Positions 1 through 64,000 of a stretch of DNA of 64,000 nucleotides are shown one piece after another; within the stretch, counting starts at the first letter, position 1, and each line of letters opens with the position of its first letter. Location: assembly GCA_002269645.1 (NCBI GenBank), contig NIVC01001119.1, positions 186,001-250,000 on the forward strand, in the 5' to 3' direction. The notes below the pieces were generated by a model, which was not told where the DNA came from, searched no databases, and saw only the letters and a list, made by a program, of their open reading frames with translations. Both the position numbers and the translations under genes were made by a program. The DNA is from Macrostomum lignano (lineage: Eukaryota).

Positions 1-283
<283 letters not shown>

Positions 284-888
284 GTCTTTCGGTGTGACAT
301 CAGCATCAATCATCATCTATACATACTGGCTATGAAACCAGCTAAAGATTTTTTTTCAAGGATTCAAATCATGCTCACGTTGAACTCATACAAATAAAGC
401 ACAACAAGTTTCAAGTCTTTATATGGAATAATTGTAGTAAAAATAAATAGCTTTTGGGTGCAGTTTTTCGACTAAATTGTTAACAAGCTCTACAAAATTC
501 TCAAAAAGAATTAAACTTATGATATATCTATCTACTAAGGAAAGAATAAGGACTACATGCACAAGATATCGACTGCTCTGAGCCGCAGCGCTGTTGCGGT
601 AATCACGTGACTTTAAATTAAAATGTACATCGGATTAAAAGAGAAAAGGTGCCTATAATAAAGTGTACGAGTTAGCTTGTATTTACGAGTACACTGTGCC
701 AAATGAACATCAAGGTCCACAATAAAATATTTTATGTAAATAATTGCAAGAAGCATTCTGTCCATTCTGCTGACTCATGAGTACATGCAAGTGCGCCAAT
801 GCTGTTACACAGACACGAACTCATACACAACGCTCACACAGGGTGTACTGCTATTGGGGGGGGGCGGAGTCATCAGGTGACGAATCTA

Positions 889-1127
<239 letters not shown>

Positions 1128-1203
1128 GAGGGGTCAGCGGAATTGGAATGCCCTTAGAAAACAAGCTAACTAACAAACCCGAGCGCTGGCTGCCTCCCAG
1201 AGT

Positions 1204-1771
1204 CTACTGAAGCTCAATAGTCAAGCTCTGTCTTCGCCTTCTTGTTGGTCTGAGCAACAGCAGCTGCATTTGCTCTTCGCGAGATTCAGCAGCAGAAGCA
1301 GCAGAAGCAGCACTGGGCTCTCTAAACTTAGCTCGCCGATTTTCTGCTGCAGATCTTCGCTGGGATTTTCGTCTGACCATCAGTTGCGTTGAAAACTGAG
1401 CAATAGACAGGAGCAGCAGCAGGGCCAGCAGCAGGTCGCCGCCTCCTCCGGCGCTGTCAATCCAACCTGCCCGCACCGCTTCCAGAGTTGCTATGGCAAC
1501 ACCGTTCGACAGCCTGGTGAAGGGGAACATGTAGCGAGAGGGCACTCCGGTTGCTTCCTCGGAGGCCGCGTAGGCGAAGGTGTTGAAGCAGCCGACCCCA
1601 ATGCCGCAGGCTAGGGAGAAGGGCCACTGCAAGCTGCCGGGGTCGTTAAGTACACCTAGCCAGCCAATCAGAGAGCAGAGAACAGTAAGAGAGCCGAGCA
1701 TGTACACCTGGATGTTTGCAGTTGGTGCTATTTGTCAGATTAATTCTGCTATAATCAACCAATGTGTAGTC

Positions 1772-1844
<73 letters not shown>

Positions 1845-4096
1845 ATCGATCAGTCAATCAATCGATTAACCAACCAATCAATTAGCAATCAATCAATCAA
1901 TCAATCGATCAATCAGTCAATCAATCAATTAATTAACCAACCAATCAATTAGCAATCAATCAATCAATCAATCGATCAATCAGTCAATCAATCGATTAAC
2001 CAACCAATCAATTAGCAATCAATCAATCAATCGATTAACCAACCAATCAATTAGCAATCAATCAATCAATCAATTAACAAAAAATCAATTAGCAATCAAT
2101 CAATCAATCAATCAATCAATTAAAAAACAATCAATCAGTCAAGGGGCACCCACCGTCAGCAGTTTTCCACCAGCCAGTAAGCCACCGAACGCACCGCCAG
2201 CCACAAAAGCCAAGCTGGAACCAGCCGAAAACGTCAGAGCGGCTGTCAGAGCCTCAGACGAGGACAGCCGCAGGGTGTCATTGTCAGACTGTTGATGAGA
2301 CAAGGCGACAGGCGGAGGCCGCTGCTGTACGGAACTGATGAGGCCAGAGCGAAGAAGCAGAAGCAGGAACAGTCCGTCTGAGATCAGAGCGGCAACTAAG
2401 CGTTCGAGCAGCCACAGCAGCACAGTGCGACTTTTGTCGAACTCCTCCTTGAGTTTGAGTACAATGAGTCATGGATGCTCAATTCAAGTTATTTGTGGGA
2501 GGAGGATCTAATGCCAATGTGATTCAGATTTTCATTTCGACTGGGATTTCAAATAGACTGTCAAATATGATTTCTATTAGGATTTTTCAGACTTTCTATT
2601 AGAATTTCCATTAGGATTTCTGTTAGAATTTCTATTTGGATGTCTGTTGGAATTTCTATTAGGATTTCTATACGATTTCTATTAGGATGTCTATTAGAAT
2701 TTCCATTAGGCCTTCTATTAGGAATTCTATTAGGACTTCTATTAGGACTTCTATTAAGACTTCTATTAGGACTTCTATTAGGACTTCTATTAGGACTTCT
2801 ATTAGGACTTCTATTAGGATTTCTATTAGATTTTCCATTAGGATTTCCATTAGGATTTCCATTTGGATTTCTAGGATGCGGTTGAAATGCGAAGGGGATC
2901 GGGATGCAGAAGCTAGTGGATTATGACAAATTTAAACAGACCGCAAATTTCGCACCTGAGACAAACTCAATAGGCGATTAGGCCAATCTCTTCTCTCTCG
3001 AATTCTGTCAATAACGCTCCCGTTTAACTGCGTCCCCACGTTGCTATCCGCCTTAGCCGCTGCCCGCTGCCACCTCCTGCTTGGTCTGCGAGAGAAGAGC
3101 GCCACCCCCAGCAGAGCCACCGCGCACTGACCGCCACCCAACGCGTAGAAGCCGCCTGTCCATCCAATTCTCGCCAGTAGCTGAGCAAATCCTGTCAACA
3201 GAAAAAATGCAGCTAACGAATTTCCCTGAGAAAATGTGGTGGCCAACACTCGCAGGCGGCTGGTTTCCGGGAAATGATCGTCTATGGCCAGGGCTAGGAC
3301 GGCCAGAGCGATAGAGCTCGCCGTACCGGATAGGACTGCGTCGGTTAGGACCAGGTGACCGGGATCGGAGAGTCCCGCTGACAGGACGCAGGACGTCAGA
3401 GAGAGAATGCCGACTACAGCTGAGCAGAGCCTGTAGCTTATCTGTCAGGCGGGAGTTGAGGATGTACTTTTAGCTGAGTGAGTGAGTCTCTATCCAATCA
3501 GGTGAGTCTCTATCCAATCAGGTGAGTCTCTATCCAATCAGGTGAGTCTCTATCCAATCAGGTGAGTCTCTATCCAATCAGGTGAGTCTCTATCCAATCA
3601 GGTGAGTCTCTATCCAATCAGGTGAGTCTCTATCCAATCAGGTGAGTCTCTATCCAATCAGGTGAGTCTCTATCCAATCAGGTGAGTCTCTATCCAATCA
3701 GGTGAGTCTTATATTCAATTAGGTGAATTATAAGCACCGCAGTTTTCAAAGTACATTAAGCCGCAAACTATAATGCTGAATGTACGTCACCTTAAACAGA
3801 TCGATAACTCCAGACCACAGCGGTACGAACAGGAACACAACAGCGCTGTGACTGCAAACCAGCCAATGCATCGCCTGCCTGTCGCCGTGCATGTAGTCGG
3901 CTGGCACCTGGCTTTGCAGATTCGCCACCAGAAGATTTCGGCATCGAATGCTGAATCCAATAAAAGCAGACCAGAGCAGGCCGGTGCAAATGAGGGAACA
4001 GGCGTGCAGCTGGCTCAGGGCATTCGCTGGCTCTGATGTTGAAGAAGAACTCGAAGCAGAAGACGATTGTTGTTCCAATCTTCGATAGGCTGACAT
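1204..4096 (-). CDS. MFS transporter, SLC16/monocarboxylate-transporter-like, 4 exons, about 529 aa
   Basis: Exons 4096-3791, 3441-2956, 2447-2154 and 1707-1204 join in frame through GT-AG phase-0 introns (1590 nt). Many hydrophobic helices; the segment LTDAVLSGTASSIALAVLALAIDDHFPETSRLRVLATTFSQG resembles the MCT TM4-5 region. Confidence 0.75.
1773..2137. repeat. (CAAT)n-based intronic microsatellite
   Basis: Fills intron 3 of the MFS gene. Confidence 0.95.
2560..2875. repeat. 12-bp minisatellite (TTCTATTAGGAC), intronic
   Basis: Tandem copies in MFS intron 2; source of the spurious LLGLLLG and IEVL ORFs. Confidence 0.93.
3477..3712. repeat. 20-bp minisatellite (GTGAGTCTCTATCCAATCAG), about 11-12 copies
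   Basis: Perfect tandem copies in MFS intron 1. Confidence 0.97.
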
Positions 4097-4724
4097 GATT
4101 TTTTTTGCCACAGAAAAATGTACGAATTGTTCGTTACCGTAGCTGCGATTGAGTTGCTATGCTTCTTTTATGAGCAATTTCTTATCTTCTGCATACAGTA
4201 CCAGTATGTAGACGCCTTTGCCTTTAACTGGGTGTACAATTTCGATTTTGCACGCTATATTACAAAAGTAGGTCTGCTAACGTGACTTGTTGGTGAATGT
4301 GCCAATGGGTAATAAGACACTGATAAGAATTATGTGTATAAGCGTGGCACTGCATGCACAGTGCCTGTACACGTTTATAGCTCATACTTGTACGATCGTA
4401 CGTAAGGCGGCCATTAATATGCGTGTATACTAATGAATTGAAGCTTATACTTCTTTCGGAGGCTTGATGTAACTTCAGAGCTGTCGATCTACACACAGCC
4501 ATGCAAAACGATGGTCATAAGAAAGTCCGGGAAGCGATGTAAACTAAACAGATTCCGCGGTATACGCGGCCACATTCGTTGGGGCTTGGAAGCACGAAGA
4601 CACGGAGAGTGTACATTCCGCGGACGATTAGAGAGTGAGGATCGCTGTACACTTTGTGTGAGCGTGTGAATGAGTGCTTGCGTTTGTATCCGCTCAAGAA
4701 CAGCGGAATGGAGGTCTACGGGCA

Positions 4725-5298
4725 TTTACGTCTATATAGTCTACAGAAATTTACGTCTAGAGTCTACAGTCGTCTACTTCTTAGTCTACAGACGATTACT
4801 TCTATAGAGTCTACAGACATTTACGTCTAGAGTCTGCAGACATCTACTTCTTAGTCTACAGACGACTACTTCTATAGAGTCTACAGAAATTTACGTCTAG
4901 AGTCTACAGACGTCTACTTCTTAGTCTACAGACGATTACTTCTATAGAGTCTACAGACATTTACGTCTAGAGTCTACAGACGTCTACTTCTTAGTCTACA
5001 GACGACTACTTCTATAGAGTCTACAGACGATTACTTCTATAGAGTCTACAGACGTCTACTTCTTAGTCTACAGACAATTACTTCTATAGAGTCTACAGAC
5101 GATTACTTCTATAGAGTCTACAGACGTCTACTTCTTAGTCTACAGACGACTACTTCTATAAAGTCTACAGACGACTACTTCTATAGAGTCTACAGACGAT
5201 TACTTCTATAGAGTCTACAGACAATTACTTCTATAGTCTACAGACGATTACTTCTATAGAGTCTACAGACGTTTACTTCTATAGTCTATAGACGTACA
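4725..5298. repeat. About 24-26-bp minisatellite (AGTCTACAGACGACTACTTCTATAG variants)
   Basis: Tandem variants between the MFS gene and RPL18. Confidence 0.93.
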
Positions 5299-5727
5299 GA
5301 CTTCATGAATTTAAGCTCAAATTTGACTAATGTCAATAATTAAACTTATTGATACTTCAAACATAAACGTTTGGCATCCAGGGTCCGAGTTCAGGGTGCA
5401 AAATTTTAACGCTAATGTACCACGTGACAAACGCTATGACAAAAAACCCAGCATATAATCCGTCCATCAAGTATTTTCATAGATGATCAATTTTAACCCG
5501 TTGAAACACGAACAGAGAAGAAACAAGAATTCGGGCACTTAAACCAAATTAAGATTTTTTAATCCACGCTTGCAACAACGTCACCAATGAGCAACCTTCT
5601 TCCAACAGCAAGTGTATTTATCGGTGTGGTTAATTATAACAACTCGACTAAGCTGCTGGTCTCCAAGAGCAATAACTGTTTTCAATCAATTTTTCAGTCG
5701 GCTAGGACTCTCTCACTCCTCTTAGTC

Positions 5728-8539
5728 TTAGTTGGTGAAACCGCGCGAAGCCCGGCGACCGCGGGCCTTCTCAAATTTGCGACCCTTCGATCGGACCACC
5801 GGCTTGGTGTGCGAGTGCGGCACCCCCGGCGGCCGGCCGAAATGCCGCTGGGCGGCCCGCTTTCTCGTGCCCTGCACCAGCAGCGTGTTCTGGCCTTTGG
5901 GGGCCCGCCTGGCCAGCTCGTCGAAGGTGATGATCTCTCCGCCGGCTGCCAGGAGGCGGGCGCGAGCCTTCTCAGTAACCCGCAGGGCGCACAGGGTCAC
6001 CTGCGGTAAGAGATTAATAGGTCAAGAAAGATTTTAATTGACTATTCAAATCTCAACTATAGTAATAAGAGCTACTAACGCCAATACTTAAGTCGAAGCT
6101 TTGGCGCCACAGTAGCCTAGCTAAGATTTTGGCGCCACAGTAGTCTAGCTAAGATTTTGGCGCCACAGTAGTCTAGCTAAGATTTTGGCGCCACAGTAGC
6201 CTAGCTAAGATTTTGGCGCCACAGTAGTCTAGCTAAGATTTTGGCGCCACAGTAGCCTAGCTAAGATTTTGGCGCCACAGTAGCCTAGCTAAGATTTTGG
6301 CGCCACAGTCGCCTAAGTTTTGGCACCTCAGTAGCTTGTCTTTGGCGCCACAGAAACTCGAGCTTTGGCGCCACAGTAGCCTAATTTTGGCGCCACAGTA
6401 TGCTGATTTTTCGTACCACAGTAGCTTTATTTTTTTGGCGCCCAAAACAATCTTACTTTTCTCCGCCATAGTACCGGGTGTCCGGATTGAACGGAAACGC
6501 TGCTGATTTTTTGAATATTTTTTGCAATTTCTCAGCAAGACAAGCAGCTGTACCATTTATTTTTGACAACAGTAAACAGGAAGGTGTCAGCATTGTTCTC
6601 ATTCAAAATGGCCGCCATTGGCCGCGATCACGCGCTCCAGCCTCTTCCTGAACTGCTGGCACACCTTCCTCACATAGTTGGTGTCCATTCTCTCCCACGC
6701 CAGCCGAACAGCAGCCTGCAGCGCTTCCACACTGCTGTGGCAGGATCTGCAGGCCTCGCTCTCCACACGCTGCCAGATTGAGAAGTCCAGCGGATTCAGG
6801 TCCGGACTGGAGGGCGGCCACATCGTCTTCGGCCAGAAGTTCGCCATGTTGTCTGCCAAGAACTGCTGGGTTGTGGCCGCTGTGTGAGCCGGAGCACCGT
6901 CCTGCTGCCACACGTACTGTCCGTCAGGGTACTGCTGATGCAGCCAAGGCAGCACGTGCTGCTGCAGCAGCTGCTGGTAGCATGCAGCATTCACTTTGGT
7001 GCCTGGGTTGATGAAAATGGGGGGACACCTCCGTCCATCACTCGCAACGACGCCCAGCATCATGATGGAGGCCGGGTGCTTAGACTTCATACTGTACTTC
7101 ACGTGGGCAGGTGTGTCCGCGCTGCTGGCGGCGCTGATGTAGCGAGTGTTGCGCCTGTTCACGGCTTGGTCACAGGTGAACAGTTTCTCGTCGCTGAACA
7201 CGCGCACCAGCGAGCCGTGGTTCTTCACCCACGTGAGCAACTGCCTGCACCGCTTGAGACGCGATACCTTCTGCTTCGAAGTGATGAGGTTCTTCGGCAC
7301 CACCACCCTGGACACCATGCCGAGGTCTTCTTTGACGAGCTCCGACATTGTCGTCTTGCTCATGTCGTGCTCACGTGCCAGTCGGCGAATCGACCTTCGG
7401 GGATTTCGGTTGACCTTCGCCCGGACGGCTGCGACGGTCTTCTTCGTCCTTTTTGTCCTCGGACGACCACCCCCATGTCTTTTGGTGACATCTCCTGTGT
7501 CGTTCAGCAGCTTCCTCACAGTGAAAATCCTCTTTCTGCTCACATTGAGCACTTCTCTGATGTCGCTAGTTGACTTTCCAGCGCAAAGTAATTCAGCGAT
7601 TGCTCGTCTTTGAGCCTCGTGCTCAGCCATGGTTAGGAATAAAGCTGCAAGAGTGGATGTATTAAATTCTGTGATTTCTGCTGGTTCTGACACCAATGCA
7701 AAATTTTGAATTTTGCGAAAGATTACGTAATTAACGACGTTTTAAGCAGCGTTTCCGTTCAATCCGGACACCCGGTACTCGTAGCTTAAGTTTTGGCGTC
7801 TAAGTAGTCTAATTTTGGCGCCACAGTATCTTACGCTACAGTAGCCCAAGTTTTGGAGCCTCAGTGCCTATTTTTGGCGCCACAGTAACTAAGCTTTGGC
7901 GCCATAGTAGCTTGAGTTTTGGCACCACAGTCAGAAGCTTCATTTTGGCACTACAGTAACTAAGCTTTGGCGCCACAGTAACTAAGCTTTGGCACCACAG
8001 TAACTAAGCTTTGGCGCCACAGTAACTAAGCTTTGGCGCCACAGTAACTAAGCTTTGGCGCCACAGTAGCTTGAGTTTTGGCACCACAGTCAGAAGCTTC
8101 ATTTTTGGCGCCAACGTAGCCCAAGTTTAGGCGCCACAGTAGTCCAAGTCTTGGCGCTAGAGTAGCTTAAGTATTTGGCGCCACAGTAGGCTAAAGTAAA
8201 CCTGAATAAAGAACAATAACCATCCAAATTAGTCAGACAACAACAAACCTTGGGCACAGTCTGCACCCGAGAGTCGTTAGTAACGGTTCCCACGGTGACA
8301 ACAATGCGGCCCTCGCGATTCGGTTTGCGCAGCATTCGGCCCAGACGAGCCAGAGACAGCGGGCCCCGATTGGCCCGGCTCATGAACAGGCGGCGAAGGA
8401 TGATCTTGTTGAATTTGGCGCCAGTGCGGCGGGCTAGGAATCGGTAGAGTTTCACCAGCAGGCGCAGATAGACATCGTCGGATTTCGGATTGGTGCGACG
8501 CACCTTGCGATCGTTCTTGTGGCAGATGTCAACGCCCAT
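5728..8539 (-). CDS. RPL18: 60S ribosomal protein L18 (eL18), 2 coding exons, 187 aa
   Basis: Exon 8539-8249 ([16 protein letters not shown]...VQTVPK) and exon 6000-5728 ([17 protein letters not shown]...[29 protein letters not shown]); AAG|GT and CAG|G sites, phase 0. Confidence 0.97.
6095..6470. repeat. TTTTGGCGCCACAGTAG-core minisatellite (about 28 bp), left part
   Basis: Same unit continues at 7780-8195 on the other side of the transposon. Confidence 0.9.
6474..7775 (-). mobile_element. Intact Tc1/mariner-superfamily DNA transposon, DD37D (maT) family, 1302 bp
   Basis: 31-bp perfect TIRs (CCGGGTGTCCGGATTGAACGGAAACGCTGCT), TA target duplication at 6472-6473 and 7776-7777, uninterrupted transposase ORF. 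Confidence 0.96.
6599..7630 (-). CDS. DD37D transposase, 343 aa from the ATG at 7630
   Basis: N-terminal HTH region; [13 protein letters not shown] and [12 protein letters not shown] motifs; 37 residues counted between the second and third Asp. Confidence 0.95.
   Translation of the reverse strand: MAEHEAQRRAIAELLCAGKSTSDIREVLNVSRKRIFTVRKLLNDTGDVTKRHGGGRPRTKRTKKTVAAVRAKVNRNPRRSIRRLAREHDMSKTTMSELVKEDLGMVSRVVVPKNLITSKQKVSRLKRCRQLLTWVKNHGSLVRVFSDEKLFTCDQAVNRRNTRYISAASSADTPAHVKYSMKSKHPASIMMLGVVASDGRRCPPIFINPGTKVNAACYQQLLQQHVLPWLHQQYPDGQYVWQQDGAPAHTAATTQQFLADNMANFWPKTMWPPSSPDLNPLDFSIWQRVESEACRSCHSSVEALQAAVRLAWERMDTNYVRKVCQQFRKRLERVIAANGGHFE
7780..8195. repeat. TTTTGGCGCCACAGTA-core minisatellite, right part
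   Basis: Continuation of the array split by the maT insertion. Confidence 0.9.
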
Positions 8540-9090
8540 TGCTGCGGGTTTTGATTAATCATTATGCGATCAATGTTTTGGCCCTAAAAATTGCCATTTT
8601 GCTTTAAATGTATTAAAAACCAATAGAAATGTTTCACTAAGCAGAAGCTGAGGACTCAACCCAAGTCTCAGCAGTAATGTATAAATGAAACAACAATAAA
8701 AATATAAACCCTTGTTAAATCAATATAGAAGCCTTGATTGCCAGCCCTTTGTTCTTATTAATGTCTAACTAACTGTTATAATACTTTAAAGACCATTGGA
8801 GCCCTTGATTTATTGGATTTAAGGAGATGAAATTAATGAATGTGGCCAGATTCAAAGCTTTTGTGAGGGAAATTATACACAAGCTATAGAGATTTAACTT
8901 TATTAAAAGTTATGGGAAGTTACAGGAAATAAATTAGCTACAGATACAGATATAGATATTAATAAATTTTTGTTGTGGTAGATATTTAGTAATACTTCAA
9001 TTAGAAGCCTTAGAGGTAAACAATCTGCTTTAAGTTAAAATTATTAAATTGATTTAGCTACTCATTTAAAAACTCAACCTTTCCACCTCA

Positions 9091-10413
9091 TAGAGCCTGA
9101 CCAGGATAGGAAAAATCTGATTGGGCAGGATTGAATTCAAAAAGTCGGGACTCAGGATTGGTCGGGATTGGGATAAAGATCTACCATTGGCATCCAGGCT
9201 TATTTAGGTATATGATGGCTAATGATGCATTTATTACTATAATATATAGGATAGTAGGCACATTTATTAATTTGTATTAGCAGGCCCTAGTCAAGTGATA
9301 ATACTACTACTATATTAGCCTAACTTGTAGTTTAGTATAAGTTGGTACTACTGAAGCAAGAGCCTAGACAAACTCAGGTTTTGGTCAAGTCAAGTACTTG
9401 ACCAAACTTTGACATAAACATATTCTAGAATCTAGGAAATCAAAATAACCTTGAAATAAAAAAAGAATTGTGGCAGACAGGTTGCCACCTTGATCATTAT
9501 TTTCTGTTAATAATTTTTAGAAAACTTAATTTTCTGCAAAATCATTATGTGCTCCAACCCCCAGAATTTTTGTTTTATTTCAACCCTTGCTTTTCACGTC
9601 ATCATCTTGGCCATTGACCTATCCCCATCCTAGTTTTATTTTCTCTATTTTCCCACCTGTGGCCTGTTTGTTTCCTTGCTCTTGGTTACTTAACTTTTTC
9701 AACATTATTTCTACGTGAATTATGCTCCTGTCCAACGTTCTGCCCTAATATTATAGCCTAATATTCAGCTAATAATAATAACAACTAACCACATTAATTT
9801 TCATTAATTAATTAATTAAGCCCATAGCCTATCTTGAGTACTTTGCCCGTGAGACATAAAATATCCAAACAGTTCTCATCTCACAGAAAGCTCTGGGACT
9901 AATTTGTTCCATAATACAAAAATTACAGTGGTGGCAGCTCTATCTTACTGATAGTAATTCAGCTAAACACATCTGATATACATTGACTTTGGTGTCAGAG
10001 ACCCAATTTGAACAATTGTGTCATTTAATATGCTGAATTGCAACCACAACTACCCTCCCCAGTAGCCGGAGTAAGAAAATTAGAGAAAATTTTGTGATTC
10101 ATCTGCGCAAATTCCGGAATAATTTATATAAGCTCAACGCCAGCAGAATTTCAAAACATCAAACTGCCCCAACAACTAGCCAAATTCTTTTTTCCACCCA
10201 CCTCAGAATCAATTTGGCATACTTGCCTCATTTAGTCCTTTCAAAATCTCTTCTAAATGATTTTTATAGTATACTTAAAATGTAAAAACTTTTTATTAAA
10301 CCTGCCCAACTTTTCCCAACTCCAAAACTTACTCCCAACATGGTCAAGAATCTAAAAAAACACCCAGGTCCCAACCAAGTCAGAATTGGGATTGGGATCC
10401 CAGTCGGGCTCTA
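9091..10413. mobile_element. Non-autonomous hAT-like element
   Basis: TIRs TAGAGCCTGACCAGGAT and TAGAGCCCGACTGGGAT; 8-bp TSD CCACCTCA (9083-9090) and CCACTTCA (10414-10421). Confidence 0.75.
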
Positions 10414-10986
10414 CCACTTCATACAGATATACACTAGCTTCTAACTAAGATAAGTTTGCCAAGATAGCAGATACTTCAAGTGATCCAAACAAAGCTTTAC
10501 TTTTTTAATGGAAATTTTCCCCCAAAGTAGCCTTATATCTTTATATTAAATCAAAATCACTATGGTTGAAACTACCAAATATAACTATTAGACTATAATA
10601 GAAACTTTGATATATCAAAATAGCTACAAGCACAAGGCTAATGATCGTAAAAAAAATAAAATAACCATAAAACCACAAAGCCACTAAAAGGTTTTAAATG
10701 ATTTTTAAATAGTCTAATTATGATTTTAGGCTTTAAATTGCAAAAAAAGATTGCTTATAATAAAACTGCATGGAATGGTCTTATAATATCCATAGTAGAT
10801 ATAATTCAAATAAATAAAGAAGCATTATTTTAACTATTGTATCAAGCCAAAAAGTCTAAAATACAAATCAAAAGTTGGATTTTAAAGTTAATAAAATAAT
10901 AAAAAATAGGCTTCATTAACTTTTTTTCTAGCTACTATTGATATATAAATAAAATGAAATAGATATATTATTCATCAATATATAAT

Positions 10987-11060
10987 ATGCTTGGGCACAA
11001 CCTAGGGATTCACCCAGCTATTTCTATTGGCAAGTGATTCCCAAGGTTGCACATGTATGA
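10987..11060 (+). mobile_element. Shortest copy of a hairpin-type interspersed element (family also at 22259 and 31879)
   Basis: ATGCTTGGGC-CAACCTAGGGATTCA...TGATTCCCAAGGTTG-CACATGTATGA; both ends shared with 31879-31992. Confidence 0.75.
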
Positions 11061-11941
11061 TATATAACTTTCTAAAAGTATGATTTTTCAAATATAATTA
11101 TAGTCTTAGTATAAAGTAATTGAATAGGAGTTCAAATCTTGAGGTCTTAAAATAATAAATGGCAAGAATTAACTTATTTTTATAAAAATTTAATATGTGA
11201 CCATTGTGATATACTAATTAAATCTAATTAATAGGTATAAGCATAAAATTAATATACAGGGTCTAGGCATAATATCATGTCATTTGCTAGAATGCTAGCA
11301 AATGACAGTATGCTAGAAAAATTGGCTATATGTTTGAACCAATTGCAAGGACTATTTAAGTAAAAAGACAAGAAATGTTGTATTTTTAGAAAATTTAAAA
11401 TGGAAGTAAAAGACATGTTTTTATTTTTTAGCATAAAAACTGTTTTTTCTTTGAATTGGAAGTAAACCTAATGTCATATTTTGATATTTTGTGCCTTTTT
11501 ATAGTCTTATTATCTACTATTAATAAAATAATATGTGATTGTTTTTTATTAGGGACCTTTATTAGGCCTAGGGCCTACTCTATTAAATTTAAAAATATTT
11601 TTTAACTAAAAATGCTTTTTGATAAAATGTATACTATAATCTTCCACTTAAAGTAGAAGCTTATGTTATAATAAATTTGTTTAAATATAATATAATATAC
11701 TTTATGTAATAACAATCGCTGTAATGGTTGACTAGCCAATGTTAGCTTGTCACATTTAATTATTAATTGTTTTTGGTCTAACCTTGCTTATTATTTGTCT
11801 ACACCAGTATACCTATCATCTCTTTTTAAAGTAGGCCCTAGGCCTATTATAAATGTATATATAGAGCCTTAGAAGCTTTTTAAGCAAATATTTTCTTGCT
11901 CTTATACACCCTACTGCCTTAGGGCCTAGTTGTTAAATCTA

Positions 11942-12242
11942 GGCAATGGCTAAAGTTCCGGCACCGGAACCCATTTTCTAATGGCTACGGATCTAGCAGT
12001 GCCATTATAATATAGATGAAACAATATATTTTTCTTTCTACATGTGGCTGATATTGAGATTTTGTTCTACATTAAAATTTAAGACAATATGATAAGATTC
12101 AGGACGAGATGCTTCTAATATCCAGTCTTCTTAAGATATGTTCTTAGCAGTCTTTATTTATATGCTTCTATAGGCCCTACTGCACTGCCGGATCCCTAGC
12201 TGTTAGAAAACGGGTTCCAGTGCCGGAACTCTAGCCATTACC
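11942..12242. mobile_element. 301-bp MITE with 9-bp TSD (Mutator- or Merlin-type)
   Basis: About 60-bp imperfect TIRs starting GGCAATGG/GGTAATGG; perfect 9-bp TSD TTAAATCTA at 11933-11941 and 12243-12251. Confidence 0.85.
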
Positions 12243-12636
12243 TTAAATCTAATAGGCCCTAAATTATTCATGGGGCTCATGGCTAGGTAGGGCCTAGGGT
12301 TTTCTTTTTGGCCAGAGAAAAGATACAAAATTGCACCTTATGCTCACTTTCGTCTTTCAGGGTGCAATTTTACAACTTGGGGTACAATTTTTCTTTTTTT
12401 AAAGGCAGTGCAAATGAGGCTTCAGTGGAAAAATAGGTTAGGAGACCATACCTAAACTGCACCCACTTCAATTTCAATGTGCAATTTTAAAATTTAGGGT
12501 GCATTATATGCACACTAGGTGGCAATCTTTTACTTTACTGCATTTAATTATTTTAATGGTTCTTTTAAATTTCAGAACATAAAGATAGTAGGAGGATAAA
12601 AGGTAAGTGTCTTTAAGTGTCAGGTAAATCAATTAG

Positions 12637-12910
12637 TCAATAATAATAAGCCACCCAGTATAGGAAGTTGCCAAACTCCTTTCCAGGAAAGAGATAGGCC
12701 TAGCGCCAGAGATACTCGCTGAGATGGCTTTCAAACAGAGCTTTGGAAGTGCCATGCATCACCTAGATTCTTGGAACTTTGCCTTGACATGGGCCCACGA
12801 CCCCTCAATGGTGTTTGTGTGGATCAATGGCCAATGGGTCGTTAGGGTTGGAAAAATGGAGTTGATGATTCACGACATCGTGGTTCTGCAAGTCATTGTA
12901 GGCCTCCCAT
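12637..12910 (-). pseudogene. Merlin (IS1595/ISXO2-like) transposase relic, C-terminal exon
   Basis: Across frameshifts and stops it reads WEAYNDL..VVNHQLHF..HTNTIEGSWAHVKAK..GTSKALFESHLSEYLWR..GKEFGNFLYWVAYYY*, matching the ISXO2/Merlin DDE C-terminal motifs. Preceded by a TTTTCTTTAG acceptor. Confidence 0.8.
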
Positions 12911-14527
12911 CTAAAGAAAAGTGAAAAATAATTAAACGCAGTAAAGTAAAAGATTGCCCACTAGGCCTATGTGTACAAAAAATAAACCTAAGCTTCCCAA
13001 GAGCATCAACAGTAATTGTTGCATCACATAGACCCCTAGGCCTATTATTATAATGGAAAATGAGCTTTAGGATCACAACTTTTGTCTACAACTACAAGAT
13101 ATCTAGGGCCTATCAAGATAGGCATAGGCCTACAAAAACTCTAGAAATAATGATCCAGTGGCTGGGCTTAGGCTTAGCAATCATGGGATTATTAAAAAGC
13201 TTCTTAATTGTCACCAAATTTGACTTAACTATTGCCATATTTGCTTTTGCCAATTTGTTTGTTGGTCGGCGAGCTAAAAATGCCTTGTTTGCCAAAAGGG
13301 CGTCAATGATAGTGATGATGGACTGGACAGCAACAGCTATGCTGCTGTAGGAATTGGTTTCAGTGCCTGCAACAAAAAGTACATGAATTAATTTTTTGTT
13401 TGAATTATCTGTTTTAAATGAAAAAAATATGTCGGGAAACCCAAACGTTCGTGACGTTCATGTCTACGTCTATCTACATGTACTGATATGACTAAGGCAG
13501 GCAACAATCCATACATAACATAACCCATTTTGACAATAAAACTGACAGCAGAGACTACTAGAGCGGCTTGGGCAAGCAGGGTAGTAGACTAAATATACTA
13601 AAAATGGTTTGTCGGTATGTCAGTGTGTCTGTCTGTCGGTATGTGATCAATTATCATTGCAGAGACGCTAAAGAGACGCGCGCGCACGTAACAAATGGTA
13701 AGTAATCAAAAGTTAAAAAATAGACTTACGCAAACAAATATTTATAAGCAGTTGCACGCTTTAGGATTTGAAAGTATCTCAAAAAGGCATAGAATATATG
13801 AAGCATATTTACCTAACATTATTTTTTAAATACCAACAAATTAAATACAAATTCAAATTGAGGCCCTCTTCTAATTCATATTGATTTCTTACAACGCGTT
13901 GAATGCTTGTGCTTGTTTGTTCGTTGTAAGAACAGAACTATCTCAGTATCTGGTATCTGTATTAGGTCACGTCTAAGCTGAACATCTGGTCTGACTGGTC
14001 TTAAATGGAAAATGCGGCTATTAATATAATAAAGCCTAGGCTGTATAATTATAAGCCTTGCCCAACAGTAACAAAAGCATCATAAGCACATTAGCACACG
14101 CCACAATTTCGATTTAGCTTGTAGTTGTAGTGTACTAATATATATAGGCTAGGCCCCCTATTATTGCTAGAGAAAAAATCAATTTTTCAACACATATATT
14201 AGGGACTTTTGTTTAGTAAAAGTCCCATGTCTTGCCAATATGAATATATTTTTAGACAAGTCTGATTAAAAAAAGATTTTTTTAAAGTTTTTAAAACTTT
14301 TTTATTCAATTTATACATAGGCCCTAGAATAAGATTAAGAAGCAGTATAAAATAGGAAACAAAATACTAATACTTTTCATGGAAAAATAATGTTATTAAA
14401 ACTATGTCATCTTTTTTATTTATTAAAGTAGGGACTCCAATGTGATTTTGAAAGTTAAAAAAATTCAAGAGGTCTATCTCTTAATAAAATATGATGGACC
14501 TAGAGCTTGATTATATGAGTAAAAAGA

Positions 14528-16361
14528 GGTGTAAGACCAAGATAGCCATATACCAAGATGGCCACAGCTGGGGTGGGGGTCATGGAAAATGATAACTGGT
14601 TTACTATTGGATAGCTTTAGGTAAGGAGATGTGGGGTTGAAATGGGGGGGGGTTTAGACAGGCAGTCAAAATTTTTGAGAATGGTTTAAAGACAAAAATG
14701 GTTACAAGTCTTAATTTCCTACTTATAGTAGGCCCATACATGCGCAACCTCCAAAATTTAGTCAGCCAAGACAGCCATGCAACTTAGTTTTAATAAAATT
14801 AAAATACAACATAGTTTTTGGCCAAAAATGCAACTTACATGTAAAAAACCCTAAAGCAAAATTAATGCAATTTAAGTAAATGGCAAGAGTAACTATGACC
14901 GTCTTATACTCTTATTAAGTCAAAATGCCTCGTCAGCTACTTAGTACTACTATGGTATTTTTTTCGGGTGGGCATTTTTGCGACTTCCTTGGTTGGCCAC
15001 CAAATTGGTTGGCCGGATTAGCCGACTCGGCCGACTGTTGCCCAGGTATGAGTAGGCCCCTAAGAGGTGTAAACATATTTGATAATAAAATAGATCTCTT
15101 CTTCATATAAAATAAGTGTAGCTTTTTTGGATTTCTCTTATTGGTTGAGACTAATTTACTTGTTTAAAAGGGATAAAAACTAGATAAATTTCAAGCCCTA
15201 TTCAAAATTCATCTGTTTCATTCATTGACAACAGTAAGCACTTAGATACAAAATGGCAGGCGCATATCTATTGATCAGTATTCTGCAATGAACATGTTGG
15301 TGAGTTTTTCTCGCTTTGCAATCAATGCAATAGATGGGCTCTTATAGGTAACTTAGCAGTGTCTCAAGCTGCAGATGCTGCAGTAGTATATGTACAAGCC
15401 CCAAATTCTGACCAGCGGCTGTTTCTCTACCTGTTGAAAATCTAGAACCAGTGTATTTGATTCTGGCACAAGCAGAAAATTTTCTTTACCATTATCCAGA
15501 TTTCAATGACCCTGATCCAGCTCTAGAAGAATCTATTCAAATTCCTCCAGCAGAGCTTGCACTGCCCCGCAGCCCACCTCCCCAGCCCTTTAAGATTCTT
15601 ACAGGTACAGGATGCAGTCACGGGAAAGACCTTCTAGTGCAGTATGCCTAACGAGACCTTAGCCATCTGATAGATGCAAAAATGCATCGAAATAGCCACA
15701 CATACTATCGTTGCACTAAGTGTTTATCACTGCACTGTCATGGCTCCATAGTCTGCCGGGCTGATAGAACCATAGAAGCTCTTGCTCTGCATACGTGCAA
15801 TCCAGTAGATCGGCCAGCTCAGAAGAGAAAGGCAGCAAAGGAGGTAAAGGAGGGAGCAAAATGCATGTTGTTTACCTCTGTGGAGAGGAGATGAGAGAAA
15901 AGAGGGCAGAGATGAGAGAGAGAAAAGATAAGAGATAAGAGTGCAGAGATAAGAGAAAAGATGAGAGACAAAAGGGCACTCCAATTTTTGCTTACTTCTA
16001 TGATAACTAATACCTTTATCCTCTATCTTTAACTTTTAACATATACAAACAATACATCAATTAGTATATTGAGATAGGTTTGAAACTATTATCCATGATA
16101 CAAAAATCAAATGTCTTGTGCTAATAGTGCTATTAGCTTTAGTAGGTAGTAATACTTGCTGTAAAGGGAAGTGTTTTTTGTTTTACTAATCTAATTTCAC
16201 TAACAAAATCTGTCTTCTCTGAGACTTGATGCTAGGTCATACCCTACCCTAATCACAGCCAATAGGAAATGAGGAAATATATAGACCTATCACCTATTCC
16301 TATCCAAGCAGCCATTCAAAGCTATGGCCATCTTGGTATTTAGCCATCTTGGTCATGTGCC
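14528..16361. mobile_element. 1.83-kb TIR element with 8-bp TSD
   Basis: About 42-bp imperfect TIRs containing a doubled ACCAAGATGGC motif; TSD TAAAAAGA at 14520-14527 and 16362-16369. Confidence 0.8.
15451..15860 (+). pseudogene. Degenerate ORF with a FLYWCH-like zinc finger inside the 1.83-kb element
   Basis: ORFs 15451-15651 and 15682-15894 share a frame and are separated by one stop; YYRCTKCLSLHCHGSIV...ALHTC resembles FLYWCH/WRKY-GCM1 fingers. Confidence 0.45.
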
Positions 16362-17524
16362 TAAAAAGACACTTCACTTTTAAAATTTGGAGTACTTTTT
16401 ATAGGCACGATGGCTGTGTCTATAAGTATGGAGCTTATAGGCATGGCTATTATCATCAATATATGCAGGGCCCCTCCCAATTTTTTTATAAAATTGATAA
16501 TTGTATAACTCATTTTGAGTGCGTGCCAAATCTAGGAAAACACATTTGTTATAATACACATATTTTTCATAATACTTTATGCAAACTAATTTTTGTTTAA
16601 ACTAGCAGTAAATTTTAGTATAAATAGAAGCATTTTTGGCAGAGGAGAGACCAACCTTGCACATCGCGGTTCCTTAAGAACAAAAGCCAGTATCAAATAG
16701 AAATAGTTCCGAGTAAACATTATTGAAGATTGTTTTCCAAGTTATTCATTTGCAGAAGAGAAGTGAAGTGGCAGAGAACACATACAGTATATACGATTGA
16801 AAAGTGGAAGTAGTAAGAAACTACAAAGTAGATCCTAAATCAATACATAAAAGAATAACCGGAGGCTATGACCCTCTGATCTTGGTAATGCCCAGGACTT
16901 GAAAGTACATGCAATACATATACTAGTAAGCCAATATACCGCTCAGGCCAGAATAGCAGTAAATGCTACCAGAATAAAAGTAAATGCTACTGGAATAACA
17001 GAAGAATGATACTTGTAAGGGTTAAATAGTATTCTAAGAACAATATACTCAGACAAATTCTCAAATATATACTCAGACAACTACTCAGATATAAACTCAG
17101 ACTAATTCCAAGAAACATTTCCCAGACTTCTTTTAAGATTAATAAACTCATGATTTATTAATAGAATAGTCTTGGTGGTAGCTACCAACATTAGAACAAT
17201 TTATAAAGACAGAAGTCAAGCCCTGTAACAACTTATTGACAATTGGGGAATCATTTGTAGAGACAGAAGAATCAGCCCTTCAACAACTTTGGTGACTCAG
17301 CAGTGAGATTCTGTATTGTACAGGAACACCCTTTGACAACTTTGATTGCAGCAGTGGTATAATTTCAGTGAGAGGAAACATGCCTGTGACAACTTTGGTG
17401 GCAGCTTTAGGATATTCAATAATAGGAATTAGAAAAGTAGCCCTACAACAAATATAAAATGCATGTTCTGTAAGGCTCTCTCATAAGCAAATGGTGGTTA
17501 TATTGATAATCGATGATCGATGAT

Positions 17525-17930
17525 TATATACATGGCAGCCATGCCTATAAGCTCCAATATTATAGACACAGCCACCCACCATGTCTCTAAGTGTGAACCT
17601 ATTTATATTAATGACATGGCTATCTACCATGTCTCAAAGTGTGAACCTATTCAATATTAGCAACATAGCCACCCACTGTGTCTCTAAGTGTGAACCCATT
17701 CAATATTAATGACATGGCTACCATGAAAGTTTCATCAACATGGTAGCTATGTCTCTAATAGTGACTAGGTCCATACTTATAGACATGGCGCCTGTGTCTA
17801 TAATGCAGAACCTTATACATATGGCAGCCATGTCTATAAATATGGACCTAGTCACTATTAGAGACATGGCAGCCATGTTTAAAAGTTTCTATATTATAGA
17901 CACGGCAGCCATGTCTCTGAGTGTGACATT
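17525..17930. repeat. Array of palindromic AGACATGGCAGCCATGTCT-type motifs with a central long hairpin
   Basis: About 10 motif copies; 17739-17803 and 17813-17877 are near-perfect reverse complements; an inverted partner lies at 16400-16455. Confidence 0.75.
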
Positions 17931-20900
17931 TAACATTTGGCCTAGAATTAAAAAAGTTAAGGGCCTACGCTTATGTAACTTTTTGTATATATACTTTTGT
18001 TAATTGTTAGTTTTGTAATAGGCCCTCTACAAAATTGCCATAAAGGCCTGTGACCTTTTTAACAAAAAAAACAATTTAAAATCTATAACTTTTTTATTTC
18101 TTTAATTTTCTTATGATTAGTGTCATTTTTTCATATTTTATTCTAGTTTAAAAAAATGAATTAAAATTTGTTTGCTTGCTTAACAAAGTTCTTTTCTAAA
18201 AAAGAATTAAGTAGGAGAAGGTTGCTTATCTTTTGAATAAAAACAATGCTGTTTTTTACTTTTTTGAGAATAAAAAATAAAGTATATTTTATAATCTATT
18301 AAACTTTGCTTTTTATTTTTTAAAATGTAAACTTTTAATAAAACAAAATTTTTTTACATAGAAAAAAAATCGATTAGACTAGAGTTATACTCTTTAAAAA
18401 CTTTTAATGCAAAACACAAGAAAGTCCAATAATAAAAGGCAAATATGAGAGTTCTACATTGCTTTAAAAGTTTTAGCCTATCATTTTGTTTATAAATATC
18501 TTATTATTATATATTCAATAAATATATACTAGTAATTATATTTATATTATTTAGATGCAATAGTTTACTATATATGGTTTTATATACTATTATTATTAAC
18601 AGAATTTTAGTAGAAAAAGTTTGTTACTTTAATTTTCAATGTGTCAATCTTATATTTCATGTTTATAATATTAGCTAATATCATTTTTGATCTATATATA
18701 ACTTATAACATCCAAGCATTTAAGTGGTAGAAATAAAAATATAGCTTTATATACATGAATAATGCTATTATTTCTATAAAACAGTTAACTAGAAGTATTT
18801 CCATAAGTATTTCTTTATTTAACATGTCTAATTTAATTAGCTAGCATAGATTTTGCCTATTCTAAGATGTGCATAGTTATTTGTACCATTTACCCAAATA
18901 TTCAAAAAACTAAATAGCAAATTTTTATTAGGGAGGCTTAGTGTGCCATTATGTAGGGATATGCCATTTTACCTTTCTTATTTCTACATTGTTTTCCAAT
19001 GAAAGAATGAAAAAAGTAGAGCTACCTCTTTTACCTTAATAACAATAATAAAATTATGATTTCTTATGAGAATTTATATGTATTTTGATGATATACTAAT
19101 TTTAGTGAGTGGCAAGAGCTAGGCTAAGCTTTTTTGCTAAATATAATCATTTTTTATAAGAAATCAAATGGAAAGTTAAAAACCATGCTGCCTATAGTCT
19201 TAAGTTAGAGATGGCCTGAAATTTTGGCTAGAATTTTGGCTACCTTAAAATTTGCATTGAAAATGCATGAAATGCATAGTTTCAATTTCGGGTATTACAC
19301 TTTTGGGTACATTGATACCCAAAATTTCAAGCTCATTGTCTTATATCTAAAGCTGAGTAGATCAATCAATCAACTAGCCAAGTTTAATGTGTATTTCCCC
19401 TTAGACAGCTGCCAACTCAAATGCAAAACTTATGAAATGTTTATACTTTCTTCGATACTATCTAGAGATGGCCTGGCAGGTCTTGAAATCCCACTGTTGC
19501 CACCAATGAAGTATAGGTGTCTTGCCTGTGACTGTTGACTAGACTGCTGCCACTAATGTCATGTCTGCTGGCTTCCTCAAGCTGTCTCAGAAGGGCTGGC
19601 CGATCTTCTAGCTCTTGGTGGAGGTGTCTAGTTGGCAGTTTCAAAGAAACTGGTTCTCGTAGCATAGGTAGTGCTGCCACTAGCTTCGCAGAGTTGCAGC
19701 TTTCGGTGAGGTGCTAAGCTTGTAGAAGCAAATAACTAAGACAAGAGAGAAAGTCAATCACTTTGTGCAGATTTAGCAGTTCTCAAACAGGAGCGTCCAC
19801 AGTCTGCAGTCCCTGCTCGGCTAGTGTGGGGTTAGAGCGATGGTGCTAGCTTCGGGGGATCTAAGCTGCCTTGCTAATAGATAGCAAGAGCAATTTGATG
19901 TAGGCATGCACAAAGTTGGGAGTCTTAAGTTCAAACTTAGGGGCAAACTTGGCACACAAACTTAAAAGACTTTGACTGAGATAGAGAGGCAGGCAGAAAA
20001 CGGGCAAATGGGTGGAACAGGCTAATAGGCAAATGGGCTTGTCTGAACCAAGCCATGAGAGGGGCTACATTTATAGGGAGAATCAATTGCACTATAGCAC
20101 AAAAGACCCTACTAAGAGTCATGAGTGACTCTGTTGCTATTTTTAGCAACAAGCAAGCAGGTTCTGCCTCAGAGGAGGCAGGGGTCTTTGCGCACGTGAT
20201 GTCCCCATAAACACGAGCCTAGTGTACAATGATGAAATCATTGCACTTTGGACTAAAAAAGGAAGAAGGCCTGTCATGTGTCTGGCTCACATGATGAGGG
20301 GGAAAAAGCCCACAAGTGAAGGCACTTGTGACCTTGGGACCGGAAAACAGATGGCATTCCAAATTTGGAGATGCCAACCAGAGAACGAAACAGAGGCAGG
20401 CCAGCTGTCTAGGCACTGCAAAATGAGAACACAAGACAAAAGGAGACAAACAAGGACAAACAGACAGACAGGCAAATGGGCAAGGGACAGCCCAGAGGAC
20501 AGGCGAGAAGGGATAGGCAACTGCCCAATGGCAGATGAAGCCTGGGGCGAGGGCGAGGGAGGCAGCTGATTAGTGCAGCGCCTAACTAAATAGTGATCAC
20601 TACACTTATATGTATGAATGAAGAATTTTTGTAACCTTCTATGGCCAGTTTGCCTCTCTAGTAGAAGGGTTGCAGCAGCCTGTTTGTAAAAATAGCTATC
20701 CCAACCTCTGCCTGTGGGTCTTTGTGTATTGGAAGGGTGGGTACGTTCAATGTGAATAAAACCCCTGCATGTTGGGGGTTCAATTAAATTTAATGATTCC
20801 TCCAGAATAGGAGGTTTGGGCTTAGGCTAAGTGTACATAGCAGTTGTAACAGGTAAGCAGATAGCTAGGGCTATGCCAAGATTCAATTGGTTTTATTATC

Positions 20901-21130
20901 GGCACCTTTCCCTGTGTATTAGCTAAGCAATTAAATCATCACCTTAACACTAGAGTCTAGACTAGGCACTGCTAGGGCATAGATAAGATACCATACATAC
21001 CATAGTCACAATTAGTGAATCAATCTAAATCTGTCCCCATTTAACTCCTCCCCCTTCTCTGTATGTTTGTCACTTTAGCCACCTTTCCTCTTTCCCCTAG
21101 TCCCTGAATGTTTTCCACTTTAAACCCTTT

Positions 21131-21258
<128 letters not shown>

Positions 21259-22258
21259 GTCTCCTCACAATGGAGTTTTATAGGTTTGCTTGCCACCTAA
21301 ACTTTGGGCTCCATTGATCACCCTCTCCTTTCATTATTTGACTCCAAACCCCTAAGCTGGCAACCCCCAAACACCAAAACCAAAAGCCTAGTCTTGTGCA
21401 CAGATTTTTTTGTCCAATTTTTGTACTTATATCTTTTATTTTCATAATGAGTTTAAACTAACTAAAGCTGGTAGATGGAGTTTATGCATGATTTTTATAC
21501 TTATAGCTTAGCATTTTTTATTAGTTCATACTTAAAATAATGCAAAGTATAAATGGTGCTTTAAAAGAAACAAACAAGAATGTAACTTATTTGCTTTCAA
21601 AAGGATGAATTTGTAGTCAGTCAAATGTAACTCGACTATAGCTATAAATAAAATGAGTATTTATACTGATAGTACTATTTATATGGTACCATGCAAATAA
21701 TAAGTGCCTAAAATAAATGTATTTATTTTGAATTTGAAGAGCTCTTAATTTCCTGAAATTGGGGACTTAAGTAGTGAAGACAAAAATGTTTGATACTATA
21801 TGCTTATTAGGATAGGAGTATTGCAACTTGCAAGGCTAAAATTTAGGTAAATGTTCAAACTTTCAATATAAGGAGAACTTTTAAGCCCCTAGGGTTAGTG
21901 ACTGAAAGAATATTTTGACACTATATACACATTGTAGTTGGATAGTTAAGTTAAGGTGAACAAATTCTATAGAAAAGCTACCCAGGATTTACCATTATCA
22001 AAGAAATCTAGATTACAAAGGAGGCTTCTTGGAAACTAACTAATAAGCAGGCCATTGCTCTAATGGTAAGATCTTGATAGTTGGTAAGAATTGGAGATTT
22101 GTTACTTGAGTTAGTTAAACAATATAAGAGAAAGGAGAAAAAAGAGAAATGAAGTCTATTCTTCTTTTATCTATCAAGGCAGTCTTGTCTCATATGCAAA
22201 TTGTGCAACAACGAGCTTGCTAAAGTTTTTGGCATATACCATAATCAGTGCCACAATG

Positions 22259-22304
22259 TCATACACGCGCAACCTTGGGAATCAATCAGCTGTTTCTATT
22301 GGCA

Positions 22305-22338
<34 letters not shown>

Positions 22339-22432
22339 GTCGCTATTGGCTAAGAGCAGTCACATGACTACTATTCTGTCCAATAGCGACAGATGTTGCC
22401 AATAGAAACAGCCGGGTGAATCCCTAGATTTG
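22259..22432 (-). mobile_element. Longest copy of the hairpin-type interspersed element, with internal (CA)n
   Basis: Nested inverted repeats (GTTTCTATTGGCAAC / GTTGCCAATAGAAAC; GTCGCTATTGG / CCAATAGCGAC); reverse orientation relative to the other two copies. Confidence 0.75.
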
Positions 22433-22895
22433 TAGGCCTTGCCTAGTCTTCTAATAACTATCAATGACAACATCAATATACAAACCAATCATTCACTATA
22501 TTGACTTTGTCCTTAGTCTATCCATAGGTCTGCCCCTAGTTTATTAGAATATACAATAAGATATTATTTGGCCTTCTATATATGGCATACAATATAAAGT
22601 AAAAAAGTGTTAGATGCATGTTATTATGCTTAGGATGTTGAACTTTGTGACTTAGAAGCCAAAATTATAGTAATTTTAATATTTATAAGCATGAAGCCTG
22701 CAGATTTCTTCAACTTCAATAGGTCAGAGGCTTAAGGGTAAAGTATAGATATTAGTACTTGATTTAATTGTCCTTTGTTTTTAGTTCCTTAGTGAGGTCC
22801 ATGTTTTTTTCATATAAATTCATGTTACTAAATGCAATCCTCTGGTAAAAAAGTCAAATCTAAGCAAATTTCAATTTTGTTTGGCATCATTACAG

Positions 22896-25800
22896 GGCTG
22901 CAATTGCCACATTGACAGCCGTGCAGCCTGGCTCAGTTGGCCAGAAGCTACCAATGTAGAATTCACAACCGCAGATGAGCTGGACTCAGCTGTTGACGAT
23001 GTTGACTTGGTTGATGGAGTTCCAACTTTAAGATTTCTCTCTGCTGCAGCACTAACAGAGGACTCCAACTTTCTAAGAAATCGCTGTCTATCATTGAGTC
23101 CGCCTAGATCTGTTTGGCCTCAATTAGTTCGCAGTGCCATTAAACAGGGTCACAGTCTCAGCTTGGTTCATCTGGCCACTGTATGGCCTTTTGATGAGTT
23201 CTCAGTACTAGATACTGCGCCACTGTCTTTCACCGCAACAATTGACAGCCTTCAGAAGCCTAGTAGCTGTCGAAATCTTGCCCTGTCAGAAATCTGGTCA
23301 TTAATCTGCCTGGCTGTGATCAACCGATGCCGAAATAACTCGGCTTCATCCGCAACTGCACCAGCATCAATTCGCTTTCATTTGCCTGGTCAGCCGCCAT
23401 CTGCGCAGCAGCAGTTTGCTTTCCTTGATCAGCTAGCAAGTTGCGGCGATGTTAGCAGATCTGTTCAAGTTGATCTTGACGTTGCTGTTGAAGGTCAAAA
23501 TGAACTGTTGCGCCTAGCGTCTGTTGTATCGCGCTGTTATCGAGGTCAGCTACGCTTGCGACGACTTTGTGTAGCATCCGTGCATCCAATGAAACTGTTG
23601 AGCGTTGTAAACGAACTTAAAATTGGTAGCTGGAGAAGTGTTAATGAAGAGGTGGGTTTTTATAACAGCGTATTCAGATTTTGTGAATATAGATTTTAGT
23701 ATATAGGACTAGCAATCAGCGCCCCCCATTGGGACGGGGAGGCAACATATATAGAAATCCACATTTTTGGGATAAACTACATGTAAGTCTTTTAACATGT
23801 ACTGTTAGTATCCTAAGGAAAACGTGTTAAAAGCAGAAAAGATCCCCTGTAATCTTTGGAATTTTAAGCCCTGGCCTAAGCCTAACTCTCCTTCGATCTA
23901 CTTCGATCAATTGACCCTTGGCATCTCAGCGATTCTCCCCAAGAACAAAAAAAACACAAGTTCGAACCAGATAGACGAATTCAGTATCGAATAAAACATG
24001 AATAGCTGATGTGTGTATTAAGTCACCCGATCCTAAAACCTTACAGGCCTATGCTGTTACCCTAACAAAATTAAACTAAGCTAGAGGGCCCTTACTTTCT
24101 TTTCGTTATAAATCGCGCACACGACTAGCGTCTATCTTGTATTTGCAGCACAAGTTAATCTATATTTTTCTTTCCCAGTCGCTACCGATCAGTGTTTGTC
24201 TAACAGACACCGATCTGAGCATTGGCAGCCTATCTCAGGCCAATGCTAGTCAACTTTGGCAAAGTATTCTTGACAATGCAACCTGCCTGGACCTGAGCCG
24301 TAGTCGCCTTGATCGTCGTTCAGTTATTAGCCTAGGAGCGCTGTTAGGCCTGGCCTCAGTTGATCCCAATAATGCAGCAAATGCAACACCAATGAGCAGC
24401 CGTTTGCAGCATCTCAATTTAAGCGGCAATCCTGGCATCCAGCTGCCTTCTTTTGGTTCTACAATCGACAATTTGACTGCTTTGTGCCTTGCCGGCTGCA
24501 GATTGCGAGCGAACTCATCAGATCTGTTGGCTGTTATGAACGCTTGTCGTTTGACTTTGCAGCATTTGGATCTGTCCGATAATCCTTTGCTGCTTCCGGC
24601 GGAAGTGATTGAAACTTCCGGCGCTTCGTTCTATGGTAAACAGCCTTGTATGAGGGTTGTACACCCCGTGTCCTTCATTGGTTGTACACCCCGTATCCTT
24701 ATATAGTTGTATGACCCGTGTTCTTAGATAGTAAGGTACACCCAGTGTCCTTAGGTTGTTGTAAACCAGGGGCGACAAACTTTTACCGCAAGGGCCAGAT
24801 AGAGAATCTAGCGCATGACTGCGGGCCAGAGGATTGGAAGAGAGGAGAGAAAAGAGAGATAGGAGAAAGGAGATGAGGTAATAAAGAAAGTGAGAGGAGA
24901 CGAGATGAGGGATGAAATCGAAGAGAGGGAAAAGGAAAGAGGAGAGGAGAGAGGGAAGAGGAGAGGAGCGAGGGAAGAGGAAAGGAGGGAAGGGAAGAGG
25001 AGAGAAGGAAGAGGAGAGGAGGGAGGTAAGAGGAGGGAAGGAAGAGGAGAGAAGGGAGGGAAGAGGAGAGGAGGGAGGGAAGAGGAGAGGAGGGAGGGAA
25101 GAGGAGAGGAGGGAGGGAAAAGGAGAGGAGGGAGGGAAGAGGAGGGAGGGAAGAGGAGAGGAGGGAAGAGGAGAGAGGGAGGGAGGGAAGTGGAGAGAGG
25201 GAAGAGGAGGGAGGGAAGAGGAGAGGAGGTAGGGAAGAGGAGGGAGGGAAGAGCAGAGAGGGACGAGGAGGGAGGGAAGAGGAGGGAGGGATGAGGAGAG
25301 GAGGTAGGGAAGAGGAGAGAGGGAAGAGGAGGGAGGGAAGAGGAGAGGAGGTAGGGAAGAGGAGGTAGGGAAGAGGAGGGAGGGAAGAGGAGAGGAGGTA
25401 GGGAAGAGGAGGGAGGGAAGAGGAGAGAGGGAAGAGGAGGGAGGGAAGAGGAGAGAGGGAAGAGGAGGGAGGGAAGAGGAGAGAGGGAAGAGGAGGGAGG
25501 GAAGAGGAGAGGAGGTAGGGAAGAGGAGGGAGGGAAGAGGAGGGAGGGAAGAGGAGGGAGGGAAGAGGAGAGAGGGAAGAGGAGGTAGGGAAGAGGAGGG
25601 AGGGAAGAGGAGAGGAGGTAGGGAAGAGGAGAGGAGGTAGGGAAGAGGAGGGAGGGAAGAGGAGGGAGGGAAGAGGAGGGAGGGAAGAAGATGGAGGGAT
25701 GAGGAGAGGAGAGAGGGAAGAGATTTGGGAGATAAGAAAGAGAAAAGAGCTGAGAAGAGCCGCAAACCTTGAGCAGGCCAGATTTCTATTGTGAAGTTTC

Positions 25801-26448
25801 TATTGCTATTGTGAACCGGATAGAGAGGCTTCGCGGGCCATGTTTGCCGACCCCTGTTGTAAACACTATCCTGTGTCCTGTGTCCTTCAAGATGTGTCCA
25901 TAGACCTTAGACAGTGCAGTGCCATTAGTGGACGCGTGTCCTGAAGATATTCTGTTTAACTATTACGAGTGTCCTACTTGAACAATTTCACTTCTCCAGC
26001 AGAACTGTTTCGTCTGCAACGGCTGTCCTCGCTACGCCTAGCCTGTCTAACCAGTCCTGATGGATTGGACAGGGAAATTGGAGCCAACGGAAGCAACTCT
26101 TCGGTAGCTTTACTATTAGACTCTGTGCTAACCGGCTGCCCTAAATTGTGCCGGTTAGACATTAGCGATTGGCCAGTTGGCACTAGAGATTGGGCCACTA
26201 GCTTGCTGCCGATACTACTAACTAGTAGCGATGCGAGTAGGTCGCACTCTCTGAAATTGCTAGTGCTCAGCTGGCCTAGAGGCTATCAAGCGGACGATTG
26301 GTCCGATGGAAGCGGCGAATTTCGTGACGCTGATGATGGCGAAGATTTGGAAGAATTTCAAGCCGAGCTGGATATTGAAGCCAGGGACTCCTATGCTACT
26401 GGTGTTGATCGTTTGCAGTCTGCTGGCTGCGGTCTTGTTTGGGTCTAA
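22896..26448 (+). CDS. Leucine-rich-repeat (RNI-like) protein, at least 3 exons, no ATG at the 5' end
   Basis: Exons 22896-23651, 24179-24635 and about 25970-26448 are phase-compatible (the last acceptor is uncertain). LRR units LDLSRSRL, LQHLNLSGNP, LTALCLAGCRL, LQHLDLSDNP, LCRLDISDWP. Confidence 0.7.
23703..23945 (+). repeat. Unclassified interspersed repeat (copy 1)
   Basis: GGACTAGCAATCAGCGCCCCCC...AAACTACATG...CAATTGACCCTTGGCAT shared with 53543-53730. Confidence 0.65.
24767..25856 (+). mobile_element. hAT MITE with an expanded internal GA-rich polypurine tract
   Basis: TIRs CAGGGGCGACAAAC and GTTTGCCGACCCCTG; perfect 8-bp TSD TTGTAAAC (24759-24766, 25857-25864). Confidence 0.9.
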
Positions 26449-26478
26449 TATTTCCATTGTAGGCTCTCTGTGGTTTCT

Positions 26479-27065
26479 AATGTTGTCAATTTGTTTGCAA
26501 TTAACTATTGAGATTTTCAGACCGGAAGTGTCAAAATAGCTAATGAGGCTTCCAGACCGGAAGTGTCAAATTAGCTAATGAGGCTTCCAGACCGGAAGTG
26601 TCAAATTAGCTAATTAGGCTTCCAGACCGGAAGTGTCAAAATAGCTAATTAGGCTTCCAGACCGGAAGTGTCAAAATAGCTAATTAGGCTTCCAGACCGG
26701 AAGGGTCAAAATAGCTAATTAGGCTTCCAGACCGGAAGTGTCAAATTAGCTAATCAGCTTCCAGACCGGAAGTTTCAAATTAGCTAATTAATGTTGTCAA
26801 TTTGTTTGCGATTAACTATTGAGATTTTCAGACCGGAAGTGTCAAAATAGCTAATGAGGCTTCCAGACCGGAAGTGTCAAATTAGCTAATGAGGCTTCCA
26901 GACCGGAAGTGTCAAATTAGCTAATTAGGCTTCCAGACCGGAAGTGTCAAAATAGCTAATTAGGCTTCCAGACCGGAAGTGTCAGATTAGCTAATTAAGC
27001 TTCCAGACCGGAAGTGTCAAAATAGCTAATGAGGCTTCCAGACTGGAAGTGTCAAATTAGCTACC
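26479..27065. repeat. 35-bp minisatellite carrying ACCGGAAGTG, about 15 copies in two duplicated blocks
   Basis: Unit TTCCAGACCGGAAGTGTCAAAATAGCTAATGAGGC; the unique lead-in AATGTTGTCAATTTG recurs at 26479 and about 26790. Confidence 0.95.
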
Positions 27066-27469
27066 GAGACTACCAGTAGCTTGTTAAAACATTGCGTGGA
27101 CCTTGATTGTTGCTAATTGATTATTGAACGACGATTTGCCTTTCAGTTTTAATTGGAAAATACTGTCTCACTGTTTGATCAACGCTTTAAAATTGCTTTA
27201 TTTATGTGCCAATAAATCTATATACGACTATTCATGCCAATGAATAGTATTTATTTAATTAATAAATACATATTTTATTTAAAAAAACTTGGTTACTAAT
27301 TTTAATAAGTTAGATTTGGCTTACAGCTTTTTAATTTTTATTGGCAGCAATTAAATTTCACTAGATCCAAATCTAAAGTCTTAGACTTTACATCGTACGC
27401 CTCATCCCAATCCCTTTATTAAACAATTCACCCAAATCCCTACCTCAAACCCTTCACCAGATCCCTAAT

Positions 27470-28165
27470 TCAACCCTTCGCCCAGATCCGTACTTCAAAA
27501 CCTTCACCCAGATCCCTACTTCAAAACCTTCACCCAGATCCCTACTTCAACCCTTTCACCCAGATCCCTACTTTAACACTTTCACCCAGATCCCTACTTC
27601 AACCCTTTCACCCAGATCCCTACTTCAACACTTTCACCCAGATCCCTACTTCAACACTTTCACCCAGATCCCTACTTCAACCCTTTCACCCAGATCCCTA
27701 CTTCAACACTTTCACCCAGATCCCTACTTCAACCCTTTCACCCAGATCCCTACTTCAACACTTTCACCCAGATCCCTACTTCAAAACCTTCACCCAGATC
27801 CCTACTTCAAAACCTTCACCCAGATCCCTACTTCAAAACCTTCATCCAGATCCCTACTTCAACCCTTTCACCCAGATCCCTACTTCAAAACCTTCACCCA
27901 GATCCCTACTTCAAAACCTTCACCCAGATCCCTACTTCAACCCTTTCACCCAAATCCCTACTTCAAAACCTTCACCCAGATCCCTACTTCAAAACCTTCA
28001 CCCAGATCCCTACTTCAACCCTTTCACCCAAATCCCTACTTCAAAGCCTTCACCCAGATCCCTACTTCAAAACCTTCACCCAGATCCCTACTTCAACCCT
28101 TTCATCCAAATCCCTACTTCAAAACCTTCACCCAGATCCCTACTTCAACCATTTACCCAGATCCC
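27470..28165. repeat. 26-bp minisatellite (CCCAGATCCCTACTTCAAAACCTTCA)
   Basis: About 26 tandem copies; a related degenerate array lies at 33860-34420. Confidence 0.95.
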
Positions 28166-28909
28166 TACTTCAACCATAAAAATTCTGCTATGGACCATAG
28201 ACATCAAATCATTTTTTTAAAATTGTCTTAACGTTCTTAACGTTCTCGGCTTCGCCTCGTTCAATAAACAAGTCACTCAAGCATTTATTGCCCTAGCACT
28301 GGTTTAAATGGGGAATAAATACCATATATGTACCTTAGGCAGCGGCTATTATTTCAGCGACTATCGTTTCTAGCTGTCTCAGCTAGTCAGCGGATGAGAC
28401 AACACTGACCATAGATGGCTATGGAGGAAAAGTATGAAATCAGTCATTCCCCGTTTAAAAAATAGGAATACGTGTGTTCCTCACCATCTCAACATACTTT
28501 AGCTTAACTATTAACTCTTAACAGAATTCAGCTTGCTCCCCTTAGCAGATTCAAAACTCAGCACCAAAGCATAGGCCACAGACGAAAAGTCCAAAGTCTA
28601 TTACAGAGATAGGAAAAACAGGTTTTTGGACATTTTCACCCATTTCTTAAGGTGGCACCCTATTTTTTATTAGCCTAAAACATATTCTGGAAAATTTCTC
28701 GTCTATTAGTCCAAGTCCCATCTTTCTACGACTTACCGTTTAAGAGGAAATGCCGCACAAACAAACATACGCCACGGTCTCAGCTTTAGTATTTAGATAT
28801 TACATGTGCAAACAACACGTGAGTTTTAGTATTAGGATAGATAGATCAGTAGAACATACAGCAGTTTTTTCTTTCCCCTTTTATGCTCTGAATCGTCCAT
28901 TAACTTAGA

Positions 28910-29191
28910 ATGTCGGCCCAGTCGCCAGCCTCAATGTCGCTAATGGAACAGGAGCTGAATCGGGCTCAGATTCGAGAGATTTTCACCTCGTTTAATCGAT
29001 CGCATCAGCGCTGCTTCACCGATTGCGTTAACAAATTCGACAGGCGAAGCGTTAGCGATTCGGAGAAGAATTGCGTAGCAAACTGCGTGGCCAAGTATAT
29101 GAATACTACTCAGAGAATTTCTATGCGATTCCAGGAGCACCAGGCCATGATCACGGGCGGCGGGGCTGTTGCTCAAGGCCAGGGAAAATAG
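28910..29191 (+). CDS. TIMM9: Mitochondrial intermembrane-space small Tim chaperone Tim9
   Basis: Twin CX3C motif (CFTDC...CVANC) followed by KYMNTTQRISMRFQEHQ, typical of Tim9. Confidence 0.85.
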   Translation: MSAQSPASMSLMEQELNRAQIREIFTSFNRSHQRCFTDCVNKFDRRSVSDSEKNCVANCVAKYMNTTQRISMRFQEHQAMITGGGAVAQGQGK

Positions 29192-29505
29192 ACTGCTTTG
29201 CGAATGTTTTTTATAGTCTGGTTGGCATTTTAAGCATCCTAGTAAAGTACATAATTTAATAATTGTCAACAACTATTGTCTGTTTTGTCCGCAACAAAAA
29301 GTGCAATTTTGTCTTTCTTTCTTTCAGATTCCAGCTTGCAGACTAGTAAAACAGTAGGATAGGATCACTGGAGGTTGGTTTTTTAGTTGCAAATAGATTT
29401 GCGAGATATGAAGTTTTCTGGGTTTTAGCACTGTATCGACAGAATACCATCTTCTGAATTTTTGAATTGCAAATGAAACGAATTGATTAAGGAGTAAATT
29501 TTTAA

Positions 29506-30064
29506 CAGGCCTTAGCAATCCATGGCTCCGGGCCAGATGAGAGAGGAAAGGAGAGGGAACAAAGAGAGAAAAGAGAAGATAAAAGATGAGAAGATAAAAT
29601 TTTTGCACTTACTTTCATATACGGCAATCTTTTTAGCGGTTGTGAAGTTTCGCGGTTGTGAAAGTAGGTGATTTAGCGGTTGTGAAGCTTCGCGGTTGTG
29701 AAAGTAGGTGATTTAGCGGTTGTGAAGTTTCGCGGTTGTGAAAGTAGGTGATTTAGCGGTTATGAAAGTAGGTGATTTAGCGGTTGTGAAATTTCGCGTT
29801 TGTGAAAGCAATCCGTCTTGCTCAAGGACACAAATTGTTCTTATTAGCATCGGGAATAGAACCCCGTACCTTCAAGTCGTGCGTCCGACGCTCTGACCAC
29901 TAGGCTATTGTAAAACCCCTTTAGAAGATTGAAAGAGTTGAAAGGAGAGAGGAGGTAAGACAGCTGAAAAGAGACCTTGAGCGGGCCGGATCGCCATTGT
30001 GAGTTTCAAAGGACCCCAAGACCGGATAGAAGCTTCGCGAGCCGGAGTTTGCCGACCAACTCCT
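29506..30064 (+). mobile_element. Degenerate copy of the GA-tract hAT MITE family, interrupted by a SINE
   Basis: CATGGCTCCGGGCCAGA left part and ACCTTGAGCGGGCCGGAT...GTTTGCCGACC right part match 24767-25856; no TSD seen. Confidence 0.6.
29620..29910 (-). mobile_element. tRNA-derived SINE with tandem-repeat tail
   Basis: Minus strand shows A box TAGCCTAGTGG, B box GGTTCTATTCC, then GTGTCCTTGAGCAAGAC (a core motif seen in V/Meta-type SINEs), then about 40-bp tandem repeats. Confidence 0.65.
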
Positions 30065-30402
30065 GGACTAGCAAAGGCACACTTGAGCACAAGCACAACA
30101 AAAATTTCCATCAGAACGTCTTTTGCCTGATTGCTCGCCTCCATGGCTAGAAAAAAATAGTTTGATTAACTTGCGAAAGACACTTTGGTATTTTGCTCCA
30201 TATAAAATTCGGAACCTCAGAAGGTGAAGTTTTGTCTGTATTTTGTGGCGATAACCAGCCTCCAGTGAAATTTGAGTGCAGAGTCCTGCTTTGATTATCC
30301 ATGGTCAAAAGTCAGTTGCGTATCTGAGATGAAATTTCATCGACAGCTCCAAAAGTGGAAAAAAAGTCCAACTTTTAAATATTTGTAATATAAATTCTTC
30401 AG

Positions 30403-31578
30403 GAAAGCCAACCGTCTGCTGTAACAGTGGCAGCAACAGCGCCACAGTGCGTCGCAGCTGAAGCTTCACATTCATCTGAGAGCCAAGTTGAAGTTAACAA
30501 ACTAGTTGAACTAACAGATTGCAATCTTAACTTAGAAGCAAGCCAGGGTCGAAGTCAGCAAGCTAATAAACAACGATTTAAACAAGCGCGAGCGCCTCCG
30601 CCTGCAAAACAACAAGCTGAGGCATGCCAGTCATTGAATTTCCGTAATCCAGTAACCGCACGTTATCCAAACACGGATCAGTTGTGGCACAGAGTTGGAG
30701 AATTATCCCTATTCGATTGGTCAGTGTCCGGCAACGAGACTTGCATAGTAGTTCGCGGTCGAGGCTTCTGCATCGCTCTAGACGTTGGCGCCTGCCCGCC
30801 GCAGGCTGTGGACGCCGATCACGTGTTTATTAGTCACGGTCACGTTGATCATTGCGGCGCATTGCACATGCATATTAGAAAGCGTCAGTTGCTTAGACTG
30901 CCACCGGCTGTCTACTACATGCCCGAATGTCTAATAAATTCAATGCAATCTACATTGGCTGCATTTGTTACCATGCAAGGTGACAGCGACTATGCGGAAA
31001 TGGTGTCCAACTCTAGACTTGTCGGTTTGAAAGTTGGCGATCGAGTTCCAATTAGTAATGACAATAATCAGCCTGCCGATGCAGCCAGTCTGACCTTGAG
31101 CGTATTCGCTACTGATCATCGGGTGCCCAGTTTGGGCTGCATATTGCGCCGTAGACACATCGTTTTGCTGCCTGAATGTCGTCGACTGAGCCAGGATGAG
31201 CTGCGAGCACGGGTTGCTCAGGGCCTGCCAGTGCGCGGTCCCGAGTGGGAGCCGTTGCTAGGCTACACTGGAGACACCAGATTCAATGTATTCTTAACGC
31301 CGCAAGATCCGGACTTGTTGCGCGTTAGATTGCTCATTTCCGAGTTGACATTTTTGAGTGGTTCGATTGAACGCGCAGATAGTTTTGGACATTGTCACGT
31401 TGATCAATTTGCGCAGCATTGGAGACTGTTTGGCGCTGTGAATCGGCTTGTGTTTGTGCACTTTAGCAATAAGGTTTTGCCGGAAGAGATTCTTGAGCGG
31501 GTGTACTCAACTTTGCCTCAACAGCTGGGTCGCAGAGTCTACTGCGGACTGATTGCCAAGAGATTGCTGTATTCATGA
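30403..31578 (+). CDS. TM-type short-form tRNase Z (metallo-beta-lactamase fold), paralogue 1; 5' end at an in-frame acceptor
   Basis: WSVSGNET (EGxSxxG-like), SHGHVDH, TDHRVPSLG, GYTGDT, SELT, GHCH and VHFS motifs. The first genomic in-frame ATG lies downstream of HxHxDH. Confidence 0.8.
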   Translation, partial: ESQPSAVTVAATAPQCVAAEASHSSESQVEVNKLVELTDCNLNLEASQGRSQQANKQRFKQARAPPPAKQQAEACQSLNFRNPVTARYPNTDQLWHRVGELSLFDWSVSGNETCIVVRGRGFCIALDVGACPPQAVDADHVFISHGHVDHCGALHMHIRKRQLLRLPPAVYYMPECLINSMQSTLAAFVTMQGDSDYAEMVSNSRLVGLKVGDRVPISNDNNQPADAASLTLSVFATDHRVPSLGCILRRRHIVLLPECRRLSQDELRARVAQGLPVRGPEWEPLLGYTGDTRFNVFLTPQDPDLLRVRLLISELTFLSGSIERADSFGHCHVDQFAQHWRLFGAVNRLVFVHFSNKVLPEEILERVYSTLPQQLGRRVYCGLIAKRLLYS

Positions 31579-31878
31579 GCCATGGACTACAAAATGAAAG
31601 AGAAACTTTCCAAACAGAGCTTGTTATCCTTAAGTAATTTGCTTGTACACAAGCTTGGTAACTATATGTGCAATAGACAGACTGATATGTACCGAAACAA
31701 ATCTGATATAGCTGAATATGAGCAACCATTCTCAACCATCCGATTTATCGTGGCTTTGAGGCAAGCATAGAAATCGAACACCAAAATGGTGTACACTTCT
31801 TCTCTGAGATAAAAAGACTGTAAAGGATTGCTCATCTGCAAAATGACTGCGGTTAAAGGGTCCTCAAAAATTGAGAAC

Positions 31879-31992
31879 ATGCTTGGGCGCAACCTAGGGA
31901 TTCACCCGGCCGTTTCTATTATCAACACACACATGTAAGTCGCTATTGGACAGAATAGTAGTCACGTGATTCCCAAGGTTGCGCATGTATGA
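31879..31992 (+). mobile_element. Intermediate-length copy of the hairpin-type interspersed element
   Basis: Same termini as 10987-11060; internal sequence matches part of 22259-22432. Confidence 0.75.
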
Positions 31993-32920
31993 ATTTGAGA
32001 AACTACTCGTATATTGGTTGCTGAAGTTTTTAAAATACTTCTACCCGTGAATATTATTGGTTGATGCAGGGAAATCCGTTGCTCACGAATTTAATCTCTC
32101 ATTCAACTGAGAGAAGTAAACTCGGTCGTTTGAGACACAGACAAGTAACTTTATAGCCTCGCAGATAATCTTCACGACCAAAGGCAACTTTTGGGAGGAC
32201 TCCAGGCTTTGCCATGCTTCAAGGCTTTAAGATTAAGTATTAAAAAAACACGAAACAAACAATGAAACTTAGTCTATGTTAGAAAGCTCCCTTGACTAAT
32301 ACTTTACATATGGTGGGAATGATTAATACTATTTATTAACTTAAAATATAAAAGGAAATGTCCCAAATTTTGAGGATTTTCGACCACAGAGACATTTCGT
32401 GGACCGAGCAGTCCATCACGTTTCGTTATCTATGCCAGACTAATTTTGCTCAGTCTGATTTGGATTTAATTAAGTGCTGTATGGACTGCTTGGGGTTGGT
32501 TGCCTTTTAACTGAAAAAATTTATGGTTGTATATGAGTGTGTTCTTAGACGAATAAAACGAAGACGAATAATAAAACAATGCCATGCATTTCAGCGTATT
32601 GGCTCTTGTATTTCTTTTGTTTTTGTTTACGTATTTTAGTTCTTACTAGGTATTTTACTTGTAGTAAAAATCTTTTGTGTATAGTACTGACTCAGTAGCT
32701 AGTGTGGTTCGCTTAATATAAAAACTCCCTTAGAATAACAAAATAGCTTCTACCTAGGAATTCCGTGTGACAGTGACAGTAGCTCAAAAAGATATTCTTA
32801 GAGATATTTTTGAATCCTGAATTTTGCACAGCAATTTTGACGCTTAGAAAAACCAGTAGCTCAAAAAGATACTCACGCTACATATCGGCTGGTTTGCCAT
32901 GATTTTTGTCCCTATTCCAG

Positions 32921-33793
32921 TGTCTGTCAGTGCCCGATCCCCTCCTGCCCCTGCCGGCATGGATGGCTGGCCTGTTTGCCCTGCTAATCGCTGTTGGCTT
33001 TGTGCTCAGCCTGTACCTGTGGGAGCTCGGCTCGGCCAATGCTCGAGCTGGGGTTGATCGCGACAATCCTAAAGTGATTATTCGCAGGTTTCTCGGCGTC
33101 TCAGCGGTTAGTTTAAGCGTGCTAATCTGCTATAGGTACTTTCTGATGAAGCCGACAGCTGCCAGCTGGTCAGATGTGCTCCAGCTGATCGGTCTGAGAT
33201 GGTCCGGAATGCTGCCAGCTGTTGGAGCATCCTTGTTGCTAACCGCTATTCTGTTCACTGGCCCGATTCTGCTAGCCTGGGAGACTGGCGACGGATTCTT
33301 TGATAGGGAACCGCTGCTGAGTTTGAGATGCTGCCGCACTTTAGTGTTGGCTCCGGTCACTGAGGAGCTGTGCTTTCGCGCCCTGATGCTGCCGGTGCTG
33401 TGCGTTCATCTCTCTTGCACTCGGGCGGCCTTCCTGTCGCCGCTGTTCTTCGGCTTGGCGCATTTTCATCATTTGATTAACCGGCTACAGCGCGGCTATC
33501 CGCTTGTGCCCAGCCTGATTCAGGCAACGTTTCAATTCTCCTACACTTACATATTCGGCGTGTATTCGGCCTACTTGTATTTGAGAACTGGCCAGTTAGC
33601 TGCCGCCTGCGCCGCGCATTCCTTCTGCAATCTGATGGGTTTCCCTGATTTTGAGGCGCTGGCCAATCTGCGAGGAATTAAGCTGGCGGTGCACGGCGGC
33701 GCCTTTGTTTTGGGCTTGGTTGGTTGGCTGGCCCTGCTGGGGCGGCTGACCGAACCAGCGATGTTTGCTTCGCAGTGCGACTGCTTCTGGTAG
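32921..33793 (+). CDS. RCE1: CAAX prenyl protease 2 (CPBP family)
   Basis: EELCFR, FGLAHFHH and HSFCNLMGFP catalytic motifs plus multiple TM helices. Start is either the in-frame acceptor at 32920 or the ATG at 32963. Confidence 0.92.
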   Translation, partial: CLSVPDPLLPLPAWMAGLFALLIAVGFVLSLYLWELGSANARAGVDRDNPKVIIRRFLGVSAVSLSVLICYRYFLMKPTAASWSDVLQLIGLRWSGMLPAVGASLLLTAILFTGPILLAWETGDGFFDREPLLSLRCCRTLVLAPVTEELCFRALMLPVLCVHLSCTRAAFLSPLFFGLAHFHHLINRLQRGYPLVPSLIQATFQFSYTYIFGVYSAYLYLRTGQLAAACAAHSFCNLMGFPDFEALANLRGIKLAVHGGAFVLGLVGWLALLGRLTEPAMFASQCDCFW

Positions 33794-33859
33794 CGAGTTG
33801 TTTGATCCATCTATTAACTGTTGTTGCGAGTTTACTTGCTTTTTATATACATCTAACCC

Positions 33860-34420
33860 TTCGAAAATCCCTGCAATAAACCCCTCACACAGATCCCTAC
33901 ATCAAACCCTTCACAAATCCCTACATTAAGCCCTTCACACAGATCCCTGCACCAAACCCTTCACAAAGACACCTACATTAAACCATTCACAGATCCCTAC
34001 ATTAAACCCTTCACACAGATCCCTGCACCAAACCCTTTACAAAGACACCTACATTAAACCATTCACAAATCCCTACATTAAACCCCTCACACTGATCCCT
34101 ACACCTAACCCTTCACATGAATCCTACATCTAACCTTCACACAGTTCCCTACATCTAACCCTTCATATGGATCATACGTCTAATCCTTCACACAGATCCC
34201 TATATCTATCTAACCCTTCACACAGTTCTCTTCATCAACCCTTCACACGGTTCCCTACATCTAACCCTTCACTTGGATCTTACATCTAACCCTCCACACA
34301 GATCCCTGCATCTAACCCTTCACACGTCCCTAAATCTAATTCTTTACACAGATTCCTACATTAAACCCTTCACACATTCCTACATTATTCTTACCCTTCA
34401 CAAGAGGTCCCTGCACAAAA
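33860..34420. repeat. Degenerate 25-26-bp minisatellite (CCCTTCACACAGATCCCTACATCTAA)
   Basis: Shares the CAGATCCCTAC core with 27470-28165. Confidence 0.85.
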
Positions 34421-35021
34421 CCAGTCAGCCAGTTTAAGCCTAAAATCCCCAACTTCAATAAAATATTTGTGAATCTTTATTTTTGCGTCCTAAAAATGGT
34501 GTGGCTTTACTTGTTAGTAACTTTTCAAATATAAATTTGTTAGTTGTTTCTGCAAGAACATTTGCACTCTTCTATCAGCTAAGGTTTATGTTTACTCTTG
34601 TAAGTTTTGTTACATTGTTTATACATGTACGTTAAGCATTGAGAGTTTTCTACTCAACGAATCAGTCAATCAATCGATATTTATTCAAATTTGCTGAAAA
34701 AGTTAAACTGAATTTAATCTGTTGGCAGTCATTTTTCCTGATTTTTAATTCATACTTTTGTAAGTTTTTATTTTCAATTTCTCATTTATGCGACTTTGGT
34801 TATTATTCTTAACAGTGAGGCAAAGAGATTACTTTTTTCAATAAATGTATTACGGACGGAATTACTGGCTACTTTCCTACTTGACAAGCTGGTTTATCTT
34901 GCTACTTAATTATATTTAGTTTTACCAGACTTATTCTTATTTTCCTGATTGCTCCAGGTGCTTAAACCATTGTTGTAGGAATGTAAAGGTAGTTATTTGT
35001 TTATTAGATTTTAAGGCCGTT

Positions 35022-38000
35022 GCAGTAATCAGGGATTGTGTCGGGGTTGCAGTGTTGCAGTAATCAGGGATTGTGTCGGGGTTGCAGTGTTGCAGTAATC
35101 AGGGATTGTGTCGGGGTTGCAGTGTTGCAATAATCAGGGATTGTGTCGGGGTTGCAGTGTTGCAGTAATCAGGGATTGTGTCGGGGTTGCAGTGTTGCAG
35201 TAATCAGGGATTGTGTCGGGGTTGCAGTGTTGCAGTAATCAGGGATTGTGTCGGGGTTGCAGTGTTGCAGTAATCAGGGATTGTGTCGGGGTTGCAGTGT
35301 TGCAGTAATCAGGGATTGTAGCAGGGTTGCAGTGTTGCAGTAATCAGGGATTGTGTCGGGGTTGCAGTGTTGCAATAATCAGGGATTGTGTCGGGGTTGC
35401 AGTGTTGCAGTAATCAGGGATTGTGTCGGGGTTGCAGTGTTGCAATAATCAGGGATTGTAGCGGGGTTGCAGTGTTGCAGTAATCAGGGACTGTAGCAGG
35501 GTTGCAGTGTTGCAATAATCAGGGACTGTAGCAGGGTTGCAGTGTTGCAATAATCAGGGATTGTGTCGGGGTTGCAGTGTTGCAGTAATCAGGGATTGTG
35601 TCGGGGTTGCAGTGTTGCAATAATCAGGGATTGTGTCGGGGTTGCAGTGTTGCAGTAATCAGGGATTGTAGCAGGGTTGCAGTGTTGCAGTAATCAGGGA
35701 TTGTAGCAGGGTTGCAGTGTTGCAGTAATCAGGGATTGTGTCGGGGTTGCAGTGTTGCAGTAATCAGGGATTGTGTCGGGGTTGCAGTGTTGCAATAATC
35801 AGGGATTGTGTCGGGGTTGCAGTGTTGCAATAATCAGGGATTGTGTCGGGGTTGCAGTGTTGCAGTAATCAGGGATTGTGTCGGGGTTGCAGTGTTGCAA
35901 TAATCAGGGATTGTGTCGGGGTTGCAGTGTTGCAGTAATCAGGGACTGTAGCAGGGTTGCAGTGTTGCAATAATCAGGGACTGTAGCAGGGTTGCAGTGT
36001 TGCAATAATCAGGGATTGTGTCGGGGTTGCAGTGTTGCAGTAATCAGGGATTGTGTCGGGGTTGCAGTGTTGCAGTAATCAGGGATTGTGTCGGGGTTGC
36101 AGTGTTGCAATAATCAGGGATTGTGTCGGGGTTGCAGTGTTGCAATAATCAGGGATTGTGTCGGGGTTGCAGTGTTGCAGTAATCAGGGATTGTGTCGGG
36201 GTTGCAGTGTTGCAATAATCAGGGATTGTAGCGGGGTTGCAGTGTTGCAGTAATCAGGGACTGTAGCAGGGTTGCAGTGTTGCAATAATCAGGGACTGTA
36301 GCAGGGTTGCAGTGTTGCAATAATCAGGGATTGTGTCGGGGTTGCAGTGTTGCAGTAATCAGGGATTGTGTCGGGGTTGCAGTGTTGCAGTAATCAGGGA
36401 TTGTGTCGGGGTTGCAGTGTTGCAGTAATCAGGGATTGTAGCAGGGTTGCAGTGTTGCAGTAATCAGGGATTGTGTCGGGGTTGCAGTGTTGCAGTAATC
36501 AGGGATTGTGTCGGGGTTGCAGTGTTGCAATAATCAGGGATTGTGTCGGGGTTGCAGTGTTGCAGTAATCAGGGATTGTGTCGGGGTTGCAGTGTTGCAA
36601 TAATCAGGGATTGTAGCGGGGTTGCAGTGTTGCAGTAATCAGGGACTGTAGCAGGGTTGCAGTGTTGCAATAATCAGGGACTGTAGCAGGGTTGCAGTGT
36701 TGCAATAATCAGGGATTGTGTCGGGGTTGCAGTGTTGCAGTAATCAGGGATTGTGTCGGGGTTGCAGTGTTGCAATAATCAGGGATTGTGTCGGGGTTGC
36801 AGTGTTGCAGTAATCAGGGATTGTAGCAGGGTTGCAGTGTTGCAGTAATCAGGGATTGTAGCAGGGTTGCAGTGTTGCAGTAATCAGGGATTGTGTCGGG
36901 GTTGCAGTGTTGCAGTAATCAGGGATTGTGTCGGGGTTGCAGTGTTGCAATAATCAGGGATTGTGTCGGGGTTGCAGTGTTGCAATAATCAGGGATTGTG
37001 TCGGGGTTGCAGTGTTGCAGTAATCAGGGATTGTGTCGGGGTTGCAGTGTTGCAATAATCAGGGATTGTGTCGGGGTTGCAGTGTTGCAGTAATCAGGGA
37101 CTGTAGCAGGGTTGCAGTGTTGCAATAATCAGGGACTGTAGCAGGGTTGCAGTGTTGCAATAATCAGGGATTGTGTCGGGGTTGCAGTGTTGCAGTAATC
37201 AGGGATTGTGTCGGGTTGCAGTGTTGCAGTAATCAGGGATTGTGTCGGGGTTGCAGTGTTGCAATAATCAGGGATTGTGTCGGGGTTGCAGTGTTGCAAT
37301 AATCAGGGATTGTGTCGGGGTTGCAGTGTTGCAGTAATCAGGGATTGTGTCGGGGTTGCAGTGTTGCAATAATCAGGGATTGTAGCGGGGTTGCAGTGTT
37401 GCAGTAATCAGGGACTGTAGCAGGGTTGCAGTGTTGCAATAATCAGGGACTGTAGCAGGGTTGCAGTGTTGCAATAATCAGGGATTGTGTCGGGGTTGCA
37501 GTGTTGCAGTAATCAGGGATTGTGTCGGGGTTGCAGTGTTGCAGTAATCAGGGATTGTGTCGGGGTTGCAGTGTTGCAGTAATCAGGGATTGTAGCAGGG
37601 TTGCAGTGTTGCAGTAATCAGGGATTGTAGCAGGGTTGCAGTGTTGCAGTAATCAGGGATTGTGTCGGGGTTGCAGTGTTGCAATAATCAGGGATTGTGT
37701 CGGGGTTGCAGTGTTGCAGTAATCAGGGATTGTGTCGGGGTTGCAGTGTTGCAGTAATCAGGGATTGTGTCGGGGTTGCAGTGTTGCAGTAATCAGGGAT
37801 TGTGTCGGGGTTGCAGTGTTGCAGTAATCAGGGACTGTAGCAGGGTTGCAGTGTTGCAATAATCAGGGACTGTAGCAGGGTTGCAGTGTTGCAGTAATCA
37901 GGGACTGTAGCAGGGTTGCAGTGTTGCAATAATCAGGGATTGTGTCGGGGTTGCAGTGTTGCAGTAATCAGGGATTGTGTCGGGGTTGCAGTGTTGCAGT

Positions 38001-39825
38001 AATCAGGGATTGTGTCGGGGTTGCAGTGTTGCAATAATCAGGGATTGTGTCGGGGTTGCAGTGTTGCAATAATCAGGGATTGTGTCGGGGTTGCAGTGTT
38101 GCAGTAATCAGGGATTGTGTCGGGGTTGCAGTGTTGCAATAATCAGGGATTGTAGCGGGGTTGCAGTGTTGCAGTAATCAGGGACTGTAGCAGGGTTGCA
38201 GTGTTGCAATAATCAGGGACTGTAGCAGGGTTGCAGTGTTGCAATAATCAGGGATTGTGTCGGGGTTGCAGTGTTGCAGTAATCAGGGATTGTGTCGGGG
38301 TTGCAGTGTTGCAATAATCAGGGATTGTAGCGGGGTTGCAGTGTTGCAGTAATCAGGGACTGTAGCAGGGTTGCAGTGTTGCAATAATCATGGACTGTAG
38401 CAGGGTTGCAGTGTTGCAATAATCAGGGATTGTGTCGGGGTTGCAGTGTTGCAGTAATCAGGGATTGTGTCGGGGTTGCAGTGTTGCAGTAATCAGGGAT
38501 TGTGTCGGGGTTGCAGTGTTGCAATAATCAGGGATTGTGTCGGGGTTGCAGTGTTGCAATAATCAGGGATTGTGTCGGGGTTGCAGTGTTGCAGTAATCA
38601 GGGATTGTGTCGGGGTTGCAGTGTTGCAATAATCAGGGATTGTGTCGGGGTTGCAGTGTTGCAGTAATCAGGGATTGTGTCGGGGTTGCAGTGTTGCAGT
38701 AATCAGGGATTGTGTCGGGGTTGCAGTGTTGCAGTAATCAGGGATTGTGTCGGGGTTGCAGTGTTGCAGTAATCAGGGATTGTGTCGGGGTTGCAGTGTT
38801 GCAGTAATCAGGGATTGTGTCGGGGTTGCAGTGTTGCAGTAATCAGGGATTGTGTCGGGGTTGCAGTGTTGCAGTAATCAGGGATTGTGTCGGGGTTGCA
38901 GTGTTGCAGTAATCAGGGATTGTGTCGGGGTTGCAGTGTTGCAGTAATCAGGGATTGTGTCGGGGTTGCAGTGTTGCAGTAATCAGGGATTGTGTCGGGG
39001 TTGCAGTGTTGCAGTAATCAGGGATTGTGTCGGGGTTGCAGTGTTGCAGTAATCAGGGATTGTGTCGGGGTTGCAGTGTTGCAGTAATCAGGGATTGTAG
39101 CGGGGTTGCAGTGTTGCAGTAATCAGGGATTGTAGCGGGGTTGCAGTGTTGCAGTAATCAGGGATTGTAGCGGGGTTGCAGTGTTGCAGTAATCAGGGAT
39201 TGTAGCGGGGTTGCAGTGTTGCAGTAATCAGGGATTGTAGCGGGGTTGCAGTGTTGCAGTAATCAGGGATTGTAGCGGGGTTGCAGTGTTGCAGTAATCA
39301 GGGATTGTAGCGGGGTTGCAGTGTTGCAGTAATCAGGGATTGTAGCGGGGTTGCAGTGTTGCAGTAATCAGGGATTGTAGCGGGGTTGCAGTGTTGCAGT
39401 AATTAGGGATTGTAGCGGGGTTGCAGTGTTGCAGTAATCAGGGATTGTAGCGGGGTTGCAGTGTTGCAGTAATCAGGGATTGTAGCGGGGTTGCAGTGTT
39501 GCAGTAATCAGGGATTGTAGCGGGGTTGCAGTGTTGCAGTAATCAGGGATTGTAGCGGGGTTGCAGTGTTGCAGTAATCAGGGATTGTAGCGGGGTTGCA
39601 GTGTTGCAATAATCAGGGATTGTGTCGGGGTTGCAGTGTTGCAGTAATCAGGGATTGTGTCGGGGTTGCAGTGTTGCAGTAATCAGGGATTGTAGCGGGG
39701 TTGCAGTGTTGCAGTAATCAGGGATTGTAGCGGGGTTGCAGTGTTGCAATAATCAGGGATTGTGTCGGGGTTGCGGTGTTGCAATAATCAGGGATTGTAG
39801 CGGGGTTGCAGTGTTGCAGTAATCA
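35022..39825. repeat. 4.8-kb 35-bp satellite, about 137 copies, with higher-order variant structure
   Basis: Unit GCAGTAATCAGGGATTGTGTCGGGGTTGCAGTGTT. Confidence 0.99.
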
Positions 39826-40016
39826 AGGCAATTAATACACGTGCCGTTAATGGTACGCTCGTATTTAGCTCATTGCATCACAATGTGAGAATCAAAAAGC
39901 CTTTTAAAAATAAATTTCGTTGGAATTTATGTACCGTTGCGTAAGAATAAAAGTAGAAAGATACAGAAAACTGGTTTTGGCTGCCCTGAGCAGTTAGTTC
40001 AAGCCGGGGTGACACA

Positions 40017-41045
40017 ATGTCCCATAGTGACGAGGGTGCGGAGACCGCCAAAGCGGCCAGTTGGGTCGAGTTTTTTGCCGACCAACCGCAGAACAAGCTG
40101 CGAGTGTTCGACTGGTCAGTGTCCGGCTTTGAGACTTGCATAGTAGTCCACGGTCCCAGCTTTCGTCTGGCGCTGGACATTGGCGCCTGTCCGCCGCAGG
40201 CAATCAGCGCCGATCACGTGTTCATTAGTCACGGTCACGTGGACCATTGCGGAGCACTGCACCAGCACATGCGCCGGCGTCAACTGGTAGGCCTACCACC
40301 AGCTACGTACTACGTGCCGGGGCATCTGGTCCAGCCGCTGATTGACATTGCTCGGCTATTCAGCGTCGTACATGGCGACGAAGACGAGGACAACGAAGGA
40401 GGTTCTGCGAAACTGTCGACGAAAGATAAAAAATCCAAGAAAGAGGATGCCACTGTCGCAGACGGTGCCTCAGCCGAAGCTGGGAGTGACGAAATAAAAA
40501 TCTACGGCAAAATTGTAGCCGCTACTCCGGGTGACGATCTGCAACTGTCAAAGAATCTTCGCATTCGTCCGTTCGCCACAGATCATCGAGTACCCAGCAT
40601 TGGCTGTCTGGTGTACTGCAAGCGCAGCCAGTTGCTACCCAAATATGCCGGCCTGCCGGGTGCGGAACTTGCCGAACTGGCTCGCAACGGGGAACAGTTA
40701 CGAGAGGCTCGGTGGGAACCCGCTATCGGCTATACAGGGGATACCAGATTCACTGTTCTAGCGTGTCCTCCCGAACCCGACCTGCTCAAGGTTAGACTGC
40801 TAGTCTGCGAGCTAACCTACGTTGAAGGGCCGACAGATACAGCTGAGAAATACGGTCATTGTCATTTGCACGATTTCTCGTCGCGTGCAAATCTGTTTGA
40901 CAATGTTGGCCAGCTGTTGTTTGTGCACTTTAGTAGGCGGCACTCGCCTGACCAAGTGATTAACGCTGTGCTGACTTCGCTGCCAGAGGAGCTACGGTCT
41001 AAGGTCTACTGCGGACTCAATGCTCTGCGGTTCTACCGTTCCTGA
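40017..41045 (+). CDS. TM-type short-form tRNase Z, paralogue 2, intronless, 342 aa
   Basis: WSVSGFET, SHGHVDH, TDHRVPSIG, GYTGDT, CELT, GHCH and VHFSRRH motifs; AATAAA at about 41080. Confidence 0.85.
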   Translation: MSHSDEGAETAKAASWVEFFADQPQNKLRVFDWSVSGFETCIVVHGPSFRLALDIGACPPQAISADHVFISHGHVDHCGALHQHMRRRQLVGLPPATYYVPGHLVQPLIDIARLFSVVHGDEDEDNEGGSAKLSTKDKKSKKEDATVADGASAEAGSDEIKIYGKIVAATPGDDLQLSKNLRIRPFATDHRVPSIGCLVYCKRSQLLPKYAGLPGAELAELARNGEQLREARWEPAIGYTGDTRFTVLACPPEPDLLKVRLLVCELTYVEGPTDTAEKYGHCHLHDFSSRANLFDNVGQLLFVHFSRRHSPDQVINAVLTSLPEELRSKVYCGLNALRFYRS

Positions 41046-41276
41046 ATGATACTGACTTATTTTACTATTCTATTAGTACAATAAATAAAGTTTATACTGA
41101 TGTTTTGCCTTTGTTTTCTCAGACAGTTTTTAATAAAAAGTTTTAAACATCGTGTCTTTGATTAATTCAACTTTCTATTTTACAAACTAAACTGTAAAAA
41201 TTTCAGCTAGAATTTCACTGCCGTAGCTACAAAACTGAGCTGATTTCGATTCGGAGCTGCACTCCAAACATTAATT

Positions 41277-41597
41277 ATGACTGCCGAGGTTAAACATGCT
41301 GCGGGGTTGGACAGCCGGCAGCCTCCTATGAAAGAGGTGGGTTTTTTGCACTTTCTGTAGGAGTGGCCTGTTGTGTGCCTTGTCTGTCTGCCCTGTCCTA
41401 TTCTGTCTGTCTGTTCTGTCTGCCCTGTCCTATTCTGTCTGTCTGTTCTGTCTGCCCTGTCCTGTTCTGTCTGTCTGTTCTGTCTGCCCTGTCCTGTTCT
41501 GTCTGTCTGTTCTGTCTGTCCTGTCCTGTTCTGTCTGTGTTCTGTCTGGTTGTCTGTCTGTCTGTCTGTCTGTCTGTTCTGTCTGTGTTCTGTCTGG

Positions 41598-41629
<32 letters not shown>

Positions 41630-41855
41630 TCTGTCTGTGTGTTCTGTCCTGTCCTGTTCTGTCTGTCTGTCTGTTGTCTGTCTGTCCTGTCCTGTTCTGT
41701 CTGTGTTCTGTCTGTTCTGTCCTGTTCTGTCTGTGTTCTGTCTGGTTGTCTGTCTGTCTGTCTGTCTGTTCTGTCTGTGTGTTCTGCCCTGTCCTGTTCT
41801 GTCTGTCTGTCTGTTGTCTGTCTGTCCTGTCCTGTTCTGTCTGTGTTCTGTCTGG

Positions 41856-41929
<74 letters not shown>

Positions 41930-41946
41930 GGTTGTCTGTCTGTCTT

Positions 41947-42014
<68 letters not shown>

Positions 42015-45000
42015 CCTGTCCTGCAGACCTGCATGATCCACCTTACTACTCCATTTGCATTCCATCCCAGCTGCAATTCGCTGTCAACATGACCTGTCAA
42101 TCATGCGCCGACTCGGTCAGTCGAGTTCTATCCAGTCACCAGCCGGCAAGCGACTTCGCGGACATCCGAATTCAACTGACTGAACAGCAGGTCATCCTGC
42201 GCACTTCGCTGCACGTTGACTCAGTGCTGGAGCTGCTGGAGACCACCGGCTGTCGGGCTGTGCTGCAAGGCGTTGGCACAGCCAGCCAGGGCATGCGGGG
42301 TCAGGACTTCGCATCTGGCGTCGTACAATTGGAATCAGTTTATACTACTAATACTAGTAGTGTCCAGGGAGTAGTTCGAATTTTGCAGCCAGACGATCAG
42401 CAGTGCCTGTTCGATGGCACAGTGGACGGTCTGGAGCGCGACAGTTGGTACAGCCTCGAGGTCCGTCAGGGCGGTGATCTGTCTGGGGGGTCTGACACAT
42501 GTGGTCCGGTGTATAATGACGGCTCTGATGATGCACAGGTGCGTTCTGTGTTATATATCCCTGTTTTTGTCTGTCTGCATCTTGGGGTGTACGCTCTCTC
42601 ACCTTACAGCATTCGCTCTCTCACCTTACAGCATCCGCTCTCTCACCTTACAGCATCCGCTCTCTCACCTTACAGCATTCGCTCTCTCACCTTACAGCAT
42701 CCGCTCTCTCACCTTACAGCATCCGCTCTGTCACCTTACAGCATCCGCTCTCTCACCTTACAGCATCCGCTCTCTCACCTTACAGCATCCGCTCTCTCAC
42801 CTTACAGCATTCGCTCTCTCACCTTACAGCATCCGCTCTCTCACCTTACAGCATCCGCTCTGTCACCTTACAGCATCCGCTCTCTCACCTTACAGCATCC
42901 GCTCTCTCACCTTACAGCATCCGCTCTCTCACCTTACAGCATCCGCTCTCTCACCTTACAGCATCCGCTCTCTCACCTTACAGCATCCGCTCTCTCACCT
43001 TACAGCATCCGCTCTCGCACCTTACAGCATCAGCTTCCTCATCAGTTACAGCATCCGCTCCCTCATCAGTTACAGCATCAGCTTCCTCATCAGTTACAGC
43101 ATCCGCTCCCTCATCAGTTACAGCATCTGCTTCCTCATCAGTTACAGCATCCGCTCCCTCATCAGTTACAGCATCTGCTTCCTCATCAGTTACAGCATCC
43201 GCCCAGTATCTGTCAGCATCTGTCTCATGTTGCAAACTGAAAAAATATCTGATAGAGTTATTTCTGTAGACAAGGTTTAGCTATAAATGTTTTCAGCCTG
43301 CCGAAAAGACATTTATATACATAGAAACATACAAAAAATCAACTAACAACAGCGTCTCCATGGCAACTCAAATGCCTACGGCCTGACCAGCGTGCTAGCG
43401 GACGAGTTGACCTGCCCGCGGCCTCATCTAGTCCCAGTCGCCTCAGGTTTCCTATCCAACGATTTGCGACCGCTAAGCGGCTTGCAAAAGTTTCTGGCCG
43501 CTAATTTTCCCGCCCCAGACTTGCGGCATCTGAAGCGGGCCGCCCCGGCCGCCTCCGCGCCTGACTGCAGTCGCCGATTTCGCGTTCTCCTTTGCCACGC
43601 CGCCGACTTACCTAATTTGGAATGTTCTGAAGAATTTTCAACGATTTGGAGACCTAAATTAGATAGCGTAGAAATTGTTATGGCGCCGGGTAGTGCGCCG
43701 CGTACCAGGCGACAATGGGAGCTCACTTCCGGTTATTGGCCCTGCTCGTTTCATGCTGACAAGTCTATCGAATCGGAGCTGTCGTTGGATTGCTTTACTA
43801 AAGCTGAAGGTGTCGCTTGTCTGAGGCATATGCTGCGCTCGCTGGCTCTCGGTCGAACTTCCGGTTCTGCGTCTGCCGATACTTCCGGTCTGAAACCCGC
43901 ATCCACTTCCGGTTCCACGTCTGCTGATACTTTCGGCCTGAAACCCGCTTTCATTTCCGGAGCCGCGTCTACCGATACTTCCGGTCTGAAACCCGGTTCC
44001 ACGTCTGCTGATACTTCCGGTCTGAAACCCGGTTCCACGTCTGCTGATACTTCCGGTCTGAAACCCGGTTCCACGTCTGCTGATACTTCCAGTCTGAAAC
44101 CCGGTTCCACGTCTGCTGATACTTCCGGTCTGAAACCCGGTTCCACGTCTGCTGATACTTCCAGTCTGAAACCCGGTTCCACGTCTGCTGATACTTCCGG
44201 TCTGAAACCCGGTTCCACGTCTGCTGATACTTCCAGTCTGAAACCCGGTTCCACGTCTGCTGATACTTCCGGTCTGAAACCCGGTTCCACGTCTACCGCT
44301 ACTTCCGGTCTGAAACCTCCTTCCGCTTCCGGTTCCGCGCCTGCTGATACTTCCTGTCTGAAACCCGCTTCCACTTCCGGTCCTGCATCCGCTTCATCTT
44401 CTTCTGCATTCGCCGCTCTGCGCCTCCCAGTCCCCCAATCGGCCTGTCTAATCGTGGACCCTCGCACCGACACAGTGCTGGTGGAATGCCAAGACGAGCG
44501 CCGCCTCTGCCCGACCTGGCACGCCACCCTCCGGGCCGTCCAACAGCTGGGCGGCCGAGGCGACTACCTGTGCACCGGCCTGGACGCTTACGTCACCGAC
44601 GAGCCGTGCCACATGTGCGCTATGGCGCTGCTGCACTCCCGGGTGGCTCGGGTTTTCTACTGCCGACCGAGGCCGCGCGGCGCCCTCGGCAGCATCGCCA
44701 AACTGCACTGCCATCCGCGATTGAATCATCGGTTCCGCGTGTACCGACTTTTCCCTCTGAGTGCGGCTCGAACTGGGGAGAGTTGACGGTTGGATTGCGA
44801 TTCTTGCTTGCTCTTTAACCTGGCCCTTTGTCGGCCACCGTTGTCCTTCAGTTGGTGTAGCTACCCTTCAGTTGGTGTAGCAACCCTTCAGTTGGTGTAG
44901 CAACCCTTCAGTTGGTGTACCTACCCTTCAGTTGGTGTACCTACCCTTCCGTTGGTGTAGCAACCCTTCAGTTGGTGTACCTACCCTTCAGTTGGTGTAC

Positions 45001-45571
45001 CTACCCTTCCGTTGGTGTAAGCAACCCTTCAGTTTTTCCACTACCCAGTCTACCCTGTACCCTAATCTTCTGCGTTCTACTTTGTTCTCCTGCGCATAAA
45101 TCTATGGCATAAATAAAAGCCAATTGAAGTGAAATAATGGACGCCTGCATTTATAGCATTTTGTCTCGCTTCTTATTGGGACACTTTAAAACAAGTAATG
45201 CAAATTTTTGTTGCAATGTGCGTATCATACTACTTTTTCGTTAGTTATTTTTTTCAATCAATCCTTCCCAGTCTGACGATCCCTCCGGACTGGTCGGTCG
45301 AGTTTACACTGGGCCGAGTGGGCGGCTTCGATTCAGCTTGATTTCGAATCGACTTCGCTTATGGAATCTTGTGGGCCGCTGCCTCACAGTCAGCAAGTCT
45401 GCCGGTTGCAGCGAGAACGTCTGCGCCGCTGGCATTGTGGCGCGATCTGCAGGGCTATTCGCCAACGACAAACGAATCTGCTCCTGCGATGGCGTTGAAA
45501 TTTGGAGCGAACGCGACGTGCCATCGGTTGGGGCTGGTAGAGCCGCTGCTGCGGCCGCTTTGAAAAAGTGA
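41277..45571 (+). CDS. CCS: Copper chaperone for superoxide dismutase, 3 exons, about 275 aa
   Basis: Exons 41277-41336, 42071-42538 and 45272-45571, all phase 0. HMA domain [12 protein letters not shown], a SOD-like domain, and domain [13 protein letters not shown]...RICSCDG (CxC). Confidence 0.9.
41375..42020. repeat. Compound (TCTG)n/CCTGT microsatellite in CCS intron 1
   Basis: Source of the long CLSV and TDRQ pseudo-ORFs. Confidence 0.97.
42590..43200. repeat. 22-bp (CATCCGCTCTCTCACCTTACAG) then 24-bp (CATCAGCTTCCTCATCAGTTACAG) minisatellites in CCS intron 2
   Basis: Direct inspection. Confidence 0.95.
43353..44786 (+). CDS. ADAT3: tRNA adenosine deaminase subunit ADAT3 (Tad3), nested in CCS intron 2
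   Basis: N-domain SVLADE...PDLRHLKR and YWPCSFH; deaminase domain with HATL (no catalytic Glu), [23 protein letters not shown] and GALGS...LNHRF. Own AATAAA at 45112. Confidence 0.92.
44830..45030. repeat. About 20-bp minisatellite (CCCTTCAGTTGGTGTAGCAA) in the ADAT3 3' region
   Basis: Direct inspection. Confidence 0.9.
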
Positions 45572-45809
45572 ATGCATTCAGTCTGACGATATGTATCGAA
45601 ATAATATTTTTATTGCACTTTAAAAATTTATGAGCTTTGCTCTGCAGGAAACTTGAGTACGAGTGATTATTTTACAAGCGTACAAATTAGATCTTATGTG
45701 GCCGTTATGTATCGGAAATTGTCTAGTTACTTAAAATCGTTATCAGAATTGATTTAACTTGCAGCCTAATTTTATATGCCACTGCCACCATTTGGAGTCG
45801 GATTTGGAA

Positions 45810-47375
45810 AATTTTTTATCTCAAGGGTCAGGGAAAGAAAACAGAGCATGGCTGCGGGCCAGAGGAGGGGAGAAAGGAGATAGAGGAATAAGAGGAGAGG
45901 AGATGAAAGATAAAATAGGAGAGAAGGAAAGGGAGAGCTGATGAAGGAGATTAGAGAGAGTAGAGAAGGAAAGGGAGAGCTGATGAAGGAGATTAGAGAG
46001 AGTAGAGAAGAGAGAGGAGTGGAGAGAAGGGAAGGGAGAGGAGAGGAGAGAAGGGAAGGGAGAGGAAAGGAGAGAAGGGAATGGAGAGGAGAGAAGGGAA
46101 GTGAATGGAGAGGAGAGGAGAGAAGGGAATGGAGAGGAGAGGAGAGGAGGGAGAGGAGAAGAGGGAAGGGAGAGGAGAGGAGAGAAGGGAATGGAGAGGA
46201 GAGGAGGGAAGTGAATGGAGAGGAGAGGAGAGAAGGGAAGGGAGAGGAGAGAAGGGAAGGGAGAGGAGAGAAGGGAATGGAGAGGAGTGGAGAGGAGGGA
46301 AGGGAGAAGAGAGGAGGGAAGGGAGAGGAGAGGAGGGAGAGGAGAAGAGAGAAGGGAATGGAGAGGAGAAGAGAGAAGGGAATGGAGAGGAGTGGAGAGG
46401 AGGGAAGGGAGAGGAGAGAAGGGAATGGAGAGGAGAGGAGGGAAGTGAATGGAGAGGAGAGGAGAGAAGGGAAGGGAGAGGAGAGAAGGGAATGGAGAGG
46501 AGAGGAGGGAAGGGAGAGGAGAGAAGGGAATGGAGAGGAGAGGAGGGAAGTGAATGGAGAGGAGAGGAGAGAAGGGAAGGGAGAGGAGAGAAGGGAATGG
46601 AGAGGAGAGGAGAGAAGGGAATGGAGAGGAGAGGAGGGAAGTGAATGGAGAGGAGAGGAGAGAAGGGAAGGGAGAGGAGAGAAGGGAAGGGAGAGGAGAG
46701 AAGGGAATGGAGAGGAGTGGAGAGGAGGGAAGGGAGAGGAGAGGAGGGAAGGGAGAGGAGAGAAGGGAAGGGAGAGGAGAGAAGGGAATGGAGAGGAGAG
46801 GAGAGGAGAGGAGAGGAGGGAAGGGAGAGGAGAGAAGGGAGAGGAGAGGAGAGGAGGGAGAGGAGAAGAGAGAAGGGAGAGGAGAGAAGGGAATGGAGAG
46901 GAGAGGAGGGAAGTGAATGGAGAGGAGAGGAGAGAAGGGAATGGGGAGGAGAGGAGGGAAGTGAATGGAGAGGAGAGGAGAGAAGGGAAGGGAGAGGAGA
47001 GAAGGGAATGGAGAGGAGAGGAGAAGAGGGAAGGGAGAGGAGAGGAGAGGAGGGAGAGGAGAAGAGAGAAGGGAGAGGAGAGGAGGGAAGGGAGAGGAGA
47101 GGAGGGAAGGGAGAGGAGAGGAGAGGAGGGAAGGGAGAGGAGAGGAGGGAGAGGAGAAGAGAGAAGGGAATGGAGAGAAGAGAGAAGGGAATGGAGAGGA
47201 GTGGAGAGGAGGGAAGGGAGAGGAGAGAAGGGAATGGTGAGGAGAGGAGGGAAGGGAGAGGAGAGAAGGGAGCTGAGAAGAGACGTTCACCTTGAGCGGG
47301 CCGGATTGCTATTGTGAATTTTAAAATTAAAACCCGGATACAGAGGCTCTGCGGGCCGAAGTTTGAGGACCCCTG
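45810..47375 (+). mobile_element. GA-tract hAT MITE family copy with a polypurine expansion of about 1.4 kb
   Basis: CATGGCTGCGGGCCAGA left part; ACCTTGAGCGGGCCGGATTGCTATTGTGAA...GTTTGAGGACCCCTG right TIR; left TIR degenerate. Confidence 0.8.
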
Positions 47376-48299
47376 ATTCGAGCAATAATGTATCGTAAAA
47401 AATTCAGTCAAATATTTTCTAGAAAACCGGATCATTTTTTCCGATATGTATCGAAAGTAGTGTTTGTCAAGCGCAAATTACACAAAGCATTGAAGATAGA
47501 CTGACTTTCTTTGTTATAACGCGTCTATTTACGTGCTTCGACCGTACAGTTTTGCAACATTCATCAAAATAAAAGTGCATTCATATCCATTAACCAGCCA
47601 GAGAAATCTGGGCTTTCCAACACTGAAAATCCATACATATTGAACCACTCAAAAAACCACCTTTCTAGTTTGCATTAATTATCGAAATCTGCTGATAATA
47701 ACTTTAATCTGAAGTCGAGGAAGTGCTTGCTCAGCAAAATCAATCGTCTGTAGTGTAATGAGCTGTGATGGCTTTGTTACCGTGGCAACAAGTTCGGCGC
47801 ACATCTTTTATAGACTTCCAACCTTTGAGTGGCAGATTTTGTTGCATCAAATTTCTCCCAAAGGATTTCATGTTAAGTCTAAAGCAGAGATTTAAACAAT
47901 AGAAAATACCAGAGTGTTTGCTTTTGTAGACGAAAATTTGCTCATGTTAGATTCCAATCGATTGTAGATGTCTGAGCAGGCCACTAGATAGATGACTATT
48001 TAAATTTGCTTCTGTCTTTGCAACTGCAATCTGAATGTGAGCTATTCTAGCTCTGAAGCTGCAGCCTTCATCGATCGTTCAGGGACATTGCGTAAGATTA
48101 TCACTGCTATTTGTGCTTTCTTGTTATAATATTAAATTGTATAGTACATTGCATGGGGCAATAAATTTGCATTTTTGTCAATTATCGCAAAAATATGGTG
48201 CGCAGGCTGAGGCCCTTAAAATGAATAAATAGAGGTGCCCTGAAATGCTTAGAAGTGGCGCTATGAGGTGCTTAGATCTGGCGTCATGAGTTGCTTAGG

Positions 48300-50030
48300 T
48301 TTGGCCCTATGGGAGTGCCTAGATGCTTAGAGCTAGGTGCCTAGATTTGGGCCCATGGGAGTGCTTAGATGCTTAGAACTAGGTGCCTAGATTTGGGCCC
48401 ATGGGAGTGCCTAGATGCTTAGAGCTAGGTGCCTAGATTTGGGCCCATGGTAGTGCTTAGATGCTTATAGTTGGGGTGCCTAGATTTGGGCCCATGGGAG
48501 TGCTTAGATGCTTAGAACTAGGTGCCTAGATTTGGGCCCATGGGAGTGCCTAGATGCTTAGAGCTAGGTGCCTAGATTTGGGCCCATGGGAGTGCTTAGA
48601 TGCTTATAGTTGGGGTGCCTAGATTTGGGCCCATGGTAGTGCTTAGATGCTTAGAACTAGGTGCCTAGATTTGAGCCCATGGGAGTGCTTAGATGCTTAG
48701 AACTAGGTGCCTAGATTTGGGCCCATGGTAGTGCTTAGATGCTTAGAGCTAGGTGCCTAGATTTGAGCCCATGGGAGTGCTTAGATGCTTAGAACTAGGT
48801 GCCTAGATTTGGGCCCATGGGAGTGCCTAGATGCTTATAGTTGGGGTAGATTTGGGCCCATGGGAGTGCTTAGATGCTTAGAACTAGGTGCCTAGATTCG
48901 GGCCCATGGGAGTGCCTAGATGCTTAGAACTAGGTGCCTAGATTTGGGCCCATGGGAGTGCCTAGATGCTTAGAACTAGGTGCCTAGATTCGGGCCCATG
49001 GGAGTGCCTAGATGCTTATAGTTGGGGTAGATTTGGGCCCATGGGAGTGCCTAGATGCTTATAGTTGGGGTAGATTTGGGCCCATGGGAGTGCTTAGATG
49101 CTTAGAACTAGGTGCCTAGATTCGGGCCCATGGGAGTGCCTAGATGCTTATAGTTGGGGTAGATTTGGGCCCATGGGAGTGCTTAGATGCTTAGAGCTAG
49201 GTGCCTAGATTCGGGCCCATGGGAGTGCCTAGATGCTTATAGTTGGGGTAGATTTGGGCCCATGGGAGTGCTTAGATGCTTAGAACTAGGTGCCTAGATT
49301 CGGGCCCATGGGAGTGCCTAGATGCTTATAGTTGGGGTAGATTTGGGCCCATGGGAGTGCTTAGATGCTTAGAGCTAGGTGCCTAGATTCGGGCCCATGG
49401 GAGTGCTTAGATGCTTATAGTTGGGGTAGATTTGGGCCCATGGGAGTGCTTAGATGCTTAGAACTAGGTGCCTAGATTTGGGCCCATGGGAGTGCTTAGA
49501 TGCTTAGAACTAGGTGCCTAGATTTGGGCCCATGGGAGTGCTTAGATGCTTAGAACTAGGTGCCTAGATTTGGGCCCATGGGAGTGCTTAGATGCTTAGA
49601 GCTGAAGTGCCTAGATTTGGGCCCATAGGAGTGCTTAGATGCTTATAGCTGGGGTGCCTAGATTTGGGCCCATGGAGTGCTTAGATGCTTATAACTAGGT
49701 GCCTAGATTTGGGCCCATGGGAGTGCTTAGATGCTTAGAGCTGAAGTGCCTAGATTTGGGCCCATGGGAGTGCTTAGATGCTTAGAGCTGAAGTGCCTAG
49801 ATTTGGGCCCATAGGAGTGCTTAGATGCTTATAGCTGGGGTGCCTAGATTTGGGCCCATGGAGTGCTTAGATGCTTATAACTAGGTGCCTAGATTTGGGC
49901 CCATGGGAGTGCTTAGATGCTTAGAGCTGAAGTGCCTAGATTTGGGCCCATGGGAGTGCTTAGATGCTTATAGTTGGGGTGCCTAGATTTGGGCCCATGG
50001 GAGTGCCTAGATGCTTAGAGCTAGGTGCTT
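48300..50030. repeat. 46-bp satellite (TAGATTTGGGCCCATGGGAGTGCTTAGATGCTTAGAACTAGGTGCC), about 37 copies
   Basis: Direct inspection; degenerate progenitor-like units at 48230-48300. Confidence 0.97.
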
Positions 50031-50207
50031 GTACATGTAGATCTGGCGCTATGTAATCGCTAAAATTATTAAGAGGCTCAATAACTTGCGCAGAGCTCCA
50101 AGAAAACCAATGCATGTTCGCAGAAGATCACAGGATTTTGTTAAATTTTTTCAAACTTACTCGTTCCTAGCATGAGATCCGACCAAAACTAGCATAGCAA
50201 CCAAACT

Positions 50208-53200
50208 ATGCTGACGCCTCGTTCTTCGTTCCGCGCCATCGTCTATCAATTCGCCAACGATTCGAGCGTTCACGGGCTGTCCCGTTTAGTTGGCAATCGG
50301 CCAATTCACCTCAAACTGTGCTGGTGTCTCAGCTGCCTTCTGCTAGCCGGCTGGTTCGCCTTCTCGCTGTCAATCTGCGTAGGTAAACTGCTCAGCCGCA
50401 AGCATAGCACCGCTATTTACACTGAAGACGTGGATTTCCAGTTCCCGGATGTGTACATCTGCCCGACTAGTCCGTTCTCGGGCAGCTATTCGGTCAGCCT
50501 GAGCCAGTCGGATGCTGGGCAGCTGCGGACTAAACTGAAGGAAGTGGAAAGCTGGCTCAATGGAAGTCAGGCGAGTGCATGGCGGTGTTGGTTGGGGTGG
50601 TGGGTTATTGTGCAGTGCACATGTGCATGTACAGTCTGGGTGGGTGTCTTTGATGGCTCTGGTTTAGATAGATTAAATAATTAAGGGAAGACCAACTGAC
50701 TTAGGAGTGAATGGGTGAGCAGATGGAGTGAATGGGTGAGCAGATGGAGTGAATGGGGGCAAATTGGGGTAAATGAGGGCGGATAGGGTGAATGGGGCGG
50801 AGTGAATGGGGTTGCGGATGTAGTGAATGGGGCGGAGTGAATGGGGTTGCGGATGGAGTGAATGGGGCGGAGTGAATGGGGTTGCGGATGGAGTGAAATG
50901 GGGTTGTGGATGGAGTGAATTGGGTTGTGGATGGAGTGAAATGGGGTTGTGGATGGAGTGAATGGGGTTGCGGATGGAGTGAATGGGGTTGCGGATGGAT
51001 TGGATGGGGTTGCGGATGGAGTGAATTAATGGGGTTGCGGATGGAGTGAACGGGGATGCGGATGGAGTGAATGGGGTTGCGGATGGAGTGAATGGGGTTG
51101 CGGATGGAGTGAATGATATGGGGGTGGATGGAGTGAATGGGGTTGCGGATGGAGTGAATGGGGTTGCGGATGGAGTGAATGGGGTTGCGGATGGAGTGAA
51201 TGGGGTTGCGGATGGAGTGAATGGGGTTGCGGATGGAGTGAATGGGGTTGCGGATGGAGTGAATGGGGTTGCGGATGGAGTGAATGGGGTTGCGGATGGA
51301 GTGAATGGGGTTGCGGATGGAGTGAATGATATGGGGGTGGATGGAGTGAATGGGGTTGCGGATGGAGTAAATGGGGTTGCGGATGGAGTGAATGGGGTTG
51401 CGGATGGAGTGAATGGGGTTGCGGATGGAGTGAATTAATGGGGTTGCGGATGGAGTGAACGGGGATGCGGATGGAGTGAATGGGGTTGCGGATGGAGTGA
51501 ATGGGATTGCGGATGGAGTGAATGGGGTTGCGGATGGAGTGAATGGGGTTGCGGATGGAGTGAATGGGGTTGCGGATGGAGTGAATGGGGTTGTGGATGG
51601 AGTTGCGGATGGAGTTGCGGATGGAGTGAATTTGGCTGTTGGTGTGAATGAGTTCCGCATAGAGTGAACAGCGAGGATCACCATAAACCCCAACTCGCAG
51701 ACCGCAGCCAGCGGACAAGTGTCCGACCAAATAAAAGTGGCCGTGAACTCGCTGCCCTACCAGCTGCTGGCGGACACTATTGGCCATAGACTATCGCAGA
51801 TGGTCCCCCTATCCAGATTCCGAGGCGCCTGGACTGTTGGCCACCTGATGGACGGCAGCCTGCGCCAAGTTCGCTGGGAGCCATTCTACCATCCGGAGCA
51901 CCTGCGCTGCGCTAAACTGTTATTATCCGACCTTGAACAGCTAATGCTGAGTCTACCGATGAATCACCTGGAGATTCTATTAATAGCTGATTCGGCTACC
52001 CAGCTATTCTCACTGACCGACACGATTCATTTCTACGGTTCCGACGGCCCGAGACGGATTGCGGTGCCGGCAGCAAAGTGGAGCTTAGCCAATGGGTTTG
52101 ATGGCTTCAACTCGGCTGGGCTGAGGCTGCTGCTCACTGAAAAGAACACGTATCCTGGTGCACAGTCCGCTGGGATGCTGCTGTCGCCTGGGCTCGCTGT
52201 TGAAGCTAGAATCAGCATGCTGGAGACGAGGCACGATGTTGCCGAGTTCGGCGAAGAAGACTGCCTCGGCAAAGAGGTTGCCGGGCGCACCGTGTACTTT
52301 CTTAATCCTTACGATCATGCTAATCCGTACGAGTTTCGGTACAGCCAGGATTACTGCTATTATACGGGTGAGTGGGTGGGGCTTGTGGTAGAGTATGGGG
52401 CTTGTGGTAGAGTATGGGGCTTGAGGTAGTGTATGGGGCTTGAGGTAGTTTGTGGGGCTTGCGGTAGTGTATGGGGCTTGAGGTAGTGTATGGGGCTTGT
52501 GGTAGTGTATGGGGCTTGCGGTAGTGTATGGGGCTTGCGGTAGTGTATGGGGCTTGTGGTAGTGTATGGGGCTTGAGGTAGTGTATGGGGCTTGTGGTAG
52601 AGTATGGGGCTTGAGGTAGTGTATGGGGCTTGTGGTAGAGAAAGACTTGGGGTAGAGTGGGGCTTGTGTTAGAGTAAGGTTGTGGTAACCCTAACCCTAG
52701 ACCCTCACCCCAACCCTGACATCCTGAATCGATCAACCGCTTGCCAGAACTCCTCAGGCGGCAGTTTGGGCACTTCAACTGCAGCGAAGGCCAGTACCCC
52801 GCGCCGATGCCCGTCGTCAGCCCCGGCGGCGATGGCAAAGTGACTCTGGGCAGCTGCTACAACTGGTCTCTAGCCGCATCAATGTCATTCGGAGACGGCC
52901 TCAATCTCACCACTTTGAGAGCCGCACCGCGAGACGCGGCTCTCGCCTGCGCCAAGCAAAGACCCTGCCAACGACGGACCTACAGCGTGGCCTGGTCTGC
53001 GGCCATGTGGCCAAGCGAATCCGACGCCGTCCCTCTGGTTGCAGCTTTCCGCAGTCGCCTACAAGAAAAGCCGGCCGAACCGAAGCCGCTGTTTCACTAT
53101 CTGGTCAATAACTGCTCGGTTGGAGATGCCAAATTGTACAGCAGTCTGCGGGCTCAGGCCATGCTGCTGAAGCTGTCGGCAGCGAACCAGCTGTCCAGCC

Positions 53201-53469
53201 GGGTGCAGGTGTCCCTAGCTTACACCAGCTACGAGATGTTCGCAGAGGTTGGCGGCATACTTGGCTTGTATCTGGGCTGCTCTATTCTAACCATAGTTGA
53301 AGTGCTGGAATTGTTGCACAATCTATTAGCGCTGATGCTGTGTCCGACTACTAGCAGTAGTGATGACTGGGAGGAGCAGCCGAAATCTGACCAGGCCTCG
53401 GATTGGAAAGAAAATTCAACACCGGCAACCAACGAGATGTCGCTGCAGAGTCTCGAGGCCGACGGATGA
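50208..53469 (+). CDS. DEG/ENaC (amiloride-sensitive sodium channel/ASIC-like) subunit, 3 exons, about 580 aa
   Basis: Exons 50208-50570, 51701-52367 and 52748-53469. N-terminal SSVHGL (HG motif), TM1, FPDVYICP, and TM2 [19 protein letters not shown] with the GxS filter. Confidence 0.88.
50705..51625. repeat. 21-bp minisatellite (GGATGGAGTGAATGGGGTTGC), intronic
   Basis: DEG/ENaC intron 1. Confidence 0.96.
52375..52645. repeat. About 19-bp minisatellite (GGGGCTTGNGGTAGTGTAT), intronic
   Basis: DEG/ENaC intron 2. Confidence 0.93.
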
Positions 53470-53542
53470 AAATTTAATCTAACACTATCGAGAGCCTTCG
53501 AGACGGATACAGTCAAGTACAAGTGTTAAACTTTTTGTATAG

Positions 53543-53730
53543 TGGACTAGCTATCAGCGCCCCCCGCTGGGGAGGCGATAGAGAAAGGAATCAATGTTTT
53601 GAAGAAAAACTACATGCAGTTTTTAACCTTTCACTCTCTCTGATGCTTGGCCTACCAACAACTCCCAATTGACCCTTGGCATATCAACAATCCCCCAAGA
53701 GCCACAGCATTTCAGCGATTCCCCGTGAGC
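53543..53730 (+). repeat. Unclassified interspersed repeat (copy 2)
   Basis: Matches 23703-23945. Confidence 0.65.
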
Positions 53731-54954
53731 CTTAACGTCTTGGCAATTTTCCTTAACTAAACTCCTAAACTAAATTCACAAGATCTCACCTTCTAGACAA
53801 TTTCCAATTCCCGAGGGCAGCTTATCCGAGTTGATTTACAAGCCGAGTTATGTATAATTTTGAGGTTTTACCATAGACAAAACTTGCTTAGAAACGTAAG
53901 GAAATGCGCCCAGATAAAATACACTAATGGTATGGGTACTGTTCAATACCTTTGCAACAGGCATTGTAAAAAATTGAATAAAAAACCGAACTAGGCACTA
54001 TAAGTAGTATTTATCTAGTAAAGAAGTTGTGTTCAAATAGAACGAACTTCAATGCTGAAAACAAAGACAAGTTACCCGAGGGCAATAGATAAAACGGTTT
54101 ATTATCGAATACAACAGACTATAATTACAACAGCAATTAAGGTGTAACATTATTTTGCTTCGTTTGTTAATCTGCTAAAATCATAGTGACATAAGACGAT
54201 AAAACCTACTTATAGCAAAAGTACTTATAGGAAATATACTTCGATTTATCACAAAACTCAAAAACGCATTTGAAAAATTATAAGCTTCAATTTTTTTCTC
54301 TTGCAAAATGCATTTAAATAAAGTAGAAAAAATGTATAAAAAAACAAATCACAAAACTGGTAGATCTGCTAATTAAAGGACTAGAGTACATTTTTAGCTA
54401 AGCACAACAACGAGCTAACGGACATGACCCCTGTTGCGCGAGAATTTGCATTGAAAATATTGGATTTTATGAATAATTGTTTATATATCAGCAGCAGATA
54501 ATTCACAGTTAAAAGTTATAAAAATAAGCAGCGGAAAGTTTCGCTAAACTCTACTCATGCAGGCCAAACATAAGTAGTCAGTTGCACTGCGGGCTGCTAG
54601 TAAATCATTTTATAGGAGTAAATATGGAACGATACTGCAAGCATAAAATCTACATTTCATTTTTTGGTTTTGCACAAAAATGATATTGATGCTGCACTAA
54701 CTACTGTTAGTACTGTACTGTGAAAGTAATAGGATAGGAAAATATAGTAAGACTACAAGGTTTGCAACAAAATAAAGGACTGAGTTTATTATTTTACGAA
54801 AAACATCAAGATGAGTAATAAAATAATCTGATCTAATATGTGCGGATAAATCTAAATAAAAACTTCATCAAATCTAATGAATAAAACAACAAAAAACGTT
54901 TTTTATGTGCCGTGTGCTGTGTTGCTCAGCGGGTGCACCATTAGGTAGACAGCG

Positions 54955-55595
54955 AATCCCCATTAGGTAGACAGCGGATCCCTATTAGGTAGACAGCGGA
55001 TCCCAATTAGGTAGACAGCGGATCCCTATTAGGTTGATAGCGGATCCCTAATTAGGTTGATAGCAGATCCCCATGAGGTAGACAGCGGATCCCTGTCAGG
55101 TAGACAGCGAATCCCCATTAGGTAGACAGCGGATCCCAATTAGGTAGACAGCGGATCCCAATTAGGTAGACAGCGGATCCCCGTTAGTTAGATAGCGGAT
55201 TCCTATTAGTAGACAGCGGATCCCTATCAGGTAGACAGAGAATCCCCATTAGGTAGACAGCGGATCCCTAATAGGTAGACAGCGGATCCCTATTAGGTTG
55301 ATAGCGGATCCCTATCAGGTAGACAGCGAATCCCCATTAGGTAGACAGCGGATCCCTAATAGGTAGACAGCGGATCCCTATTAGGTTGATAGCGGATCCC
55401 TATCAGGTAGACAGAGAATCACCATTAGGTAGACAGCGGATCCCTAATAGGTAGACAGCGGATCCCTATTAGGTAGACAGCGGATCCTCATTAGGTAGAC
55501 AGCGGATCCCCGTTAGTTAGATAGCGGATTCCTATTAGTAGACAGCGAATACCAATTAGGTAGACAGCGGATCCCCATTAGGTAGACGGCGGATC
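54955..55595. repeat. About 22-bp minisatellite (ATTAGGTAGACAGCGGATCCC)
   Basis: Immediately downstream of the GABA-B receptor stop codon. Confidence 0.95.
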
Positions 55596-55610
55596 CCCAA
55601 AGCTCGCAGT

Positions 55611-58600
55611 TCACAGGTAGGTCTCAGTAGACAGCAGGTCGGTAGAAGCAACGGGACAATTCCTCTGCTGCTGCTGAGAGTGCAGCATCCGACTTGATGA
55701 GGCCACCACATCCGAGCAAGAGTAGAATCCGCTGGTAGCTTCGGCAACTTCGATGCCCAAACCGCCGCCACCGCGATGGCCTGCAGCCCCGCGACCCACG
55801 GTGCCGCCTCCGCCACTTTCGCTGCGAACTCTACCGCCAGCTCCGCCGTCGCCTCCGCCGCTAGCGCCGCAATTATCCATCCAATCAGCCAGCTGTTTGT
55901 GCAGGCTGCGCAATCTTACTTCGCAATTGCTAATCTGGCCTCTTAATTTGTCGTTCTCTTCTAGCATCTGTGCGTAGCGCTCCTCCTCCTCTTTAGACAC
56001 CTGCTAGTATTATGATTATTTGTTGAAAAATGTCGTCAAAATTCACTACTTGTCTACTGAATAGTAGAGTAGATGCAGAAATTATATTTGTAAGACAATA
56101 TTCGCTACTTGGCTACTTATAAGTAGCGTATTTAGCGCATTAACAATCAAAACCCACAAATTTCACGGGGACAAAATTTCGTAAATTTTTCTCGTAAATA
56201 TATTTAAGTAGGTAATATTTGCTACTTAGCTACTTTAAGTAGAATAGTTAGCATACAGACAAATGGTTGTAAAAGCCATTTGGAAAACCGGTAATAAGCA
56301 AGCGAGCCCCACACGTAAATGACTCACTGTTCCTCCGCCTGCTCCGTCCGGTCCGCTGCTGGTCCCGCCGTTGCTCTTGGATTCGCTCGACTGCGACTTC
56401 ACCACCTCGGCCACTTTGGGTAGAAACAGCAAGCCGAGGCTTAGCACGCAGCACAGCCAGGCGGCTATGCTCACGAAAGCAAAGATAGCGGTCTCCTGGG
56501 CGCTGATGATCAGAGTGACCGGGGCTGTGATGACGCACAGCACTACGGTGTTGTATACAGCCATGCCTGCGAAACGGCTGTCCCACACCTGCGGTTGATA
56601 GCGATAACCCTCATTGTTGGTTAATCTATTTCACAGATGGATTAGATAGGGAGAGGGCGTATGAGGGGAGGGGCGGGCGGGTAGAGGAAGGGTGGATAGG
56701 TAAAGGGGCAGATAGGTAGAGGGGCGGATAGAGAAGCGGATAGAGGAGCGGATAGGTAGAGAAGCGGACAGAGGAGCGGACAGGTAGAGAGGCGGACAAG
56801 TAGAGAGGCGGACAGGTAGAGAGGCGGACAGGTAGAGAGGCGGACAGGTAGAGAGGCGGACAGGTAGAGAGGCGGACAGGTAGAGAGGCGGACAGGTAGA
56901 GAGGCGGACAGAGGAGCGGACAGGCAGAGGCGGACAGGTAGAGAGGCGGACAGGTAGAGAGGCGGACAGGTAGAGAGGCAGACAGGTAGAGAGGCGGACA
57001 GGTAGAGAGGCAGACAGGTAGAGGCGGACAGGTAGAGAGGCGGACAGGTAGAGAGGCGGACAGAGGAGCGGACAGAGGAGCGGACAGCTAGAGGCGGACA
57101 GGCTGAGAAAACAAGTCGCACAGCAGTACTGGAGCGCCCACCTGTTTCAGCTTGACATTCCTGGTCTCGTACGCCAGCAGCAGGCCAAACAGCAGCAGCA
57201 GTCCCTTCCAGCCGAGCAGCACGCCGAGCCAAACCGCCCCATTCTTAGATTCGCAGCTGTTGCTATAGGGCTCGTATTCAACATCGTCATCCGAGCGTTC
57301 AATACGGAACAGTTCCCGTTTCATGCTCAGCGGATCGTTCACCTGCCAGGCGGTTAGGAAGGCTGCATCCAACAGGAACAGCACAGCAACGAAAGCGTAG
57401 GGCTCGAGTTGGGTGGCGCCCCGGCGACCGGTTGCCAGGCGATAGACGCTCCAGGTTTTGGCGAACAAAGAGCCGTAGCCGCCGGTGAAGCCAAGCGATA
57501 GAAGCCAGGCCTGAAGTGTGCGTGATTTAATTAAATGTCGTATTCGCGCTTAAATTGCTACTGATGAAAGAGTAGCTTAAGTAGTATGAAGCGCGCTTTT
57601 TATATAAACACCGACATCCCATCTAAAGCCATTGGTGTATAAATATTCTAAAATCGATAGCAGCTCTTCTAAATAAATACATCTAAAGACACATCATTAA
57701 CATAGCATTTAGAAACACTGACACAGCATCTAGAGACACTGACACAGCATCTAGAGACACTGACACAGCATCTAAAGACACTGACACAGCATCTAGAGAC
57801 ACTGAAACAGCATCTAAAGACACTGACACAGCATCTAAAGACACTGACACAGCATCTAAAGACACTGACACAGCATCTAGAGACACTGAAACAGCATCTA
57901 AAGACACTGACACAGCATCTAGAGACACTGACACAGCATCTAAAGACACTGACACAGCATCTAGAGACACTGAAACAGCATCTAAAGACACTGACACAGC
58001 ATCTAAAGACACTGACACAGCATCTAAAGACACTGACACAGCATCTAAAGACACTGACACAGCATCTAGAGACACTGACACAGCATCTAAAGACACTGAC
58101 GCAGCATCTAAACACACTGACACAGCATCTAGAGACACTGACACAGCATCTAGAGACACTGACACAGCATCTAAAGACACTGACACGGCATCTAAAGACA
58201 CTGACGCAGCATCTAAACACACTGACACAGTATCTAAACACACTGACGCAGCATCTAAAGACACTGACACAGCATCTAGAGACACTGAAACAGCATCTAA
58301 AGACACTGACACAGCATCTAGAGACACTGACACAGCATCTAAAGACACTGACGCAGCATCTAAACACACTGACACAGTATCTAAACACACTGACGCAGCA
58401 TCTAAAGACACTGACACAGCATCTAAAGACACTGACGCAACATCTAAACACACTGACGCAGCATCTAAACACACTGACACAGCATCTAAAGACACTGACA
58501 CAGCATCTAGAGACACTGACACAGCATCTAAAGACACTGACACAGCATCTAAAGACACTGACACAGCATCTAAAGACACTGACACAGCATCTAGAGACAC

Positions 58601-61600
58601 TGAAACAGCATCTAAAGACACTGACACAGCATCTAAAGACACTGACGCAGCATCTAAACACACTGACACAGCATCTAAAGACACTGACACAGCATCTAAA
58701 GACACTGACGCAACATCTAAACACACTGACGCAGGATCTAAACACACTGACACAGCATCTAAAGACACTGACACAGCATCTAGAGACACTGAAACAGCAT
58801 CTAAAGACACTGACACAGCATCTAAAGACACTGAAACAGCATCTAGAGACACTGAAACAGCATCTAAAGACACTGACACAGCATCTAAACACACTGACGC
58901 AGCATCTAAACACACTGACACAGCATCTAAAGACACTGACACAGCATCTAAAGACACTGACACAGCATCTAAAGACACTGACGCAGCATCTAAACATACT
59001 GACACAGCATCTAAAGACACTGACACAGCATCTAAAGACACTGACACAGCTAGCCTATAGTTAAAAAAATTCCTAGCAAGCCTTCAACTATTAACGCAAG
59101 TAGTGCAACAAGGTCGCTACTAACAAACCTTAGCATGGCACAGGACCCGAAACGACCCCGGCGACAGGTTCACGAAGCCGCCGCTGAACCGATCGACCCC
59201 GTAGACGATGACTGCCAGCAGGCTCAGCGAGCAACCCGCTAGCATGACTGCGTGCAGCACCGGCTGGCTGCAGGCCACCACCCGGTGACGCCGGTAGCGC
59301 CACAGGAAAACCGCGCCACCAGCGCAAGCCAGCAGACCCAGACAGGCTAGCAGCGACATAATCCAATACAGAACAGCGTTGACCGGGCGGAATAGCGGCT
59401 GGATTAGCGGCTCGGAGCGGGGTCGAACTCCGCCAGGCCAAACTGGTTCCCGTTGGAGTTCGAGTTTATCCTCCTGCACCTGGTAGCGTCCGATGGTTCT
59501 GTACCGGCCGTTGACTAGCTGCTCAATCTGTGTCCAAGCGATCCGATTGCCAAGGGAGTCGAAGAAGACTCTGGAGCTGACCCCGTCAAAGTTTGTAGCG
59601 TTCATTGCTCGGTAGAGTTCAAAGAATACGGGATTGTCCGGCTGTTGATGCGTAAAATTCAACAGTCGAAGGCCGCGACTTTTTAGTCTGGAAAAATAAA
59701 ATACGGCTATCAAATTCACTACTTGCCTACTGATAAGTAGAAGAGTTGAATTATTAAAAATTAAATTATCATTAAAACTTTACGACGTAGTTTAAATTAT
59801 GCCATAAATATTCTTTGCTTGGCTACTTATAAGTAGCGCAGTTTGAGTATTCAATCATTTTTTACAAAAAAATAACCTTGCTTCAGCCGAGTGCATGGCC
59901 AAAGCCAGGGCCCAGACAGCGTCGTAGGCGAACGGCGACTCCGGGAAGCCGAGAATGCTGCCAATATCGCTGCGATTCTTGCCGAGCCGTTCCAGTACAC
60001 GATTTTGAAACTGCCGAGCCGTCTAAAAGTTCGGTTAGTTGTAAATAACCATTACTTATGCGAAAAGTCGGACTTGTCCGTAAGAGATGTAATGCGAGTA
60101 TGCGAGAAGAACCTAGCGCATGACTACGGCCAGAGGAGTGAAGAGGAGAGGGGAAAGAGAAGAGAGAAGGTAGATAGAAGAAAGGAGAGGCGAGGGAATA
60201 AATTACAAGAGGGGAGACGAGAGGAGAGGAGAGAGAAGAGAAGAGAGGAAAGAGGAGAGAGGAAAGAGGAAGGGAGAAAAAAGAGAGGAGAAAGGAGAGG
60301 AGGAGAGAGAAGAGAGATAAGACAAGAGATAAATGAGAAGAGAGAGGACATTAGAGAGAAGAGAGCTGAGAAGAGAGACAAACCTTGAGCAGGCTGGATT
60401 GCTATTGTGAAGTTTCAAAGGACCCGATACAGTAGGCCCGCAGACTTACAATTCCAGAATAGGTTGGCTGGTCAAGCTCATTCCAAGTCATACTCTCCGT
60501 GGTCAAGTGCAAATCAGCGGCCATAGACATTTCGTCTGGGGTGCAGTTGACTCGCTCCGCAGCCGGCCATTTCAAATACCAATCGTCCGAGTACCAACCA
60601 ATTAGAAGCCATTGATAGCGGGGGCCGAACAGACCCTATAGGTACAGTTTTATTAGTGCATTAAATATTATGTCATGGGTTGGTGTTTTACACAATCAAC
60701 AAACACGTACAGTTAGTTTTTTTTTCTATTTTACCTGTTTATAAGCCTGACAGAATATCTGGCGGGCCAGTGGATCGTAGAACAGGCCGATTATTATTCT
60801 GCAGTTGGTGGCAATTATGATTTTGTAACTGTCTGCTCGTTGAAGAAGTCCAGGCAGCGATACGAGTTATACAGGGCTGTTTAAGCCCAGATTAGGGAAT
60901 GGTTTAAAGGGCTCTTTAAGCTCAGATTAGGGAATGGTTTAAAGGGCTGTTGAAGCCCAGATTAGGGAATGGTTTAAAGGGCTGTTGAAGCCCAGATTAG
61001 GGAATGGTTAAAGGGCTGTTGAAGCCCAGATTAGGGAATGGTTTAAAGGGCTGTTTAAGTACAGATTAGGGAATGGTTTAAAGGGCTGTTTAAGTACAGA
61101 TTAGGGAATGGTTTAAAGGGCTGTTTAAGTACAGATTAGGGAATGGTTTAAAGGGCTGTTTAAGTACAGATTAGGGAATGGTTTAAAGGGCTGTTGAAGC
61201 CCAGATTAGGGAATGGTTTAAAAGGCTGTTGAAGCTCAGATTAGAGAATGGTTTAAAGGGCTGTTTAAGTACAGATTAGGGAATGGTTTAAAGGGCTGTT
61301 TAAGTACATATTAGGGAATGGTATAAAGGGCTGTTTAAGTACAGATTAGGGAATGGTTTAAAGGGCTGTTGAAGCCCAGATTAGGGAATGGTTTAAAGGG
61401 CTGTTGAAGCCCAGATTAGGGAATGGTTAAAGGGCTGTTGAAGCTCAGATTAGGGAATGGTTTAAAGGGCTGTTTAAGTACAGATTAGGGAATGGTTTAA
61501 AGGGCTGTTGAAGCCCAGATTAGGGAATGGTTAAAGGGCTGTTAAAGCTCAGATTAGGGAATGGTTTAAAGGGCTGTTTAAGTACAGATTAGGGAATGGT

Positions 61601-62448
61601 TTAAAGGGCTGTTTAAGTACAGATTAGGGAATGGTTTAAAGGGCTGTTGAAGCCCAGATTAGGGAATGGTTAAAGGGCTGTTGAAGCACAGACTAGGGAA
61701 TGGTTTAAATGACGGTTCAAGTGTTAAAAGACTGTTTACTGTAAGCACATAGCAGATTTACTAATTCTAACCTAGCCTCCTTGCTCTTCAGCTGTTTAAC
61801 AGCCTGCCCAGCATCGAACACAATCTCGGTCATAACGCTACAATTATTCCGTCTCAACAGCTGCTCCAAATCTTTAGCAGTCGAAGCGAACACTTCCTCA
61901 TTGGAGCGCAGCACAAACACTCGAGTCCAGTTGTATCTCTGCAGCAGTTTCAATCGAGTCGGGTTGTTCAACGCAGCGCTGGGGTGGGTACGAAAAAATG
62001 TTGGAAATCTGCTGCGATCGGAGAGCGCTGGCGAACTGCTGCCGTAGGACAGCACAACCAAATTCCACATGTGAGCAGCCTGGGCTACGTAGGTAGACAC
62101 AGTTGAGCAGCCGGTGAGCAGGGTTACTACTCGGCTATTGTTGCTAGGGTGGTACAGCAGTTCGTACATCTTTCTGGCACCCAAGCCCGGATCGCATTGG
62201 CTGTCCTGGGGGTGCAGGACCAGGCGATAGTCTGGCAGGATGTCCGGGTGATCATTCACACTCTGCAGGGCCATCTCCACAGCTGGCCAGCAGGCGATAC
62301 CGCCAGCCCAGTCGCCAGACATTGGGAACAGGGCACCGATATGTAGAAGGTCCAACGGTTTTTCTCTCTGATTAGATGCCAGACAAAGACTAGCAGTGGA
62401 CAAGATCAGCGACCAGGTAAGACTCACAATACAACTGGATTGCCGCAT
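55611..62448 (-). CDS. GABBR1: Metabotropic GABA-B receptor subunit 1-like (class C GPCR), 8 exons, 883 aa
   Basis: Exons 62448-61772, 60798-60735, 60635-60450, 60022-59877, 59687-59129, 57510-57142, 56588-56328 and 56000-55611 total 2652 nt in frame. Signal peptide; Venus-flytrap motifs (CDPG, SYGSSSPALSDR..FPTFFRTHPS, RIIIGLF, AYDAVWALALA); 7TM; C-terminal coiled coil. Confidence 0.9.
56660..57105. repeat. 16-bp minisatellite (GACAGGTAGAGAGGCG), intronic
   Basis: GABA-B intron 6. Confidence 0.94.
57712..59050. repeat. 21-bp minisatellite (GACACTGACACAGCATCTAAA), about 63 copies, intronic
   Basis: GABA-B intron 5; source of the FRCCVSV and SLDAVSV pseudo-ORFs. Confidence 0.98.
60100..60435 (+). 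mobile_element. Truncated GA-tract hAT MITE family copy
   Basis: CTAGCGCATGACTACGGCCAGA, a GA tract of about 250 bp, then AAACCTTGAGCAGGCTGGATTGCTATTGTGAAG. Confidence 0.75.
60870..61710. repeat. 35-bp minisatellite (CAGATTAGGGAATGGTTTAAAGGGCTGTTTAAGTA), intronic
   Basis: GABA-B intron 1. Confidence 0.96.
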
Positions 62449-63344
62449 GGCAGATTTTTGTTTTACTGTTTACTTTTTTTGGAATTTTGTAGATGGCTGC
62501 AATTAATTGATACAATTAATATAGGAATCTATCTCTTTTTATAGTTCTATAGAGTATCATAGTAATAAAATATTCATATTAAAATTTAAACTCAGGTGCA
62601 AATCCAGAAAATTTTGAATGGGGCGCAGATTACTAAAGGTACATGTACAATATATATGTACATGATAATGTGTATTTTCAATATAAAACAAAAATTCAAA
62701 GTCGACTGGGGCGCATGCCCTGTGCATCTCCTTTCTCTAAATCTGCTACTGATTTGAGTTAAAAAAAAATTCAAAATACGATAAATCAGCTTTAAACTTT
62801 ATGACATTACAAATACTAAAAAAGTAAATTAGCAAAAAAACAATATAAATACCACTGAATATTTACTATTGATATATAGGATGGTTAAATTTAATAGGTT
62901 AACATAGAATTGATCTATTTTTAAATTTAGCATGAAAAGCTATGATAATTACAATAGCAAAATAAATGAATCTTTATTAGACTTCATTACAGGTATTAAA
63001 ACTAGCTAATTTTAAATTTAAATTTATTTGAAGCTAAACATTACACCAAACTAATGAATTTCTATGAATTTGGTTTTGTCTAGCTTCTATAGAAAATATA
63101 ATAAATTAGTCATAATTTAGTATTAAAACCCTCATTGTAATTTAGGAAAGCTTTTTATGGATTTAATTTATAATTTAAAGGCAAAAATAAGATAGACTGC
63201 TAGATTACCTATCATAAACTCAGAAATAAATTCTAAAGTGATACTTTACAGAATGTGTAATCTTTTGAAACTTTTTGGTCCTTGCTTTTTAGATACTTTT
63301 AAACAATAACCATCTGAGTGAGTTTGAAGCTATATAAAATTATT

Positions 63345-64000
63345 GGGCACTGCTTATCCCCACGGTACCGTAGGAATAATTTCTGTCTTATTCCAACGGT
63401 ACCGTGCGAATAATTTTCTGCTTATCCGCACGGCACACTGAGGAGATAGCTGCCCTATCTTCTACATATGCCGTGCGAATAATTTTCTGCTTATCCGCAC
63501 GGCACACTGACAAGATAGCTGCCCATCTTCTACATATGCCGTGCGAATAATTTTCTGCTTGTCCGCAATATGAATATGAATCATGCGAATTCACATCAAG
63601 GACGACTTAAGCAGAAGGACGGGAAACCTCGTTTCTTAGAAAAGTTTTGAAGGCACGAGGTTTCCCGTCCTTCTACTTAAGTCGTCCTTGATTCACATGA
63701 GTAGTAAAATTCTACGGAAGCGGCAATGGACTATATAAATCACGGCGAGATCAGATTAGACTTTGCTAAAAATTTAAATAATAAACAATTCTTAGAGTTA
63801 ATTTAATTTAAATCATTTGTTACTACACAAAAAATTCTTTCTCATAGAAAAAATCTTTATTTCTTTAGAACAAATGTTCAAGCCAAGTTATGTTGTTATA
63901 CTGCACTTAAATCGTATGTACTAAACTTGCCACAACACGGCATATGTAGAAGATAGGGCAGCTATCTCGTCAGTGTGCCGTGCGGATAAGCAGAAAATTA
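63345..64000. mobile_element. Foldback-like element: tandem subrepeats at 63345-63570 with an inverted copy at 63935-64000, continuing past the window
   Basis: The reverse complement of 63937-64000 matches TAATTTTCTGCTTATCCGCACGGCACACTGA.GAGATAGCTGCCCTATCTTCTACATATGCCGTG. Confidence 0.7.
63597..63690. mobile_element. 94-bp hairpin MITE
   Basis: 36-bp TIRs (35/36 identical, CAAGGACGACTTAAG...), 22-nt loop, perfect 8-bp TSD ATTCACAT (63589-63596, 63691-63698). Confidence 0.85.

Follow-up and report, generated by a model that had tools for sequence, protein, structure and literature searches.

In this study, seven housekeeping genes lying on one strand of Macrostomum lignano Mlig_3_7 contig NIVC01001119.1, within the 64-kb window analysed here, are read as parts of two adjacent spliced-leader (SL) trans-spliced units. 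We consider this arrangement likely, with the AUG of the leader serving as codon 1 for the leucine-rich repeat (LRR) gene, tRNase Z-like gene 1 (Z-1) and ADAT3. A first-pass annotation had named the genes LRR, TIMM9, tRNase Z-1, RCE1, tRNase Z-2, CCS and ADAT3. These identities hold by Pfam (LRR_1, Tim10/DDP, Lactamase_B_2 twice, Rce1-like, HMA plus Sod_Cu, and dCMP_cyt_deam), that of ADAT3 also by 7nz7_B, and all of the coordinates agree on recheck of the sequence (Table 1). For the metallo-beta-lactamase proteins Z-1 and Z-2, the pointer to RNase Z comes from NCBIfam, with scores below the curated cut-offs. All seven genes are on the plus strand with no opposite-strand gene between them; the plus-strand run extends past them to an ASC-type channel gene (50196-53466), and the nearest minus-strand gene is RPL18 (5.7-8.5 kb). 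GenBank already lists multi-gene transcription units. What is new here is modest: both SL-AUG initiation (Schistosoma, 2006) and M. lignano operons inflated by repeats (2021) have been described before.

Table 1. Features of the gene run, in positions of the window (a slash within a motif marks a splice junction)
Feature	Position	Strand	Remarks
ATG/GTAAGA, rival start-codon source for LRR	22063..22070	+	830 nt upstream; kept in both paralogs
LRR trans-splice-type acceptor AG, cattacAG/GGC	22894..22895	+	phase 0; matches [T/C]TNCAG
LRR exon 1	22896..23651	+	252 codons; first in-frame ATG at codon 232
LRR exon 2, leucine-rich repeats	24179..24635	+	Pfam LRR_1
LRR exon 3	26003..26448	+	NAGNAG acceptor at 26000/26003
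Small Tim (Tim9/10 family, TIMM9), own ATG	28910..29191	+	Pfam zf-Tim10_DDP, E=6.6e-18
tRNase Z-like gene 1 (Z-1), single exon	30403..31578	+	391 codons; acceptor ttcttcAG (30401-02)/GAA
RCE1 (CAAX prenyl protease 2)	32921..33793	+	290 codons; acceptor tattccAG (32919-20)/TGT; Pfam Rce1-like
35-bp satellite between RCE1 and Z-2	35019..39825		137 copies
tRNase Z-like gene 2 (Z-2), genomic ATG	40017..41045	+	complete ORF
Z-2 poly(A) hexamers, U-rich spacer and acceptor	41080..41206	+	hexamers at 41080, 41084 and 41132; acceptor aatttcAG at 41205-06
CCS exon 1	41277..41336	+	ATG and 19 further codons; phase-0 donor GAG/GTGGGT
CCS exon 2	42071..42538	+	HMA domain and start of SOD-like domain; phase-0 donor
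ADAT3, in CCS intron 2	43353..44786	+	477 codons; acceptor aacaacAG (43351-52)/CGT
In-frame 36/48-nt coding minisatellite	43857..44317	+	ADAT3 linker between N-domain and deaminase domain
AATAAA after ADAT3	45112..45117	+	154 nt before CCS exon 3 acceptor
CCS exon 3	45272..45571	+	C-terminal part with CXC motif; phase-0 acceptor ccttcccAG

Trans-splicing and a leader with a terminal ATG, which had been brought in as general flatworm properties, are both published for M. lignano itself. The 35-nt leader, CGGTCTCTTACTGCGAAGACTCAATTTATTGCATG, ends in ...TTGCATG and is followed by a GTAAG donor; its AUG therefore stands directly before the leader's donor, which is what SL-AUG initiation requires of a leader. 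The context of this AUG, read from the published leader sequence, is weak (U at -3). The leader is kept in M. cliftonense and M. hystrix, and the Macrostomum leader ATG has been remarked on as a likely start codon. The published trans-splice acceptor motif is [T/C]TNCAG, and the 64-kb window holds no SL RNA gene. According to the genome reports, the trans-spliced gene set is enriched in conserved housekeeping genes (Wudarski et al. 2017, PMC5730564; Ustyantsev & Berezikov 2021, PMC8629364), about 15% of genes are in operons, whose spacers are enlarged by repeats (Ustyantsev & Berezikov 2021, PMC8629364), and the GenBank gene models are transcriptional units cut at experimentally mapped leader sites (leader-read peaks).

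As had been noticed on first inspection, the ORFs of LRR (22896), Z-1 (30403), RCE1 (32921) and ADAT3 (43353) open in phase 0 right after an AG, and at none of these positions does a stop lie between the acceptor and the main ORF. Phase 0 by itself is a 1/3 event per gene, and YTNCAG occurs on the plus strand at a density of 0.006 per nt. Three of the four acceptors (LRR, Z-1 and RCE1) match the motif, and that of ADAT3 does not. The extensions contain 0 stops in the coding frame versus 8-19 in each other frame. Moreover, the leader AUG would be in frame in 3/3 ATG-less genes, compared with 1/3 of the ATG-bearing genes having a predicted acceptor. ORFs opened by it would reach 392 (Z-1), 291 (RCE1) and 478 aa (ADAT3), and LRR would be open through all of exon 1; exact look-ups of the proteins made of Met plus ORF returned no match. 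In the RNA-seq-based GenBank annotation, LRR (n=3), Z-1 (n=3) and RCE1 (n=2) are 5'-partial in every annotated copy. Their partial CDSs begin 3-24 nt past the acceptors, in the same frame and not exactly at the AGs, and since the offsets differ between copies of locally identical sequence, they are more suggestive of mapping noise than of alternative acceptors. Three or four genes without a start codon of their own most likely take the leader AUG; we infer both the joining of the leader at precisely these AGs and the start of translation at its AUG.

The genes differ in how far they depend on such a codon. The earlier view that several proteins lack a genomic start codon probably stands for LRR, Z-1 and ADAT3, whereas RCE1 has an in-frame genomic ATG at codon 15 (32963), upstream of its essential parts. 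For LRR, an in-frame stop lies 81 nt upstream of the acceptor, which is identical in 3/3 paralogous copies, and nine out-of-frame ATGs precede the first in-frame one. GenBank partial CDSs of the three copies begin 24, 12 and 9 nt downstream of the acceptor, and the three-exon model (552 codons from 22896) accounts for the annotated 544, 548 and 549 aa. Exon 1 is free of indels among paralogs, compared with up to 40 indel columns in the preceding 300 nt; no homologues by which to judge the essential parts of this exon were found outside M. lignano. For Z-1, the in-frame stop is 12 nt upstream and the first in-frame ATG is codon 156 (30868), which indeed lies beyond the HxHxDH motif as first described (invariant HGHVDH, residues 145-150). 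The GenBank model in the window begins at 30415, and the paralog models PAA71140.1 and PAA88017.1 are marked 'partial'. For RCE1, the in-frame stop is 21 nt upstream, and the 5'-partial GenBank model begins at 32924 and not at the ATG. The reported acceptor 1 nt before the TIMM9 ATG is also present (AG at 28907-08, ATG at 28910); a leader joined there would place its AUG in another frame, where an overlapping ORF of 29 codons would begin. The leader AUG would likewise be out of frame with CCS if joined at 41207, and the annotated 275-aa CCS product is reproduced by our exon model.

According to our model, unit 1 would comprise LRR, small Tim, Z-1 and RCE1, and unit 2 would comprise Z-2 and CCS, with ADAT3 in CCS intron 2. 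To resolve each pre-mRNA, the upstream cistron would be polyadenylated and the acceptor that follows would receive the 35-nt leader (...UUGCAUG). The LRR, Z-1 and ADAT3 ORFs, having no usable genomic AUG, would then start from the leader AUG as MGCNCH..., MESQPS... and MRLHGN..., respectively. RCE1, which is in frame, would probably gain a 15-residue extension (the leader-encoded Met and 14 codons), and small Tim, Z-2 and CCS would use their own AUGs.

Evidence on the units comes from locus-tag prefixes, which are assigned per transcriptional unit. Prefix Mlig021034 covers LRR (g1), Tim (g4) and Z-1 (g5), Mlig025095 covers Z-1 (g3) and RCE1 (g4), and Mlig003964 covers Z-2 (g5) and CCS (g2, g3 and g6), the paralog Z-2 tag Mlig003964g5 adjoining CCS g6. 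By the same prefixes, no unit joins RCE1 and Z-2 in any copy. Hence, the proposal of one polycistronic seven-gene unit is borne out in part: shared units link LRR, TIMM9 and Z-1, Z-1 and RCE1, and Z-2 and CCS, but the link from RCE1 to Z-2 is missing. Z-2 carries its own ATG in the genome and lacks an upstream [T/C]TNCAG acceptor; together with the missing unit, this makes two units a better fit than one, and Z-2 probably heads the second. The 4.8-kb satellite that had been thought to enlarge an intercistronic gap is present between RCE1 and Z-2. This gap is 6.2 kb here and 2.2-2.35 kb in the paralogs because the latter carry only 22.5 and 24.5 satellite units; spacer length would vary as the satellites inside expand and contract. 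The short U-rich passage of about 120 nt between the Z-2 AATAAA and an AG ahead of CCS was also found as described (hexamers at 41080/41084, motif acceptor at 41205). The acceptor is 161 nt from the Z-2 stop, and no other junction in this run shows the canonical spacing of about 100 nt. Other stop-to-acceptor gaps are 1.2-6.2 kb, or 876-1342 nt after subtraction of tandem repeats, with 3' UTRs and unmasked transposon fragments included.

These distances bear on whether there are operons at all. The genes may instead be transcribed independently and be individually trans-spliced or capped, their shared names arising from read-through or assembly merging, which we regard as rather unlikely. In Ustyantsev & Berezikov (2021, PMC8629364), the operon criterion is a repeat-adjusted intergenic distance of <1 kb with a mode of about 100 nt, and most repeat-adjusted gaps here (0.9-1.3 kb, 3' UTRs included) are at or above that threshold. 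Independent transcription is also consistent with the RCE1-Z-2 unit being missing even at a gap of only 2.2 kb, with the start codon and acceptor pattern of Z-2, and with trans-spliced M. lignano genes being mostly outside operons. However, three separate unit prefixes each cover unrelated neighbouring genes, the hexamer-to-acceptor distance from Z-2 to CCS is canonical, and M. lignano units are reported to tend to split at repeat-rich spacers.

ADAT3 needs separate treatment. It had been taken as a cistron following CCS, which does not hold, as it lies inside CCS intron 2 (42539-45271) on the same strand. Its in-frame stop is 9 nt upstream and its first in-frame ATG is codon 110 (43680). Two parts of the protein align with mouse ADAT3 (PDB 7nz7_B), namely the N-domain (query 37-169) and the deaminase domain (query 364-465); this ATG thus falls inside the N-domain aligned from residue 37, in agreement with the earlier remark that it lies past conserved N-domain motifs. 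The acceptor has no pyrimidine tract (7/20), and a motif acceptor nearby, at 43295, is out of frame. An intact ORF is present in the window and in contig 206 (375 aa), whereas the contig 1184 copy has a frameshift; divergence steps from 9.5% plus indels upstream to 0.4% inside the ORF. We found no M. lignano ADAT3 protein in GenBank and no transcript-based model for it, likely because repeat-overlapping transcripts were removed before submission. The tRNA A34 deaminase normally cannot do without its partner subunit, ADAT3. It is conceivable, at somewhat less than even chances, that ADAT3 exists here only as an unannotated, start-codon-less cistron in a CCS intron, wholly dependent on trans-splicing at a weak acceptor in competition with cis-splicing of the host intron, and that many GenBank 'partial' M. 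lignano proteins are complete, with their first codon coming from the SL RNA gene. If so, any one precursor would give rise to CCS or to ADAT3, but not to both.

A different source of start codons would be unannotated upstream cis-spliced exons, which would make the ATG-less ORFs internal exons; we judge this unlikely. Phase 0 is the commonest phase of ordinary exons, which counts in its favour. In the case of ADAT3, the donor would belong either to CCS exon 1, then a 20-aa leader exon common to both genes, or to CCS exon 2, giving a fusion protein. Both donors share phase 0 with the ADAT3 acceptor, and cis-splicing into 43353 would therefore be equally in frame; acceptors are often common to cis- and trans-splicing in flatworms. 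On first inspection no upstream coding exon had been found for LRR, Z-1 and ADAT3; none is annotated for LRR, Z-1 and RCE1, and the CCS exons are candidates for ADAT3. UniProt A0A1I8H6T2 and A0A1I8JN15 even use the exon 2 junction (...DDAQ/RLHGNS). However, these are ab initio chimeras in which Z-2 and the ASC channel are fused too, and a CCS-ADAT3 fusion would have a truncated SOD-like domain. For LRR, the exon would end in the ATG at 22065. This is the only ATG-ending, phase-0 candidate exon with a consensus donor upstream of LRR, about 0.13 such sites being expected by chance per 4 kb (base-composition estimate), and its retention in both paralogs speaks for it; it is in no GenBank model. 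Against cis-spliced exons generally, the GenBank LRR, Z-1 and RCE1 models are 5'-partial with no upstream exon in every annotated copy, neither Z-1 nor ADAT3 is preceded by a phase-0 mini-exon carrying an ATG and a GT[AG]AG donor, and the strongest ADAT3 candidate under looser criteria (43227-43274) is in a stretch with an indel in the paralog whose ADAT3 is intact. Lastly, initiation at near-cognate codons or internal AUGs, or decay of paralogs that have lost their start codons, is very improbable: the frameshifted copy in contig 1184, the redundant duplicated copies carried by M. lignano and the CTG and GTG codons early in the ADAT3 ORF may point that way, but the ATG-less structure and acceptor are kept with intact ORFs in every copy seen, an internal AUG would cost Z-1 its HxHxDH catalytic motif and ADAT3 most of its N-domain, and no other M. 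lignano ADAT3 protein was found.

Initiation from the leader in two trans-spliced units, as we prefer, has parallels in several systems. The idea of a start codon made by leader addition is the same as in slORFs, for which slORFfinder was used with ribosome footprints on nematodes, Oikopleura and trypanosomes, and not on Macrostomum (PMC9851317). The M. lignano operon studies (PMC5730564, PMC8629364) concern the same genome and the same loci and describe gene boundaries cut at leader sites and repeat-inflated spacers; their searchable text contains no discussion of the leader ATG as start codon of 5'-partial CDSs. C. elegans-type operons also have same-strand cistrons, and the Z-2 to CCS junction resembles them in its poly(A) signal followed about 120 nt on by a trans-splice acceptor. 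They are, however, resolved by SL2 with spacers of about 100 nt, whereas only one type of leader occurs in M. lignano and the spacers here are mostly kilobases long and satellite-filled. Moreover, the nematode leader gives no AUG, while the M. lignano leader ends in ATG. Schistosoma mansoni is alike in having a flatworm leader ending in AUG, phase-0 acceptors and recipients without a usable AUG. According to the papers that cite the original work, the leader AUG serves as initiator in Schistosoma; 28% of trans-spliced mRNAs have it in frame, and >40 cDNAs depend on it (Cheng, Cohen, Ndegwa & Davis, J Biol Chem 2006; cited in PMC9851317, PMC5832876, PMC12582326). The present case differs in that the animal is a free-living macrostomorph, that the evidence comes from genome and annotation and not from cDNA or translation assays, and that one candidate, ADAT3, lies within the intron of another gene.

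Four ORFs in the plus-strand gene run, those of LRR, Z-1, RCE1 and ADAT3, open in phase 0 directly after an AG acceptor, as the first-pass annotation had claimed with coordinates that were all correct on re-check. At each of these predicted acceptors the AUG that ends the 35-nt spliced leader would be in frame, and we infer that this leader AUG is used as start codon. The ATG-less stretches of LRR, Z-1 and ADAT3 carry no stop in the coding frame; their two other frames hold 12 and 19, 9 and 13, and 8 and 6 stops, respectively. In Z-1 the invariant HGHVDH (residues 145-150) precedes the first Met (residue 156), and the conserved core begins at about residue 100. The ADAT3 N-domain aligns from query residue 37 to residues 52-186 of mouse ADAT3 (7nz7_B), hence the first Met (residue 110) lies inside a conserved domain. 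Moreover, nine out-of-frame ATGs precede the first in-frame ATG of LRR, and RCE1 has an out-of-frame ATG in strong context 5 nt ahead of its own ATG, which argue against downstream initiation.

Coordinates and sequences of features in the window, or in extracts of paralogous contigs where named (L002, L004 and L005, own coordinates). Gene names are upheld by Pfam, NCBIfam and PDB searches; a slash marks a junction; exon starts follow predicted leader junctions unless stated.
Feature	Position	Strand	Description	Acceptor	In-frame stop upstream	First in-frame ATG	Sequence
LRR	22896 (exon start)	+	leucine-rich-repeat protein	cattacAG/GGC	81 nt	codon 232	leader 3' end ATTTATTGCATG (...GCATG) + GGCTGCAATTGCCAC
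Tim		+	small Tim, Tim10/DDP family				AATGTCGGCCCAG
Z-1	30403 (exon start)	+	RNase Z-like metallo-beta-lactamase, 43% identical to Z-2	ttcttcAG/GAA	12 nt	codon 156	GAAAGCCAACCGTC
RCE1	32921 (exon start)	+	RCE1	tattccAG/TGT	21 nt	codon 15	TGTCTGTCAGTGCC
Z-2		+	RNase Z-like metallo-beta-lactamase
CCS	41277-41336, 42071-42538, 45272-45571 (exons 1-3)	+	HMA domain + SOD-like domain; annotated 275 aa				CTAGAATTTCACTG
ADAT3	43353-44786	+	ADAT3, 477 aa	aacaacAG/CGT	9 nt	codon 110	CGTCTCCATGGCAAC
Rival exon start ahead of ADAT3	43297						CCTGCCGAAAAGAC
Candidate cis junction, CCS exon 2 to ADAT3							GATGATGCACAG/CGTCTCCATGG
Candidate cis junction, CCS exon 1 to ADAT3							CCTATGAAAGAG/CGTCTCCATGG
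Candidate cis junction, 22065 to LRR							CTCTAATG/GGCTGCAATTG
ADAT3 minisatellite	43857-44317		in frame, 36/48 nt
ADAT3, contig 206	L004 13449-14576		intact, 375 aa
ADAT3, contig 1184	L005 19905-21148		frameshifted
RCE1, contig 1184	L005 13147-14016		intact, no gene call
Z-2, contig 1184	L005 16373-17398		intact, no gene call
35-bp array	35019-39825		137 units
35-bp array, paralogs	L002 16960-17745; L005 15339-16194
RPL18	5728-8539	-	exons 8539-8099 and 6000-5728
Transposase ORF	7696-6599	-	DDE_3/HTH, intact, 365 aa
ASC-type channel gene	50196-53466	+
Repeated element family	24740-25880, 45814-47375, 60108-60416		in LRR intron 2; downstream of CCS; third member
Repeated element fragment	29962-30057

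The leader AUG is in frame for all three genes that have no usable AUG in the genome, a coincidence with a chance of 1/27; among the three genes with both an ATG and a predicted acceptor it is in frame for one, close to the one third expected by chance. The leader AUG is out of frame for Tim, whose acceptor does lie 1 nt ahead of its ATG as first annotated, and for CCS (41207); in these two it would start overlapping ORFs of 29 codons. Ordinary exons are most often in phase 0. By itself the frame coincidence is weak evidence, and less striking still against ordinary exons; its weight comes from its combination with 5'-partial transcript models. The CCS exon 2 and exon 3 acceptors are likewise in phase 0, and a leader joined to either would yield an in-frame truncated CCS (exon 3: MSDDPSG...).

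The window matches contig NIVC01001119.1 of GCA_002269645.1 (Mlig_3_7) without mismatch across 41 kb, the Z-1 ORF is 99% identical to M. lignano GenBank proteins, and the whole cluster is present in two further paralogous copies (NIVC01000206.1 and NIVC01001184.1, here contigs 206 and 1184). Transcriptional units defined by RNA-seq underlie the GenBank annotation of Mlig_3_7; the TBONE pipeline cuts them at SL-containing read peaks and poly(A) sites, with ORFs called by TransDecoder (PMC5730564). In the three copies LRR is 5'-partial, starting 24, 12 and 9 nt past 22896, and Z-1 models start 12, 9 and 9 nt past 30403; in its two annotated copies RCE1 starts 3 nt past 32921 and not at the internal ATG. 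These models keep the frame of the ORFs first annotated and have no upstream exons. Because the offsets vary among copies that are identical in sequence there, they look like read-mapping noise and not alternative acceptors. An out-of-frame alternative LRR acceptor at 22917-18, corresponding to the annotated start 22920, was rejected because the models of the other two copies, which have the same sequence there, begin at +12 and +9, positions not preceded by an AG. An exact look-up gave no identical database protein for Met+ORF or bare ORF of Z-1, RCE1 and ADAT3. The contig 1184 versions of RCE1 and Z-2 share 100% and 98% identity, respectively, with the proteins of the window.

The presumption of the first-pass annotation that the source species trans-splices is borne out: trans-splicing affects about 30% of M. 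lignano genes, and operons hold about 15% (PMC8629364). The published leader is CGGTCTCTTACTGCGAAGACTCAATTTATTGCATG, followed by GTAAG in the SL RNA gene, and the enriched acceptor motif is [T/C]TNCAG (PMC8629364). This motif is present at the acceptors of LRR, Z-1 and RCE1 and at the 41205 acceptor that precedes CCS; the ADAT3 acceptor lacks it. A genome-style count of such sites with long downstream ORFs was blurred by open-frame satellites. Searches within the window returned no SL RNA gene or leader sequence (up to 5 errors allowed) and no Rfam or tRNA matches, and per-gene trans-splicing flags under these locus tags were not found in paper texts and supplements.

The source of the ADAT3 AUG is ambiguous. 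This gene, first placed downstream of CCS, is nested on the same strand in CCS intron 2 (42539-45271) according to the annotated CCS exons, with its poly(A) hexamer, an AATAAA at 45112, 154 nt ahead of the CCS exon 3 acceptor. Cis-splicing from CCS exon 1 or exon 2 into 43353 would also supply a start codon in frame, since both donors are phase 0, and the junction from exon 2 appears in ab initio models of UniProt. The ADAT3 acceptor is purine-rich (7/20 pyrimidines), and the better-looking one at 43295 does not fit the ADAT3 frame. In our scan for upstream phase-0 exons running from an ATG to a GT[AG]AG donor, none was found for ADAT3 or Z-1. Between the window and contig 206, the 150 nt upstream of ADAT3 differ by 9.5% substitutions plus 10 indel columns, and the ORF itself by 0.4% without indels; since divergence drops there, ADAT3 coding starts at or near 43353. 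Initiation at the leader AUG is the most likely route for ADAT3, held with a confidence slightly better than even. An ATG mini-exon at 43227-43274 was judged unlikely, having only a weak donor (AAG/GTTTAG) and lying in a stretch with an indel in the paralog with intact ADAT3. 

The minisatellite encodes a 12-letter protein repeat at the ADAT3 inter-domain linker, and contig 206 has fewer repeat units. No M. lignano ADAT3 protein was found in GenBank, likely because transcripts that overlapped annotated repeats were filtered out ahead of submission. Older-assembly UniProt models (A0A1I8H6T2, A0A1I8JN15, A0A1I8F7.., A0A1I8FFT0) are chimeras of Z-2, CCS, ADAT3 and even the ASC channel, reaching 1386 aa, one of them misnamed 'CST complex subunit CTC1'; they look like artefacts of gene prediction across polycistronic loci.

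For LRR, the start codon could come from an upstream cis-spliced exon ending in ATG. The same scan gave four candidate exons in 4 kb, the nearest being ATG/GTAAGA at 22063-22070, 830 nt upstream of the acceptor; it is retained in both paralogs, and chance, estimated from base composition, would give about 0.13 such sites per 4 kb, but no GenBank model uses it. Its ATG-then-GTAAG layout is as in the SL RNA donor, without preceding leader sequence. A word-indexed search gave no homologues of LRR exon 1, and an exhaustive one only an M. lignano paralog and one weak match; its N-terminus may be LRRC14/PRAME-like. Near-cognate initiation or pseudogenisation is unlikely because, save for the ADAT3 of contig 1184, frameshifted after residue 64 (HLKRAA/RPPPRL), all copies retain intact ORFs and acceptors.

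Leader-AUG initiation was first proposed together with a single polycistronic unit, and this reading is largely right, apart from the position of ADAT3 and the number of units, which is probably two. Locus-tag prefixes are given per transcriptional-unit cluster (PMC5730564), so unrelated neighbours with a common prefix were probably cut from one precursor. Mlig021034 covers LRR (g1, window contig) and Tim and Z-1 (g4 and g5, contig 1184), Mlig025095 covers Z-1 (g3) and RCE1 (g4), and Mlig003964 covers Z-2 (g5) and CCS (g6, with g2 and g3 for CCS in the remaining two copies). RCE1 and Z-2 share no prefix in any of the copies, including where they lie just 2.2 kb apart, and Z-2 has its own genomic ATG without a motif acceptor; two adjacent units are therefore favoured over a seven-gene operon. 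The same-strand run extends to the ASC-type channel gene, and the closest gene upstream is RPL18 on the minus strand (5.7-8.5 kb), whose intron houses the transposase ORF.

Operon spacers in M. lignano are inflated by repeats, as the authors of PMC8629364 state explicitly. The 4.8-kb satellite described earlier was confirmed, as was the distance of about 120 nt from the Z-2 AATAAA to the motif acceptor ahead of CCS. Satellites occupy orthologous positions in all three copies, with very different numbers of units: for the 35-bp array 137 in the window versus 22.5 and 24.5 in the paralogs, and for a 40-bp array 3.4 versus 14.8 and 4.8. The remaining intergenic and intronic satellites are also conserved in position and variable in length. 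The gap from LRR stop to Tim start is 2.5, 3.7 and 1.9 kb across the copies. After subtraction of tandem repeats, stop-to-acceptor distances are 1125, 1076, 1342, 876 and 161 nt, and classical operon spacing is confined to the Z-2 to CCS junction. The Tim to Z-1 spacer (29192-30402, 1.2 kb) lacks AATAAA and ATTAAA hexamers, and therefore the Tim poly(A) signal must be a variant. Flanks of the repeated element family, ...GGGCCAGA... and ...GTTTGCCGACCCCTG, bracket GA-rich satellite cores, and the family is possibly a MITE-like element carrying the GA satellite; an inverted-repeat search around GA-rich arrays gave no clear MITE termini.

If confirmed, LRR, Z-1 and RCE1 are mis-annotated as partial, ADAT3 is missing from GenBank, and three or four conserved housekeeping proteins take their true N-termini from the SL RNA gene. 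The consequences would bear on gene models and on transgene and knock-in design in M. lignano, a regeneration model, and on how many of its genes need trans-splicing for translation. Nested ADAT3/CCS, if confirmed, would neatly illustrate how cis- and trans-splicing compete.

Our interpretation repeats published biology of flatworms and M. lignano, and the advance is small because the general mechanism and operon architecture are already published. In Schistosoma mansoni, in the work of Cheng et al. (2006) as relayed in PMC9851317, the leader AUG is a documented initiator; 28% of trans-spliced mRNAs have it in frame, and more than 40 cDNAs depend on it. A 2023 study of two other Macrostomum genomes comments that the terminal ATG of the leader probably serves to start translation (PMC10468722). 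Beside these known systems, what seems new is a set of specific M. lignano genes apparently dependent on the leader AUG, together with an unannotated nested ADAT3.

What the first reader, a model, noticed from the sequence alone, without database searches (positions are those of the whole stretch)
30403..41045. Two intronless TM-type short tRNase Z paralogues in an animal genome, with divergent features
Seen: both proteins carry TM-type hallmarks, namely an EGxSxxG-like WSVSGxET in place of the PxKxRN loop, xExT and HxH in place of HEAT/HST, and a short arm. Established: TM-type short tRNase Z is characteristic of plants and Thermotoga, while animals typically use ELAC2 and bacterial-type ELAC1. 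The copies differ. Z-1 has an N-terminal extension of about 90 aa and motif V HFSNK, lacking the usual Arg. Z-2 keeps HFSRRH and has an acidic/Lys insertion of about 40 aa (DEDEDNEGG...KDKKSKKED, NLS-like). Inference: either an ancient patchily retained lineage or a horizontal acquisition, followed by tandem duplication and sub- or neofunctionalisation (different compartments, tRNA repair, or another phosphodiester substrate).
Basis: partly seen in the sequence, partly recalled or inferred. Interest (0 to 1): 0.7.

Follow-up and report, generated by a model that had tools for sequence, protein, structure and literature searches.

The report
Plant-type short tRNase Z pair in flatworm
The flatworm Macrostomum lignano carries two intact copies of a tRNA-end-processing enzyme of the "plant/Thermotoga" type; this type turns out to be an old, unstudied gene family present in many invertebrate phyla, not a foreign acquisition.

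Summary
Window 30403-31578 (Z-1) and 40017-41045 (Z-2) are two uninterrupted + strand ORFs, 43% identical, in Macrostomum lignano. Both encode TM-type short tRNase Z proteins. Their best solved relative is rice RNase ZS1/TMS5, by sequence (E=1e-43; profile 260 bits, against 46 for human ELAC1) and by predicted fold (TM 0.85-0.89). Both keep every metal and catalytic motif, carry xExT and HxH in place of HEAT and HST, have a 30-residue arm without a GP motif, and lack PxKxRN.

These are not an oddity of one genome. Orthologues occur in molluscs, annelids, brachiopods, nemerteans, tardigrades, hemichordates and parasitic flatworms, and relatives occur in a choanoflagellate and in stramenopiles. 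Some are already auto-named "tRNase Z TRZ1-like". I found no paper that treats them, and the 2012 metazoan survey missed them.

Z-1 and Z-2 are a Macrostomum-lineage duplication (bootstrap 91-92%). They are sister to the flatworm parasites' copies, which have lost the tRNA-binding arm. Ancient patchy retention is favoured over horizontal transfer.

Z-1's Lys in motif V is normal for animal members. Z-1 has no ATG of its own, and an in-frame trans-splice acceptor suggests that the spliced leader supplies the AUG.

The likely function is a Zn-dependent phosphodiesterase acting on tRNA 3' ends: trailer removal and/or 2',3'-cyclic-phosphate repair.

The parts
30397..30402 (+). CTTCAG, a match to the M. 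lignano SL trans-splice acceptor motif [T/C]TNCAG. It lies 4 nt after the in-frame stop TAA (30391-30393) and directly before the Z-1 reading frame.
   Evidence: Sequence. The motif scan finds it as the only in-frame instance in 30150-30720. Motif and SL sequence (ending in ATG) are from PMC8629364. The upstream 120 nt are identical in the second copy L005.
30403..31578 (+). Z-1 coding region (391 codons plus stop). TM-type short tRNase Z paralogue without an ATG of its own. NCBI gene models PAA88017.1 and PAA71140.1 are marked 'partial'.
   Evidence: Weak Pfam/NCBIfam RNase Z hits. AF2 core pLDDT >95. Foldseek top hit 7xgt, TM 0.85-0.89.
30403..30690 (+). Z-1 N-terminal extension of about 96 aa. 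The first 30 aa are acidic (0 K+R, 4 D+E). AF2 confidence is low. It does not look like a mitochondrial presequence.
30835..30852 (+). Z-1 motif II, HGHVDH (metal ligands).
   Evidence: invariant D149, H150.
31156..31245 (+). Z-1 flexible arm, HIVLLPECRRLSQDELRARVAQGLPVRGPE. 30 aa, no GP motif, degenerate KL motif.
   Evidence: Confidently folded in the AF2 model.
32921..33793 (+). Rce1-like CAAX prenyl protease gene lying between the two paralogues. Not part of the enzyme pair, but it shows the copies are not strictly tandem. An in-frame TTCCAG acceptor-like site ends at 32920, and the first in-frame ATG is at 32963.
   Evidence: Pfam PF02517, E=2e-18.. 100% identical protein at the homeologous locus.
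35019..39825 (.). 35-bp satellite array, 137 copies, making up most of the spacer between the Rce1-like gene and Z-2.
   Evidence: The array is shorter in L005. It explains the GC-skew block.
40017..41045 (+). Z-2 coding region (342 aa, own ATG). TM-type short tRNase Z paralogue, 99% identical to PAA88019.1.
   Evidence: AF2 pLDDT 89.4. Foldseek top hit 7xgt, TM 0.87-0.88. dN/dS 0.155 against the second copy.
40230..40247 (+). Z-2 motif II, HGHVDH.
   Evidence: invariant D76, H77.
40371..40496 (+). Z-2-specific acidic/Lys insertion, HGDEDEDNEGGSAKLSTKDKKSKKEDATVADGASAEAGSDEI. A disordered surface loop with one KKSK (minimal NLS-like) match.
   Evidence: Retained in two independent gene models (P0001, P0002) and in L005.
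40623..40712 (+). Z-2 flexible arm, RSQLLPKYAGLPGAELAELARNGEQLREAR. 30 aa, no GP motif, partial KL motif.

Best explanation
Z-1 and Z-2 are two functional paralogues of the TM-type (plant TRZ1 / rice RNase ZS1-TMS5-like) short tRNase Z.

Origin (inferred from trees and profile scores). The gene was inherited vertically in animals as an old eukaryotic gene. It survives in many invertebrate phyla and has not been seen in vertebrates, arthropods or nematodes. It was duplicated within the Macrostomum lineage after the split from the parasitic flatworms.

Mechanism (inferred from homology; not assayed). Each protein is a single metallo-beta-lactamase domain. The HxHxDH, motif III His, motif IV Asp and motif V His residues bind two Zn ions, and the Glu of xExT with the His of HxH act as the proton-transfer pair. 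By analogy with solved tRNase Z structures, the enzyme should work as a homodimer: the ~30-residue arm of one subunit holds the tRNA elbow while the tRNA 3' end enters the other subunit's active site. The substrate is most likely the tRNA 3' end. The enzyme would either cut off 3' trailers without CCA anti-determination (there is no PxKxRN loop) or, like TMS5 and ELAC1, remove the 2',3'-cyclic phosphate from deltaCCA-tRNAs made by Vms1/ANKZF1 during ribosome quality control, so that the CCA-adding enzyme can rebuild the end.

Start codon (inferred). Z-1 most likely gets its AUG from the trans-spliced leader.

Paralogue-specific parts (speculative). Z-2's disordered acidic/Lys loop and Z-1's N-terminal extension may be regulatory or localisation add-ons.
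For: - Identity of the organism and genes.
- Sequence. Z-2 matches rice RNase ZS1 (7xgt) at E=1e-43, T. maritima at 0.027, and ELAC1 is not listed. The metazoan profile scores 260 bits to 7xgt, 74 to T. maritima, 46 to ELAC1 and 27 to B. subtilis.
- Fold. For both paralogues the AF2 models match 7xgt best (TM 0.85-0.89), then T. maritima (0.74-0.78). ELAC1 ranks 22nd at 0.62.
- Catalytic integrity. All eight family-invariant residues are present. Both paralogues keep 30 of 32 positions conserved at 80% or more.
- Selection. Z-2 has dN/dS 0.155 between the two genomic copies.
- Duplication. Z-1 + Z-2 are sisters at 92% and 91% bootstrap. Their sister is Neodermata in 64.5% and 78% of replicates, and Platyhelminthes is recovered at 53% and 75%.
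- Animal affinity. Named orthologues occur in molluscs, annelid, brachiopod, nemertean, tardigrade, hemichordates, cestodes, trematodes and a monogenean. Z-1/Z-2 score 249/285 bits against a non-flatworm animal profile, 226/258 against protists, 172/222 against bacteria and 133/163 against plants.
- Genomic setting. The Spirometra orthologue has introns and sits on a 42.9-Mb chromosome. The second M. lignano scaffold has the same order, Tim10 - Z-1 - Rce1 - Z-2 - CCS.
- Function of the closest characterised relative. TMS5 is a tRNA 2',3'-cyclic phosphatase, as is ELAC1 (PMC11897441, PMC11831146).
- SL-donated AUG. The SL ends in ATG and the acceptor motif is [T/C]TNCAG (PMC8629364). The SL AUG can act as an initiator in flatworms (Cheng 2006, as cited in PMC12582326). 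CTTCAG|GAA is in frame.
Against: - No biochemical, expression or localisation data exist for any animal member, and no paper was found.
- Monophyly of all animal members is only weakly recovered by NJ (35-50%). The oomycete Lagenidium nests among them.
- In 14% of replicates of the large data set, and about 9% of the reduced one, the nearest neighbour of Z-1/Z-2 is non-animal.
- The choanoflagellate sequence does not group specifically with animals.
- Between the two genomic copies Z-1 shows 3 non-synonymous and 0 synonymous differences. That is too few to show constraint.
- NCBI's partial Z-1 models start at Pro (30412), not at 30403, so the exact 5' end of the transcript is unknown.
- The KL motif of the arm is degenerate in both paralogues (LLP in place of KLK).
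- The closest flatworm relatives have lost the arm altogether, which hints that the flatworm lineage may have moved away from tRNA substrates.
- I could not check whether M. lignano also has ELAC1, which could already do the repair job.
Confidence: 0.72

Rival explanations
1. Horizontal acquisition: the flatworm genes came from a bacterium or an alga and were then duplicated in Macrostomum.
For: - Z-2's first word-indexed search put a bacterial protein (P0005, 146 bits) right after Spirometra.
- Several local motifs resemble bacterial members: FATDHRV..GC, HGH.DHCGA, and LLP..AG in the arm.
- The genes are intronless in M. lignano.
- Metazoan monophyly has only 35-50% NJ support.
Against: - The exhaustive profile search ranks animal proteins (217-270 bits) above the best bacterial one (195 bits).
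- A profile built without flatworms fits Z-1/Z-2 best when it is made from animals.
- Orthologues are found across Platyhelminthes, and the Spirometra one has introns.
- In 83% of bootstrap replicates the sister of Z-1/Z-2 is made only of animal sequences (Neodermata, other Metazoa, or both).
- The neighbouring Tim10 and Rce1 genes are also single ORFs, so the lack of introns is not special to these genes.
Confidence: 0.07
2. Neofunctionalisation away from tRNA: the flatworm lineage, including one or both Macrostomum paralogues, now acts on another phosphodiester substrate. Candidates are an mRNA or other RNA, as first proposed for rice RNase ZS1 on UbL40 mRNA, or small cyclic nucleotides as for Apyc1-like MBL enzymes.
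For: - All Neodermata orthologues have deleted the arm needed for tRNA binding, while their catalytic motifs are largely intact (Echinococcus reads HSR at the HxH site).
- The KL motif is degenerate in Z-1 and Z-2, and both share loss of two conserved Tyr.
- There are faint Apyc1 Pfam and PDB similarities.
- Plant RNase ZS1 and ZS2 have also been reported to act on mRNAs (titles and abstracts).
Against: - Z-1 and Z-2 keep a full-length arm that folds confidently and has ordinary net charge (+1, against a family median of +2).
- Apyc1 is a much poorer structural match (TM 0.61-0.65) than the tRNase Z structures.
- No direct evidence exists for any alternative substrate.
Confidence: 0.15
3. Z-1 is a decaying or non-translated duplicate, a 5'-truncated copy without a start codon, and only Z-2 is functional.
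For: - There is no in-frame ATG before the catalytic domain, and the first Met codon lies after motif II.
- All NCBI models of Z-1 are 'partial'.
- Z-1 shows 3 non-synonymous and 0 synonymous differences between copies.
- Z-1 has a slightly longer branch and lower profile scores than Z-2.
Against: - The ORF is open for 391 codons.
- All invariant catalytic residues and 30 of 32 conserved positions are kept at 43% identity to Z-2, which implies long purifying selection since the duplication.
- An in-frame SL acceptor motif sits exactly at the start of the open frame and is conserved in the second copy.
- SL-donated AUGs are documented in flatworms.
- With only three differences, 0 synonymous is expected 44% of the time under neutrality (own arithmetic).
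Confidence: 0.06

Closest known systems
Rice RNase ZS1 / TMS5 and Arabidopsis TRZ1/TRZ2 (plant TM-type tRNase ZS; PDB 7xgt)
   Same: - Best sequence and fold match.
- Same length class.
- Same motif set: Ser/Gly-containing loop in place of PxKxRN, xExT, HxH, 30-aa arm without GP, and motifs I-V.
- TMS5 is a tRNA 2',3'-cyclic phosphatase, which gives the most likely activity.
   Different: - Only 27-28% identity.
- The loop is WSVSG rather than EGISIGG.
- The arm reads LLPxY/LLPEC rather than KLKxEY.
- The Tyr after motif III Gly and the Tyr of S-x-R-Y are replaced.
- In the trees the animal clade groups with protist sequences, not with plants.
- Z-1 and Z-2 carry an N-terminal extension and an acidic/Lys loop that rice ZS1 lacks.
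Thermotoga maritima tRNase Z (PDB 1ww1, 2e7y), the founder of the 'TM type'
   Same: Short arm without a GP motif, no PxKxRN, and second-best structural match (TM 0.74-0.78).
   Different: - Much more distant in sequence (74 bits to the profile; E=0.027 to Z-2 alone).
- T. maritima keeps the His of HEAT (HECT) and has NHAA rather than HxH.
- It falls outside the whole plant/animal/bacterial assemblage, next to the outgroups (bootstrap 96% for Eco+Bsu+Tma).
Human ELAC1 and bacterial RNase Z / RNase BN (bacterial-type tRNase ZS; PDB 3zwf, 1y44, 2cbn)
   Same: Same superfamily, same metal-binding motifs I-V and same overall reaction. ELAC1 shares the cP-deltaCCA-tRNA repair role with TMS5.
   Different: - PxKxRN, HEAT, HST and the GP-containing ~55-aa arm are all absent from Z-1 and Z-2.
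- NCBIfam RNase_Z scores are 36-44 bits against a cut-off of 293.
- The structural match is poor (TM about 0.6).
Uncharacterised invertebrate orthologues auto-named 'tRNase Z TRZ1-like' or 'nuclear ribonuclease Z-like' (for example Mizuhopecten, Lingula, Saccoglossus, Octopus)
   Same: Same orthogroup, 33-37% identical to Z-2, with the same WS[VI][SA]G loop, xExT, HxH, arm and HFS[DN][KR]Y motif V.
   Different: - They appear as a single gene in the named species.
- Mollusc members have basic, presequence-like N-termini.
- The Macrostomum pair shares derived GC and KV/RH substitutions and has paralogue-specific insertions.
Arm-less orthologues of parasitic flatworms (Echinococcus, Taenia, Spirometra, Opisthorchis, Clonorchis, Cichlidogyrus)
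   Same: Closest relatives of Z-1 and Z-2 in the trees, sharing the TDH form of motif III.
   Different: They lack the whole ~25-aa flexible-arm segment, whereas the Macrostomum proteins keep it.

Membership tests
TM-type short tRNase Z (as defined by Fan et al. 2011, PMC3161902) | Single metallo-beta-lactamase domain of short-form length with motifs I-V (D, HxHxDH, H, D, H). | tested here: met
   Both paralogues keep all invariant residues. The AF2 core is confident.
TM-type short tRNase Z (as defined by Fan et al. 2011, PMC3161902) | Short (~30 aa) flexible arm without the GP motif. | tested here: met
   The arm is 30 aa in both, with no GxPxGP. The E. coli control has one.
TM-type short tRNase Z (as defined by Fan et al. 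2011, PMC3161902) | KL motif KLKxxYxxLxGxxIxxLK in the arm. | tested here: inconclusive
   Z-2 has QLLPKYAGLPGAELAELA, which keeps Y, L, G and L. Z-1 has VLLPECRRLSQDELRARV, which keeps only the Leu positions. The Lys residues are largely replaced.
TM-type short tRNase Z (as defined by Fan et al. 2011, PMC3161902) | No PxKxRN loop; a Gly-rich EGxSxxG motif in its place. | tested here: inconclusive
   PxKxRN is absent. In its place is FDWSVSG: only the Ser and the last Gly of EGxSxxG are kept. All animal members share WS[VI][SA]G.
TM-type short tRNase Z (as defined by Fan et al. 2011, PMC3161902) | xExT in place of HEAT, and HxH in place of HST. | tested here: met
   SELT/CELT and HCH/HCH.
TM-type short tRNase Z (as defined by Fan et al. 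2011, PMC3161902) | Closer in sequence and structure to plant and T. maritima enzymes than to bacterial-type ZS or ELAC1. | tested here: met
TM-type short tRNase Z (as defined by Fan et al. 2011, PMC3161902) | tRNA 3'-end endonuclease or cyclic-phosphatase activity, insensitive to CCA. | not testable with these tools
   Needs enzyme assays.
Bacterial-type tRNase ZS / animal ELAC1 | [quoted passage not shown] | tested here: not met
   None of these are present. NCBIfam TIGR02651 scores 36-44 bits against a cut-off of 293. The ELAC1 fold match has TM about 0.6.
Anti-Pycsar Apyc1-like cyclic-nucleotide phosphodiesterases | Compact arm-less MBL domain matching PF23023 or the Apyc1 structures. | tested here: not met
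   Z-1 and Z-2 give no PF23023 hit. Apyc1 matches at E=0.11 in sequence and TM 0.61-0.65. Z-1 and Z-2 possess the arm.

The most novel reading that the evidence does not exclude
Flatworms have repurposed the TM-type tRNase Z. The arm was deleted in the parasitic Neodermata, which implies a non-tRNA or partner-dependent substrate. In Macrostomum the gene was split into two specialised enzymes: Z-2 with a disordered acidic/Lys, NLS-like loop, and Z-1 with an SL-initiated N-terminal extension. On this reading the family marks a previously unrecognised RNA-repair or RNA-processing activity in invertebrates that vertebrate hosts lack.
Probability: 0.2. Interest if true: 0.65.

Novelty: new member of a known kind. 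Interest (0 to 1): 0.45.

Why it matters
- It corrects the textbook picture that animals have only ELAC2 and bacterial-type ELAC1. A third tRNase Z lineage, the plant TRZ1/TMS5 type, exists in many invertebrate phyla, and the published metazoan survey overlooked it.
- TMS5 is now known to repair cyclic-phosphate tRNA ends after ribosome quality control. The animal orthologues are therefore testable candidates for that step in species where ELAC1 is absent or redundant; Capitella, for example, was reported to have no short form.
- M. lignano is a tractable model with RNAi and transgenesis, and it has two diverged copies to compare.
- The arm-less versions in tapeworms and flukes, with no vertebrate counterpart seen here, are a natural experiment on what the arm is for. 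They are also a parasite-specific enzyme worth characterising.

Tried and rejected
- Pfam and NCBIfam scans gave only sub-threshold Lactamase_B and RNase_Z hits, so they could not classify the proteins.
- I looked for a cryptic intron in the Z-2 insertion. A 60-nt GT...CAG interval (40402-40461) exists, but its donor GTTCTG is poor. The segment is retained in two independent gene models and in the second genomic copy, so I treated it as coding.
- I looked for an upstream ATG exon for Z-1. The short ATG ORFs at 30141, 30302 and 30329 all end in stops, and the one plausible donor would be out of frame (own reading).
- The SL sequence itself is not in the window.
- The idea that the Macrostomum arms have lost their basic charge was rejected: net +1 against a family median of +2.
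- The idea that Z-1's extension is a mitochondrial presequence was rejected on composition.
- dN/dS for Z-1 between genomic copies was uninformative, with only three differences.
- Literature searches for animal TRZ1-like proteins and for the Mlig gene ids found nothing. The key TMS5 paper (PMC11528004) is not held.
- I did not search for ELAC1 or ELAC2 in M. lignano, because no tool here lets me query that genome.

Full report
**What is there**

The window comes from the free-living flatworm Macrostomum lignano. Z-2 (40017-41045, +, 342 aa) is 99% identical to PAA88019.1. Z-1 corresponds to PAA88017.1 and PAA71140.1, both annotated as 'partial'. The two ORFs are 43% identical over 316 residues, E=3e-93, and the window has no third copy.

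The gene order is Tim10 (28910-29191), Z-1, an Rce1-like CAAX protease ORF (32921-33793), a 35-bp satellite of 137 copies (35019-39825), Z-2, a (TGTC)n tract, and a CCS-like HMA-domain gene (from 42071). All are on the + strand. A second M. lignano scaffold (L005, NIVC01001184.1) has the same order with a shorter satellite. The pair is therefore a stable part of an ordinary animal chromosome region. That region also holds RPL18, an ASC channel and class C GPCR exons.

**Checking the motif claims**

Curated HMM libraries give only sub-threshold hits: Lactamase_B_2 at 26 bits, and RNase_Z at 36-44 bits against a cut-off of 293. Solved structures settle the question.

| Comparison | Rice RNase ZS1/TMS5 (7xgt) | T. 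maritima tRNase Z | Human ELAC1 | B. subtilis RNase Z |
|---|---|---|---|---|
| Z-2 alone, sequence | E=1e-43 | E=0.027 | not listed | not listed |
| 17-sequence animal-clade profile (16 animal-clade sequences + Lagenidium), bits | 260 | 74 | 46 | 27 |
| AF2 models of Z-1 and Z-2, TM-score normalised to the target | 0.85-0.89 | 0.74-0.78 | 0.62 (rank 22) | 0.66-0.69 (best chain, 1y44_A) |

The AlphaFold2 models are confident in the core: Z-2 mean pLDDT 89.4 and Z-1 84.3, with the core above 95.

The motif table shows, for both paralogues:
- motif I D and motif II HGHVDH;
- motif III (TDH), motif IV (GDT) and motif V (HFS);
- SELT/CELT where bacterial-type enzymes have HEAT;
- HCH where they have HST;
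- no PxKxRN and no GxPxGP (with E. coli RNase BN as positive control);
- a 30-residue arm.

The definitions used are those of Fan et al. 2011 (PMC3161902). Two of their features are met only loosely. The EGxSxxG loop reads FDWSVSG, and the KL motif is degenerate (LLP in place of KLK).

**How widespread the family is**

Fan 2011 even suggested the type might be plant-specific, and the 81-species metazoan survey reported no TM-type enzyme (PMC3433465). The sequence databases tell a different story.

An exhaustive profile search found 2436 cluster representatives at E<1e-3, 1221 at E<1e-10 and 301 at E<1e-30. The best-scoring ones that carry names are animals:
- Hemichordates: Saccoglossus, Glandiceps.
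- Molluscs: Octopus, Lymnaea, Haliotis, Mizuhopecten, Ylistrum, Mercenaria, Ruditapes, Mactra, Dreissena, Sinanodonta.
- Lingula (brachiopod), Tubulanus (nemertean), Capitella (annelid), Paramacrobiotus (tardigrade).
- Cestodes: Spirometra, Schistocephalus, Dibothriocephalus, Echinococcus, Taenia, Hydatigera.
- Trematodes: Opisthorchis, Clonorchis.
- Cichlidogyrus (monogenean).

Further out are Salpingoeca rosetta, Nannochloropsis, an ochromonad and Lagenidium, as well as bacteria: the P0005 contig has a typical bacterial gene neighbourhood, and there are Acidobacteria and Planctomycetota MAGs.

Some animal entries already carry pipeline names such as 'tRNase Z TRZ1-like' or 'ribonuclease Z chloroplastic'. 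Full-text searches found no paper that discusses them. The 2012 survey lists no short form for Capitella, although ELT99514.1 is one. No vertebrate, arthropod, nematode, cnidarian or sponge sequence appeared among the named top hits. That is absence from what I could see, not proof of absence.

**Origin**

NJ trees used Kimura-corrected distances and were rooted on E. coli RNase BN and B. subtilis RNase Z. Two data sets were analysed: 196 taxa with 200 bootstraps, and 77 taxa with an L-INS-i alignment and 500 bootstraps.

| Grouping | 196 taxa | 77 taxa |
|---|---|---|
| Z-1 + Z-2 sisters | 92% | 91% |
| Neodermata | 72.5% | 81% |
| Platyhelminthes | 53% | 75% |
| Sister of the Macrostomum pair is Neodermata alone | 64.5% | 78% |
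| Sister is made only of animal sequences | 83% | 86% |
| All animals monophyletic | 50% | 35% |

Monophyly of all animal members is weak, partly because the oomycete Lagenidium nests among them.

An independent test built HMMs from groups that exclude flatworms. Z-1/Z-2 scored 249/285 bits against non-flatworm animals, 226/258 against protists, 172/222 and 181/192 against two bacterial groups, and 133/163 against plants.

The Spirometra orthologue has about five exons spread over 5.4 kb of a 42.9-Mb chromosome. Lack of introns is also not special to these genes in M. lignano, because Tim10 and Rce1 next door are single ORFs too.

I conclude that the gene is vertically inherited at least within Platyhelminthes and probably in Metazoa. 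It has been lost many times, and it was duplicated in the Macrostomum lineage. Horizontal transfer is unlikely (about 7%).

**Are both copies functional?**

Both keep all eight residues that are invariant in a 49-sequence family alignment.

Between the two genomic copies, Z-2 has 12 synonymous and 6 non-synonymous changes (dN/dS 0.155). Z-1 has only three changes, all non-synonymous, which is uninformative.

Z-1 has no ATG. The frame opens after TAA at 30391, and the first internal Met lies beyond motif II. Three facts suggest where its start codon comes from:
- 30397-30402 reads CTTCAG, which matches the M. lignano trans-splice acceptor motif [T/C]TNCAG.
- The 35-nt spliced leader ends in ATG (PMC8629364).
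- Joining the leader to 30403 puts that ATG in frame.

Use of the SL 3' AUG as initiator is documented in flatworms (Cheng 2006, as cited in PMC12582326). This would also explain why every annotation of Z-1 is 'partial'. It remains an inference, and the NCBI models start three codons further in.

**Paralogue-specific parts**

Z-2's 42-residue DEDEDNEGG...KDKKSKKED segment (40371-40496) is absent from all relatives. It is predicted disordered, with pLDDT about 50, and contains one KKSK match. A nuclear signal is possible but unproven.

Z-1's extension of about 96 residues is low-confidence and acidic at its start. This contrasts with the basic, acid-poor N-termini of the mollusc orthologues, which look like organelle presequences.

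The arms of both paralogues are full length, confidently folded and of ordinary charge.

**Likely mechanism**

By homology, each protein is a two-zinc phosphodiesterase, probably dimeric. It would use the arm to hold a tRNA and would act on the tRNA 3' end.

The closest characterised enzyme, rice TMS5, removes the 2',3'-cyclic phosphate from deltaCCA-tRNAs produced by Vms1 in ribosome quality control. Human ELAC1 does the same (PMC11897441, PMC11831146). T. maritima and plant TM-type enzymes process 3' trailers and are thought to lack CCA anti-determination. I consider tRNA 3'-end trimming and/or cyclic-phosphate repair the most likely function, at roughly 70%.

The main rival, at about 15%, is a shift to another substrate in flatworms. 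It is prompted by complete loss of the arm in every neodermatan orthologue. In Spirometra that deletion lies inside a single exon, so it is not an annotation artefact.

**Verdict**

It is a new member of a known kind. Three points of moderate interest stand out:
- the overlooked third tRNase Z lineage in animals;
- the Macrostomum duplication, with an apparently SL-initiated paralogue;
- the arm-less enzymes of parasitic flatworms.

Noticed in passing
L003 9190-9324 (Spirometra); proteins P0004, P0028, P0058, P0187-P0191, P0040: Every orthologue from parasitic flatworms (cestodes, trematodes, a monogenean; 270-278 aa for the full-length ones) lacks the ~25-30-aa flexible arm between motifs III and IV, while the catalytic motifs are largely kept (Echinococcus reads HSR at the HxH site). 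In Spirometra the deletion lies within one exon. Only 9 of 196 family members analysed lack the arm. One of them, P0040 from a JGI metagenome, is of unknown origin.
   Followed up: partly
window 32915-32923 and 42065-42073: Like Z-1, the Rce1-like gene (TTCCAG|TGT, junction 32920/32921) and the CCS-like HMA gene (TCCCAG|CTG, junction 42070/42071) have acceptor-like sites in frame with their ORFs. The CCS ORF has no ATG before [12 protein letters not shown], so it may also use the spliced leader's AUG. UniProt models fuse Z-2 to CCS through this same acceptor (P0002, P0184).
   Followed up: partly
window 35019-39825: A 35-bp satellite (137 copies, 96% matches) with strong GC skew fills most of the gap between the Rce1-like gene and Z-2. 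It is much shorter at the homeologous locus L005. The window holds many other satellites (24.9-25.7 kb, 27.4-28.2 kb, 41.4-42.0 kb, 46-47.3 kb, 48.3-50 kb, 50.7-51.6 kb).
   Followed up: partly
proteins P0027, P0176, P0024, P0032, P0181, P0177, P0178, P0183, P0211: Mollusc orthologues carry 46-112-aa N-terminal extensions that are basic and nearly free of acidic residues in the first 30 aa. These look like mitochondrial presequences, whereas hemichordate, nemertean, tardigrade and neodermatan proteins start 10-20 aa before the first motif.
   Followed up: no
protein P0031 (Lagenidium giganteum): The homologue from this oomycete, a pathogen of mosquito larvae, nests beside the non-flatworm animal clade in the reduced NJ tree. 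It scores higher against the animal profile (309 bits) than against the protist profile (260). This could be a short-branch effect or a transfer from an animal.
   Followed up: no
window 30403-31575 vs L005 9992-11164; window 40017-41042 vs L005 16373-17398: Divergence between the two genomic copies is uneven. Z-1 differs at 3 of 1173 nt (all non-synonymous, and the 120 nt upstream are identical), while Z-2 differs at 18 of 1026 nt and Rce1 at 7 of 885 nt (all synonymous). Recent gene conversion over Z-1 is one possible reason.
   Followed up: no
window 43392-44786 (+), 6599-7696 (-): A 464-aa ORF with a cytidine/deoxycytidylate deaminase zinc-binding domain lies just downstream of the CCS gene region (PF00383, E=2.5e-10, with a MafB19-like deaminase hit). 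A DDE_3 transposase ORF lies at 6.6-7.7 kb.
   Followed up: no

Follow-up and report, generated by a model that had tools for sequence, protein, structure and literature searches.

The closest described systems are flatworm mRNAs that take their initiator AUG from the spliced leader (SL), the so-called slORFs (PMC9851317). The SL of Macrostomum lignano is CGGTCTCTTACTGCGAAGACTCAATTTATTGCATG and ends in ...TTGCATG; approximately 30% of the genes of this species are trans-spliced, with an enrichment for conserved genes, and the motif YTNCAG is found at 44% of the trans-splice sites (PMC8629364). Macrostomum authors have pointed to the terminal ATG of the SL as a start codon (PMC10468722). That a flatworm SL AUG can be a required initiator is established: by the figures of Cheng et al. 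2006 (J Biol Chem 281:733), as quoted in PMC9851317, the SL AUG of Schistosoma mansoni is in frame in 28% of the trans-spliced mRNAs, and over 40 cDNAs depend on it.

Furthermore, M. lignano has polycistronic transcriptional units that are resolved by SL trans-splicing (Wudarski 2017, PMC5730564; Ustyantsev and Berezikov 2021, PMC8629364). In flatworms, chimeric gene models have been reported for 21% of predicted operons (PMC12582326). Lastly, the human pair ADAT3 and SCAMP4, cited as a precedent in the preliminary description of this locus, is indeed listed as a same-strand pair that shares a promoter (PMC2568002).

The host gene and its transcriptional unit

We analysed a 64-kb window, meaning the whole stretch of 64,000 nucleotides, from the M. 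lignano assembly Mlig_3_7. This assembly is PacBio-based and was then polished by Pilon with Illumina DNA and RNA-seq reads. No SL RNA gene was found in the window. The copy of the locus in the window (L001) was compared with two further genomic copies, L002 and L003. The host gene is CCS, with a tRNase Z gene upstream:

40017-41045, + strand: short-form tRNase Z (ELAC1-like), 342 aa, own ATG; matches RNase ZS1 (7xgt_A) at E=1e-43
41080-41089, + strand: AATAAATAAA, between the tRNase Z gene and CCS
41277-41336, + strand: CCS exon 1, 60 nt, 20 codons, phase 0 end, donor GTGGGT; part of PAA72037.1
41337-42070, + strand: CCS intron 1, nearly all (TGTC)n microsatellite (41381-42020)
42071-42538, + strand: CCS exon 2, 468 nt, HMA domain (MTCQSC) and first half of the SOD-like domain, phase 0, donor GTGCGT
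45272-45571, + strand: CCS exon 3, 300 nt, second half of the SOD-like domain and domain III (ICSCDG), TGA at 45569-71

The three CCS exons join into a protein of 275 aa that matches GenBank PAA72037.1 (BOX15_Mlig003964g2) at 100% identity from end to end, and the annotated gene span (L001 10001-14295) equals window 41277-45571. Every junction is in phase 0 and both acceptors end in CAG. This identity confirms the phase 0 end of exon 2 at 42538 and the start of the domain III exon at 45272. The deposited protein contains the 42538>45272 junction, so the last exon is part of this CCS and not of another copy. In terms of domains, we found the HMA motif MTCQSC, a SOD1-like domain II and the CxC of domain III (ICSCDG), with the Pfam matches to HMA and Sod_Cu slightly under the gathering cut-off. 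The alignment with human CCS (6fp6_B; E=2.8e-41, residues 14-270) is end to end and continues through the exon 2/3 junction.

tRNase Z is the upstream and CCS the downstream gene of one polycistronic transcriptional unit, with 232 nt between the tRNase Z stop and the CCS ATG. The tRNase Z of L003 is GenBank PAA88019.1 (Mlig003964g5), which has its unit prefix in common with CCS g6. Since both genes carry the prefix Mlig003964, the SL machinery already acts on this precursor.

An intact ADAT3 reading frame within CCS intron 2

CCS intron 2 contains the following features:

42592-43202, + strand: 22-nt satellite, about 27 copies of CGCTCTCTCACCTTACAGCATC, each unit with the consensus trans-splice acceptor motif YTNCAG (27 in 611 nt, versus 6.2 per kb window-wide)
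43203-43352, + strand: unique spacer, AT-rich (GC 0.33), which would act as ADAT3 outron or intron tail
43353-44786, + strand: ADAT3 (Tad3) ORF, single exon, 477 codons plus TGA, lacking a genomic initiator
43360 and 43372, + strand: two out-of-frame ATGs (element 43360-43386) in frame +1, common stop TGA at 43384-86, identical in the three copies
43527-38, 44517-28, 44604-18 and 44721-35, + strand: ADAT3 motifs HLKR, HAT (within the second interval), PCHMC and LNHRF, in this order
43857-44381, + strand: minisatellite in the coding sequence, with units of 36 and 48 nt, part of the linker that connects the N-domain of ADAT3 to its deaminase domain
44845-45034, + strand: 20-nt satellite, about 9 copies of CCTTCAGTTGGTGTAGCTAC, 8 of them with YTNCAG; presumed ADAT3 3' UTR
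45112-45117, + strand: AATAAA, presumed ADAT3 poly(A) signal, 154 nt 5' of the CCS exon 3 acceptor

Judged from its sequence, the nested gene is M. lignano ADAT3 and encodes the predicted non-catalytic subunit of the tRNA A34-to-I34 deaminase, expected to form a heterodimer with ADAT2. Mouse ADAT3 (7nz7_B) is matched at E=5e-39 through both the N-terminal and the deaminase domains (query 37-291, chain 52-303), a similarity far above chance level, and the deaminase domain is also found by Pfam (PF00383, E=2.6e-10). The zinc ligands (H...PCxxC) are provided by the His of WHAT and by PCHMC, and the PC.MC columns are invariant in the homologue alignment. As for the catalytic Glu of HAE, it is replaced: HAT is found here, HAV in mouse, and HAA, HTA or HCT in other aligned homologues. 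The ADAT3-specific N-domain (HLKR, WP..FH) is present, with L57, H59, K61, R62, W129, P130 and F133 invariant in the alignment.

A single CCS intron, bridged by the host junction 42538>45272, holds the whole ADAT3 coding sequence and the AATAAA in sense orientation; L002 and L003 show exactly the same nesting with an identical 5' junction. The AATAAA at 45112 is also conserved in these two copies. From 41133 to 45700, a scan of the + strand found no other AATAAA and no ATTAAA; no poly(A) signal therefore precedes ADAT3 inside the intron, a geometry that departs from a standard downstream cistron. Not a single difference was seen among the three copies from 43318 to 43393. The nesting is genuine: three loci, this identical segment and the Pilon polishing rule out an assembly artefact. 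The preliminary description had reported the sense-strand nesting between CCS exons 2 and 3, a private poly(A) signal and an absent start codon; all its coordinates are correct, and the whole arrangement recurs in the three independent genomic copies.

Considering only the 905 non-repeat coding nucleotides, the copies differ by 5 synonymous and 3 non-synonymous changes (0.9%), while the flanking spacers differ by 11% and 3.8%, which makes the coding sequence 4-12 times more conserved. Two changes, at 43394 and 43397, fall 5' of the first in-frame ATG (43680, codon 110) and are synonymous in the ADAT3 frame. By these changes, the ORF behaves as a functional gene. The linker minisatellite varies in copy number, and the length of the ORF varies with it (window, 477 codons; L002, about 415; L003, 375).

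Some observations would fit a different account, namely that the nested copies are unexpressed relics, or are truncated and start from Met110 or from a non-AUG codon, with the functional ADAT3 elsewhere. ADAT3 is unannotated in all three copies, L002 has a 1-bp frameshift at 43543, the acceptor ahead of the ORF appears weak, and the linker minisatellite expands freely. We nevertheless regard this account as improbable. Both the window and L003 have an unbroken ORF, the conservation and the synonymous excess extend upstream of Met110, and this upstream region is homologous to the ADAT3 N-domain. No second M. lignano ADAT3 was found among the 5.8 billion proteins searched, except for a chimeric model on this locus type. 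To our knowledge, ADAT3/Tad3 is essential and universally conserved in eukaryotes.

Origin of the start codon

The ADAT3 frame is open from 43347, with a TAA at 43344-46 and an AG at 43351-52 ahead of the ORF. A reading-frame check agrees with what was first described: the ATGs at 43360 and 43372 are out of frame and stop at 43384. The region 5' of the first in-frame ATG must be translated, given its homology to the ADAT3 N-domain. Lacking a start codon of its own, ADAT3 must have its AUG provided by splicing, and the proposed dependence on either trans- or cis-splicing is supported by the lack of an in-frame ATG before codon 110.

A sequencing error would remove the problem. If one base had been lost between 43375 and 43383, a 1-bp gain would bring both ATGs in frame, and translation could start at 43360 or 43372 (MATQMPT...) on a transcript from an intronic promoter. 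The assembly is PacBio-based, a nearby homopolymer at 43543 differs in length (CCCC versus CCC) in L002 and in the ML2-derived model, and a TATAAA stands at 43283. Yet ACGGCCTGACC is unchanged in three separately assembled loci, which diverge 10 nt further downstream, the runs concerned are just 2 nt long, and both Illumina DNA and RNA-seq reads went into the polishing. The TATAAA reads TGTAAA in L002 and L003. We therefore consider an indel at 43360-43390, the check suggested earlier, to be very improbable indeed.

The conservation of the spacer is uneven. Its last 35 nt (43318-43352), which contain CTAAC, the TAA and the AG, are invariant in the three copies, as opposed to 13 substitutions and 4 indels in the 115 nt from 43203 to 43317. 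By direct reading of the sequence, 43353 is the sole in-frame exon start after CAG in this stretch. Placing the SL ATG before it gives an unbroken ORF of 478 codons, in a frame that opens just two codons earlier, after the TAA at 43344. The locus thus has an in-frame AG acceptor, and no genomic AUG ahead of the conserved coding sequence could serve as initiator. The terminal AUG of the SL being in frame with 43353, no CCS fusion is needed for the start of ADAT3. That the organism is a flatworm with an SL ending in AUG was overlooked in the earlier reading.

On balance, and with somewhat better than even confidence, we favour an initiator supplied by an SL that is trans-spliced at AG 43351-52, followed by polyadenylation after the AATAAA at 45112. 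The 35-nt SL would first be joined to this acceptor, its terminal AUG (...TTGCATG) opening a 478-aa protein that begins M+RLHGNS..., and the junction would read ...ATTTATTGCATG followed directly by CGTCTCCATGGCAAC. Cleavage and polyadenylation would then take place downstream of the AATAAA, with a 3' end near 45130. The CCS mRNA needs the opposite choice, in which the donor at 42538 joins the acceptor at 45271/45272 and the whole of ADAT3 is removed as intron. The precursor of ADAT3 may be the CCS/tRNase Z pre-mRNA or an RNA that starts at an intronic promoter. That the SL is joined at 43353 and that the mRNA ends near 45130 are inferred, as is the nature of the precursor.

Two neighbouring genes of the window have the same organization as ADAT3. 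An MBL gene (387/388 aa; exon start 30403, first in-frame Met at codon 156) and an Rce1-like gene (exon start 32921) both show a stop, next a consensus CAG, and after it an ORF that the SL AUG would open in frame. Their GenBank CDSs are “partial” and start 3-12 nt past their acceptors. This result hints that the 5'-“partial” CDSs of this annotation are often complete proteins with a first codon from the SL.

Several observations count against the use of the SL. The ADAT3 acceptor, AAAAATCAACTAACAACAG, is A-rich, has no pyrimidine tract, and its CAACAG departs from the [T/C]TNCAG consensus. With YTNCAG at only 44% of the known sites, this mismatch weakens the SL case and does not exclude it. 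A better-looking acceptor, TTTTCAG at 43290-96, is located 5' of 43353 and is out of frame. Furthermore, the transcriptome-based GenBank annotation lacks ADAT3 in all three copies, although the 5'-partial CDSs of its neighbours were kept.

On the CCS pre-mRNA, the ADAT3 acceptor also has cis donors upstream, and under the nematode rule (Conrad 1993, as given in PMC8629364) an upstream cis donor favours cis-splicing. In flatworms, acceptors are widely common to cis- and trans-splicing (PMC12582326). In the ADAT3 mRNA, cis-splicing could then join CCS exon 1 (donor at 41336) or exon 2 (donor at 42538) to 43353, with polyadenylation at 45112 and translation from the CCS ATG at 41277. The junctions would read CCTATGAAAGAG/CGTCTCC for exon 1, which adds a harmless leader of 20 aa, and GATGATGCACAG/CGTCTCC for exon 2, which adds the HMA domain and half of the SOD-like domain. 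As had been claimed, both donors are in phase 0 and both joins, exon 1 or exons 1+2 to 43353, give an uninterrupted frame, although a phase match is a 1-in-3 coincidence per donor. Human ADAT3, too, uses a promoter in common with its host SCAMP4 (PMC2568002).

The junction DDAQ/RLHGNS is even included in a UniProt model, A0A1I8F9L7. This model, however, makes three frame changes and continues beyond the stop of ADAT3 into the last CCS exon; an ab initio CCS-ADAT3-CCS chimera on the error-prone ML2 assembly, it is not transcript evidence. The transcriptome-based annotation has only the 275-aa CCS at the three loci, though a fusion isoform would be the longer complete ORF. We consider cis-splicing, the main alternative to the SL, to be an unlikely source of the ADAT3 mRNA.

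A functional fusion of an HMA/SOD-like domain to ADAT3, as envisaged in the preliminary description, is not supported: the end of exon 2, at residue 176, falls within the Sod_Cu match (118-219), and this route therefore carries half a beta-barrel. We found no support either for a switch that couples copper/ROS handling to tRNA I34 editing. The functional link of ADAT3, if any exists, is with the co-transcribed upstream tRNase Z gene. That CCS and ADAT3 exclude each other on a given transcript is a reasonable view, and follows if the precursor is the CCS/tRNase Z pre-mRNA; a separate ADAT3 promoter would invalidate it.

Implications of the nested arrangement

In a stricter form, which we hold to be doubtful, ADAT3 would be a promoter-less “intron-embedded cistron” of the tRNase Z-CCS operon, and every ADAT3 mRNA would abort a CCS pre-mRNA. 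Either SL trans-splicing or the 20-codon leader of exon 1, spliced in frame to 43353, would be followed by intronic polyadenylation. If true, the weak but fully conserved acceptor would set the CCS:ADAT3 ratio, and ADAT3 would come under common regulation with the enzyme of this unit that processes tRNA 3' ends. After cleavage at the ADAT3 poly(A) site, CCS exon 3 would also have the position of a downstream operon gene; an SL AUG at 45272 is in frame with the 100-codon ORF of this exon. Together with human SCAMP4/ADAT3, such a cistron would point to a repeated evolution of ADAT3 towards the use of a host promoter.

In terms of annotation, ADAT3 is absent from the deposited gene set of the main transgenic flatworm model, and its sole public model is the CCS chimera. 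Adding ADAT3 and retiring A0A1I8F9L7 is a concrete improvement. The locus is also a compact natural test of spliceosome choice, between cis-splicing across 2.7 kb, SL addition to an internal acceptor that looks weak, and polyadenylation within the intron. The tandem repeats of intron 2 hold dozens of consensus acceptor motifs that splicing must ignore. Transgenesis is possible in M. lignano, so these choices are directly testable with reporters.

Comparison with known systems

The ADAT3 locus is most likely a new example of a known flatworm mechanism and not a new kind of system. As in the slORFs, where the SL ends in AUG and the ORF opens in frame after an AG, no genomic AUG stands ahead of the conserved domain of ADAT3. 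Unlike in those mRNAs, the acceptor lacks the pyrimidine-rich YTNCAG, we infer the SL use, and the acceptor is located in the intron of another gene instead of at a gene 5' end or in an operon spacer.

The same-strand compact genes, the common tRNase Z/CCS prefix and the repeat-padded spacers are those of the M. lignano polycistronic units. Operon members normally come after the poly(A) site of the previous gene, whereas ADAT3 lies between two exons of an operon member, and its maturation and that of its host therefore compete and do not coexist. Similar to the reported operon chimeras (PMC12582326), A0A1I8F9L7 merges CCS and ADAT3 into one model; unlike them, it joins a host and an intron-nested gene, with invented mini-introns that repair the frame.

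Finally, human ADAT3 in SCAMP4 belongs to the same family, has a single coding exon and lies in sense orientation inside its host, and both arrangements rely on the 5' end of the host or on alternative processing. The hosts differ, CCS in the flatworm and SCAMP4 in human, and the nesting therefore arose independently. Human ADAT3 possesses its own ATG, whereas the flatworm gene is devoid of one and has access to trans-splicing, a process absent from humans.

Host gene and nested reading frame

The gene for CCS, the copper chaperone for SOD1, and the elements within its second intron occupy the following positions in the window:

41277-41336 (+), CCS exon 1, 60 nt
42071-42538 (+), CCS exon 2, 468 nt
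43353-44786 (+), ADAT3 reading frame inside CCS intron 2, 477 codons
45112 (+), AATAAA
45272-45571 (+), CCS exon 3, 300 nt

The exon lengths place all CCS junctions in phase 0, and the introns have GT and AG at their borders. Across all of its 275 aa, the joined product is 100% identical to GenBank PAA72037.1 (BOX15_Mlig003964g2), whose gene span corresponds to 41277-45571; the annotated locus is identical to 31277-55571 of the window. Since the deposited M. lignano annotation was made from RNA-seq with StringTie, TACO, TBONE and TransDecoder (PMC5730564), the host junction 42538>45272 (GATGATGCACAG/TCTGACGATCC) is an annotated transcript structure rather than a supposition. Human CCS (6fp6_B, E=2.8e-41) can be aligned with the protein along its entire length, and domains I and III show the motifs MTCQSC and ICSCDG, respectively. 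The coordinates of the preliminary description were all correct, and its concern that the exon at 45272 might belong to a different CCS copy can be dismissed: this exon is part of PAA72037.1, and the nesting is repeated at two other loci.

Some further features of the host gene were observed. The CCS exon 3 acceptor lies 154 nt past the ADAT3 AATAAA, spaced as that of a downstream operon gene would be, and a spliced leader (SL) AUG joined at 45272 would be in frame with a 100-codon ORF, the C-terminal half of CCS including its CxC motif. Intron 1 is nearly all (TGTC)n (41381-42020), and a purine-rich GA satellite of 1.4 kb lies 3' of CCS (45891-47283). Strong GC-skew blocks at 36-40 kb and 46-52 kb of the window point to similar strand-biased satellites being common in this region.

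The nested frame opens past a TAA (43344-43346), begins directly 3' of an AG (43351-43352) and runs from 43353 to a TGA at 44784-44786. Judged by its translation, it encodes ADAT3, the non-catalytic subunit of the tRNA A34 deaminase. It matches mouse ADAT3 (7nz7_B, E=5e-39) over both the N-terminal and deaminase domains, and contains HLKR, WP..FH, PCHMC and LNHRF, with H-A-T replacing the catalytic H-A-E. The ATGs at 43360 and 43372 are in frame +1 and meet a stop at 43384-43386, while the earliest in-frame ATG is at 43680 (codon 110). The AATAAA at 45112 is the sole canonical poly(A) signal within the CCS gene. Thus the sense-strand nesting between exons 2 and 3, the missing start codon and the separate poly(A) signal, all proposed previously, were borne out.

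The interdomain linker contains an in-frame coding minisatellite (43857-44381, units of 36 nt and 48 nt), whose copy number varies across the three genomic copies, with ORFs of 477, about 415 and 375 codons. Tandem arrays at 42592-43202 and 44845-45034 flank ADAT3 in the CCS intron and have YTNCAG, the consensus motif of trans-splice acceptors, in almost each unit (CCTTACAG, 27 copies; CCCTTCAG, 8 copies); CCS splicing evidently passes over all of these motifs. The deaminase region of ADAT3 also finds a match in a Xenopus tropicalis RefSeq entry called "multiple inositol polyphosphate phosphatase 1 isoform X2", a hint that ADAT3 may share exons with another host gene in frogs.

Conservation among three genomic copies

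The CCS protein cluster has two further members on other contigs, L002 (NIVC01001184.1) and L003 (NIVC01000206.1), and in both of them ADAT3 is found inside CCS intron 2 on the same strand. DNA alignments of the window, L002 and L003 show no differences at 43318-43393, a stretch with the acceptor, the two ATGs that are out of frame and their frame +1 stop; the window departs from the other two at 43394 and 43397. The assembly was polished by Pilon with Illumina DNA and RNA-seq reads. For these two reasons, a 1-bp assembly indel that hides a normal ATG at the ADAT3 5' end, which could have undone the preliminary description, is most unlikely.

In terms of substitutions, the 905 nt of non-repeat ADAT3 coding sequence has 5 synonymous and 3 non-synonymous changes among the three copies (0.9% divergence). 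Upstream, the spacer at 43203-43317 differs by 13 substitutions and 4 indels in its 115 nt (11%); the one downstream, at 45035-45271, differs by 9 substitutions and 2 indels in 237 nt (3.8%). Read in the ADAT3 frame, both substitutions 5' of the first in-frame ATG affect third codon positions; the 35 nt immediately 5' of the acceptor show zero variation, and the AATAAA is kept. We consider it quite unlikely that ADAT3 is a relic, or yields a truncated or non-AUG product. The frame of L002 is broken by the loss of one base (CCCC to CCC; window 43543, about 12462-12466 in L002). A0A1I8F9L7, a UniProt model from the older ML2 assembly, implies the same loss, so that either a true pseudogenising change or a homopolymer error shared by both assemblies may lie behind it. 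ADAT3 is an essential gene in eukaryotes, and a protein search found it nowhere else in M. lignano.

Origin of the start codon

The M. lignano spliced leader, CGGTCTCTTACTGCGAAGACTCAATTTATTGCATG, is added to about 30% of genes, mainly conserved ones (PMC8629364). All flatworm leaders are reported to end in AUG, that of Schistosoma mansoni being a required initiator for dozens of mRNAs (PMC9851317), and the terminal ATG of the Macrostomum leader has been noted as a start codon (PMC10468722). Joined to 43353, the leader gives ATG CGT CTC... and a 478-codon ORF without interruption (predicted junction SL>43353, ATTTATTGCATG/CGTCTCCATGGCAAC). No SL RNA gene was found within the window.

We lean towards ADAT3 taking its start from the leader AUG. 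The leader would be trans-spliced at 43353 and the mRNA polyadenylated past the AATAAA at 45112, and both events would compete with the splice from CCS exon 2 to exon 3. This is the best explanation because the leader AUG is in frame, the design recurs in neighbouring genes, and the transcriptional unit is likely resolved by the leader.

The ADAT3 acceptor (AAAAATCAACTAACAACAG) is A-rich and misfits YTNCAG, a motif present at 44% of known M. lignano trans-splice sites (PMC8629364). On the CCS precursor it is also preceded by cis donors, and in flatworms an acceptor is often used by cis- and trans-splicing alike (PMC12582326), which favours cis-splicing of CCS exon 1 or exon 2 to 43353. Both routes, as proposed previously, are in frame (exon 1>43353, CCTATGAAAGAG/CGTCTCCATGG; exon 2>43353, GATGATGCACAG/CGTCTCCATGG), and the first costs just a 20-aa leader, similar to human ADAT3, which has a promoter in common with its host SCAMP4 (PMC2568002). 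The exon 2 route, however, stops at residue 176, within the SOD-like match (118-219), and would carry half a beta-barrel, so a purposeful copper-binding fusion of an HMA/SOD-like domain to ADAT3 appears improbable. Overall, cis-splicing to 43353 is the strongest of the rival readings, yet seems doubtful. The suggested switch between copper/ROS handling and tRNA editing found no support, the sole functional link among the neighbours being tRNase Z.

Other ways of starting ADAT3 were rejected. Two acceptors of the window, TTTTCAG (before 43297) and TGTAG (before 43270), are in frame +1 and lead only to a short ORF that stops at 43386; the TTTTCAG site is brought in frame by a 7-nt insertion in L002 and L003, where TAA 43344 is then met. 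The AGs at 43389-43390 and 43397-43398 are out of frame, and GACGAG (before 43407) is in frame, yet no credible acceptor. A small intron linking ATG 43360 or 43372 to the ORF would fall in a stretch with no GT donor, and no long inverted repeats were found for an RNA bridge looping out ADAT3.

Neighbouring genes with the same layout

Two neighbouring genes, both deposited as "partial", are also in frame with the leader AUG:

30403-31578 (L003 2758-3933), metallo-beta-lactamase-fold gene, 387/388 aa, PAA88017.1
32921-33793 (L003 5677-6549), Rce1-like CAAX protease, 289 aa, PAA88018.1

Their GenBank CDSs start 3-12 nt after acceptors. The first, a tRNase Z-like paralogue of a 342-aa gene located 5' of CCS, has a TAA, then TTCTTCAG, then the exon from 30403, with no in-frame Met before codon 156; since the leader AUG is in frame, the protein is probably complete. 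The second has the consensus acceptor TATTCCAG followed by the exon from 32921, with the deposited start 3 nt past the acceptor. Their common prefix, Mlig025095, points to a second transcriptional unit made up of two genes.

The 342-aa gene (40017-41045) encodes a tRNase Z of the short form (7xgt, E=1e-43), and its prefix is that of CCS (on the L003 contig, the two are g5 and g6). Prefixes are given per assembled transcriptional unit (PMC5730564), from which we infer that tRNase Z and CCS are co-transcribed and that the leader resolves their precursor. One unit would then hold tRNase Z and ADAT3, both of them tRNA-maturation genes, as well as CCS, which lies between the two and also encloses ADAT3. 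On two long eukaryotic contigs, the ADAT3 homologues have no CCS beside them; this has no bearing on flatworms.

Annotation of ADAT3

The GenBank annotation has no ADAT3 gene at any of the three loci. The M. lignano pipeline used an isoform-fraction filter of 0.75 (PMC5730564), and probably took a same-strand intronic transcript as a minor host isoform, which would account for the missing gene. The sole public M. lignano ADAT3 protein is A0A1I8F9L7, in which CCS exon 2 is joined to 43353 (DDAQ/RLHGNS). We rejected it as support for the exon 2 fusion, given that it changes frame three times; it also passes the ADAT3 stop and runs on into CCS exon 3. It is an ab initio chimera and no evidence for a fusion transcript, like the chimeric models reported for flatworm operons (PMC12582326). 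From M. lignano, two protein searches returned genome-derived entries only, with no transcript-assembly proteins. The terms "ADAT3" and "Mlig003964" are absent from the supplements of PMC5730564, PMC5816591 and PMC12896417, and a literature search found no paper with Macrostomum and ADAT3 together.

Comparison with known systems

Leader-donated AUGs in flatworms, polycistronic units in M. lignano, sense-strand nested genes and chimeric flatworm gene models were already known. What is new here is an unannotated ADAT3, nested in a probable operon member, with no genomic start codon and kept in three homeologous copies. Borrowing of a host gene by ADAT3 is also known from humans, where it has a promoter in common with SCAMP4; the exon 1 route would be the flatworm arrangement that resembles the human case.
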